Shown here in pieces: positions 1 through 64,000 of a DNA stretch of 64,000 bases (its first letter is position 1; each line of letters begins with the position of its first letter). The DNA is from Bilabrum cf. latius. Its lineage: Eukaryota. Location: positions 434,001 through 498,000 of the forward strand of contig OZ237739.1 of NCBI GenBank assembly GCA_965178125.1, given 5' to 3'. The position numbers and the translations under genes were made by a program. The notes under the pieces are model-generated. The model ran no database searches, had not been told where the DNA came from, and worked only from the letters and a program-made list of their open reading frames with translations.

Positions 1-1
1 G

Positions 2-3000
2 AGCCCCCGTGGCCGTCAAGCTCACGTTCGCCAGCACCGAGTCCGCGACCACCACGTCAAACACAGACGCGCCCGCCGACGCGATGGGCCGCAGCACAGT
101 CGAGAACAACAGAGAGTCCCCGCCGTCCACGTCAGATAGCACCGACGGAAGCAACACATCCGGCCGAGACAGGCCCTGCCCCGCCACCGTCAAAGTCACG
201 CTCGAGTTCGTCACGGCAGGCACCACGTCCAAGCTAGACACAGACGCGATCACGCTAGACGTCGACCCGGCCGCCGCGTCCCGAAGCACGCGCCCGCCCA
301 CCACCACCTCGATGGACTCGCTCACGCCATCCAGCGTGTCGTTGTTCACCATCGTGCACGGCCCGATCACCACCTCGCCCGTGCTGGCGTTCACGCTCGC
401 GTGCGGCGCGCTGCCCAGCAGTGACAGTGGCGTCACCAGCACGCCGCCGCACACCACGCGCAGCTTCGTCAGAGACGGCCCGCTCACGGACACCACCGAG
501 ATGCTCGCAGGGTCCAGCACGCCGTCGGGCCCGCCAGGACGCACGCGGATCACCACGTCCCTCGCCGTGCCCGCTGGCAATGCGGCGGCCACCACCACCT
601 CCACCGACTGGCCGCCCACCACGCTCGACGGACTCAGCGACGAGCTCAGGCTGCTGTCCGGCGTGCGCGCGTACATCTGCACCGCAGGATCCGCGTGCTG
701 CATCAGCACATCTGCCTCCGCTGCCACGCTCGCGTTGCGGGAGTCGCCCACATCGGGGTGCGACCACCACCGGGCAGACAGGCTCGCGTTCACGCTGCCG
801 CCAAGGTCGATGCTCGGCAGAAGCTCCACCTCCACCACCACCGACAACGAGTCGCCCACGTCCAGCCGAGGCCACACGATCACCGCGCCTGCAAGGCTGT
901 CCGCAGACACCCCGGATGCCGACGCAGATGCCGTGTCCGCTCCCGCGCGACGAGACCCGCCCTCGCTCCACGCCGGCTGCACCACGCCGTTCACCCACAC
1001 GCCAGACACCACGTACCTGCCGTCCAGCAGCGTCGAGTCCAGCAGCGTCACGTTGAACACAGACGCGGCCGATCCGCCCGCATGCCCCACCGTCATGGTG
1101 AAGTTCAGCTTGTCGCCGCCGTCCGTGTCCGTGAAGGCCACGGGGCTCACGCCGGGCGCTGCCAAAGACCCCTCCGATACCGTCAGCGTCACCACGCGAG
1201 ACACGGCCTCGCCGCCGCTCAGGTCAGACCCAGACACAGACGCCGTCGCATCCACGCCCACGCCGCCCTGCGCCGCCGCCGTGTTGCGGACCACGCCGCG
1301 CAGCACGATCTCCACGCCCTCCACAGTCAGCCCGTTGTCCGTGCCGGCGTTCGTCACGTCGCCCAGCTGCACCGTCGCCGTGCCGGCCGCCCCGTCCACG
1401 CTCCAGTGGGACGAGTTCAGGCCGCTCAGCGCGCCCGATCCGCCCGCAAGCGACGACGTCACGTTCGACCCGGACCCTGCCGTGGCTCGCACTGACACCA
1501 CCTCCAGCAGCTCCAGCACGTCCGCTCGAGACAGGCTCACGCTCACCCACGACCCCACCAGAGTGCCTTCCGCAAGCTACAGCACCGCCGTCAGCTCCAC
1601 CACCTGCCCCACCGCCACGCGCCCGGGACCCGCCACACTAGGATCCTCCACGCTCGCGTTCCACACCAATCCAGGACCAGGCACTGACACGGCCGTCGAC
1701 TCAGGCGCCTCGGAGCTCTCGTTCCGGCTCACCCCGTACGAGCTGCCCACCACCGGGTGCGAGCTCCACTCCACCCGCACGTCCGTTGGCACCGTCGTGC
1801 CAGATGCAGCCGCGTCCGTCAGACGCACGCGGTACACCAGCACAGAGCTGCTCACCACAGACTCCAACACGGCCCACTCGCCGCTCGTGCTGTGCCCGAT
1901 CACCGACCCGCTCGTCTCGCGGCTGTACCGCTCCGTCCCGTCCACCACCACAGACTCCACCACGTACGACGGGCCCGGCAGTGACGCGTCCACCAGCCGC
2001 ACCCAGTACGCCTGGTTGTATCCCGCGCCCTGCGTCGCGTTCACTACCACCACCATCTGCACCACGTCGCCTCCGTCGCCCACCGCGCTGGCAGGACTCA
2101 CAGACACAGACACATCCGGCTCCAGCACAGACAGGCTCGCCGACTCGGAGCTCATCGTCTCCTGCGTCACGAATGCCGCATCCACATCGATGCTGGCCCC
2201 GCGAGACACAGCGCTCACGTTCTCCACGGTCGCCTCCAGCACCACCTCCAGGATCTCCCCGGCGCCAGACACGCCCACGTCCCGGTCCACATTGCGCAGC
2301 ACGCACAGAGGCGCCCGGTACCACGACGCCAATGGACCGCCCAGACGCACCACAGACAGCCCGGACAGGTCATCCAGATACGACTGCACGCCAGACCCGC
2401 CCGACCCCACACCGCTGCAGCTCGACACCAGCACGCTGCTCGGCGACGAGTCAGTGCTGCCGTTCACCACCACGCGAGCCGACACCACCCGACGCAGACC
2501 GAGACCACTCACCAGCGACGATCCCGGCACAGACACGTTCAGCACCGCATCGCTCATGCGGGCTTCCGGCAGAGCCACGCTCACGTTCACAGTCACCACG
2601 CTGCCCACCACCACGTCCAGGCCGCCAGATGTCGCGCCGTCCGAAGACACAGACAGGCTCAACGATGGCGACCCCACGCTCAGCGACGATGCAGACGTGG
2701 TCGATACCACGGACTCGTTCCGGGACTCAGACGGGCTGGGATGGCTGCCCCACCGCACGCTCACGAAAGGCACAGGGTACGATGCCCCGGCCTCCACGTC
2801 CGACGACACAAGCACCTCCCACTGCACGGCCAGCACCTGACCCGCTCCCACCTCGCTCAGCACAAGCACCGCGTCGGCCAGCGACGCAGACCCGCCTGCC
2901 ACCAGCGACCCGTTCACCCACACGCGACCCACAGAGTACACCGGAGCCCCCGTGGCCGTCAAGCTCACGTTCGCCAGCACCGAGTCCGCAACCACCACGT

Positions 3001-6000
3001 CAAACACAGACGCGCCCGCCGACGCGATGGGCCGCAGCACAGTCGAGAACAACAGAGAGTCCCCGCCGTCCACGTCAGATAGCACCGACGGAAGCAACAC
3101 ATCCGGCCGAGACAGGCCCTGCCCCGCCACCGTCAAAGTCACGCTCGAGTTCGTCACGGCAGGCACCACGTCCAAGCTAGACACAGACGCGATCACGCTA
3201 GACGTCGACCCGGCCGCCGCGTCCCGAAGCACGCGCCCGCCCACCACCACCTCGATGGACTCGCTCACGCCATCCAGCGTGTCGTTATTCACCATCGTGC
3301 ACGGACCGATCACCACCTCGCCCGTGCTGGCGTTCACGCTCGCGTGCGGCGCGCTGCCCAGCAGAGACAGTGGCGTCACCAGCACGCCGCCGCACACCAC
3401 GCGCAGCTTCGTCAGAGACGGCCCGCTCACGGACACCACCGAGATGCTCGCAGGGTCCAGCACGCCGTCGGGCCCGCCAGGACGCACGCGGATCACCACG
3501 TCCCTCGCCGTGCCCGCTGGCAATGCGGCGGCCACCACCACCTCCACCGACTGGCCGCCCACCACGCTCGACGGACTCAGCGACGAGCTCAGGCTGCTGT
3601 CCGGCGTGCGCGCGTACATCTGCACCGCAGGATCCGCGTGCTGCATCAGCACATCTGCCTCCGCTGCCACGCTCGCGTTGCGGGAGTCGCCCACATCGGG
3701 GTGCGACCACCACCGGGCAGACAGGCTCGCGTTCACGCTGCCGCCAAGGTCGATGCTCGGCAGAAGCTCCACCTCCACCACCACCGACAACGAGTCGCCC
3801 ACGTCCAGCCGAGGCCACACGATCACCGCGCCTGCAAGGCTGTCCGCAGACACCCCGGAAGCCGACGCAGATGCCGCGTCCGCTCCCGCGCGACGAGACC
3901 CGCCCTCGCTCCACGCCGGCTGCACCACGCCGTTCACCCACACGCCAGACACCACGTACCTGCCGTCCAGCAGCGTCGAGTCCAGCAGCGTCACGTTGAA
4001 CACAGACGCGGCCGATCCGCCCGCATGCCCCACCGTCATGGTGAAGTTCAGCTTGTCGCCGCCATCCGTGTCCGTGAAGGCCACGGGGCTCACGCCGGGC
4101 GCTGCCAAAGACCCCTCCGATACCGTCAGCGTCACCACGCGAGACACGGCCTCGCCGCCGCTCAGGTCAGACCCAGACACAGACGCCGTCGCATCCACGC
4201 CCACGCCGCCCTGCGCCGCCGCCGTGTTGCGGACCACGCCGCGCAGCACGATCTCCACGCCCTCCACAGTCAGCCCGTTGTCCGTGCCGGCGTTCGTCAC
4301 GTCGCCCAGCTGCACCGTCGCCGTGCCGGCCGCCCCGTCCACGCTCCAGTGGGACGAGTTCAGACCGCTCAGCGCGCCCGATCCGCCCGCAAGCGACGAC
4401 GTCACGTTCGACCCGGACCCTGCCGTGGCTCGCACTGACACCACCTCCAGCAGCTCCAGCACGTCCGCTCGAGACAGGCTCACGCTCACCGACGACCCCA
4501 CCAGAGTGCCTTCCGCAAGCTACAGCACCGCCGTCAGCTCCACCACCTGCCCCACCGCCACGCGCCCGGGACCCGCCACACTAGGATCCTCCACGCTCGC
4601 GTTCCACACCAATCCAGGACCAGGCACTGACACGGCCGTCGACTCAGGCGCCTCGGAGCTCTCGTTCCGGCTCACCCCGTACGAGCTGCCCACCACCGGG
4701 TGCGAGCTCCACTCCACCCGCACGTCCGTCGGCACCGTCGTGCCAGATGCAGCCGCGTCCGTCAGACGCACGCGGTACACCAGCACAGAGCTGCTCACCA
4801 CAGACTCCAACACGGCCCACTCGCCGCTCGTGCTGTGCCCGATCACCGACCCGCTCGTCTCGCGGTTGTACCGCTCCGTCCCGTCCACCACCACAGACTC
4901 CACCACGTACGACGGGCCCGGCAGCGACGCGTCCACCAGCCGCACCCAGTACGCCTGGTTGTATCCCGCGCCCTGCGTCGCGTTCACTACCACCACCATC
5001 TGCACCACGTCGCCTCCGTCGCCCACCGCGCTGGCAGGACTCACAGACACAGACACATCCGGCTCCAGCACAGACAGGCTCGCCGACTCGGAGCTCATCG
5101 TCTCCTGCGTCACGAATGCCGCATCCACATCGATGCTGGCCCCGCGAGACACAGCGCTCACGTTCTCCACGGTCGCCTCCAGCACCACCTCCAGGATCTC
5201 CCCGGCGCCAGACACGCCCACGTCCCGGTCCACATTGCGCAGCACGCACAGAGGCGCCCGGTACCACGACGCCAATGGACCGCCCAGACGCACCACAGAC
5301 AGCCCGGACAGGTCATCCAGATACGACTGCACGCCAGACCCGCCCGACCCCACACCGCTGCAGCTCGACACCAGCACGCTGCTCGGCGACGAGTCAGTGC
5401 TGCCGTTCACCACCACGCGAGCCGACACCACCCGACGCAGACCGAGACCACTCACCAGCGACGATCCCGGCACAGACACGTTCAGCACCGCATCGCTCAT
5501 GCGGGCTTCCGGCAGAGCCACGCTCACGTTCACAGTCACCACGCTGCCCACCACCACGTCCAGGCCGCCAGATGTCGCGCCGTCCGAAGACACAGACAGG
5601 CTCAACGATGGCGACCCCACGCTCAGCGACGATGCAGACGTGGTCGATACCACGGACTCGTTTCGGGACTCAGACGGGCTGGGATGGCTGCCCCACCGCA
5701 CGCTCACGAAAGGCACAGGGTACGATGCCCCGGCCTCCACGTCCGACGACACAAGCACCTCCCACTGCACGGCCAGCACCTGACCCGCTCCCACCTCGCT
5801 CAGCACAAGCACCGCGTCGGCCAGCGACGCAGACCCGCCTGCCACCAGCGACCCGTTCACCCACACGCGACCCATAGAGTACACCGGAGCCCCCGTGGCC
5901 GTCAAGCTCACGTTCGCCAGCACCGAGTCCGCAACCACCACGTCAAACACAGACGCGCCCGCCGACGCGATGGGCCGCAGCACAGTCGAGAACAACAGAG

Positions 6001-9000
6001 AGTCCCCGCCGTCCACGTCAGATAGCACCGACGGAAGCAACACATCCGGCCGAGACAGGCCCTGCCCCGCCACCGTCAAAGTCACGCTCGAGTTCGTCAC
6101 GGCAGGCACCACGTCCAAGCTAGACACAGACGCGATCACGCTAGACGTCGACCCGGCCGCCGCGTCCCGAAGCACGCGCCCGCCCACCACCACCTCGATG
6201 GACTCGCTCACGCCATCCAGCGTGTCGTTGTTCACCATCGTGCACGGCCCGATCACCACCTCGCCCGTGCTGGCGTTCACGCTCGCGTGCGGCGCGCTGC
6301 CCAGCAGAGACAGTGGCGTCACCAGCACGCCGCCGCACACCACGCGCAGCTTCGTCAGAGACGGCCCGCTCACGGACACCACCGAGATGCTCGCAGGGTC
6401 CAGCACGCCGTCGGGCCCGCCAGGACGCACGCGGATCACCACGTCCCTCGCCGTGCCCGCTGGCAATGCGGCGGCCACCACCACCTCCACCGACTGGCCG
6501 CCCACCACGCTCGACGGACTCAGCGACGAGCTCAGGCTGCTGTCCGGCGTGCGCGCGTACATCTGCACCGCAGGATCCGCGTGCTGCATCAGCACATCCG
6601 CCTCCGCTGCCACGCTCGCGTTGCGGGAGTCGCCCACATCGGGGTGCGACCACCACCGGGCAGACAGGCTCGCGTTCACGCTGCCGCCAAGGTCGATGCT
6701 CGGCAGAAGCTCCACCTCCACCACCACCGACAACGAGTCGCCCACGTCCAGCCGAGGCCACACGATCACCGCGCCTGCAAGGCTGTCCGAAGACACCCCG
6801 GATGCCGACGCAGATGCCGCGTCCGCTCCCGCGCGACGAGACCCGCCCTCGCTCCACGCCGGCTGCACCACGCCGTTCACCCACACGCCAGACACCACGT
6901 ACCTGCCGTCCAGCAGCGTCGAGTCCAGCAGCGTCACGTTGAACACAGACGCGACCGATCCGCCCGCATGCCCCACCGTCATGGTGAAGTTCAGCTTGTC
7001 GCCGCCGTCCGTGTCCGTGAAGGCCACGGGGCTCACGCCGGGCGCTGCCAAAGACCCCTCCGATACCGTCAGCGTCACCACGCGAGACACGGCCTCGCCG
7101 CCGCTCAGGTCAGACCCAGACACAGACGCCGCCGCATCCACGCCCACGCCGCCCTGCGCCGCCGCCGTGTTGCGGACCACGCCGCGCAGCACGATCTCCA
7201 CGCCCTCCACAGTCAGCCCGTTGTCCGTGCCGGCGTTCGTCACGTCGCCCAGCTGCACCGTCGCCGTGCCGGCCGCCCCGTCCACGCTCCAGTGGGACGA
7301 GTTCAGACCGCTCAGCGCGCCCGATCCGCCCGCAAGCGACGACGTCACGTTCGACCCGGACCCTGCCGTGGCTCGCACTGACACCACCTCCAGCAGCTCC
7401 AGCACGTCCGCTCGAGACAGGCTCACGCTCACCGACGACCCCACCAGAGTGCCTTCCGCAAGCTACAGCACCGCCGTCAGCTCCACCACCTGCCCCACCG
7501 CCACGCGCCCGGGACCCGCCACACTAGGATCCTCCACGCTCGCGTTCCACACCAATCCAGGACCAGGCACTGACACGGCCGTCGACTCAGGCGCCTCGGA
7601 GCTCTCGTTCCGGCTCACCCCGTACGAGCTGCCCACCACCGGGTGCGAGCTCCACTCCACCCGCACGTCCGTCGGCACCGTCGTGCCAGATGCAGCCGCG
7701 TCCGTCAGACGCACGCGGTACACCAGCACAGAGCTGCTCACCACAGACTCCAACATGGCCCACTCGCCGCTCGTGCTGTGCCCGATCACCGACCCGCTCG
7801 TCTCGCGGTTGTACCGCTCCGTCCCGTCCACCACCACAGACTCCACCACGTACGACGGGCCCGGCAGCGACGCGTCCACCAGCCGCACCCAGTACGCCTG
7901 GTTGTATCCCGCGCCCTGCGTCGCGTTCACTACCACCACCATCTGCACCACGTCGCCTCCGTCGCCCACCGCGCTGGCAGGACTCACAGACACAGACACA
8001 TCCGGCTCCAGCACAGACAGGCTCGCCGACTCGGAGCTCATCGTCTCCTGCGTCACGAATGCCGCATCCACATCGATGCTGGCCCCGCGAGACACAGCGC
8101 TCACGTTCTCCACGGTCGCCTCCAGCACCACCTCCAGGATCTCCCCGGCGCCAGACACGCCCACGTCCCGGTCCACATTGCGCAGCACGCACAGAGGCGC
8201 CCGGTACCACGACGCCAATGGACCGCCCAGACGCACCACAGACAGCCCGGACAGGTCATCCAGATACGACTGCACGCCCGACCCGCCCGACCCCACACCG
8301 CTGCAGCTCGACACCAGCACGCTGCTCGGCGACGAGTCAGTGCTGCCGTTCACCACCACGCGAGCCGACACCACCCGACGCAGACCGAGACCACTCACCA
8401 GCGACGATCCCGGCACAGACACGTTCAGCACCGCATCGCTCATGCGGGCTTCCGGCAGCGCCACGCTCACGTTCACAGTCACCACGCTGCCCACCACCAC
8501 GTCCAGGCCGCCAGATGTCGCGCCGTCCGAAGACACAGACAGGCTCAACGATGGCGACCCCACGCTCAGCGACGATGCAGACGTGGTCGATACCACGGAC
8601 TCGTTTCGGGACTCAGACGGGCTGGGATGGCTGCCCCACCGCACGCTCACGAAAGGCACAGGGTACGATGCCCCGGCCTCCACGTCCGACGACACAAGCA
8701 CCTCCCACTGCACGGCCAGCACCTGACCCGCTCCCACCTCGCTCAGCACAAGCACCGCGTCGGCCAGCGACGCAGACCCGCCTGCCACCAGCGACCCGTT
8801 CACCCACACGCGACCCACAGAGTACACCGGAGCCCCCGTGGCCGTCAAGCTCACGTTCGCCAGCACCGAGTCCGCGACCACCACGTCAAACACAGACGCG
8901 CCCGCCGACGCGACGGGCCGCAGCACAGTCGAGAACAACAGAGAGTCCCCGCCGTCCACGTCAGATAGCACCGACGGAAGCAACACATCCGGCCGAGACA

Positions 9001-12000
9001 GGCCCTGCCCCGCCACCGTCAAAGTCACGCTCGAGTTCGTCACGGCAGGCACCACGTCCAAGCTAGACACAGACGCGATCACGCTAGACGTCGACCCGGC
9101 CGCCGCGTCCCGAAGCACGCGCCCGCCCACCACCACCTCGATGGACTCGCTCACGCCATCCAGCGTGTCGTTGTTCACCATCGTGCACGGCCCGATCACC
9201 ACCTCGCCCGTGCTGGCGTTCACGCTCGCGTGCGGCGCGCTGCCCAGCAGTGACAGTGGCGTCACCAGCACGCCGCCGCACACCACGCGCAGCTTCGTCA
9301 GAGACGGCCCGCTCACGGACACCACCGAGATGCTCGCAGGGTCCAGCACGCCGTCGGGCCCGCCAGGACGCACGCGGATCACCACGTCCCTCGCCGTGCC
9401 CGCTGGCAATGCGGCGGCCACCACCACCTCCACCGACTGGCCGCCCACCACGCTCGACGGACTCAGCGACGAGCTCAGGCTGCTGTCCGGCGTGCGCGCG
9501 TACATCTGCACCGCAGGATCCGCGTGCTGCATCAGCACATCCGCCTCCGCTGCCACGCTCGCGTTGCGGGAGTCGCCCACATCGGGGTGCGACCACCACC
9601 GGGCAGACAGGCTCGCGTTCACGCTGCCGCCAAGGTCGATGCTCGGCAGAAGCTCCACCTCCACCACCACCGACAACGAGTCGCCCACGTCCAGCCGAGG
9701 CCACACGATCACCGTGCCTGCAAGGCTCTCTGCAGACACCCCGGATGCCGACGCAGATGCCGCGTCCGCTCCCGCGCGACGAGACCCGCCCTCGCTCCAC
9801 GCCGGCTGCACCACGCCGTTCACCCACACGCCAGACACCACGTACCTGCCGTCCAGCAGCGTCGAGTCCAGCAGCGTCACGTTGAACACAGACGCGGCCG
9901 ATCCGCCCGCATGCCCCACCGTCATGGTGAAGTTCAGCTTGTCGCCGCCGTCCGTGTCCGTGAAGGCCACGGGGCTCACGCCGGGCGCTGCCAAAGACCC
10001 CTCCGATACCGTCAGCGTCACCACGCGAGACACGGCCTCGCCGCCGCTCAGGTCAGACCCAGACACAGACGCCGTCGCATCCACGCCCACGCCGCCCTGC
10101 GCCGCCGCCGTGTTGCGGACCACGCCGCGCAGCACGATCTCCACGCCCTCCACAGTCAGCCCGTTGTCCGTGCCGGCGTTCGTCACGTCGCCCAGCTGCA
10201 CCGTCGCCGTGCCGGCCGCCCCGTCCACGCTCCAGTGGGACGAGTTCAGACCGCTCAGCGCGCCCGATCCGCCCGCAAGCGACGACGTCACGTTCGACCC
10301 GGACCCTGCCGTGGCTCGCACTGACACCACCTCCAGCAGCTCCAGCACGTCCGCTCGAGACAGGCTCACGCTCACCGACGACCCCACCAGAGTGCCTTCC
10401 GCAAGCTACAGCACCGCCGTCAGCTCCACCACCTGCCCCACCGCCACGCGCCCGGGACCCGCCACACTAGGATCCTCCACGCTCGCGTTCCACACCAATC
10501 CAGGACCAGGCACTGACACGGCCGTCGACTCAGGCGCCTCGGAGCTCTCGTTCCGGCTCACCCCGTACGAGCTGCCCACCACCGGGTGCGAGCTCCACTC
10601 CACCCGCACGTCCGTCGGCACCGTCGTGCCAGATGCAGCCGCGTCCGTCAGACGCACGCGGTACACCAGCACAGAGCTGCTCACCACAGACTCCAACACG
10701 GCCCACTCGCCGCTCGTGCTGTGCCCGATCACCGACCCGCTCGTCTCGCGGCTGTACCGCTCCGTCCCGTCCACCACCACAGACTCCACCACGTACGACG
10801 GGCCCGGCAGCGACGCGTCCACCAGCCGCACCCAGTACGCCTGGTTGTATCCCGCGCCCTGCGTCGCGTTCACTACCACCACCATCTGCACCACGTCGCC
10901 TCCGTCGCCCACCGCGCTGGCAGGACTCACAGACACAGACACATCCGGCTCCAGCACAGACAGGCTCGCCGACTCGGAGCTCATCGTCTCCTGCGTCACG
11001 AATGCCGCATCCACATCGATGCTGGCCCCGCGAGACACAGCGCTCACGTTCTCCACGGTCGCCTCCAGCACCACCTCCAGGATCTCCCCGGCGCCAGACA
11101 CGCCCACGTCCCGGTCCACATTGCGCAGCACGCACAGAGGCGCCCGGTACCACGACGCCAATGGACCGCCCAGACGCACCACAGACAGCCCGGACAGGTC
11201 ATCCAGATACGACTGCACGCCCGACCCGCCCGACCCCACACCGCTGCAGCTCGACACCAGCACGCTGCTCGGCGACGAGTCAGTGCTGCCGTTCACCACC
11301 ACGCGAGCCGACACCACCCGACGCAGACCGAGACCACTCACCAGCGACGATCCCGGCACAGACACGTTCAGCACCGCATCGCTCATGCGGGCTTCCGGCA
11401 GAGCCACGCTCACGTTCACAGTCACCACGCTGCCCACCACCACGTCCAGGCCGCCAGATGTCGCGCCGTCCGAAGACACAGACAGGCTCAACGATGGCGA
11501 CCCCACGCTCAGCGACGATGCAGACGTGGTCGATACCACGGACTCGTTCCGGGACTCAGACGGGCTGGGATGGCTGCCCCACCGCACGCTCACGAAAGGC
11601 ACAGGGTACGATGCCCCGGCCTCCACGTCCGACGACACAAGCACCTCCCACTGCACGGCCAGCACCTGACCCGCTCCCACCTCGCTCAGCACAAGCACCG
11701 CGTCGGCCAGCGACGCAGACCCGCCTGCCACCAGCGACCCGTTCACCCACACGCGACCCACAGAGTACACCGGAGCCCCCGTGGCCGTCAAGCTCACGTT
11801 CGCCAGCACCGAGTCCGCGACCACCACGTCAAACACAGACGCGCCCGCCGACGCGATGGGCCGCAGCACAGTCGAGAACAACAGAGAGTCCCCGCCGTCC
11901 ACGTCAGATAGCACCGACGGAAGCAACACATCCGGCCGAGACAGGCCCTGCCCCGCCACCGTCAAAGTCACGCTCGAGTTCGTCACGGCAGGCACCACGT

Positions 12001-15000
12001 CCAAGCTAGACACAGACGCGATCACGCTAGACGTCGACCCGGCCGCCGCGTCCCGAAGCACGCGCCCGCCCACCACCACCTCGATGGACTCGCTCACGCC
12101 ATCCAGCGTGTCGTTGTTCACCATCGTGCACGGCCCGATCACCACCTCGCCCGTGCTGGCGTTCACGCTCGCGTGCGGCGCGCTGCCCAGCAGTGACAGT
12201 GGCGTCACCAGCACGCCGCCGCACACCACGCGCAGCTTCGTCAGAGACGGCCCGCTCACGGACACCACCGAGATGCTCGCAGGGTCCAGCACGCCGTCGG
12301 GCCCGCCAGGACGCACGCGGATCACCACGTCCCTCGCCGTGCCCGCTGGCAATGCGGCGGCCACCACCACCTCCACCGACTGGCCGCCCACCACGCTCGA
12401 CGGACTCAGCGACGAGCTCAGGCTGCTGTCCGGCGTGCGCGCGTACATCTGCACCGCAGGATCCGCGTGCTGCATCAGCACATCCGCCTCCGCTGCCACG
12501 CTCGCGTTGCGGGAGTCGCCCACATCGGGGTGCGACCACCACCGGGCAGACAGGCTCGCGTTCACGCTGCCGCCAAGGTCGATGCTCGGCAGAAGCTCCA
12601 CCTCCACCACCACCGACAACGAGTCGCCCACGTCCAGCCGAGGCCACACGATCACCGCGCCTGCAAGGCTGTCCGCAGACACCCCGGATGCCGACGCAGA
12701 TGCCGTGTCCGCTCCCGCGCGACGAGACCCGCCCTCGCTCCACGCCGGCTGCACCACGCCGTTCACCCACACGCCAGACACCACGTACCTGCCGTCCAGC
12801 AGCGTCGAGTCCAGCAGCGTCACGTTGAACACAGACGCGGCCGATCCGCCCGCATGCCCCACCGTCATGGTGAAGTTCAGCTTGTCGCCGCCGTCCGTGT
12901 CCGTGAAGGCCACGGGGCTCACGCCGGGCGCTGCCAAAGACCCCTCCGATACCGTCAGCGTCACCACGCGAGACACGGCCTCGCCGCCGCTCAGGTCAGA
13001 CCCAGACACAGACGCCGTCGCATCCACGCCCACGCCGCCCTGCGCCGCCGCCGTGTTGCGGACCACGCCGCGCAGCACGATCTCCACGCCCTCCACAGTC
13101 AGCCCGTTGTCCGTGCCGGCGTTCGTCACGTCGCCCAGCTGCACCGTCGCCGTGCCGGCCGCCCCGTCCACGCTCCAGTGGGACGAGTTCAGGCCGCTCA
13201 GCGCGCCCGATCCGCCCGCAAGCGACGACGTCACGTTCGACCCGGACCCTGCCGTGGCTCGCACTGACACCACCTCCAGCAGCTCCAGCACGTCCGCTCG
13301 AGACAGGCTCACGCTCACCGACGACCCCACCAGAGTGCCTTCCGCAAGCTACAGCACCGCCGTCAGCTCCACCACCTGCCCCACCGCCACGCGCCCGGGA
13401 CCCGCCACACTAGGATCCTACACGCTCGCGTTCCACACCAATCCAGGACCAGGCACTGACACGGCCGTCGACACAGGCGCCTCGGAGCTCTCGTTCCGGC
13501 TCACCCCGTACGAGCTGCCCACCACCGGGTGCGAGCTCCACTCCACCCGCACGTCCGTCGGCACCGTCGTGCCAGATGCAGCCGCGTCCGTCAGACGCAC
13601 GCGGTACACCAGCACAGAGCTGCTCACCACAGACTCCAACACGGCCCACTCGCCGCTCGTGCTGTGCCCGATCACCGACCCGCTCGTCTCGCGGTTGTAC
13701 CGCTCCGTCCCGTCCACCACCACAGACTCCACCACGTACGACGGGCCCGGCAGCGACGCGTCCACCAGCCGCACCCAGTACGCCTGGTTGTATCCCGCGC
13801 CCTGCGTCGCGTTCACTACCACCACCATCTGCACCGCGTCGCCTCCGTCGCCCACCGCGCTGGCAGGACTCACAGACACAGACACATCCGGCTCCAGCAC
13901 AGACAGGCTCGCCGACTCGGAGCTCATCGTCTCCTGCGTCACGAATGCCGCATCCACATCGATGCTGGCCCCGCGAGACACAGCGCTCACGTTCTCCACG
14001 GTCGCCTCCAGCACCACCTCCAGGATCTCCCCGGCGCCAGACACGCCCACGTCCCGGTCCACATTGCGCAGCACGCACAGAGGCGCCCGGTACCACGACG
14101 CCAATGGACCGCCCAGACGCACCACAGACAGCCCGGACAGGTCATCCAGATACGACTGCACGCCAGACCCGCCCGACCCCACACCGCTGCAGCTCGACAC
14201 CAGCACGCTGCTCGGCGACGAGTCAGTGCTGCCGTTCACCACCACGCGAGCCGACACCACCCGACGCAGACCGAGACCACTCACCAGCGACGATCCCGGC
14301 ACAGACACGTTCAGCACCGCATCGCTCATGCGGGCTTCCGGCAGAGCCACGCTCACGTTCACAGTCACCACGCTGCCCACCACCACGTCCAGGCCGCCAG
14401 ATGTCGCGCCGTCCGAAGACACAGACAGGCTCAACGATGGCGACCCCACGCTCAGCGACGATGCAGACGTGGTCGATACCACGGACTCGTTTCGAGACTC
14501 AGACGGGCTGGGATGGCTGCCCCACCGCACGCTCACGAAAGGCACAGGGTACGATGCCCCGGCCTCCACGTCCGACGACACAAGCACCTCCCACTGCACG
14601 GCCAGCACCTGACCCGCTCCCACCTCGCTCAGCACAAGCACCGCGTCGGCCAGCGACGCAGACCCGCCTGCCACCAGCGACCCGTTCACCCACACGCGAC
14701 CCACAGAGTACACCGGAGCCCCCGTGGCCGTCAAGCTCACGTTCGCCAGCACCGAGTCCGCGACCACCACGTCAAACACAGACGCGCCCGCCGACGCGAT
14801 GGGCCGCAGCACAGTCGAGAACAACAGAGAGTCCCCGCCGTCCACGTCAGACAGCACCGACGGAAGCAACACATCCGGCCGAGACAGGCCCTGCCCCGCC
14901 ACCGTCAAAGTCACGCTCGAGTTCGTCACGGCAGGCACCACGTCCAAGCTAGACACAGACGCGATCACGCTAGACGTCGACCCGGCCGCCGCGTCCCGAA

Positions 15001-18000
15001 GCACGCGCCCGCCCACCACCACCTCGATGGACTCGCTCACGCCATCCAGCGTGTCGTTATTCACCATCGTGCACGGACCGATCACCACCTCGCCCGTGCT
15101 GGCGTTCACGCTCGCGTGCGGCGCGCTGCCCAGCAGAGACAGTGGCGTCACCAGCACGCCGCCGCACACCACGCGCAGCTTCGTCAGAGACGGCCCGCTC
15201 ACGGACACCACCGAGATGCTCGCAGGGTCCAGCACGCCGTCGGGCCCGCCAGGACGCACGCGGATCACCACGTCCCTCGCCGTGCCCGCTGGCAATGCGG
15301 CGGCCACCACCACCTCCACCGACTGGCCGCCCACCACGCTCGACGGACTCAGCGACGAGCTCAGGCTGCTGTCCGGCGTGCGCGCGTACATCTGCACCGC
15401 AGGATCCGCGTGCTGCATCAGCACATCTGCCTCCGCTGCCACGCTCGCGTTGCGGGAGTCGCCCACGTCGGGGTGCGACCACCACCGGGCAGACAGGCTC
15501 GCGTTCACGCTGCCGCCAAGGTCGATGCTCGGCAGAAGCTCCACCTCCACCACCACCGACAACGAGTCGCCCACGTCCAGCCGAGGCCACACGATCACCG
15601 CGCCTGCAAGGCTGTCCGCAGACACCCCGGATGCCGACGCAGATGCCGCGTCCGCTCCCGCGCGACGAGACCCGCCCTCGCTCCACGCCGGCTGCACCAC
15701 GCCGTTCACCCACACGCCAGACACCACGTACCTGCCGTCCAGCAGCGTCGAGTCCAGCAGCGTCACGTTGAACACAGACGCGGCCGATCCGCCCGCATGC
15801 CCCACCGTCATGGTGAAGTTCAGCTTGTCGCCGCCGTCCGTGTCCGTGAAGGCCACGGGGCCCACGCCGGGCGCTGCCAAAGACCCCTCCGATACCGTCA
15901 GCGTCACCACGCGAGACACGGCCTCGCCGCCGCTCAGGTCAGACCCAGACACAGACGCCGTCGCATCCACGCCCACGCCGCCCTGCGCCGCCGCCGTGTT
16001 GCGGACCACGCCGCGCAGCACGATCTCCACGCCCTCCACAGTCAGCCCATCGTCCGTGCCGGCGTTCGTCACGTCGCCCAGCTGCACCGTCGCCGTGCCG
16101 GCCGCCCCGTCCACGCTCCAGTGGGACGAGTTCAGGCCGCTCAGCGCGCCCGATCCGCCCGCAAGCGACGACGTCACGTTCGACCCGGACCCTGCCGTGG
16201 CTCGCACTGACACCACCTCCAGCAGCTCCAGCACGTCCGCTCGAGACAGGCTCACGCTCACCGACGACCCCACCAGAGTGCCTTCCGCAAGCTACAGCAC
16301 CGCCGTCAGCTCCACCACCTGCCCCACCGCCACGCGCCCGGGACCCGCCACACTAGGATCCTACACGCTCGCGTTCCACACCAATCCAGGACCAGGCACT
16401 GACACGGCCGTCGACACAGGCGCCTCGGAGCTCTCGTTCCGGCTCACCCCGTACGAGCTGCCCACCACCGGGTGCGAGCTCCACTCCACCCGCACGTCCG
16501 TCGGCACCGTCGTGCCAGATGCAGCCGCGTCCGTCAGACGCACGCGGTACACCAGCACAGAGCTGCTCACCACAGACTCCAACACGGCCCACTCGCCGCT
16601 CGTGCTGTGCCCGATCACCGACCCGCTCGTCTCGCGGTTGTACCGCTCCGTCCCGTCCACCACCACAGACTCCACTACGTACGACGGGCCCGGCAGCGAC
16701 GCGTCCACCAGCCGCACCCAGTACGCCTGGTTGTATCCCGCGCCCTGCGTCGCGTTCACTACCACCACCATCTGCACCACGTCGCCTCCGTCGCCCACCG
16801 CGCTGGCAGGACTCACAGACACAGACACATCCGGCTCCAGCACAGACAGGCTCGCCGACTCGGAGCTCATCGTCTCCTGCGTCACGAATGCCGCATCCAC
16901 ATCGATGCTGGCCCCGCGAGACACAGCGCTCACGTTCTCCACGGTCGCCTCCAGCACCACCTCCAGGATCTCCCCGGCGCCAGACACGCCCACGTCCCGG
17001 TCCACATTGCGCAGCACGCACAGAGGCGCCCGGTACCACGACGCCAATGGACCGCCCAGACGCACCACAGACAGCCCGGACAGGTCATCCAGATACGACT
17101 GCACGCCAGACCCGCCCGACCCCACACCGCTGCAGCTCGACACCAGCACGCTGCTCGGCGACGAGTCAGTGCTGCCGTTCACCACCACGCGAGCCGACAC
17201 CACCCGACGCAGACCGAGACCACTCACCAGCGACGATCCCGGCACAGACACGTTCAGCACCGCATCGCTCATGCGGGCTTCCGGCAGAGCCACGCTCACG
17301 TTCACAGTCACCACGCTGCCCACCACCACGTCCAGGCCGCCAGATGTCGCGCCGTCCGAAGACACAGACAGGCTCAACGATGGCGACCCCACGCTCAGCG
17401 ACGATGCAGACGTGGTCGATACCACGGACTCGTTTCGAGACTCAGACGGGCTGGGATGGCTGCCCCACCGCACGCTCACGAAAGGCACAGGGTACGATGC
17501 CCCGGCCTCCACGTCCGACGACACAAGCACCTCCCACTGCACGGCCAGCACCTGACCCGCTCCCACCTCGCTCAGCACAAGCACCGCGTCGGCCAGCGAC
17601 GCAGACCCGCCTGCCACCAGCGACCCGTTTACCCACACGCGACCCATAGAGTACACCGGAGCCCCCGTGGCCGTCAAGCTCACGTTCGCCAGCACCGAGT
17701 CCGCAACCACCACGTCAAACACAGACGCGCCCGCCGACGCGATGGGCCGCAGCACAGTCGAGAACAACAGAGAGTCCCCGCCGTCCACGTCAGATAGCAC
17801 CGACGGAAGCAACACATCCGGCCGAGACAGGCCCTGCCCCGCCACCGTCAAAGTCACGCTCGAGTTCGTCACGGCAGGCACCACGTCCAAGCTAGACACA
17901 GACGCGATCACGCTAGACGTCGACCCGGCCGCCGCGTCCCGAAGCACGCGCCCGCCCACCACCACCTCGATGGACTCGCTCACGCCATCCAGCGTGTCGT

Positions 18001-21000
18001 TGTTCACCATCGTGCACGGCCCGATCACCACCTCGCCCGTGCTGGCGTTCACGCTCGCGTGCGGCGCGCTGCCCAGCAGAGACAGTGGCGTCACCAGCAC
18101 GCCGCCGCACACCACGCGCAGCTTCGTCAGAGACGGCCCGCTCACGGACACCACCGAGATGCTCGCAGGGTCCAGCACGCCGTCGGGCCCGCCAGGACGC
18201 ACGCGGATCACCACGTCCCTCGCCGTGCCCGCTGGCAATGCGGCGGCCACCACCACCTCCACCGACTGGCCGCCCACCACGCTCGACGGACTCAGCGACG
18301 AGCTCAGGCTGCTGTCCGGCGTACGCGCGTACATCTGCACCGCAGGATCCGCGTGCTGCATCAGCACATCCGCCTCCGCTGCCACGCTCGCGTTGCGGGA
18401 GTCGCCCACATCGGGGTGCGACCACCACCGGGCAGACAGGCTCGCGTTCACACTGCCGCCAAGGTCGATGCTCGGCAGAAGCTCCACCTCCACCACCACC
18501 GACAACGAGTCGCCCACGTCCAGCCGAGGCCACACGATCACCGCGCCTGCAAGGCTCTCCGCAGACACCCCGGATGCCGACGCAGATGCCGCGTCCGCTC
18601 CCGCGCGACGAGACCCGCCCTCGCTCCACGCCGGCTGCACCACGCCGTTCACCCACACGCCAGACAGCACATACCTGCCGTCCAGCAGCGTCGAGTCCAG
18701 CAGCGTCACGTTAAACACAGACGCGGCCGATCCGCCCGCATGCCCCACCGTCATGGTGAAGTTCAGCTTGTCGCCGCCGTCCGTGTCCGTGAAGGCCACC
18801 GGGCTCACGCCGGGCGCTGCCAAAGACCCCTCCGATACCGTCAGCGTCACAACGCGAGACACGGCCTCGCCGCCGCTCAGGTCAGACCCAGACACAGACG
18901 CCGTCGCATCCACGCCCACGCCGCCCTGCGCCGCCGCCGTGTTGCGGACCACGCCGCGCAGCACGATCTCCACGCCCTCCACAGTCAGCCCATTGTCCGT
19001 GCCGGCGTTCGTCACGTCGCCCAGCTGCACCGTCGCCGTGCCGGCCGCCCCGTCCACGCTCCAGTGGGACGAGTTCAGGCCGCTCAGCGCGCCCGATCCG
19101 CCCGCAAGCGACGACGTCACGTTCGACCCGGACCCTGCCGTGGCTCGCACTGACACCACCTCCAGCAGCTCCAGCACGTCCGCTCGAGACAGGCTCACGC
19201 TCACCGACGACCCCACCAGAGTGCCTTCCGCAAGCTACAGCACCGCCGTCAGCTCCACCACCTGCCCCACCGCCACGCGCCCGGGACCCGCCACACTAGG
19301 ATCCTCCACGCTCGCGTTCCACACCAATCCAGGACCAGGCACTGACACGGCCGTCGACTCAGGCGCCTCGGAGCTCTCGTTCCGGCTCACCCCGTACGAG
19401 CTGCCCACCACCGGGTGCGAGCTCCACTCCACCCGCACGTCCGTCGGCACCGTCGTGCCAGATGCAGCCGCGTCCGTCAGACGCACGCGGTACACCAGCA
19501 CAGAGCTGCTCACCACAGACTCCAACACGGCCCACTCGCCGCTCGTGCTGTGCCCGATCACCGACCCGCTCGTCTCGCGGTTGTACCGCTCCGTCCCGTC
19601 CACCACCACAGACTCCACCACGTACGACGGGCCCGGCAGCGACGCGTCCACCAGCCGCACCCAGTACGCCTGGTTGTATCCCGCGCCCTGCGTCGCGTTC
19701 ACTACCACCACCATCTGCACCACGTCGCCTCCGTCGCCCACCGCGCTGGCAGGACTCACAGACACAGACACATCCGGCTCCAGCACAGACAGGCTCGCCG
19801 ACTCGGAGCTCATCGTCTCCTGCGTCACGAATGCCGCATCCACATCGATGCTGGCCCCGCGAGACACAGCGCTCACGTTCTCCACGGTCGCCTCCAGCAC
19901 CACCTCCAGGATCTCCCCGGCGCCAGACACGCCCACGTCCCGGTCCACATTGCGCAGCACGCACAGAGGCGCCCGGTACCACGACGCCAATGGACCGCCC
20001 AGACGCACCACAGACAGCCCGGACAGGTCATCCAGATACGACTGCACGCCAGACCCGCCCGACCCCACACCGCTGCAGCTCGACACCAGCACGCTGCTCG
20101 GCGACGAGTCAGTGCTGCCGTTCACCACCACGCGAGCCGACACCACCCGACGCAGACCGAGACCACTCACCAGCGACGATCCCGGCACAGACACGTTCAG
20201 CACCGCATCGCTCATGCGGGCTTCCGGCAGCGCCACGCTCACGTTCACAGTCACCACGCTGCCCACCACCACGTCCAGGCCGCCAGATGTCGCGCCGTCC
20301 GAAGACACAGACAGGCTCAACGATGGCGACCCCACGCTCCGCGACGATGCAGACGTGGTCGATACCACGGACTCGTTTCGGGACTCAGACGGGCTGGGAT
20401 GGCTGCCCCACCGCACGCTCACGAAAGGCACAGGGTACGATGCCCCGGCCTCCACGTCCGACGACACAAGCACCTCCCACTGCACGGCCAGCACCTGACC
20501 CGCTCCCACCTCGCTCAGCACAAGCACCGCGTCGGCCAGCGACGCAGACCCGCCTGCCACCAGCGACCCGTTCACCCACACGCGACCCACAGAGTACACC
20601 GGAGCCCCCGTGGCCGTCAAGCTCACGTTCGCCAGCACCGAGTCCGCGACCACCACGTCAAACACAGACGCGCCCGCCGACGCGATGGGCCGCAGCACAG
20701 TCGAGAACAACAGAGAGTCCCCGCCGTCCACGTCAGATAGCACCGACGGAAGCAACACATCCGGCCGAGACAGGCCCTGCCCCGCCACCGTCAAAGTCAC
20801 GCTCGAGTTCGTCACGGCAGGCACCACGTCCAAGCTAGACACAGACGCGATCACGCTAGACGTCGACCCGGCCGCCGCGTCCCGAAGCACGCGCCCGCCC
20901 ACCACCACCTCGATGGACTCGCTCACGCCATCCAGCGTGTCGTTGTTCACCATCGTGCACGGCCCGATCACCACCTCGCCCGTGCTGGCGTTCACGCTCG

Positions 21001-24000
21001 CGTGCGGCGCGCTGCCCAGCAGAGACAGTGGCGTCACCAGCACGCCGCCGCACACCACGCGCAGCTTCGTCAGAGACGGCCCGCTCACGGACACCACCGA
21101 GATGCTCGCAGGGTCCAGCACGCCGTCGGGCCCGCCAGGACGCACGCGGATCACCACGTCCCTCGCCGTGCCCGCTGGCAATGCGGCGGCCACCACCACC
21201 TCCACCGACTGGCCGCCCACCACGCTCGACGGACTCAGCGACGAGCTCAGGCTGCTGTCCGGCGTGCGCGCGTACATCTGCACCGCAGGATCCGCGTGCT
21301 GCATCAGCACATCCGCCTCCGCTGCCACGCTCGCGTTGCGGGAGTCGCCCACATCGGGGTGCGACCACCACCGGGCAGACAGGCTCGCGTTCACGCTGCC
21401 GCCAAGGTCGATGCTCGGCAGAAGCTCCACCTCCACCACCACCGACAACGAGTCGCCCACGTCCAGCCGAGGCCACACGATCACCGTGCCTGCAAGGCTG
21501 TCCGACGACACCCCGGATGCCGACGCAGATGCCGCGTCCGCTCCCGCGCGACGAGACCCGCCCTCGCTCCACGCCGGCTGCACCACGCCGTTCACCCACA
21601 CGCCAGACACCACGTACCTGCCGTCCAGCAGCGTCGAGTCCAGCAGCGTCACGTTGAACACAGACGCGGCCGATCCGCCCGCATGCCCCACCGTCATGGT
21701 GAAGTTCAGCTTGTCGCCGCCGTCCGTGTCCGTGAAGGCCACCGGGCTCACGCCGGGCGCTGCCAAAGACCCCTCCGATACCGTCAGCGTCACCACGCGA
21801 GACACGGCCTCGCCGCCGCTCAGGTCAGACCCAGACACAGACACCGTCGCATCCACGCCCACGCCGCCCTGCGCCGCCGCCGTGTTGCGGACCACGCCGC
21901 GCAGCACGATCTCCACGCCCTCCACAGTCAGCCCATCGTCCGTGCCGGCGTTCGTCACGTCGCCCAGCTGCACCGTCGCCGTGCCGGCCGCCCCGTCCAC
22001 GCTCCAGTGGGACGAGTTCAGGCCGCTCAGCGCGCCCGATCCGCCCGCAAGCGACGACGTCACGTTCGACCCGGACCCTGCCGTGGCTCGCACTGACACC
22101 ACCTCCAGCAGCTCCAGCACGTCCGCTCGAGACAGGCTCACGCTCACCGACGACCCCACCAGAGTGCCTTCCGCAAGCTACAGCACCGCCGTCAGCTCCA
22201 CCACCTGCCCCACCGCCACGCGCCCGGGACCCGCCACACTAGGATCCTCCACGCTCGCGTTCCACACCAATCCAGGACCAGGCACTGACACGGCCGTCGA
22301 CACAGGCGCCTCGGAGCTCTCGTTCCGGCTCACCCCGTACGAGCTGCCCACCACCGGGTGCGAGCTCCACTCCACCCGCACGTCCGTCGGCACCGTCGTG
22401 CCAGATGCAGCCGCGTCCGTCAGACGCACGCGGTACACCAGCACAGAGCTGCTCACCACAGACTCCAACACGGCCCACTCGCCGCTCGTGCTGTGCCCGA
22501 TCACCGACCCGCTCGTCTCGCGGCTGTACCGCTCCGTCCCGTCCACCACCACAGACTCCACCACGTACGACGGGCCCGGCAGCGACGCGTCCACCAGCCG
22601 CACCCAGTACGCCTGGTTGTATCCCGCGCCCTGCGTCGCGTTCACTACCACCACCATCTGCACCACGTCGCCTCCGTCGCCCACCGCGCTGGCAGGACTC
22701 ACAGACACAGACACATCCGGCTCCAGCACAGACAGGCTCGCCGACTCGGAGCTCATCGTCTCCTGCGTCACGAATGCCGCATCCACATCGATGCTGGCCC
22801 CGCGAGACACAGCGCTCACGTTCTCCACGGTCGCCTCCAGCACCACCTCCAGGATCTCCCCGGCGCCAGACACGCCCACGTCCCGGTCCACATTGCGCAG
22901 CACGCACAGAGGCGCCCGGTACCACGACGCCAATGGACCGCCCAGACGCACCACAGACAGCCCGGACAGGTCATCCAGATACGACTGCACGCCAGACCCG
23001 CCCGACCCCACACCGCTGCAGCTCGACACCAGCACGCTGCTCGGCGACGAGTCAGTGCTGCCGTTCACCACCACGCGAGCCGACACCACCCGACGCAGAC
23101 CGAGACCACTCACCAGCGACGATCCCGGCACAGACACGTTCAGCACCGCATCGCTCATGCGGGCTTCCGGCAGAGCCACGCTCACGTTCACAGTCACCAC
23201 GCTGCCCACCACCACGTCCAGGCCGCCAGATGTCGCGCCGTCCGAAGACACAGACAGGCTCAACGATGGCGACCCCACGCTCAGCGACGATGCAGACGTG
23301 GTCGATACCACGGACTCGTTTCGGGACTCAGACGGGCTGGGATGGCTGCCCCACCGCACGCTCACGAAAGGCACAGGGTACGATGCCCCGGCCTCCACGT
23401 CCGACGACACAAGCACCTCCCACTGCACGGCCAGCACCTGACCCGCTCCCACCTCGCTCAGCACAAGCACCGCGTCGGCCAGCGACGCAGACCCGCCTGC
23501 CACCAGCGACCCGTTCACCCACACGCGACCCACAGAGTACACCGGAGCCCCCGTGGCCGTCAAGCTCACGTTCGCCAGCACCGAGTCCGCGACCACCACG
23601 TCAAACACAGACGCGCCCGCCGACGCGATGGGCCGCAGCACAGTCGAGAACAACAGAGAGTCCCCGCCGTCCACGTCAGACAGCACCGACGGAAGCAACA
23701 CATCCGGCCGAGACAGGCCCTGCCCCGCCACCGTCAAAGTCACGCTCGAGTTCGTCACGGCAGGCACCACGTCCAAGCTAGACACAGACGCGATCACGCT
23801 AGACGTCGACCCGGCCGCCGCGTCCCGAAGCACGCGCCCGCCCACCACCACCTCGATGGACTCGCTCACGCCATCCAGCGTGTCGTTGTTCACCATCGTG
23901 CACGGCCCGATCACCACCTCGCCCGTGCTGGCGTTCACGCTCGCGTGCGGCGCGCTGCCCAGCAGAGACAGTGGCGTCACCAGCACGCCGCCGCACACCA

Positions 24001-27000
24001 CGCGCAGCTTCGTCAGAGACGGCCCGCTCACGGACACCACCGAGATGCTCGCAGGGTCCAGCACGCCGTCGGGCCCGCCAGGACGCACGCGGATCACCAC
24101 GTCCCTCGCCGTGCCCGCTGGCAATGCGGCGGCCACCACCACCTCCACCGACTGGCCGCCCACCACGCTCGACGGACTCAGCGACGAGCTCAGGCTGCTG
24201 TCCGGCGTGCGCGCGTACATCTGCACCGCAGGATCCGCGTGCTGCATCAGCACATCCGCCTCCGCTGCCACGCTCGCGTTGCGGGAGTCGCCCACATCGG
24301 GGTGCGACCACCACCGGGCAGACAGGCTCGCGTTCACGCTGCCGCCAAGGTCGATGCTCGGCAGAAGCTCCACCTCCACCACCACCGACAACGAGTCGCC
24401 CACGTCCAGCCGAGGCCACACGATCACCGCGCCTGCAAGGCTGTCCGCAGACACCCCGGATGCCGACGCAGATGCCGCGTCCGCTCCCGCGCGACGAGAC
24501 CCGCCCTCGCTCCACGCCGGCTGCACCACGCCGTTCACCCACACGCCAGACACCACATACCTGCCGTCCAGCAGCGTCGAGTCCAGCAGCGTCACGTTGA
24601 ACACAGACGCGGCCGATCCGCCCGCATGCCCCACCGTCATGGTGAAGTTCAGCTTGTCGCCGCCGTCCGTGTCCGTGAAGGCCACCGGGCTCACGCCGGG
24701 CGCTGCCAAAGACCCCTCCGATACCGTCAGCGTCACCACGCGAGACACGGCCTCGCCGCCGCTCAGGTCAGACCCAGACACAGACGCCGTCGCATCCACG
24801 CCCACGCCGCCCTGCGCCGCCGCCGTGTTGCGGACCACGCCGCGCAGCACGATCTCCACGCCCTCCACAGTCAGCCCGTTGTCCGTGCCGGCGTTCGTCA
24901 CGTCGCCCAGCTGCACCGTCGCCGTGCCGGCCGCCCCGTCCACGCTCCAGTGGGACGAGTTCAGGCCGCTCAGCGCGCCCGATCCGCCCGCAAGCGACGA
25001 CGTCACGTTCGACCCGGACCCTGCCGTGGCTCGCACAGACACCACCTCCAGCAGCTCCAGCACGTCCGCTCGAGACAGGCTCACGCTCACCGACGACCCC
25101 ACCAGAGTGCCTTCCGCAAGCTACAGCACCGCCGTCAGCTCCACCACCTGCCCCACCGCCACGCGCCCGGGACCCGCCACACTAGGATCCTCCACGCTCG
25201 CGTTCCACACCAATCCAGGACCAGGCACTGACACGGCCGTCGACACAGGCGCCTCGGAGCTCTCGTTCCGGCTCACCCCGTACGAGCTGCCCACCACCGG
25301 GTGCGAGCTCCACTCCACCCGCACGTCCGTTGGCACCGTCGTGCCAGATGCAGCCGCGTCCGTCAGACGCACGCGGTACACCAGCACAGAGCTGCTCACC
25401 ACAGACTCCAACACGGCCCACTCGCCGCTCGTGCTGTGCCCGATCACCGACCCGCTCGTCTCGCGGCTGTACCGCTCCGTCCCGTCCACCACCACAGACT
25501 CCACCACGTACGACGGGCCCGGCAGCGACGCGTCCACCAGCCGCACCCAGTACGCCTGGTTGTATCCCGCGCCCTGCGTCGCGTTCACTACCACCACCAT
25601 CTGCACCACGTCGCCTCCGTCGCCCACCGCGCTGGCAGGACTCACAGACACAGACACATCCGGCTCCAGCACAGACAGGCTCGCCGACTCGGAGCTCATC
25701 GTCTCCTGCGTCACGAATGCCGCATCCACATCGATGCTGGCCCCGCGAGACACAGCGCTCACGTTCTCCACGGTCGCCTCCAGCACCACCTCCAGGATCT
25801 CCCCGGCGCCAGACACGCCCACGTCCCGGTCCACATTGCGCAGCACGCACAGAGGCGCCCGGTACCACGACGCCAATGGACCGCCCAGACGCACCACAGA
25901 CAGCCCGGACAGGTCATCCAGATACGACTGCACGCCAGACCCGCCCGACCCCACACCGCTGCAGCTCGACACCAGCACGCTGCTCGGCGACGAGTCAGTG
26001 CTGCCGTTCACCACCACGCGAGCCGACACCACCCGACGCAGACCGAGACCACTCACAAGCGACGATCCCGGCACAGACACGTTCAGCACCGCATCGCTCA
26101 TGCGGGCTTCCGGCAGCGCCACGCTCACGTTCACAGTCACCACGCTGCCCACCACCACGTCCAGGCCGCCAGATGTCGCGCCGTCCGAAGACACAGACAG
26201 GCTCAACGATGGCGACCCCACGCTCAGCGACGATGCAGACGTGGTCGATACCACGGACTCGTTTCGGGACTCAGACGGGCTGGGATGGCTGCCCCACCGC
26301 ACGCTCACGAAAGGCACAGGGTACGATGCCCCGGCCTCCACGTCCGACGACACAAGCACCTCCCACTACACGGCCAGCACCTGACCCGCTCCCACCTCGC
26401 TCAGCACAAGCACCGCGTCGGCCAGCGACGCAGACCCGCCTGCCACCAGCGACCCGTTCACCCACACGCGACCCACAGAGTACACCGGAGCCCCCGTGGC
26501 CGTCAAGCTCACGTTCGCCAGCACCGAGTCCGCGACCACCACGTCAAACACAGACGCGCCCGCCGACGCGACGGGCCGCAGCACAGTCGAGAACAACAGA
26601 GAGTCCCCGCCGTCCACGTCAGATAGCACCGACGGAAGCAACACATCCGGCCGAGACAGGCCCTGCCCCGCCACCGTCAAAGTCACGCTCGAGTTCGTCA
26701 CGGCAGGCACCACGTCCAAGCTAGACACAGACGCGATCACGCTAGACGTCGACCCGGCCGCCGCGTCCCGAAGCACGCGCCCGCCCACCACCACCTCGAT
26801 GGACTCGCTCACGCCATCCAGCGTGTCGTTGTTCACCATCGTGCACGGCCCGATCACCACCTCGCCCGTGCTGGCGTTCACGCTCGCGTGCGGCGCGCTG
26901 CCCAGCAGAGACAGTGGCGTCACCAGCACGCCGCCGCACACCACGCGCAGCTTCGTCAGAGACGGCCCGCTCACGGACACCACCGAGATGCTCGCAGGGT

Positions 27001-30000
27001 CCAGCACGCCGTCGGGCCCGCCAGGACGCACGCGGATCACCACGTCCCTCGCCGTGCCCGCTGGCAATGCGGCGGCCACCACCACCTCCACCGACTGGCC
27101 GCCCACCACGCTCGACGGACTCAGCGACGAGCTCAGGCTGCTGTCCGGCGTGCGCGCGTACATCTGCACCGCAGGATCCGCGTGCTGCATCAGCACATCT
27201 GCCTCCGCTGCCACGCTCGCGTTGCGGGAGTCGCCCACATCGGGGTGCGACCACCACCGGGCAGACAGGCTCGCGTTCACGCTGCCGCCAAGGTCGATGC
27301 TCGGCAGAAGCTCCACCTCCACCACCACCGACAACGAGTCGCCCACGTCCAGCCGAGGCCACACGATCACCGCGCCTGCAAGGCTGTCCGCAGACACCCC
27401 GGATGCCGACGCAGATGCCGCGTCCGCTCCCGCGCGACGAGACCCGCCCTCGCTCCACGCCGGCTGCACCACGCCGTTCACCCACACGCCAGACACCACG
27501 TACCTGCCGTCCAGCAGCGTCGAGTCCAGCAGCGTCACGTTGAACACAGACGCGGCCGATCCGCCCGCATGCCCCACCGTCATGGTGAAGTTCAGCTTGT
27601 CGCCGCCGTCCGTGTCCGTGAAGGCCACGGGGCTCACGCCGGGCGCTGCCAAAGACCCCTCCGATACCGTCAGCGTCACCACGCGAGACACGGCCTCGCC
27701 GCCGCTCAGGTCAGACCCAGACACAGACGCCGTCGCATCCACGCCCACGCCGCCCTGCGCCGCCGCCGTGTTGCGGACCACGCCGCGCAGCACGATCTCC
27801 ACGCCCTCCACAGTCAGCCCGTTGTCCGTGCCGGCGTTCGTCACGTCGCCCAGCTGCACCGTCGCCGTGCCGGCCGCCCCGTCCACGCTCCAGTGGGACG
27901 AGTTCAGGCCGCTCAGCGCGCCCGATCCGCCCGCAAGCGACGACGTCACGTTCGACCCGGACCCTGCCGTGGCTCGCACAGACACCACCTCCAGCAGCTC
28001 CAGCACGTCCGCTCGAGACAGGCTCACGCTCACCGACGACCCCACCAGAGTGCCTTCCGCAAGCTACAGCACCGCCGTCAGCTCCACCACCTGCCCCACC
28101 GCCACGCGCCCGGGACCCGCCACACTAGGATCCTCCACGCTCGCGTTCCACACCAATCCAGGACCAGGCACTGACACGGCCGTCGACACAGGCGCCTCGG
28201 AGCTCTCGTTCCGGCTCACCCCGTACGAGCTGCCCACCACCGGGTGCGAGCTCCACTCCACCCGCACGTCCGTCGGCACCGTCGTGCCAGATGCAGCCGC
28301 GTCCGTCAGACGCACGCGGTACACCAGCACAGAGCTGCTCACCACAGACTCCAACACGGCCCACTCGCCGCTCGTGCTGTGCCCGATCACCGACCCGCTC
28401 GTCTCGCGGTTGTACCGCTCCGTCCCGTCCACCACCACAGACTCCACCACGTACGACGGGCCCGGCAGCGACGCGTCCACCAGCCGCACCCAGTACGCCT
28501 GGTTGTATCCCGCGCCCTGCGTCGCGTTCACTACCACCACCATCTGCACCACGTCGCCTCCGTCGCCCACCGCGCTGGCAGGACTCACAGACACAGACAC
28601 ATCCGGCTCCAGCACAGACAGGCTCGCCGACTCGGAGCTCATCGTCTCCTGCGTCACGAATGCCGCATCCACATCGATGCTGGCCCCGCGAGACACAGCG
28701 CTCACGTTCTCCACGGTCGCCTCCAGCACCACCTCCAGGATCTCCCCGGCGCCAGACACGCCCACGTCCCGGTCCACATTGCGCAGCACGCACAGAGGCG
28801 CCCGGTACCACGACGCCAATGGACCGCCCAGACGCACCACAGACAGCCCGGACAGGTCATCCAGATACGACTGCACGCCAGACCCGCCCGACCCCACACC
28901 GCTGCAGCTCGACACCAGCACGCTGCTCGGCGACGAGTCAGTGCTGCCGTTCACCACCACGCGAGCCGACACCACCCGACGCAGACCGAGACCACTCACC
29001 AGCGACGATCCCGGCACAGACACGTTCAGCACCGCATCGCTCATGCGGGCTTCCGGCAGAGCCACGCTCACGTTCACAGTCACCACGCTGCCCACCACCA
29101 CGTCCAGGCCGCCAGATGTCGCGCCGTCCGAAGACACAGACAGGCTCAACGATGGCGACCCCACGCTCAGCGACGATGCAGACGTGGTCGATACCACGGA
29201 CTCGTTTCGGGACTCAGACGGGCTGGGATGGCTGCCCCACCGCACGCTCACGAAAGGCACAGGGTACGATGCCCCGGCCTCCACGTCCGACGACACAAGC
29301 ACCTCCCACTGCACGGCCAGCACCTGACCCGCTCCCACCTCGCTCAGCACAAGCACCGCGTCGGCCAGCGACGCAGACCCGCCTGCCACCAGCGACCCGT
29401 TCACCCACACGCGACCCACAGAGTACACCGGAGCCCCCGTGGCCGTCAAGCTCACGTTCGCCAGCACCGAGTCCGCGACCACCACGTCAAACACAGACGC
29501 GCCCGCCGACGCGATGGGCCGCAGCACAGTCGAGAACAACAGAGAGTCCCCGCCGTCCACGTCAGACAGCACCGACGGAAGCAACACATCCGGCCGAGAC
29601 AGGCCCTGCCCCGCCACCGTCAAAGTCACGCTCGAGTTCGTCACGGCAGGCACCACGTCCAAGCTAGACACAGACGCGATCACGCTAGACGTCGACCCGG
29701 CCGCCGCGTCCCGAAGCACGCGCCCGCCCACCACCACCTCGATGGACTCGCTCACGCCATCCAGCGTGTCGTTGTTCACCATCGTGCACGGCCCGATCAC
29801 CACCTCGCCCGTGCTGGCGTTCACGCTCGCGTGCGGCGCGCTGCCCAGCAGAGACAGTGGCGTCACCAGCACGCCGCCGCACACCACGCGCAGCTTCGTC
29901 AGAGACGGCCCGCTCACGGACACCACCGAGATGCTCGCAGGGTCCAGCACGCCGTCGGGCCCGCCAGGACGCACGCGGATCACCACGTCCCTCGCCGTGC

Positions 30001-31966
30001 CCGCTGGCAATGCGGCGGCCACCACCACCTCCACCGACTGGCCGCCCACCACGCTCGACGGACTCAGCGACGAGCTCAGGCTGCTGTCCGGCGTGCGCGC
30101 GTACATCTGCACCGCAGGATCCGCGTGCTGCATCAGCACATCCGCCTCCGCTGCCACGCTCGCGTTGCGGGAGTCGCCCACATCGGGGTGCGACCACCAC
30201 CGGGCAGACAGGCTCGCGTTCACGCTGCCGCCAAGGTCGATGCTCGGCAGAAGCTCCACCTCCACCACCACCGACAACGAGTCGCCCACGTCCAGCCGAG
30301 GCCACACGATCACCGCGCCTGCAAGGCTGTCCGCAGACACCCCGGATGCCGACGCAGATGCCGCGTCCGCTCCCGCGCGACGAGACCCGCCCTCGCTCCA
30401 CGCCGGCTGCACCACGCCGTTCACCCACACGCCAGACACCACATACCTGCCGTCCAGCAGCGTCGAGTCCAGCAGCGTCACGTTGAACACAGACGCGGCC
30501 GATCCGCCCGCATGCCCCACCGTCATGGTGAAGTTCAGCTTGTCGCCGCCGTCCGTGTCCGTGAAGGCCACCGGGCTCACGCCGGGCGCTGCCAAAGACC
30601 CCTCCGATACCGTCAGCGTCACCACGCGAGACACGGCCTCGCCGCCGCTCAGGTCAGACCCAGACACAGACGCCGTCGCATCCACGCCCACGCCGCCCTG
30701 CGCCGCCGCCGTGTTGCGGACCACGCCGCGCAGCACGATCTCCACGCCCTCCACAGTCAGCCCGTTGTCCGTGCCGGCGTTCGTCACGTCGCCCAGCTGC
30801 ACCGTCGCCGTGCCGGCCGCCCCGTCCACGCTCCAGTGGGACGAGTTCAGGCCGCTCAGCGCGCCCGATCCGCCCGCAAGCGACGACGTCACGTTCGACC
30901 CGGACCCTGCCGTGGCTCGCACAGACACCACCTCCAGCAGCTCCAGCACGTCCGCTCGAGACAGGCTCACGCTCACCGACGACCCCACCAGAGTGCCTTC
31001 CGCAAGCTACAGCACCGCCGTCAGCTCCACCACCTGCCCCACCGCCACGCGCCCGGGACCCGCCACACTAGGATCCTCCACGCTCGCGTTCCACACCAAT
31101 CCAGGACCAGGCACTGACACGGCCGTCGACACAGGCGCCTCGGAGCTCTCGTTCCGGCTCACCCCGTACGAGCTGCCCACCACCGGGTGCGAGCTCCACT
31201 CCACCCGCACGTCCGTTGGCACCGTCGTGCCAGATGCAGCCGCGTCCGTCAGACGCACGCGGTACACCAGCACAGAGCTGCTCACCACAGACTCCAACAC
31301 GGCCCACTCGCCGCTCGTGCTGTGCCCGATCACCGACCCGCTCGTCTCGCGGCTGTACCGCTCCGTCCCGTCCACCACCACAGACTCCACCACGTACGAC
31401 GGGCCCGGCAGCGACGCGTCCACCAGCCGCACCCAGTACGCCTGGTTGTATCCCGCGCCCTGCGTCGCGTTCACTACCACCACCATCTGCACCACGTCGC
31501 CTCCGTCGCCCACCGCGCTGGCAGGACTCACAGACACAGACACATCCGGCTCCAGCACAGACAGGCTCGCCGACTCGGAGCTCATCGTCTCCTGCGTCAC
31601 GAATGCCGCATCCACATCGATGCTGGCCCCGCGAGACACAGCGCTCACGTTCTCCACGGTCGCCTCCAGCACCACCTCCAGGATCTCCCCGGCGCCAGAC
31701 ACGCCCACGTCCCGGTCCACATTGCGCAGCACGCACAGAGGCGCCCGGTACCACGACGCCAATGGACCGCCCAGACGCACCACAGACAGCCCGGACAGGT
31801 CATCCAGATACGACTGCACGCCAGACCCGCCCGACCCCACACCGCTGCAGCTCGACACCAGCACGCTGCTCGGCGACGAGTCAGTGCTGCCGTTCACCAC
31901 CACGCGAGCCGACACCACCCGACGCAGACCGAGACCACTCACAAGCGACGATCCCGGCACAGACAC
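2..31966 (-). CDS. Internal segment (10,655 codons, open at both ends) of a giant repetitive beta-sandwich surface glycoprotein; continuous only if TAG is translated (14 in-frame TAG, no TAA/TGA)
   Basis: The 974-aa ORFs 1577-4501, 4520-7444, 7463-10387, 10406-13330 etc. share one frame and are joined by TAG-L-A-E-G-T-L. The called 'starts' are internal GTG Val codons. The protein shows amphipathic beta-strand patterning, repeated DGGD, WxSHP and SRNxS motifs, and many sequons. Confidence 0.7.
1577..1579 (-). other. Fixed in-frame TAG (first of 22 copies); candidate recoded or read-through codon
   Basis: Plus-strand cta; minus-strand context GTG CTG TAG CTT GCG GAA GGC ACT. Present in every unit. 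Confidence 0.9.
1577..4519 (-). CDS. Representative 981-codon repeat unit: three pairs of Ig-like/DUF11-like beta-sandwich domains (974-aa ORF under the standard code)
   Basis: Threefold internal similarity. Domain A: GQVVELTAVL*LAEGT / GQSVEVVVAAALPAGT / GSVVTVNVSVALPEAR. Domain B: DTDGGD…VFNVTLLDS…VWVNG…RWWSHP…SRNAS / DVDGGD…VFDVVVADS…VWVNG…RWGSHP…SRNES / VGDGGD…AYWVRLVDA…VVVDG…EWSSHP…SRNES. The family assignment is by eye only. Confidence 0.75.
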   Translation of the reverse strand, partial: LAEGTLVGSSVSVSLSRADVLELLEVVSVRATAGSGSNVTSSLAGGSGALSGLNSSHWSVDGAAGTATVQLGDVTNAGTDNGLTVEGVEIVLRGVVRNTAAAQGGVGVDATASVSGSDLSGGEAVSRVVTLTVSEGSLAAPGVSPVAFTDTDGGDKLNFTMTVGHAGGSAASVFNVTLLDSTLLDGRYVVSGVWVNGVVQPAWSEGGSRRAGADAASASASGVSADSLAGAVIVWPRLDVGDSLSVVVEVELLPSIDLGGSVNASLSARWWSHPDVGDSRNASVAAEADVLMQHADPAVQMYARTPDSSLSSSLSPSSVVGGQSVEVVVAAALPAGTARDVVIRVRPGGPDGVLDPASISVVSVSGPSLTKLRVVCGGVLVTPLSLLGSAPHASVNASTGEVVIGPCTMVNNDTLDGVSESIEVVVGGRVLRDAAAGSTSSVIASVSSLDVVPAVTNSSVTLTVAGQGLSRPDVLLPSVLSDVDGGDSLLFSTVLRPIASAGASVFDVVVADSVLANVSLTATGAPVYSVGRVWVNGSLVAGGSASLADAVLVLSEVGAGQVLAVQWEVLVSSDVEAGASYPVPFVSVRWGSHPSPSESRNESVVSTTSASSLSVGSPSLSLSVSSDGATSGGLDVVVGSVVTVNVSVALPEARMSDAVLNVSVPGSSLVSGLGLRRVVSARVVVNGSTDSSPSSVLVSSCSGVGSGGSGVQSYLDDLSGLSVVRLGGPLASWYRAPLCVLRNVDRDVGVSGAGEILEVVLEATVENVSAVSRGASIDVDAAFVTQETMSSESASLSVLEPDVSVSVSPASAVGDGGDVVQMVVVVNATQGAGYNQAYWVRLVDASLPGPSYVVESVVVDGTERYSRETSGSVIGHSTSGEWAVLESVVSSSVLVYRVRLTDAAASGTTVPTDVRVEWSSHPVVGSSYGVSRNESSEAPESTAVSVPGPGLVWNASVEDPSVAGPGRVAVGQVVELTAVL

Positions 31967-34900
31967 GNNNNNNNNNNNNNNNNNNNNNNNNNNNNNNNNN
32001 NNNNNNNNNNNNNNNNNNNNNNNNNNNNNNNNNNNNNNNNNNNNNNNNNNNNNNNNNNNNNNNNNNNNNNNNNNNNNNNNNNNNNNNNNNNNNNNNNNNN
32101 NNNNNNNNNNNNNNNNNNNNNNNNNNNNNNNNNNNNNNNNNNNNNNNNNNNNNNNNNNNNNNNNNNNCGATGGGCCGCAGCACAGTCGAGAACAACAGAG
32201 AGTCCCCGCCGTCCACGTCAGACAGCACCGACGGAAGCAACACATCCGGCCGAGACAGGCCCTGCCCCGCCACCGTCAAAGTCACGCTCGAGTTCGTCAC
32301 GGCAGGCACCACGTCCAAGCTAGACACAGACGCGATCACGCTAGACGTCGACCCGGCCGCCGCGTCCCGAAGCACGCGCCCGCCCACCACCACCTCGATG
32401 GACTCGCTCACGCCATCCAGCGTGTCGTTGTTCACCATCGTGCACGGCCCGATCACCACCTCGCCCGTGCTGGCGTTCACGCTCGCGTGCGGCGCGCTGC
32501 CCAGCAGAGACAGTGGCGTCACCAGCACGCCGCCGCACACCACGCGCAGCTTCGTCAGAGACGGCCCGCTCACGGACACCACCGAGATGCTCGCAGGGTC
32601 CAGCACGCCGTCGGGCCCGCCAGGACGCACGCGGATCACCACGTCCCTCGCCGTGCCCGCTGGCAATGCGGCGGCCACCACCACCTCCACCGACTGGCCG
32701 CCCACCACGCTCGACGGACTCAGCGACGAGCTCAGGCTGCTGTCCGGCGTGCGCGCGTACATCTGCACCGCAGGATCCGCGTGCTGCATCAGCACATCCG
32801 CCTCCGCTGCCACGCTCGCGTTGCGGGAGTCGCCCACATCGGGGTGCGACCACCACCGGGCAGACAGGCTCGCGTTCACGCTGCCGCCAAGGTCGATGCT
32901 CGGCAGAAGCTCCACCTCCACCACCACCGACAACGAGTCGCCCACGTCCAGCCGAGGCCACACGATCACCGCGCCTGCAAGGCTGTCCGCAGACACCCCG
33001 GATGCCGACGCAGATGCCGCGTCCGCTCCCGCGCGACGAGACCCGCCCTCGCTCCACGCCGGCTGCACCACGCCGTTCACCCACACGCCAGACACCACAT
33101 ACCTGCCGTCCAGCAGCGTCGAGTCCAGCAGCGTCACGTTGAACACAGACGCGGCCGATCCGCCCGCATGCCCCACCGTCATGGTGAAGTTCAGCTTGTC
33201 GCCGCCGTCCGTGTCCGTGAAGGCCACCGGGCTCACGCCGGGCGCTGCCAAAGACCCCTCCGATACCGTCAGCGTCACCACGCGAGACACGGCCTCGCCG
33301 CCGCTCAGGTCAGACCCAGACACAGACGCCGTCGCATCCACGCCCACGCCGCCCTGCGCCGCCGCCGTGTTGCGGACCACGCCGCGCAGCACGATCTCCA
33401 CGCCCTCCACAGTCAGCCCGTTGTCCGTGCCGGCGTTCGTCACGTCGCCCAGCTGCACCGTCGCCGTGCCGGCCGCCCCGTCCACGCTCCAGTGGGACGA
33501 GTTCAGGCCGCTCAGCGCGCCCGATCCGCCCGCAAGCGACGACGTCACGTTCGACCCGGACCCTGCCGTGGCTCGCACAGACACCACCTCCAGCAGCTCC
33601 AGCACGTCCGCTCGAGACAGGCTCACGCTCACCGACGACCCCACCAGAGTGCCTTCCGCAAGCTACAGCACCGCCGTCAGCTCCACCACCTGCCCCACCG
33701 CCACGCGCCCGGGACCCGCCACACTAGGATCCTCCACGCTCGCGTTCCACACCAATCCAGGACCAGGCACTGACACGGCCGTCGACACAGGCGCCTCGGA
33801 GCTCTCGTTCCGGCTCACCCCGTACGAGCTGCCCACCACCGGGTGCGAGCTCCACTCCACCCGCACGTCCGTTGGCACCGTCGTGCCAGATGCAGCCGCG
33901 TCCGTCAGACGCACGCGGTACACCAGCACAGAGCTGCTCACCACAGACTCCAACACGGCCCACTCGCCGCTCGTGCTGTGCCCGATCACCGACCCGCTCG
34001 TCTCGCGGCTGTACCGCTCCGTCCCGTCCACCACCACAGACTCCACCACGTACGACGGGCCCGGCAGCGACGCGTCCACCAGCCGCACCCAGTACGCCTG
34101 GTTGTATCCCGCGCCCTGCGTCGCGTTCACTACCACCACCATCTGCACCACGTCGCCTCCGTCGCCCACCGCGCTGGCAGGACTCACAGACACAGACACA
34201 TCCGGCTCCAGCACAGACAGGCTCGCCGACTCGGAGCTCATCGTCTCCTGCGTCACGAATGCCGCATCCACATCGATGCTGGCCCCGCGAGACACAGCGC
34301 TCACGTTCTCCACGGTCGCCTCCAGCACCACCTCCAGGATCTCCCCGGCGCCAGACACGCCCACGTCCCGGTCCACATTGCGCAGCACGCACAGAGGCGC
34401 CCGGTACCACGACGCCAATGGACCGCCCAGACGCACCACAGACAGCCCGGACAGGTCATCCAGATACGACTGCACGCCAGACCCGCCCGACCCCACACCG
34501 CTGCAGCTCGACACCAGCACGCTGCTCGGCGACGAGTCAGTGCTGCCGTTCACCACCACGCGAGCCGACACCACCCGACGCAGACCGAGACCACTCACAA
34601 GCGACGATCCCGGCACAGACACGTTCAGCACCGCATCGCTCATGCGGGCTTCCGGCAGCGCCACGCTCACGTTCACAGTCACCACGCTGCCCACCACCAC
34701 GTCCAGGCCGCCAGATGTCGCGCCGTCCGAAGACACAGACAGGCTCAACGATGGCGACCCCACGCTCAGCGACGATGCAGACGTGGTCGATACCACGGAC
34801 TCGTTTCGGGACTCAGACGGGCTGGGATGGCTGCCCCACCGCACGCTCACGAAAGGCACAGGGTACGATGCCCCGGCCTCCACGTCCGACGACACAAGCA

Positions 34901-37900
34901 CCTCCCACTACACGGCCAGCACCTGACCCGCTCCCACCTCGCTCAGCACAAGCACCGCGTCGGCCAGCGACGCAGACCCGCCTGCCACCAGCGACCCGTT
35001 CACCCACACGCGACCCACAGAGTACACCGGAGCCCCCGTGGCCGTCAAGCTCACGTTCGCCAGCACCGAGTCCGCGACCACCACGTCAAACACAGACGCG
35101 CCCGCCGACGCGACGGGCCGCAGCACAGTCGAGAACAACAGAGAGTCCCCGCCGTCCACGTCAGATAGCACCGACGGAAGCAACACATCCGGCCGAGACA
35201 GGCCCTGCCCCGCCACCGTCAAAGTCACGCTCGAGTTCGTCACGGCAGGCACCACGTCCAAGCTAGACACAGACGCGATCACGCTAGACGTCGACCCGGC
35301 CGCCGCGTCCCGAAGCACGCGCCCGCCCACCACCACCTCGATGGACTCGCTCACGCCATCCAGCGTGTCGTTGTTCACCATCGTGCACGGCCCGATCACC
35401 ACCTCGCCCGTGCTGGCGTTCACGCTCGCGTGCGGCGCGCTGCCCAGCAGAGACAGTGGCGTCACCAGCACGCCGCCGCACACCACGCGCAGCTTCGTCA
35501 GAGACGGCCCGCTCACGGACACCACCGAGATGCTCGCAGGGTCCAGCACGCCGTCGGGCCCGCCAGGACGCACGCGGATCACCACGTCCCTCGCCGTGCC
35601 CGCTGGCAATGCGGCGGCCACCACCACCTCCACCGACTGGCCGCCCACCACGCTCGACGGACTCAGCGACGAGCTCAGGCTGCTGTCCGGCGTGCGCGCG
35701 TACATCTGCACCGCAGGATCCGCGTGCTGCATCAGCACATCTGCCTCCGCTGCCACGCTCGCGTTGCGGGAGTCGCCCACATCGGGGTGCGACCACCACC
35801 GGGCAGACAGGCTCGCGTTCACGCTGCCGCCAAGGTCGATGCTCGGCAGAAGCTCCACCTCCACCACCACCGACAACGAGTCGCCCACGTCCAGCCGAGG
35901 CCACACGATCACCGCGCCTGCAAGGCTGTCCGCAGACACCCCGGATGCCGACGCAGATGCCGCGTCCGCTCCCGCGCGACGAGACCCGCCCTCGCTCCAC
36001 GCCGGCTGCACCACGCCGTTCACCCACACGCCAGACACCACGTACCTGCCGTCCAGCAGCGTCGAGTCCAGCAGCGTCACGTTGAACACAGACGCGGCCG
36101 ATCCGCCCGCATGCCCCACCGTCATGGTGAAGTTCAGCTTGTCGCCGCCGTCCGTGTCCGTGAAGGCCACGGGGCTCACGCCGGGCGCTGCCAAAGACCC
36201 CTCCGATACCGTCAGCGTCACCACGCGAGACACGGCCTCGCCGCCGCTCAGGTCAGACCCAGACACAGACGCCGTCGCATCCACGCCCACGCCGCCCTGC
36301 GCCGCCGCCGTGTTGCGGACCACGCCGCGCAGCACGATCTCCACGCCCTCCACAGTCAGCCCGTTGTCCGTGCCGGCGTTCGTCACGTCGCCCAGCTGCA
36401 CCGTCGCCGTGCCGGCCGCCCCGTCCACGCTCCAGTGGGACGAGTTCAGGCCGCTCAGCGCGCCCGATCCGCCCGCAAGCGACGACGTCACGTTCGACCC
36501 GGACCCTGCCGTGGCTCGCACAGACACCACCTCCAGCAGCTCCAGCACGTCCGCTCGAGACAGGCTCACGCTCACCGACGACCCCACCAGAGTGCCTTCC
36601 GCAAGCTACAGCACCGCCGTCAGCTCCACCACCTGCCCCACCGCCACGCGCCCGGGACCCGCCACACTAGGATCCTCCACGCTCGCGTTCCACACCAATC
36701 CAGGACCAGGCACTGACACGGCCGTCGACACAGGCGCCTCGGAGCTCTCGTTCCGGCTCACCCCGTACGAGCTGCCCACCACCGGGTGCGAGCTCCACTC
36801 CACCCGCACGTCCGTCGGCACCGTCGTGCCAGATGCAGCCGCGTCCGTCAGACGCACGCGGTACACCAGCACAGAGCTGCTCACCACAGACTCCAACACG
36901 GCCCACTCGCCGCTCGTGCTGTGCCCGATCACCGACCCGCTCGTCTCGCGGTTGTACCGCTCCGTCCCGTCCACCACCACAGACTCCACCACGTACGACG
37001 GGCCCGGCAGCGACGCGTCCACCAGCCGCACCCAGTACGCCTGGTTGTATCCCGCGCCCTGCGTCGCGTTCACTACCACCACCATCTGCACCACGTCGCC
37101 TCCGTCGCCCACCGCGCTGGCAGGACTCACAGACACAGACACATCCGGCTCCAGCACAGACAGGCTCGCCGACTCGGAGCTCATCGTCTCCTGCGTCACG
37201 AATGCCGCATCCACATCGATGCTGGCCCCGCGAGACACAGCGCTCACGTTCTCCACGGTCGCCTCCAGCACCACCTCCAGGATCTCCCCGGCGCCAGACA
37301 CGCCCACGTCCCGGTCCACATTGCGCAGCACGCACAGAGGCGCCCGGTACCACGACGCCAATGGACCGCCCAGACGCACCACAGACAGCCCGGACAGGTC
37401 ATCCAGATACGACTGCACGCCAGACCCGCCCGACCCCACACCGCTGCAGCTCGACACCAGCACGCTGCTCGGCGACGAGTCAGTGCTGCCGTTCACCACC
37501 ACGCGAGCCGACACCACCCGACGCAGACCGAGACCACTCACCAGCGACGATCCCGGCACAGACACGTTCAGCACCGCATCGCTCATGCGGGCTTCCGGCA
37601 GAGCCACGCTCACGTTCACAGTCACCACGCTGCCCACCACCACGTCCAGGCCGCCAGATGTCGCGCCGTCCGAAGACACAGACAGGCTCAACGATGGCGA
37701 CCCCACGCTCAGCGACGATGCAGACGTGGTCGATACCACGGACTCGTTTCGGGACTCAGACGGGCTGGGATGGCTGCCCCACCGCACGCTCACGAAAGGC
37801 ACAGGGTACGATGCCCCGGCCTCCACGTCCGACGACACAAGCACCTCCCACTGCACGGCCAGCACCTGACCCGCTCCCACCTCGCTCAGCACAAGCACCG

Positions 37901-40900
37901 CGTCGGCCAGCGACGCAGACCCGCCTGCCACCAGCGACCCGTTCACCCACACGCGACCCACAGAGTACACCGGAGCCCCCGTGGCCGTCAAGCTCACGTT
38001 CGCCAGCACCGAGTCCGCGACCACCACGTCAAACACAGACGCGCCCGCCGACGCGATGGGCCGCAGCACAGTCGAGAACAACAGAGAGTCCCCGCCGTCC
38101 ACGTCAGACAGCACCGACGGAAGCAACACATCCGGCCGAGACAGGCCCTGCCCCGCCACCGTCAAAGTCACGCTCGAGTTCGTCACGGCAGGCACCACGT
38201 CCAAGCTAGACACAGACGCGATCACGCTAGACGTCGACCCGGCCGCCGCGTCCCGAAGCACGCGCCCGCCCACCACCACCTCGATGGACTCGCTCACGCC
38301 ATCCAGCGTGTCGTTGTTCACCATCGTGCACGGCCCGATCACCACCTCGCCCGTGCTGGCGTTCACGCTCGCGTGCGGCGCGCTGCCCAGCAGAGACAGT
38401 GGCGTCACCAGCACGCCGCCGCACACCACGCGCAGCTTCGTCAGAGACGGCCCGCTCACGGACACCACCGAGATGCTCGCAGGGTCCAGCACGCCGTCGG
38501 GCCCGCCAGGACGCACGCGGATCACCACGTCCCTCGCCGTGCCCGCTGGCAATGCGGCGGCCACCACCACCTCCACCGACTGGCCGCCCACCACGCTCGA
38601 CGGACTCAGCGACGAGCTCAGGCTGCTGTCCGGCGTGCGCGCGTACATCTGCACCGCAGGATCCGCGTGCTGCATCAGCACATCCGCCTCCGCTGCCACG
38701 CTCGCGTTGCGGGAGTCGCCCACATCGGGGTGCGACCACCACCGGGCAGACAGGCTCGCGTTCACGCTGCCGCCAAGGTCGATGCTCGGCAGAAGCTCCA
38801 CCTCCACCACCACCGACAACGAGTCGCCCACGTCCAGCCGAGGCCACACGATCACCGCGCCTGCAAGGCTGTCCGCAGACACCCCGGATGCCGACGCAGA
38901 TGCCGCGTCCGCTCCCGCGCGACGAGACCCGCCCTCGCTCCACGCCGGCTGCACCACGCCGTTCACCCACACGCCAGACACCACATACCTGCCGTCCAGC
39001 AGCGTCGAGTCCAGCAGCGTCACGTTGAACACAGACGCGGCCGATCCGCCCGCATGCCCCACCGTCATGGTGAAGTTCAGCTTGTCGCCGCCGTCCGTGT
39101 CCGTGAAGGCCACCGGGCTCACGCCGGGCGCTGCCAAAGACCCCTCCGATACCGTCAGCGTCACCACGCGAGACACGGCCTCGCCGCCGCTCAGGTCAGA
39201 CCCAGACACAGACGCCGTCGCATCCACGCCCACGCCGCCCTGCGCCGCCGCCGTGTTGCGGACCACGCCGCGCAGCACGATCTCCACGCCCTCCACAGTC
39301 AGCCCGTTGTCCGTGCCGGCGTTCGTCACGTCGCCCAGCTGCACCGTCGCCGTGCCGGCCGCCCCGTCCACGCTCCAGTGGGACGAGTTCAGGCCGCTCA
39401 GCGCGCCCGATCCGCCCGCAAGCGACGACGTCACGTTCGACCCGGACCCTGCCGTGGCTCGCACAGACACCACCTCCAGCAGCTCCAGCACGTCCGCTCG
39501 AGACAGGCTCACGCTCACCGACGACCCCACCAGAGTGCCTTCCGCAAGCTACAGCACCGCCGTCAGCTCCACCACCTGCCCCACCGCCACGCGCCCGGGA
39601 CCCGCCACACTAGGATCCTCCACGCTCGCGTTCCACACCAATCCAGGACCAGGCACTGACACGGCCGTCGACACAGGCGCCTCGGAGCTCTCGTTCCGGC
39701 TCACCCCGTACGAGCTGCCCACCACCGGGTGCGAGCTCCACTCCACCCGCACGTCCGTTGGCACCGTCGTGCCAGATGCAGCCGCGTCCGTCAGACGCAC
39801 GCGGTACACCAGCACAGAGCTGCTCACCACAGACTCCAACACGGCCCACTCGCCGCTCGTGCTGTGCCCGATCACCGACCCGCTCGTCTCGCGGCTGTAC
39901 CGCTCCGTCCCGTCCACCACCACAGACTCCACCACGTACGACGGGCCCGGCAGCGACGCGTCCACCAGCCGCACCCAGTACGCCTGGTTGTATCCCGCGC
40001 CCTGCGTCGCGTTCACTACCACCACCATCTGCACCACGTCGCCTCCGTCGCCCACCGCGCTGGCAGGACTCACAGACACAGACACATCCGGCTCCAGCAC
40101 AGACAGGCTCGCCGACTCGGAGCTCATCGTCTCCTGCGTCACGAATGCCGCATCCACATCGATGCTGGCCCCGCGAGACACAGCGCTCACGTTCTCCACG
40201 GTCGCCTCCAGCACCACCTCCAGGATCTCCCCGGCGCCAGACACGCCCACGTCCCGGTCCACATTGCGCAGCACGCACAGAGGCGCCCGGTACCACGACG
40301 CCAATGGACCGCCCAGACGCACCACAGACAGCCCGGACAGGTCATCCAGATACGACTGCACGCCAGACCCGCCCGACCCCACACCGCTGCAGCTCGACAC
40401 CAGCACGCTGCTCGGCGACGAGTCAGTGCTGCCGTTCACCACCACGCGAGCCGACACCACCCGACGCAGACCGAGACCACTCACAAGCGACGATCCCGGC
40501 ACAGACACGTTCAGCACCGCATCGCTCATGCGGGCTTCCGGCAGCGCCACGCTCACGTTCACAGTCACCACGCTGCCCACCACCACGTCCAGGCCGCCAG
40601 ATGTCGCGCCGTCCGAAGACACAGACAGGCTCAACGATGGCGACCCCACGCTCAGCGACGATGCAGACGTGGTCGATACCACGGACTCGTTTCGGGACTC
40701 AGACGGGCTGGGATGGCTGCCCCACCGCACGCTCACGAAAGGCACAGGGTACGATGCCCCGGCCTCCACGTCCGACGACACAAGCACCTCCCACTACACG
40801 GCCAGCACCTGACCCGCTCCCACCTCGCTCAGCACAAGCACCGCGTCGGCCAGCGACGCAGACCCGCCTGCCACCAGCGACCCGTTCACCCACACGCGAC

Positions 40901-41100
40901 CCACAGAGTACACCGGAGCCCCCGTGGCCGTCAAGCTCACGTTCGCCAGCACCGAGTCCGCGACCACCACGTCAAACACAGACGCGCCCGCCGACGCGAC
41001 GGGCCGCAGCACAGTCGAGAACAACAGAGAGTCCCCGCCGTCCACGTCAGATAGCACCGACGGAAGCAACACATCCGGCCGAGACAGGCCCTGCCCCGCC
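23553..41100. repeat. Dimeric higher-order repeat (5886 bp = 2 units) within the array; boundaries approximate
   Basis: Diagnostic SNPs gtccgtTggc (~25331, 31217, 33873, 39759), ctcacAagc (~26057, 31943, 34599, 40485) and cccactAca (26368, 34910, 40796) occur in alternate units. Confidence 0.8.
31968..32167. other. Assembly gap (200 N, placeholder length)
   Basis: Run of exactly 200 N; repeat phase and reading frame shift across it. Confidence 0.99.
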
Positions 41101-44100
41101 ACCGTCAAAGTCACGCTCGAGTTCGTCACGGCAGGCACCACGTCCAAGCTAGACACAGACGCGATCACGCTAGACGTCGACCCGGCCGCCGCGTCCCGAA
41201 GCACGCGCCCGCCCACCACCACCTCGATGGACTCGCTCACGCCATCCAGCGTGTCGTTGTTCACCATCGTGCACGGCCCGATCACCACCTCGCCCGTGCT
41301 GGCGTTCACGCTCGCGTGCGGCGCGCTGCCCAGCAGAGACAGTGGCGTCACCAGCACGCCGCCGCACACCACGCGCAGCTTCGTCAGAGACGGCCCGCTC
41401 ACGGACACCACCGAGATGCTCGCAGGGTCCAGCACGCCGTCGGGCCCGCCAGGACGCACGCGGATCACCACGTCCCTCGCCGTGCCCGCTGGCAATGCGG
41501 CGGCCACCACCACCTCCACCGACTGGCCGCCCACCACGCTCGACGGACTCAGCGACGAGCTCAGGCTGCTGTCCGGCGTGCGCGCGTACATCTGCACCGC
41601 AGGATCCGCGTGCTGCATCAGCACATCCGCCTCCGCTGCCACGCTCGCGTTGCGGGAGTCGCCCACATCGGGGTGCGACCACCACCGGGCAGACAGGCTC
41701 GCGTTCACGCTGCCGCCAAGGTCGATGCTCGGCAGAAGCTCCACCTCCACCACCACCGACAACGAGTCGCCCACGTCCAGCCGAGGCCACACGATCACCG
41801 CGCCTGCAAGGCTGTCCGCAGACACCCCGGATGCCGACGCAGATGCCGCGTCCGCTCCCGCGCGACGAGACCCGCCCTCGCTCCACGCCGGCTGCACCAC
41901 GCCGTTCACCCACACGCCAGACACCACATACCTGCCGTCCAGCAGCGTCGAGTCCAGCAGCGTCACGTTGAACACAGACGCGGCCGATCCGCCCGCATGC
42001 CCCACCGTCATGGTGAAGTTCAGCTTGTCGCCGCCGTCCGTGTCCGTGAAGGCCACCGGGCTCACGCCGGGCGCTGCCAAAGACCCCTCCGATACCGTCA
42101 GCGTCACCACGCGAGACACGGCCTCGCCGCCGCTCAGGTCAGACCCAGACACAGACGCCGTCGCATCCACGCCCACGCCGCCCTGCGCCGCCGCCGTGTT
42201 GCGGACCACGCCGCGCAGCACGATCTCCACGCCCTCCACAGTCAGCCCGTTGTCCGTGCCGGCGTTCGTCACGTCGCCCAGCTGCACCGTCGCCGTGCCG
42301 GCCGCCCCGTCCACGCTCCAGTGGGACGAGTTCAGGCCGCTCAGCGCGCCCGATCCGCCCGCAAGCGACGACGTCACGTTCGACCCGGACCCTGCCGTGG
42401 CTCGCACTGACACCACCTCCAGCAGCTCCAGCACGTCCGCTCGAGACAGGCTCACGCTCACCGACGACCCCACCAGAGTGCCTTCCGCAAGCTACAGCAC
42501 CGCCGTCAGCTCCACCACCTGCCCCACCGCCACGCGCCCGGGACCCGCCACACTAGGATCCTCCACGCTCGCGTTCCACACCAATCCAGGACCAGGCACT
42601 GACACGGCCGTCGACACAGGCGCCTCGGAGCTCTCGTTCCGGCTCACCCCGTACGAGCTGCCCACCACCGGGTGCGAGCTCCACTCCACCCGCACGTCCG
42701 TCGGCACCGTCGTGCCAGATGCAGCCGCGTCCGTCAGACGCACGCGGTACACCAGCACAGAGCTGCTCACCACAGACTCCAACACGGCCCACTCGCCGCT
42801 CGTGCTGTGCCCGATCACCGACCCGCTCGTCTCGCGGTTGTACCGCTCCGTCCCGTCCACCACCACAGACTCCACCACGTACGACGGGCCCGGCAGCGAC
42901 GCGTCCACCAGCCGCACCCAGTACGCCTGGTTGTATCCCGCGCCCTGCGTCGCGTTCACTACCACCACCATCTGCACCACGTCGCCTCCGTCGCCCACCG
43001 CGCTGGCAGGACTCACAGACACAGACACATCCGGCTCCAGCACAGACAGGCTCGCCGACTCGGAGCTCATCGTCTCCTGCGTCACGAATGCCGCATCCAC
43101 ATCGATGCTGGCCCCGCGAGACACAGCGCTCACGTTCTCCACGGTCGCCTCCAGCACCACCTCCAGGATCTCCCCGGCGCCAGACACGCCCACGTCCCGG
43201 TCCACATTGCGCAGCACGCACAGAGGCGCCCGGTACCACGACGCCAATGGACCGCCCAGACGCACCACAGACAGCCCGGACAGGTCATCCAGATACGACT
43301 GCACGCCAGACCCGCCCGACCCCACACCGCTGCAGCTCGACACCAGCACGCTGCTCGGCGACGAGTCAGTGCTGCCGTTCACCACCACGCGAGCCGACAC
43401 CACCCGACGCAGACCGAGACCACTCACCAGCGACGATCCCGGCACAGACACGTTCAGCACCGCATCGCTCATGCGGGCTTCCGGCAGAGCCACGCTCACG
43501 TTCACAGTCACCACGCTGCCCACCACCACGTCCAGGCCGCCAGATGTCGCGCCGTCCGAAGACACAGACAGGCTCAACGATGGCGACCCCACGCTCAGCG
43601 ACGATGCAGACGTGGTCGATACCACGGACTCGTTTCGGGACTCAGACGGGCTGGGATGGCTGCCCCACCGCACGCTCACGAAAGGCACAGGGTACGATGC
43701 CCCGGCCTCCACGTCCGACGACACAAGCACCTCCCACTGCACGGCCAGCACCTGACCCGCTCCCACCTCGCTCAGCACAAGCACCGCGTCGGCCAGCGAC
43801 GCAGACCCGCCTGCCACCAGCGACCCGTTCACCCACACGCGACCCACAGAGTACACCGGAGCCCCCGTGGCCGTCAAGCTCACGTTCGCCAGCACCGAGT
43901 CCGCGACCACCACGTCAAACACAGACGCGCCCGCCGACGCGATGGGCCGCAGCACAGTCGAGAACAACAGAGAGTCCCCGCCGTCCACGTCAGACAGCAC
44001 CGACGGAAGCAACACATCCGGCCGAGACAGGCCCTGCCCCGCCACCGTCAAAGTCACGCTCGAGTTCGTCACGGCAGGCACCACGTCCAAGCTAGACACA

Positions 44101-47100
44101 GACGCGATCACGCTAGACGTCGACCCGGCCGCCGCGTCCCGAAGCACGCGCCCGCCCACCACCACCTCGATGGACTCGCTCACGCTATCCAGCGTGTCGT
44201 TGTTCACCATCGTGCACGGCCCGATCACCACCTCGCCCGTGCTGGCGTTCACGCTCGCGTGCGGCGCGCTGCCCAGCAGAGACAGTGGCGTCACCAGCAC
44301 GCCGCCGCACACCACGCGCAGCTTCGTCAGAGACGGCCCGCTCACGGACACCACCGAGATGCTCGCAGGGTCCAGCACGCCGTCGGGCCCGCCAGGACGC
44401 ACGCGGATCACCACGTCCCTCGCCGTGCCCGCTGGCAATGCGGCGGCCACCACCACCTCCACCGACTGGCCGCCCACCACGCTCGACGGACTCAGCGACG
44501 AGCTCAGGCTGCTGTCCGGCGTGCGCGCGTACATCTGCACCGCAGGATCCGCGTGCTGCATCAGCACATCTGCCTCCGCTGCCACGCTCGCGTTGCGGGA
44601 GTCGCCCACATCGGGGTGCGACCACCACCGGGCAGACAGGCTCGCGTTCACGCTGCCGCCAAGGTCGATGCTCGGCAGAAGCTCCACCTCCACCACCACC
44701 GACAACGAGTCGCCCACGTCCAGCCGAGGCCACACGATCACCGCGCATGCAAGGCTGTCCGCAGACACCCCGGATGCCGACGCAGATGCCGCGTCCGCTC
44801 CCGCGCGACGAGACCCGCCCTCGCTCCACGCCGGCTGCACCACGCCGTTCACCCACACGCCAGACACCACATACCTGCCGTCCAGCAGCGTCGAGTCCAG
44901 CAGCGTCACGTTGAACACAGACGCGGCCGATCCGCCCGCATGCCCCACCGTCATGGTGAAGTTCAGCTTGTCGCCGCCGTCCGTGTCCGTGAAGGCCACC
45001 GGGCTCACGCCGGGCGCTGCCAAAGACCCCTCTGATACCGTCAGCCTCACCACGCGAGACACGGCCTCGCCGCCGCTCAGGTCAGACCCAGACACAGACG
45101 CCGTCGCATCCACGCCCACGCCGCCCTGCGCCGCCGCCGTGTTGCGGACCACGCCGCGCAGCACGATCTCCACGCCCTCCACAGTCAGCCCGTTGTCCGT
45201 GCCGGCGTTCGTCACGTCGCCCAGCTGCACCGTCGCCGTGCCGGCCGCCCCGTCCACGCTCCAGTGGGACGAGTTCAGACCGCTCAGCGCGCCCGATCCG
45301 CCCGCAAGCGACGACGTCACGTTCGACCCGGACCCTGCCGTGGCTCGCACAGACACCACCTCCAGCAGCTCCAGCACGTCCGCTCGAGACAGGCTCACGC
45401 TCACCGACGACCCCACCAGAGTGCCTTCCGCAAGCTACAGCACCGCCGTCAGCTCCACCACCTGCCCCACCGCCACGCGCCCGGGACCCGCCACACTAGG
45501 ATCCTCCACGCTCGCGTTCCACACCAATCCAGGGCCAGGCACTGACACGGCCGTCGACACAGGCGCCTCGGAGCTCTCGTTCCGGCTCACCCCGTACGAG
45601 CTGCCCACCACCGGGTGCGAGCTCCACTCCACCCGCACGTCCGTCGGCACCGTCGTGCCAGATGCAGCCGCGTCCGTCAGACGCACGCGGTACACCAGCA
45701 CAGAGCTGCTCACCACAGACTCCAACACGGCCCACTCGCCGCTCGTGCTGTGCCCGATCACCGACCCGCTCGTCTCGCGGCTGTACCGCTCCGTCCCGTC
45801 CACCACCACAGACTCCACCACGTACGACGGGCCCGGCAGCGACGCGTCCACCAGCCGCACCCAGTACGCCTGGTTGTATCCCGCGCCCTGCGTCGCGTTC
45901 ACTACCACCACCATCTGCACCACGTCGCCTCCGTCGCCCACCGCGCTGGCAGGACTCACAGACACAGACACATCCGGCTCCAGCACAGACAGGCTCGCCG
46001 ACTCGGAGCTCATCGTCTCCTGCGTCACGAATGCCGCATCCACATCGATGCTGGCCCCGCGAGACACAGCGCTCACGTTCTCCACGGTCGCCTCCAGCAC
46101 CACCTCCAGGATCTCCCCGGCGCCAGACACGCCCACGTCCCGGTCCACATTGCGCAGCACGCACAGAGGCGCCCGGTACCACGACGCCAATGGACCGCCC
46201 AGACGCACCACAGACAGCCCGGACAGGTCATCCAGATACGACTGCACGCCAGACCCGCCCGACCCCACACCGCTGCAGCTCGACACCAGCACGCTGCTCG
46301 GCGACGAGTCAGTGCTGCCGTTCACCACCACGCGAGCCGACACCACCCGACGCAGACCGAGACCACTCACCAGCGACGATCCCGGCACAGACACGTTCAG
46401 CACCGCATCGCTCATGCGGGCTTCCGGCAGCGCCACGCTCACGTTCACAGTCACCACGCTGCCCACCACCACGTCCAGGCCGCCAGATGTCGCGCCGTCC
46501 GAAGACACAGACAGGCTCAACGATGGCGACCCCACGCTCAGCGACGATGCAGACGTGGTCGATACCACGGACTCGTTTCGGGACTCAGACGGGCTGGGAT
46601 GGCTGCCCCACCGCACGCTCACGAAAGGCACAGGGTACGATGCCCCGGCCTCCACGTCCGACGACACAAGCACCTCCCACTGCACGGCCAGCACCTGACC
46701 CGCTCCCACCTCGCTCAGCACAAGCACCGCGTCGGCCAGCGACGCAGACCCGCCTGCCACCAGCGACCCGTTCACCCACACGCGACCCACAGAGTACACC
46801 GGAGCCCCCGTGGCCGTCAAGCTCACGTTCGCCAGCACCGAGTCCGCGACCACCACGTCAAACACAGACGCGCCCGCCGACGCGACGGGCCGCAGCACAG
46901 TCGAGAACAACAGAGAGTCCCCGCCGTCCACGTCAGACAGCACCGACGGAAGCAACACATCCGGCCGAGACAGGCCCTGCCCCGCCACCGTCAAAGTCAC
47001 GCTCGAGTTCGTCACGGCAGGCACCACGTCCAAGCTAGACACAGACGCGATCACGCTAGACGTCGACCCGGCCGCCGCGTCCCGAAGCACGCGCCCGCCC

Positions 47101-50100
47101 ACCACCACCTCGATGGACTCGCTCACACCATCCAGCGTGTCGTTGTTCACCATCGTGCACGGCCCGATCACCACCTCGCCCGTGCTGGCGTTCACGCTCG
47201 CGTGCGGCGCGCTGCCCAGCAGAGACAGTGGCGTCACCAGCACGCCGCCGCACACCACGCGCAGCTTCGTCAGAGACGGCCCGCTCACGGACACCACCGA
47301 GATGCTCGCAGGGTCCAGCACGCCGTCGGGCCCGCCAGGACGCACGCGGATCACCACGTCCCTCGCCGTGCCCGCTGGCAATGCGGCGGCCACCACCACC
47401 TCCACCGACTGGCCGCCCACCACGCTCGACGGACTCAGCGACGAGCTCAGGCTGCTGTCCGGCGTGCGCGCGTACATCTGCACCGCAGGATCCGCGTGCT
47501 GCATCAGCACATCCGCCTCCGCTGCCACGCTCGCGTTGCGGGAGTCGCCCACATCGGGGTGCGACCACCACCGGGCAGACAGGCTCGCGTTCACGCTGCC
47601 GCCAAGGTCGATGCTCGGCAGAAGCTCCACCTCCACCACCACCGACAACGAGTCGCCCACGTCCAGCCGAGGCCACACGATCACCGTGCCTGCAAGGCTG
47701 TCCGACGACACCCCGGATGCCGACGCAGATGCCGCGTCCGCTCCCGCGCGACGAGACCCGCCCTCGCTCCACGCCGGCTGCACCACGCCGTTCACCCACA
47801 CGCCAGACACCACGTACCTGCCGTCCAGCAGCGTCGAGTCCAGCAGCGTCACGTTGAACACAGACGCGGCCGATCCGCCCGCATGCCCCACCGTCATGGT
47901 GAAGTTCAGCTTGTCGCCGCCGTCCGTGTCCGTGAAGGCCACGGGGCTCACGCCGGGCGCTGCCAAAGACCCCTCCGATACCGTCAGCGTCACCACGCGA
48001 GACACGGCCTCGCCGCCGCTCAGGTCAGACCCAGACACAGACGCCGTCGCATCCACGCCCACGCCGCCCTGCGCCGCCGCCGTGTTGCGGACCACGCCGC
48101 GCAGCACGATCTCCACGCCCTCCACAGTCAGCCCGTTGTCCGTGCCGGCGTTCGTCACGTCGCCCAGCTGCACCGTCGCCGTGCCGGCCGCCCCGTCCAC
48201 GCTCCAGTGGGACGAGTTCAGACCGCTCAGCGCGCCCGATCCGCCCGCAAGCGACGACGTCACGTTCGACCCGGACCCTGCCGTGGCTCGCACTGACACC
48301 ACCTCCAGCAGCTCCAGCACGTCCGCTCGAGACAGGCTCACGCTCACCGACGACCCCACCAGAGTGCCTTCCGCAAGCTACAGCACCGCCGTCAGCTCCA
48401 CCACCTGCCCCACCGCCACGCGCCCGGGACCCGCCACACTAGGATCCTCCACGCTCGCGTTCCACACCAATCCAGGACCAGGCACTGACACGGCCGTCGA
48501 CACAGGCGCCTCGGAGCTCTCGTTCCGGCTCACCCCGTACGAGCTGCCCACCACCGGGTGCGAGCTCCACTCCACCCGCACGTCCGTCGGCACCGTCGTG
48601 CCAGATGCAGCCGCGTCCGTCAGACGCACGCGGTACACCAGCACAGAGCTGCTCACCACAGACTCCAACACGGCCCACTCGCCGCTCGTGCTGTGCCCGA
48701 TCACCGACCCGCTCGTCTCGCGGTTGTACCGCTCCGTCCCGTCCACCACCACAGACTCCACCACGTACGACGGGCCCGGCAGCGACGCGTCCACCAGCCG
48801 CACCCAGTACGCCTGGTTGTATCCCGCGCCCTGCGTCGCGTTCACTACCACCACCATCTGCACCACGTCGCCTCCGTCGCCCACCGCGCTGGCAGGACTC
48901 ACAGACACAGACACATCCGGCTCCAGCACAGACAGGCTCGCCGACTCGGAGCTCATCGTCTCCTGCGTCACGAATGCCGCATCCACATCGATGCTGGCCC
49001 CGCGAGACACAGCGCTCACGTTCTCCACGGTCGCCTCCAGCACCACCTCCAGGATCTCCCCGGCGCCAGACACGCCCACGTCCCGGTCCACATTGCGCAG
49101 CACGCACAGAGGCGCCCGGTACCACGACGCCAATGGACCGCCCAGACGCACCACAGACAGCCCGGACAGGTCATCCAGATACGACTGCACGCCAGACCCG
49201 CCCGACCCCACACCGCTGCAGCTCGACACCAGCACGCTGCTCGGCGACGAGTCAGTGCTGCCGTTCACCACCACGCGAGCCGACACCACCCGACGCAGGC
49301 CAAGACCACTCACCAGCGACGATCCCGGTACAGACACGTTCAGCACCGCATCGCTCATGCGGGCTTCCGGCAGCGCCACGCTCACGTTCACAGTCACCAC
49401 GCTGCCCACCACCACGTCCAGGCCGCCAGATGTCGCGCCGTCCGAAGACACAGACAGGCTCAACGATGGCGACCCCACGCTCAGCGACGATGCAGACGTG
49501 GTCGATACCACGGACTCGTTCCGGGACTCAGACGGGCTGGGATGGCTGCCCCACCGCACGCTCACGAAAGGCACAGGGTACGATGCCCCGGCCTCCACGT
49601 CCGACGACACAAGCACCTCCCACTGCACGGCCAGCACCTGACCCGCTCCCACCTCGCTCAGCACAAGCACCGCGTCGGCCAGCGACGCAGACCCGCCTGC
49701 CACCAGCGACCCGTTCACCCACACGCGACCCACAGAGTACACCGGAGCCCCCGTGGCCGTCAAGCTCACGTTCGCCAGCACCGAGTCCGCAACCACCACG
49801 TCAAACACAGACGCGCCCGCCGACGCGACGGGCCGCAGCACAGTCGAGAACAACAGAGAGTCCCCGCCGTCCACGTCAGACAGCACCGACGGAAGCAACA
49901 CATCCGGCCGAGACAGGCCCTGCCCCGCCACCGTCAAAGTCACGCTCGAGTTCGTCACGGCAGGCACCACGTCCAAGCTAGACACAGACGCGATCACGCT
50001 AGACGTCGACCCGGCCGCCGCGTCCCGAAGCACGCGCCCGCCCACCACCACCTCGATGGACTCGCTCACGCCATCCAGCGTGTCGTTGTTCACCATCGTG

Positions 50101-53100
50101 CACGGCCCGATCACCACCTCGCCCGTGCTGGCGTTCACGCTCGCGTGCGGCGCGCTGCCCAGCAGAGACAGTGGCGTCACCAGCACGCCGCCGCACACCA
50201 CGCGCAGCTTCGTCAGAGACGGCCCGCTCACGGACACCACCGAGATGCTCGCAGGGTCCAGCACGCCGTCGGGCCCGCCAGGACGCACGCGGATCACCAC
50301 GTCCCTCGCCGTGCCCGCTGGCAATGCGGCGGCCACCACCACCTCCACCGACTGGCCGCCCACCACGCTCGACGGACTCAGCGACGAGCTCAGGCTGCTG
50401 TCCGGCGTGCGCGCGTACATCTGCACCGCAGGATCCGCGTGCTGCATCAGCACATCTGCCTCCGCTGCCACGCTCGCGTTGCGGGAGTCGCCCACATCGG
50501 GGTGCGACCACCACCGGGCAGACAGGCTCGCGTTCACGCTGCCGCCAAGGTCGATGCTCGGCAGAAGCTCCACCTCCACCACCACCGACAACGAGTCGCC
50601 CACGTCCAGCCGAGGCCACACGATCACCGCGCATGCAAGGCTGTCCGCAGACACCCCGGATGCCGACGCAGATGCCGCGTCCGCTCCCGCGCGACGAGAC
50701 CCGCCCTCGCTCCACGCCGGCTGCACCACGCCGTTCACCCACACGCCAGACACCACGTACCTGCCGTCCAGCAGCGTCGAGTCCAGCAGCGTCACGTTGA
50801 ACACAGACGCGGCCGATCCGCCCGCATGCCCCACCGTCATGGTGAAGTTCAGCTTGTCGCCGCCGTCCGTGTCCGTGAAGGCCACGGGGCTCACGCCGGG
50901 CGCTGCCAAAGACCCCTCTGATACCGTCAGCGTCACCACGCGAGACACGGCCTCGCCGCCGCTCAGGTCAGACCCAGACACAGACGCCGTCGCATCCACG
51001 CCCACGCCGCCCTGCGCCGCCGCCGTGTTGCGGACCACGCCGCGCAGCACGATCTCCACGCCCTCCACAGTCAGCCCATCGTCCGTGCCGGCGTTCGTCA
51101 CGTCGCCCAGCTGCACCGTCGCCGTGCCGGCCGCCCCGTCCACGCTCCAGTGGGACGAGTTCAGACCGCTCAGCGCGCCCGATCCGCCCGCAAGCGACGA
51201 CGTCACGTTCGACCCGGACCCTGCCGTGGCTCGCACTGACACCACCTCCAGCAGCTCCAGCACGTCCGCTCGAGACAGGCTCACGCTCACCGACGACCCC
51301 ACCAGAGTGCCTTCCGCAAGCTACAGCACCGCCGTCAGCTCCACCACCTGCCCCACCGCCACGCGCCCGGGACCCGCCACACTAGGATCCTCCACGCTCG
51401 CGTTCCACACCAATCCAGGGCCAGGCACTGACACGGCCGTCGACACAGGCGCCTCGGAGCTCTCGTTCCGGCTCACCCCGTACAAGCTGCCCACCACCGG
51501 GTGCGAGCTCCACTCCACCCGCACGTCCGTCGGCACCGTCGTGCCAGATGCAGCCGCGTCCGTCAGACGCACGCGGTACACCAGCACAGAGCTGCTCACC
51601 ACAGACTCCAACACGGCCCACTCGCCGCTCGTGCTGTGCCCGATCACCGACCCGCTCGTCTCGCGGCTGTACCGCTCCGTCCCGTCCACCACCACAGACT
51701 CCACCACGTACGACGGGCCCGGCAGCGACGCGTCCACCAGCCGCACCCAGTACGCCTGGTTGTATCCCGCGCCCTGCGTCGCGTTCACTACCACCACCAT
51801 CTGCACCACGTCGCCTCCGTCGCCCACCGCGCTGGCAGGACTCACAGACACAGACACATCCGGCTCCAGCACAGACAGGCTCGCCGACTCGGAGCTCATC
51901 GTCTCCTGCGTCACGAATGCCGCATCCACATCGATGCTGGCCCCGCGAGACACAGCGCTCACGTTCTCCACGGTCGCCTCCAGCACCACCTCCAGGATCT
52001 CCCCGGCGCCAGGCACGCCCACGTCCCGGTCCACATTGCGCAGCACGCACAGAGGCGCCCGGTACCACGACGCCAATGGATCGCCCAGACGCACCACAGA
52101 CAGCCCGGACAGGTCATCCAGATACGACTGCACGCCAGACCCGCCCGACCCCACACCGCTGCAGCTCGACACCAGCACGCTGCTCGGCGACGAGTCAGTG
52201 CTGCCGTTCACCACCACGCGAGCCGACACCACCCGACGCAGACCGAGACCACTCACCAGCGACGATCCCGGCACAGACACGTTCAGCACCGCATCGCTCA
52301 TGCGGGCTTCCGGCAGCGCCACGCTCACGTTCACAGTCACCACGCTGCCCACCACCACGTCCAGGTCGCCAGATGTCGCGCCGTCCGAAGACACAGACAG
52401 GCTCAACGATGGCGACCCCACGCTCAGCGACGATGCAGACGTGGTCGATACCACGGACTCGTTCCGGGACTCAGACGGGCTGGGATGGCTGCCCCACCGC
52501 ACGCTCACGAAAGGCACAGGGTACGATGCCCCGGCCTCCACGTCCGACGACACAAGCACCTCCCACTGCACGGCCAGCACCTGACCCGCTCCCACCTCGC
52601 TCAGCACAAGCACCGCGTCGGCCAGCGACGCAGACCCGCCTGCCACCAGCGACCCGTTCACCCACACGCGACCCACAGAGTACACCGGAGCCCCCGTGGC
52701 CGTCAAGCTCACGTTCGCCAGCACCGAGTCCGCAACCACCACGTCAAACACAGACGCGCCCGCCGACGCGATGGGCCGCAGCACAGTCGAGAACAACATA
52801 GAGTCCCCGCCGTCCACGTCAGATAGCACCGACGGAAGCAACACATCCGGCCGAGACAGGCCCTGCCCCGCCACCGTCAAAGTCACGCTCGAGTTCGTCA
52901 CGGCAGGCACCACGTCCAAGCTAGACACAGACGCGATCACGCTAGACGTCGACCCGGCCGCCGCGTCCCGAAGCACGCGCCCGCCCACCACCACCTCGAT
53001 GGACTCGCTCACGCCATCCAGCGTGTCGTTGTTCACCATCGTGCACGGTCCGATCACCACCTCGCCCGTGCTGGCGTTCACGCTCGCGTGCGGCGCGCTG

Positions 53101-56100
53101 CCCAGCAGAGACAGTGGCGTCACCAGCACGCCGCCGCACACCACGCGCAGCTTCGTCAGAGACGGCCCGCTCACGGACACCACCGAGATGCTCGCAGGGT
53201 CCAGCACGCCGTCGGGCCCGCCAGGACGCACGCGGATCACCACGTCCCTCGCCGTGCCCGCTGGCAATGCGGCGGCCACCACCACCTCCACCGACTGGCC
53301 GCCCACCACGCTCGACGGACTCAGCGACGAGCTCAGGCTGCTGTCCGGCGTGCGCGCGTACATCTGCACCGCAGGATCCGCGTGCTGCATCAGCACATCC
53401 GCCTCCGCTGCCACGCTCGCGTTGCGGGAGTCGCCCACATCGGGGTGCGACCACCACCGGGCAGACAGGCTCGCGTTCACGCTGCCGCCAAGGTCGATGC
53501 TCGGCAGAAGCTCCACCTCCACCACCACCGACAACGAGTCGCCCACGTCCAGCCGAGGCCACACGATCACCGCGCCTGCAAGGCTGTCCGCAGACACCCC
53601 GGATGCCGACGCAGATGCCGCGTCCGCTCCCGCGCGACGAGACCCGCCCTCGCTCCACGCCGGCTGCACCACGCCGTTCACCCACACGCCAGACACCACG
53701 TACCTGCCGTCCAGCAGCGTCGAGTCCAGCAGCGTCACGTTGAACACAGACGCGGCCGATCCGCCCGCATGCCCCACCGTCATGGTGAAGTTCAGCTTGT
53801 CGCCGCCGTCCGTGTCCGTGAAGGCCACGGGGCTCACGCCGGGCGCTGCCAAAGACCCCTCCGATACCGTCAGCGTCACCACGCGAGACACGGCCTCGCC
53901 GCCGCTCAGGTCAGACCCAGACACAGACGCCGTCGCATCCACGCCCACGCCGCCCTGCGCCGCCGCCGTGTTGCGGACCACGCCGCGCAGCACGATCTCC
54001 ACGCCCTCCACAGTCAGCCCATCGTCCGTGCCGGCGTTCGTCACGTCGCCCAGCTGCACCGTCGCCGTGCCGGCCGCCCCGTCCACGCTCCAGTGGGACG
54101 AGTTCAGACCGCTCAGCGCGCCCGATCCGCCCGCAAGCGACGACGTCACGTTCGACCCGGACCCTGCCGTGGCTCGCACTGACACCACCTCCAGCAGCTC
54201 CAGCACGTCCGCTCGAGACAGGCTCACGCTCACCGACGACCCCACCAGAGTGCCTTCCGCAAGCTACAGCACCGCCGTCAGCTCCACCACCTGCCCCACC
54301 GCCACGCGCCCGGGACCCGCCACACTAGGATCCTCCACGCTCGCGTTCCACACCAATCCAGGACCAGGCACTGACACGGCCGTCGACACAGGCGCCTCGG
54401 AGCTCTCGTTCCGGCTCACCCCGTACGAGCTGCCCACCACCGGGTGCGAGCTCCACTCCACCCGCACATCCGTCGGCACCGTCGTGCCAGATGCAGCCGC
54501 GTCCGTCAGACGCACGCGGTACACCAGCACAGAGCTGCTCACCACAGACTCCAACACGGCCCACTCGCCGCTCGTGCTGTGCCCGATCACCGACCCGCTC
54601 GTCTCGCGGTTGTACCGCTCCGTCCCGTCCACCACCACAGACTCCACCACGTACGACGGGCCCGGCAGCGACGCGTCCACCAGCCGCACCCAGTACGCCT
54701 GGTTGTATCCCGCGCCCTGCGTCGCGTTCACTACCACCACCATCTGCACCACGTCGCCTCCGTCGCCCACCGCGCTGGCAGGACTCACAGACACAGACAC
54801 ATCCGGCTCCAGCACAGACAGGCTCGCCGACTCGGAGCTCATCGTCTCCTGCGTCACGAATGCCGCATCCACATCGATGCTGGCCCCGCGAGACACAGCG
54901 CTCACGTTCTCCACGGTCGCCTCCAGCACCACCTCCAGGATCTCCCCGGCGCCAGACACGCCCACGTCCCGGTCCACATTGCGCAGCACGCACAGAGGCG
55001 CCCGGTACCACGACGCCAATGGACCGCCCAGACGCACCACAGACAGCCCGGACAGGTCATCCAGATACGACTGCACGCCAGACCCGCCCGACCCCACACC
55101 GCTGCAGCTCGACACCAGCACGCTGCTCGGCGACGAGTCAGTGCTGCCGTTCACCACCACGCGAGCCGACACCACCCGACGCAGACCGAGACCACTCACC
55201 AGCGACGATCCCGGCACAGACACGTTCAGCACCGCATCGCTCATGCGGGCTTCCGGCAGCGCCACGCTCACGTTCACAGTCACCACGCTGCCCACCACCA
55301 CGTCCAGGCCGCCAGATGTGACTGCATCCGTCACAATTGATAATTGCACAGATGGAGAACTTACCACGACATTGAACGGGTCTGAGGTTACAGACTCGTT
55401 TCGGGCCTCGGACGGGCTGGGATGGCTGCCCCACCGCACGCTCACAGCCGAAGGGTAGACTGCCCCGGCCTCCACGTCCGACGACACAAGTACCTCCCAC
55501 TGCACGGCCAGCACCTGACCCGCTCCCACCTCGCTCAGCACAAGCACCGCGTCGGCCAGCGACGCAGACCCGCCTGCCACCAGCGACCCGTTCACCCACA
55601 CGCGACCCACAGAGTACACCGGAGCCCCCGTGGCCGTCAAGCTCACGTTCGCCAGCACCGAGTCCGCAACCACCACGTCAAACACAGACGCGCCCGCCGA
55701 CGCGATGGGCCGCAGCACAGTCGAGAACAACATAGAGTCCCCGCCGTCCACGTCAGACAGCACCGACGGAAGCAACACATCCGGCCGAGACAGGCCCTGC
55801 CCCGCCACCGTCAAAGTCACGCTCGAGTTCGTCACGGCAGGCACCACGTCCAAGCTAGACACAGACGCGATCACGCTAGACGTCGACCCGGCCGCCGCGT
55901 CCCGAAGCACGCGCCCGCCCACCACCACCTCGATGGACTCGCTCACGCCATCCAGCGTGTCGTTGTTCACCATCGTGCACGGCCCGATCACCACCTCGCC
56001 CGTGCTGGCGTTCACGCTCGCGTGCGGCGCGCTGCCCAGCAGAGACAGTGGCGTCACCAGCACGCCGCCGCACACCACGCGCAGCTTCGTCAGAGACGGC

Positions 56101-59100
56101 CCGCTCACGGACACCACCGAGATGCTCGCAGGGTCCAGCACGCCGTCGGGCCCGCCAGGACGCACGCGGATCACCACGTCCCTCGCCGTGCCCGCTGGCA
56201 ATGCGGCGGCCACCACCACCTCCACCGACTGGCCGCCCACCACGCTCGACGGACTCAGCGACGAGCTCAGGCTGCTGTCCGGCGTGCGCGCGTACATCTG
56301 CACCGCAGGATCCGCGTGCTGCATCAGCACATCCGCCTCCGCTGCCACGCTCGCGTTGCGGGAGTCGCCCACGTCGGGGTGCGACCACCACCGGGCAGAC
56401 AGGCTCGCGTTCACGCTGCCGCCAAGGTCGATGCTCGGCAGAAGCTCCACCTCCACCACCACCGACAACGAGTCGCCCACGTCCAGCCGAGGCCACACGA
56501 TCACCGCGCCTGCAAGGCTGTCCGCAGACACCCCGGATGCCGACGCAGATGCCGCGTCCGCTCCCGCGCGACGAGACCCGCCCTCGCTCCACGCCGGCTG
56601 CACCACGCCGTTCACCCACACGCCAGACACCACGTACCTGCCGTCCAGCAGCGTCGAGTCCAGCAGCGTCACGTTGAACACAGACGCGGCCGATCCGCCC
56701 GCATGCCCCACCGTCATGGTGAAGTTCAGCTTGTCGCCGCCGTCCGTGTCCGTGAAGGCCACGGGGCTCACGCCGGGCGCTGCCAAAGACCCCTCCGATA
56801 CCGTCAGCGTCACCACGCGAGACACGGCCTCGCCGCCGCTCAGGTCAGACCCAGACACAGACGCCGTCGCATCCACGCCCACGCCGCCCTGCGCCGCCGC
56901 CGTGTTGCGGACCACGCCGCGCAGCACGATCTCCACGCCCTCCACAGTCAGCCCGTTGTCCGTGCCGGCGTTCGTCACGTCGCCCAGCTGCACCGTCGCC
57001 GTGCCGGCCGCCCCGTCCACGCTCCAGTGGGACGAGTTCAAGCCGCTCAGCGCGCCCGATCCGCCCGCAAGCGACGACGTCACGTTCGACCCGGACCCTG
57101 CCGTGGCTCGCACTGACACCACCTCCAGCAGCTCCAGCACGTCCGCTCGAGACAGGCTCACGCTCACCGATGACCCCACCAGAGTGCCTTCCGCAAGCTA
57201 CAGCACCGCCGTCAGCTCCACCACCTGCCCCACCGCCACGCGCCCGGGACCCGCCACACTAGGATCCTCCACGCTCGCGTTCCACACCAATCCAGGACCA
57301 GGCACTGACACGGCCGTCGACACAGGCGCCTCGGAGCTCTCGTTCCGGCTCACCCCGTACGAGCTGCCCACCACCGGGTGCGAGCTCCACTCCACCCGCA
57401 CGTCCGTCGGCACCGTCGTGCCAGATGCAGCCGCGTCCGTCAGACGCACGCGGTACACCAGCACAGAGCTGCTCACCACAGACTCCAACACGGCCCACTC
57501 GCCGCTCGTGCTGTGCCCGATCACCGACCCGCTCGTCTCGCGGTTGTACCGCTCCGTCCCGTCCACCACCACAGACTCCACCACGTACGACGGGCCCGGC
57601 AGCGACGCGTCCACCAGCCGCACCCAGTACGCCTGGTTGTATCCCGCGCCCTGCGTCGCGTTCACTACCACCACCATCTGCACCACGTCGCCTCCGTCGC
57701 CCACCGCGCTGGCAGGACTCACAGACACAGACACATCCGGCTCCAGCACAGACAGGCTCGCCGACTCGGAGCTCATCGTCTCCTGCGTCACGAATGCCGC
57801 ATCCACATCGATGCTGGCCCCGCGAGACACAGCGCTCACGTTCTCCACGGTCGCCTCCAGCACCACCTCCAGGATCTCCCCGGCGCCAGACACGCCCACG
57901 TCCCGGTCCACATTGCGCAGCACGCACAGAGGCGCCCGGTACCACGACGCCAATGGACCGCCCAGACGCACCACAGACAGCCCGGACAGGTCATCCAGAT
58001 ACGACTGCACGCCAGACCCGCCCGACCCCACACCGCTGCAGCTCGACACCAGCACGCTGCTCGGCGACGAGTCAGTGCTGCCGTTCACCACCACGCGAGC
58101 CGACACCACCCGACGCAGACCGAGACCACTCACCAGCGACGATCCCGGCACAGACACGTTCAGCACCGCATCGCTCATGCGGGCTTCCGGCAGCGCCACG
58201 CTCACGTTCACAGTCACCACGCTGCCCACCACCACGTCCAGGCCGCCAGATGTGACTGCATCCGTCACAATTGATAATTGCACAGATGGAGAACTTACCA
58301 CGACATTGAACGGGTCTGAGGTTACAGACTCGTTTCGGGCCTCGGACGGGCTGGGATGGCTGCCCCACCGCACGCTCACAGCCGAAGGGTAGACTGCCCC
58401 GGCCTCCACGTCCGACGACACAAGTACCTCCCACTGCACGGCCAGCACCTGACCCGCTCCCACCTCGCTCAGCACAAGCACCGCGTCGGCCAGCGACGCA
58501 GACCCGCCTGCCACCAGCGACCCGTTCACCCACACGCGACCCACAGAGTACACCGGAGCCCCCGTGGCCGTCAAGCTCACGTTCGCCAGCACCGAGTCCG
58601 CAACCACCACGTCAAACACAGACGCGCCCGCCGACGCGATGGGCCGCAGCACAGTCGAGAACAACATAGAGTCCCCGCCGTCCACGTCAGATAGCACCGA
58701 CGGAAGCAACACATCCGGCCGAGACAGGCCCTGCCCCGCCACCGTCAAAGTCACGCTCGAGTTCGTCACGGCAGGCACCACGTCCAAGCTAGACACAGAC
58801 GCGATCACGCTAGACGTCGACCCGGCCGCCGCGTCCCGAAGCACGCGCCCGCCCACCACCACCTCGATGGACTCGCTCACGCCATCCAGCGTGTCGTTGT
58901 TCACCATCGTGCACGGCCCGATCACCACCTCGCCCGTGCTGGCGTTCACGCTCGCGTGCGGCGCGCTGCCCAGCAGAGACAGTGGCGTCACCAGCACGCC
59001 GCCGCACACCACGCGCAGCTTCGTCAGAGACGGCCCGCTCACAGACACCACCGAGATGCTCGCAGGGTCCAGCACGCCGTCGGGCCCGCCAGGACGCACG

Positions 59101-60671
59101 CGGATCACCACGTCCCTCGCCGTGCCCGCTGGCAATGCGGCGGCCACCACCACCTCCACCGACTGGCCGCCCACCACGCTCGACGGACTCAGCGACGAGC
59201 TCAGGCTGCTGTCCGGCGTGCGCGCGTACATCTGCACCGCAGGATCCGCGTGCTGCATCAGCACATCCGCCTCCGCTGCCACGCTCGCGTTGCGGGAGTC
59301 GCCCACGTCGGGGTGCGACCACCACTGGGCAGACAGGCTCGCGTTCACGCTGCCGCCAAGGTCGATGCTCGGCAGAAGCTCCACCTCCACCACCACCGAC
59401 AACGAGTCGCCCACGTCCAGCCGAGGCCACACGATCACCGCGCCTGCAAGGCTGTCCGCAGACACCCCGGATGCCGACGCAGATGCCGCGTCCGCTCCCG
59501 CGCGACGAGACCCGCCCTCGCTCCACGCCGGCTGCACCACGCCGTTCACCCACACGCCAGACACCACGTACCTGCCGTCCAGCAGCGTCGAGTCCAGCAG
59601 CGTCACGTTGAACACAGACGCGGCCGATCCGCCCGCATGCCCCACCGTCATGGTGAAGTTCAGCTTGTCGCCGCCGTCCGTGTCCGTGAAGGCCACGGGG
59701 CTCACGCCGGGCGCTGCCAAAGACCCCTCCGATACCGTCAGCGTCACCACGCGAGACACGGCCTCGCCGCCGCTCAGGTCAGACCCAGACACAGACGCCG
59801 TCGCATCCACGCCCACGCCGCCCTGCGCCGCCGCCGTGTTGCGGACCACGCCGCGCAGCACGATCTCCACGCCCTCCACAGTCAGCCCGTTGTCCGTGCC
59901 GGCGTTCGTCACGTCGCCCAGCTGCACCGTCGCCGTGCCGGCCGCCCCGTCCACGCTCCAGTGGGACGAGTTCAGGCCGCTCAGCGCGCCCGATCCGCCC
60001 GCAAGCGACGACGTCACGTTCGACCCGGACCCTGCCGTGGCTCGCACTGACACCACCTCCAGCAGCTCCAGCACGTCCGCTCGAGACAGGCTCACGCTCA
60101 CCGATGACCCCACCAGAGTGCCTTCCGCAAGCTACAGCACCGCCGTCAGCTCCACCACCTGCCCCACCGCCACGCGCCCGGGACCCGCCACACTAGGATC
60201 CTCCACGCTCGCGTTCCACACCAATCCAGGACCAGGCACTGACACGGCCGTCGACACAGGCGCCTCGGAGCTATCGTTCCGGCTCACCCCGTACGAGCTG
60301 CCCACCACCGGGTGCGAGCTCCACTCCACCCGCACGTCCGTCGGCACCGTCGTGCCAGATGCAGCCGCGTCCGTCAGACGCACGCGGTACACCAGCACAG
60401 AGCTGCTCACCACAGACTCCAACACGGCCCACTCGCCGCTCGTGCTGTGCCCGATCACCGACCCGCTCGTCTCGCGGTTGTACCGCTCCGTCCCGTCCAC
60501 CACCACAGACTCCACCACGTACGACGGGCCCGGCATCGACGCGTCCACCAGCCGCACCCAGTACGCCTGGTTGTATCCCGCGCCCTGCGTCGCGTTCACT
60601 ACCACCACCATCTGCACCACGTCGCCTCCGTCGCCCACCGCGCTGGCAGGACTCACAGACACAGACACATC
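32169..60671 (-). CDS. Internal segment (9,501 codons) of the same giant repeat protein; 12 in-frame TAG, no TAA/TGA
   Basis: Same unit and one frame throughout (36606-39530, 42492-45416, 45435-48359, 48378-51302, 51321-54245, 54264-57179, 57198-60113). The only indels are 3 and 6 bp and keep the frame. Confidence 0.7.
55320..55460 (-). other. Diverged low-GC variant patch in a 2934-bp unit (copy 1)
   Basis: Encodes AVYPSAVSVRWGSHPSPSEARNESVTSDPFNVVVSSPSVQLSIVTDAVT in place of ASYPVPFVSVRWGSHPSPSESRNESVVSTTSASSLSVGSPSLSLSVSSDGAT. Confidence 0.95.
58254..58394 (-). other. Diverged low-GC variant patch in a 2934-bp unit (copy 2)
   Basis: Same patch as 55320-55460, 2934 bp downstream. Confidence 0.95.
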
Positions 60672-60673
60672 CG

Positions 60674-60873
60674 NNNNNNNNNNNNNNNNNNNNNNNNNNN
60701 NNNNNNNNNNNNNNNNNNNNNNNNNNNNNNNNNNNNNNNNNNNNNNNNNNNNNNNNNNNNNNNNNNNNNNNNNNNNNNNNNNNNNNNNNNNNNNNNNNNN
60801 NNNNNNNNNNNNNNNNNNNNNNNNNNNNNNNNNNNNNNNNNNNNNNNNNNNNNNNNNNNNNNNNNNNNNNNNN
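60674..60873. other. Assembly gap (200 N, placeholder length)
   Basis: Run of exactly 200 N; repeat phase shifts across it. Confidence 0.99.
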
Positions 60874-63800
60874 GTCCCCGCCGTCCACGTCAGATAGCAC
60901 CGACGGAAGCAACACATCCGGCCGAGACAGGCCCTGCCCCGCCACCGTCAAAGTCACGCTCGAGTTCGTCACGGCAGGCACCACGTCCAAGCTAGACACA
61001 GACGCGATCACGCTAGACGTCGACCCGGCCGCCGCGTCCCGAAGCACGCGCCCGCCCACCACCACCTCGATGGACTCGCTCACGCCATCCAGCGTGTCGT
61101 TATTCACCATCGTGCACGGACCGATCACCACCTCGCCCGTGCTGGCGTTCACGCTCGCGTGCGGCGCGCTGCCCAGCAGAGACAGTGGCGTCACCAGCAC
61201 GCCGCCGCACACCACGCGCAGCTTCGTCAGAGACGGCCCGCTCACGGACACCACCGAGATGCTCGCAGGGTCCAGCACGCCGTCGGGCCCGCCAGGACGC
61301 ACGCGGATCACCACGTCCCTCGCCGTGCCCGCTGGCAATGCGGCGGCCACCACCACCTCCACCGACTGGCCGCCCACCACGCTCGACGGACTCAGCGACG
61401 AGCTCAGGCTGCTGTCCGGCGTGCGCGCGTACATCTGCACCGCAGGATCCGCGTGCTGCATCAGCACATCTGCCTCCGCTGCCACGCTCGCGTTGCGGGA
61501 GTCGCCCACATCGGGGTGCGACCACCACCGGGCAGACAGGCTCGCGTTCACGCTGCCGCCAAGGTCGATGCTCGGCAGAAGCTCCACCTCCACCACCACC
61601 GACAACGAGTCGCCCACGTCCAGCCGAGGCCACACGATCACCGCGCCTGCAAGGCTGTCCGCAGACACCCCGGAAGCCGACGCAGATGCCGCGTCCGCTC
61701 CCGCGCGACGAGACCCGCCCTCGCTCCACGCCGGCTGCACCACGCCGTTCACCCACACGCCAGACACCACGTACCTGCCGTCCAGCAGCGTCGAGTCCAG
61801 CAGCGTCACGTTGAACACAGACGCGGCCGATCCGCCCGCATGCCCCACCGTCATGGTGAAGTTCAGCTTGTCGCCGCCATCCGTGTCCGTGAAGGCCACG
61901 GGGCTCACGCCGGGCGCTGCCAAAGACCCCTCCGATACCGTCAGCGTCACCACGCGAGACACGGCCTCGCCGCCGCTCAGGTCAGACCCAGACACAGACG
62001 CCGTCGCATCCACGCCCACGCCGCCCTGCGCCGCCGCCGTGTTGCGGACCACGCCGCGCAGCACGATCTCCACGCCCTCCACAGTCAGCCCGTTGTCCGT
62101 GCCGGCGTTCGTCACGTCGCCCAGCTGCACCGTCGCCGTGCCGGCCGCCCCGTCCACGCTCCAGTGGGACGAGTTCAGACCGCTCAGCGCGCCCGATCCG
62201 CCCGCAAGCGACGACGTCACGTTCGACCCGGACCCTGCCGTGGCTCGCACTGACACCACCTCCAGCAGCTCCAGCACGTCCGCTCGAGACAGGCTCACGC
62301 TCACCGACGACCCCACCAGAGTGCCTTCCGCAAGCTACAGCACCGCCGTCAGCTCCACCACCTGCCCCACCGCCACGCGCCCGGGACCCGCCACACTAGG
62401 ATCCTCCACGCTCGCGTTCCACACCAATCCAGGACCAGGCACTGACACGGCCGTCGACTCAGGCGCCTCGGAGCTCTCGTTCCGGCTCACCCCGTACGAG
62501 CTGCCCACCACCGGGTGCGAGCTCCACTCCACCCGCACGTCCGTCGGCACCGTCGTGCCAGATGCAGCCGCGTCCGTCAGACGCACGCGGTACACCAGCA
62601 CAGAGCTGCTCACCACAGACTCCAACACGGCCCACTCGCCGCTCGTGCTGTGCCCGATCACCGACCCGCTCGTCTCGCGGTTGTACCGCTCCGTCCCGTC
62701 CACCACCACAGACTCCACCACGTACGACGGGCCCGGCAGCGACGCGTCCACCAGCCGCACCCAGTACGCCTGGTTGTATCCCGCGCCCTGCGTCGCGTTC
62801 ACTACCACCACCATCTGCACCACGTCGCCTCCGTCGCCCACCGCGCTGGCAGGACTCACAGACACAGACACATCCGGCTCCAGCACAGACAGGCTCGCCG
62901 ACTCGGAGCTCATCGTCTCCTGCGTCACGAATGCCGCATCCACATCGATGCTGGCCCCGCGAGACACAGCGCTCACGTTCTCCACGGTCGCCTCCAGCAC
63001 CACCTCCAGGATCTCCCCGGCGCCAGACACGCCCACGTCCCGGTCCACATTGCGCAGCACGCACAGAGGCGCCCGGTACCACGACGCCAATGGACCGCCC
63101 AGACGCACCACAGACAGCCCGGACAGGTCATCCAGATACGACTGCACGCCAGACCCGCCCGACCCCACACCGCTGCAGCTCGACACCAGCACGCTGCTCG
63201 GCGACGAGTCAGTGCTGCCGTTCACCACCACGCGAGCCGACACCACCCGACGCAGACCGAGACCACTCACCAGCGACGATCCCGGCACAGACACGTTCAG
63301 CACCGCATCGCTCATGCGGGCTTCCGGCAGAGCCACGCTCACGTTCACAGTCACCACGCTGCCCACCACCACGTCCAGGCCGCCAGATGTCGCGCCGTCC
63401 GAAGACACAGACAGGCTCAACGATGGCGACCCCACGCTCAGCGACGATGCAGACGTGGTCGATACCACGGACTCGTTTCGGGACTCAGACGGGCTGGGAT
63501 GGCTGCCCCACCGCACGCTCACGAAAGGCACAGGGTACGATGCCCCGGCCTCCACGTCCGACGACACAAGCACCTCCCACTGCACGGCCAGCACCTGACC
63601 CGCTCCCACCTCGCTCAGCACAAGCACCGCGTCGGCCAGCGACGCAGACCCGCCTGCCACCAGCGACCCGTTCACCCACACGCGACCCATAGAGTACACC
63701 GGAGCCCCCGTGGCCGTCAAGCTCACGTTCGCCAGCACCGAGTCCGCAACCACCACGTCAAACACAGACGCGCCCGCCGACGCGATGGGCCGCAGCACAG

Positions 63801-63999
63801 TCGAGAACAACAGAGAGTCCCCGCCGTCCACGTCAGATAGCACCGACGGAAGCAACACATCCGGCCGAGACAGGCCCTGCCCCGCCACCGTCAAAGTCAC
63901 GCTCGAGTTCGTCACGGCAGGCACCACGTCCAAGCTAGACACAGACGCGATCACGCTAGACGTCGACCCGGCCGCCGCGTCCCGAAGCACGCGCCCGCC
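60874..63999 (-). CDS. Internal segment (1,042 codons) of the same repeat protein; one in-frame TAG at 62335-62337
   Basis: Same unit sequence after the second gap; matches 3059-6185. Confidence 0.65.
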
Positions 64000-64000
64000 C

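Follow-up and report, generated by a model that had tools for sequence, protein, structure and literature searches.

Can a giant repeat gene be translated when each of its repeat units contains an in-frame TAG codon, or is such an array a tract of dead sequence? This question is raised by the window, the whole 64,000-nt stretch of DNA analyzed here, for which the first-pass annotation had suggested that UAG is either decoded as an amino acid or partially read through, with the caveat that a nonsense mutation may have spread through a dead array.

Architecture of the array and census of TAG codons

The window (1-64000) consists of one minus-strand tandem array with a coding unit of 2,943 nt (981 codons) and a GC content of 69%; it is open at both ends and contains 21 complete intervals and two partial units. 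The period had been described as exactly 981 codons, which is correct for 17 of the 21 junction intervals, while two are 2,934 nt (978 codons) and the other two, of 2,203 and 2,656 nt, each hold one 200-N assembly gap (60674-60873 and 31968-32167, respectively); on either side of both gaps, the alignment to the consensus unit is free of indels. The 2,934-nt units adjoin each other and share a diverged in-frame linker patch (net -9 nt, lower GC; approximately 58265-58394 and 55331-55460, minus strand), which appears to have been introduced by conversion from a divergent copy. The representative unit (1577-4519, minus strand) comprises 980 sense codons and the TAG at 1577-1579, and consists of three sub-repeats of about 317-332 amino acids with pairwise identities of 29-30%. 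In the minus-strand frame of a single unit, the GC content at codon positions 1, 2 and 3 is 0.68, 0.54 and 0.85. The frame quoted earlier is that of the minus strand, and its continuity across units stands, the 17 full units being free of frameshifts; no Met occurs in a unit before residue 161, in line with the remark that no ATG lies nearby. The 17 full units differ on average by 14.6 nt (0.50%) in pairwise comparisons, and two pairs of identical units as well as higher-order patterns are present, which shows that the array turns over fast.

In total, 27 in-frame stops were identified, all of them TAG as previously counted: 22 at the junctions, three at codon 565 and two at codon 957. The 24-nt word encoding LAEGTLVG was found 22 times, in every case directly after an identical 33-nt sequence with TAG at its end, which agrees with the earlier description of all 22 junctions. 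The junction TAGs are located on the minus strand at 62335-62337, 60132-60134, 57198-57200, 54264-54266, 51321-51323, 48378-48380, 45435-45437, 42492-42494, 39549-39551, 36606-36608, 33663-33665, 31007-31009, 28064-28066, 25121-25123, 22178-22180, 19235-19237, 16292-16294, 13349-13351, 10406-10408, 7463-7465, 4520-4522 and 1577-1579. Translation across each of them reads GQVVELTAVL*LAEGTLVGS, and the peptide that spans the site is VAVGQVVELTAVL-X-LAEGTLVGSSVSVSLSR. The additional TAGs on the same strand replace CAG at codon 565 (40794-40796, 34908-34910 and 26366-26368; CAG in 14 of the 17 full units) and GAG at codon 957 (16361-16363 and 13418-13420; GAG in 15 of the 17). TAG accounts for 22 of the 16,677 codons in the 17 full units (0.13%). 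Apart from two stretches interrupted by N gaps, the array contains no in-frame TGA or TAA; the TGA and TAG that are read after the N runs result from the shift of frame that the placeholder gaps cause and were not counted as stops. The exclusive presence of TAG is weaker evidence than it appears, because 143 of the 190 one-step paths to a stop in the composition of the array (75%) yield TAG, and the chance that five of five TAG sites are all TAG is, by arithmetic from this proportion, about 0.24. No tRNA genes were found in the 64-kb window.

The junction site and the encoded protein

The junction TAG occupies position X of a conserved strand motif, G-x-x-V-x6-X-[VIL]-[PA]-E-[GA]. The motif occurs twice more per unit, with Ala at X in both, and 31 instances in the fetched homologues have T (10), V (4), A (4), E (3), S (3), I (2) and H, R, P, N and Q (one each) at X. 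The junction stop is thus at a sense position, in the middle of a domain as proposed earlier, since X is a sense residue in the paralogous sub-repeats and in the homologues. The codon at this site was GAG in a relative with about 97% identity, known from a marine metagenome and metatranscriptome (runs X11 and X20), and GCA in L001, a relative with 74% identity. In the independent public runs X1 and X2, the unit was assembled as a 2,973-nt self-closing contig in which TAG is kept; the copy at 4520-4522 was used for these comparisons. The RNA contigs that cover the junction site are from the GAG-bearing relative only. Since the nearest relative has GAG, the junction TAG derives from a Glu codon by a recent G>T change. 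L001 contains two in-frame TAGs of its own, at sites where the window units have GAT and TCG, and no in-frame TGA or TAA was found in it; the ends or starts of gene calls P0002, P0007 and P0031, on three contigs, fit the TAG at the GAT site. The sense codons at the four TAG sites other than the junction are all for polar residues (Gln, Glu, Ser and Asp), and the junction TAG itself occupies a variable polar position of the conserved motif.

The product is predicted to be a giant extracellular repeat glycoprotein, rich in N-glycosylation sequons and composed of DUF11-like beta-domain repeats. Asn was found in N-x-S/T sequons in 19 of 26 cases, as compared to 5.5 +/- 2.0 in shuffles, and this excess is probably a selected feature of the protein. 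Homologue P0033 has DUF11 clusters as its language-model look-alikes, at 0.95, and P0028, a remote HMMER match, is a DUF11 protein with four copies of the strand motif. The window protein shares the domain-start strand motif with bacterial and archaeal surface proteins of DUF11 (PF01345) repeats and with giant repeat adhesins. Unlike those, it has no Pfam match at any threshold, and its setting is eukaryotic: it is rich in sequons, one homologue contains TSP1 and EGF domains, and Cafeteria, the only named source of a homologue, has it in a nuclear contig.

Selective constraint on TAG-bearing units

We compared the 63 changes among the 17 full TAG-bearing units to a neutral null in which the same changes were reassigned at random to sites with the same base and CpG status (5,000 simulations). 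Of these changes, 36 are synonymous, as compared to 20.0 +/- 3.5 expected, a number reached in none of the simulations, and 37 are at third codon positions versus 20.6 expected. Read in the two other frames, the same changes include only 8 and 12 synonymous ones. The 25 missense changes correspond, by arithmetic, to about 0.3 of the synonymous rate, and the singletons, which are the youngest changes, show a weaker constraint (16 synonymous and 16 non-synonymous, P = 0.024 versus neutral). Changes that create TAG are not rarer than under neutrality (2 versus 0.97 expected, two events only). No frameshift was found among the 17 full units, and both 2,934-nt units are in frame.

The comparison with relatives gave a similar picture. 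Between the window gene and L001, dN/dS is 0.44 at a dS of 0.54, indels are exclusively in frame, and the differences at codon positions 1, 2 and 3 number 229, 173 and 344. Among the 40 of 79 differences listed for the relative with about 97% identity, 23 codon changes are synonymous and 8 non-synonymous. Frameshifted tails were seen at the ends of gene calls P0001 and P0003, on a 9.1-kb contig from the same organism, and these are either errors or decaying units. The units, all of which carry the TAG, are still under purifying selection, and judged from these patterns the minus-strand frame is the real coding frame. Plain decay of a dead array fits poorly, because there is a synonymous excess in the TAG-bearing units and 0 of 17 have a frameshift.

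Possible readings of the TAG codons

It is highly improbable that the TAG is an error of assembly or polishing, or that the true gene is on the other strand. The array does hold two N gaps and two identical-unit pairs, and there is a plus-strand mirror ORF whose third positions are in phase, but the TAG is kept in the contigs from X1 and X2. The mirror frame contains one TGA per unit, gives a low-complexity product rich in T, S and P, and reverses the usual order of change among codon positions (173 at position 1 and 229 at position 2), while the gene calls and 27 homologues back the minus frame. We give almost no credence to a tiny intron of 27 nt ending at the TAG, even though it would start with GT, end with AG and have a length that is a multiple of three: these 27 nt code for the strand motif that is conserved in the paralogous sub-repeats and in 31 homologue instances, a metatranscriptome contig of the relative covers them continuously, with no joint reported, and no similar GT...AG unit that would keep the frame is present at the remaining four TAG sites. 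Gene-specific programmed readthrough, which would yield a ladder of products 981 amino acids apart, is very unlikely. The constraint does persist downstream of the TAG, and the junction TAG is directly followed by C, as the proposal of a ladder had emphasized, but the 3' contexts at the five TAG sites differ (CTT, TGG, GAT, GTG and GTG), with T, G, G and G as the +4 base at the other four, and the 120 nt of RNA downstream of the junction TAG show no more folding than their shuffles (z = 0.64). Moreover, readthrough leaves selection on the distal units unexplained, because with at least 22 consecutive stops any efficiency well below 1 would, by arithmetic, leave almost no long product. Correction in the mRNA, for example by A-to-I editing of UAG to UGG (Trp), is similarly improbable. 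To our knowledge, restorative A-to-I editing of UAG is restricted to ascomycetes. In the filamentous ascomycetes, such editing of premature UAG codons has been described, with a preference for U at -1 and thus for UAG and UAA as targets (PMC11156358). The presence of TAG but never TGA or TAA in frame, and the constraint on TAG-bearing units, are compatible with such a process, in which a UAG in the DNA is the preferred target and a full-length protein is made. However, the fungal editing is stage-specific and tied to hairpin loops, whereas at none of the five TAG sites does the local RNA fold better than shuffled sequence (z of -0.32 to +0.83), and the TAG is unchanged in the contigs from X1 and X2, although their RNA status is a guess and contigs drop minor variants.

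A serious possibility, which we rate only somewhat lower than the reading favoured below, is that the code is standard and that a GAG>TAG mutation in one unit spread to the others by unequal crossing-over or gene conversion. Translation would then end at the first TAG, and the remainder would be a recently dead remnant that is not translated, or else a sheltered null allele. Concerted evolution can spread a nonsense mutation through a tandem array, and a dead array is expected to show a dN/dS near 1 and frameshifts. Our array resembles such a case in having an identical stop in each unit, a young derived state and fast turnover, as indicated by identical unit pairs and higher-order patterns, and the caveat raised at the outset remains live because the TAG arose recently, by a G>T change in the GAG that the nearest relative has. 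A young TAG of this origin has exactly the look of a nonsense mutation, and the additional TAGs at codons 565 and 957 in subsets of units could reflect an accumulation of nonsense mutations. The singleton ratio of 16:16, the frameshifted tails of P0001 and P0003 on another contig, and the 75% of one-step paths that make TAG the expected nonsense codon here point the same way, as does the fact that the genus Cafeteria was annotated with the standard nuclear code, at 82-84% BUSCO (PMC6972860). Unlike a dead array, however, the window units do not have a dN/dS near 1, and none of the 5,000 simulations reached their number of synonymous changes. There are also no frameshifts beside the 63 substitution events in the 17 units. 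With indels at 5-15% of substitutions, an assumed rate, 3-8 would be expected, with a probability of zero of 0.05 to 0.0003. L001 has different in-frame TAGs while its dN/dS against the window gene is 0.44, and G>T, as a GC-to-AT change, would not be favoured by GC-biased conversion. Finally, the TAG is flanked by a span of 155 nt in all to the nearest variable sites, which is ordinary for this array and therefore gives no sign of a recent local sweep at the junction.

We tentatively favour, at rather less than even confidence, that translation passes through the TAG, either as a sense codon or by efficient suppression. Of the two proposals in the first-pass annotation, the ladder is not supported, while the constraint typical of translated sequence favours a TAG that is read over a dead array. 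The TAGs that L001, a second lineage, carries under constraint also argue for UAG as sense. Reassignments of UAG only are on record for Iotanema spirale (Gln), the rhizarian exLh (Leu) and phyllopharyngean ciliates (Leu or Gln) (PMC5304391, PMC11687900), and as in these, the array has only UAG in frame, at sense positions of a selected sequence from which UAA and UGA are absent. The evidence in those cases came from many conserved genes and terminal stop usage, and in some from suppressor tRNA genes or eRF1 changes, whereas here it comes from one gene family in two lineages, the organism is GC-rich and not a ciliate, and the nearest relative has a normal GAG at the main site. Our literature searches yielded no nuclear UAG reassignment in a bicosoecid or stramenopile, and a screen of 265 non-ciliate eukaryote transcriptomes, which may or may not have included this organism, reported no new code (PMC4967479). 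The same source describes reassigned UGA at 0.04-0.12% of codons, close to the rare "stop" of about 0.1% in the array, and context-dependent stops in Condylostoma and Parduczia, and its authors used the same argument of dN/dS < 1 against pseudogenes. Those cases are from ciliates, where ribosome profiling and mass spectrometry complemented the analysis of essential single-copy genes, whereas the evidence on the array comes from sequence comparison.

If translation passes through the TAG, the array would be live coding sequence in a marine eukaryote with a GC-rich, Cafeteria-like composition. A G>T change in the ancestral unit of the present array would have converted a surface-exposed Glu codon, GAG, to TAG, at which ribosomes would insert an amino acid rather than stop. 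This may involve a UAG-decoding or suppressor tRNA together with a weakened recognition of UAG by eRF1, or an equivalent organism-wide leakiness, with Glu or Gln as the best guess for the inserted residue. In this organism, TAG would behave as a rare sense codon, used at 0.13% of the codons in the 17 full units.

The repeat array and its in-frame TAG codons

The GC content of the window is 68–69% along its full length, and two runs of 200 Ns are present. Tandem Repeats Finder recovered a short internal repeat that recurs with a period of 2,943 nt. Read on the minus strand, the unit has GC contents of 0.68, 0.54 and 0.85 at codon positions 1, 2 and 3, which is the pattern usual for coding sequence in GC-rich genomes. 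A 24-nt word located after the TAG codon at the unit junction was found 22 times, and an identical stretch of 33 nt ending in TAG precedes every copy, in agreement with the first-pass annotation, which had placed TAG before LAEGTLVG in all 22 units. The minus-strand translation across the junction is GQVVELTAVL*LAEGTLVGS, and the peptide spanning it can be written as VAVGQVVELTAVL-X-LAEGTLVGSSVSVSLSR, where X is the TAG position. The period had been described as exactly 981 codons; this holds for 17 of the 21 intervals between units (2,943 nt each) and fails for two intervals of 2,934 nt and for two that are shortened by N placeholders. The flanks of both N gaps align to the consensus unit without indels.

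Additional TAG codons were identified at codon 565 in three units (CAG in the remaining 14 full units) and at codon 957 in two units (GAG in the remaining 15 full units). Together with the 22 junction codons they make up the 27 in-frame stops, all TAG, that had been counted at first pass. The in-frame TAG pattern is genuine and not due to chance. No gene end, gene start or signal peptide was found inside the window, and ARAGORN identified zero tRNA genes in it. Variants alternate from unit to unit in patterns that suggest higher-order repeats. The unit pairs starting at 39548/36605 and 31006/28063 show 0 differences, across a gap-containing unit (N gap at 31968–32167); the identity stems either from the recent duplication of a three-unit segment or from the way the gap was assembled.

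The junction TAG corresponds to position X of the strand motif G-x-x-V-x6-X-[VIL]-[PA]-E-[GA]. The other two sub-repeats of the unit contain the same motif, both with Ala at X. In 31 instances of the motif in fetched homologues, X was Thr (10), Val (4), Ala (4), Glu (3), Ser (3), Ile (2), or His, Arg, Pro, Asn and Gln (1 each). Two homologues of the array protein, P0007 (Ala) and P0033 (Ser), are continuous through the site equivalent to the junction TAG. The sub-repeats and the 31 motif instances thus uphold the earlier view that the stop sits mid-domain, at the position of a sense residue. The TAG codons are placed where a sense codon encodes a polar residue, a placement that translation through UAG would explain.

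A mirror ORF on the plus strand (e.g., 2841–5783) stays open over 980 codons of each unit, with a product rich in T, S, P and A and with third positions in phase with those of the minus frame. It was rejected as the reading frame because it contains one TGA per unit, because its T/S/P-rich product is of low complexity, and because changes fall in the wrong order of codon positions, with more change at its position 2 than at its position 1. The minus frame differs from that of a relative by 229, 173 and 344 changes at codon positions 1, 2 and 3. The mirror ORF arises as a by-product of the real frame, with its 85% GC at third positions, and may mislead gene callers.

Constraint, recurrence and origin of the TAG codons

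The 17 full units contain 62 variable columns with 63 changes, and differ on average by 14.6 nt (0.50%) in pairwise comparisons, well under the distance of about 2.7% to a relative with GAG at the junction site. The simplest history suggested by these distances is that a single TAG-bearing unit gave rise to the present units, which diverged later. Synonymous changes accounted for 36 of the 63, as compared to 20.0 ± 3.5 expected when the same base changes were placed randomly on sites matched for base and CpG status, and 0 of 5,000 simulations reached 36. Likewise, 37 changes fell at third codon positions, against 20.6 expected; the same changes read in the two other frames yielded only 8 and 12 synonymous ones. 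The ratio of synonymous to non-synonymous changes was 20:11 for shared variants (P = 0.0002) and 16:16 for singletons (P = 0.024), in which the bias is weaker. The assumption that the majority state is ancestral is a rough one; of the 7 polymorphic sites that could be polarized against the relative, 5 are unit-specific derived alleles, all 5 of them synonymous. Comparison of the window with L001, a metagenome contig from a relative with 74% protein identity, gave a dN/dS of 0.44, with all indels in frame, and comparison with the relative at about 97% identity gave 23 codon changes that are synonymous and 8 that are non-synonymous, counted over the 40 differences listed out of 79.

No frameshifts were identified in the 17 full units, the two variant units or the gap flanks. 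A dead array should show neutral substitution after the stop arose (dN/dS of about 1) and frameshifting indels; no drift towards a dN/dS of 1 was seen and the window units contain no such indels, and the array is thus unlike a dead one. Unit length varies only through a diverged patch, in frame and common to two neighboring 2,934-nt units, a linker segment of approximately 130–150 nt (net −9 nt) with a lower GC content, located at about 58265–58394 and 55331–55460 on the minus strand. By its sequence, the patch resembles a tract converted from a divergent copy located elsewhere, and it shows that units can receive tracts from other copies. On one 9.1-kb contig from the same organism, the gene calls P0001, P0003 and P0004 have ends that read the variant linker patch in a shifted frame and are not encoded exactly in the window, and two other products of that contig, P0006 and P0032, are exact window products. 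The frameshifted tails stem either from indel errors in another assembly or from units outside the window that are truly decaying.

TAG codons also recur in a second lineage. L001 (1–3079) is a collapsed-repeat contig that overlaps itself exactly with a period of 2,952 nt. Its two in-frame stops are both TAG, at positions other than those in the window, and stand opposite GAT (Asp) and TCG (Ser) in the window. The ends or starts of the gene calls P0002, P0007 and P0031, which come from three contigs and two sources, fit the first L001 TAG site, and P0002 has sense residues through the second. In total, there are five independent TAG sites in two lineages, with no TGA, TAA or frameshift. The observation that all five are TAG has by itself a chance of about 0.24 by simple arithmetic, because, with this codon usage, TAG results from 143 of the 190 one-step paths to a nonsense codon.

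We compared assembled contigs of four public sequencing runs over 2.8 kb around one junction, with the TAG at 4520–4522. In X1 and X2, for which RNA as the library type is only a guess, the unit was recovered as a self-closing contig of 2,973 nt, and the TAG is retained in both. The relative at about 97% identity was recovered from X11, a marine metagenome, with 54 differences over 1,972 nt and 28 over 816 nt, and also from X20, a seawater metatranscriptome. This relative has C instead of A at window base 4522, giving GAG (Glu) on the minus strand; L001 reads GCA (Ala) at the junction site. The GAG codon of the closer relative indicates that the junction TAG in the window arose recently from a Glu codon by a G>T change. 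The preceding codon (4523–4525, minus strand) is CTG in the window and GTG in the same relative, only 3 nt apart from the TAG change, and the two changes are perhaps a single multi-nucleotide event. A contig from X20, whose contigs leave 12 of 30 bins without cover, crosses the junction site without a gap; the region is therefore present, unspliced, in an RNA library of the GAG-bearing relative, which is the only source of the RNA contig over this site.

The encoded protein and its relatives

The sequons expected of a eukaryotic secreted N-glycoprotein are strongly enriched in the unit, with 19 of 26 Asn residues in N-x-S/T as compared to 5.5 ± 2.0 expected (5,000 shuffles, maximum 13), and 18 of 25 Asn residues in the relative. 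The unit product is acidic, with 93 D+E and 42 K+R residues. It contains only four Cys per unit (residues 376, 407, 701 and 739 of the unit at 1580–4519, minus strand), all of which are kept in the relative with 74% identity. No Pfam families were found for the unit or for 22 aligned members, and PF01345 (DUF11) did not match the array protein at the gathering score. Links to DUF11 are remote only, via the homologue P0028 and via language-model features of P0033, whose look-alikes in the ESM Atlas are DUF11 clusters; that comparison was made with P0033 as a stored homologue in place of the window protein.

A HMMER search of 1.84 billion representatives identified just 27 relatives, among them a Cafeteria roenbergensis hypothetical protein with 40% identity, a protein of 4,424 aa with weak TSP1 and EGF matches and, at the detection limit, a bacterial DUF11 protein. 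The 27 also include three NCBI proteins from metagenome-assembled genomes assigned to Mesoflavibacter sp. and a Desulfobacteraceae bacterium (P0014, P0015 and P0023), each of which fills a contig of 1–2 kb; these contigs are probably eukaryotic and were binned into bacterial genomes. Other protein searches gave few relatives, with 2 among 8,000 scored candidates, 1 among 3,087 longer proteins and 4 among 8,000. The protein collection searched contained no annotated protein close to the array, and the profile had no match at E ≤ 1 among PDB sequences. Pattern hits numbered 77 in prokaryote species genomes and 46 in viral contigs, with zero confirmed relatives in either. No multi-unit ORF of the GAG-bearing relative was found, probably due to collapse of the repeat by short-read assembly. 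Cafeteria genomes have a GC content of 70–71% (PMC6972860). From these features, we read the array as encoding a putative giant repeat protein, glycosylated, DUF11-like and either secreted or at the surface, in a GC-rich marine eukaryote; the host is possibly a bicosoecid-like flagellate.

Possible decoding of UAG or spread of a nonsense allele

Several mechanisms could underlie the in-frame TAG codons. According to the one that we tentatively place nearest to an even chance, and still short of it, UAG would be decoded in this organism, either as a sense codon or through efficient suppression, and translation would pass it. This would explain the constraint, the lack of frameshifts, the TAG-only pattern, the placement at polar sites and the recurrence in a second lineage. 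Rather more doubtful is the specific proposal that the strain group of the window and the relative with 74% identity use UAG as an amino acid codon in nuclear genes and keep UGA and UAA as stops, in which case the residue is most likely Glu or Gln. In-frame UAG codons at sense positions under selection were seen in this one gene family, in two lineages. If UAG is decoded, TAG would account for 22 of 16,677 codons (0.13%) in the 17 full units, a level that matches known low-use reassigned stops (PMC4967479); the stop-recognition motifs of eRF1 are GTS, NIKS and YxCxxxF (PMC5304391). Alternatively, a nonsense allele may have been homogenized through the array, which we regard as plausible at clearly less than an even chance. 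Such a history accounts for the recent GAG>TAG origin and for the extra TAG codons, and is consistent with the annotation of Cafeteria with the standard code at a BUSCO score of 82–84% (PMC6972860), with the lack of a new code in 265 non-ciliate transcriptomes (PMC4967479), and with the literature searched, in which we found no report of a nuclear code change in the Cafeteria-like group, the bicosoecids or the stramenopiles. However, it leaves the residual constraint unexplained.

Gene-specific programmed readthrough, proposed at first pass as a source of a ladder of products, fits poorly. Neither a conserved 3' context nor a stimulatory RNA structure was found: the contexts after the five TAG sites differ (CTT, TGG, GAT, GTG and GTG), the RNA after and around the TAG codons folds no better than shuffled sequences (z of 0.64; −0.32 to 0.83), and bases 1–9000 have no Rfam match. 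Moreover, if the stop were leaky, hardly any long product would be made past 22 or more consecutive stops. The idea of a ladder is thus unsupported, and what survives of the earlier interpretation is that the sequence leans towards translation through UAG. Editing of UAG in the RNA, as in ascomycetes, is an unlikely possibility, and the local folds around the TAG sites, no better than those of shuffles, lend it no support. A mini-intron of 27 nt that starts with GT and ends in TAG was rejected, as homology shows that the segment encodes the conserved motif and as the RNA contig from the relative is colinear with it. Pyrrolysine, which to our knowledge is confined to archaea and bacteria, was set aside since the features of the array are eukaryotic.

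The sequence is present in 20 public runs from 14 studies, including marine, seawater, protist and algae metagenomes. The organism thus seems to occur in many culture and seawater data sets, so that it may be culturable and accessible to experiments. If a nonsense allele was homogenized, concerted evolution would have fixed a stop in all units of an array longer than 64 kb, a clean case but one of an ordinary kind except for the unexplained residual constraint. If UAG is instead read here, standard-code gene finders would miss or break such genes. The finding would then represent an independent case, in a non-ciliate, of nuclear reassignment of UAG alone, which, at the same doubtful grade as the code change itself, would lie in a marine heterotroph with Cafeteria-like affinity and a high GC content (about 69%). 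Known stop reassignments are mostly found in AT-rich genomes, and the reading of UAG in a very GC-rich genome would for this reason bear on capture-versus-ambiguity models of code change.
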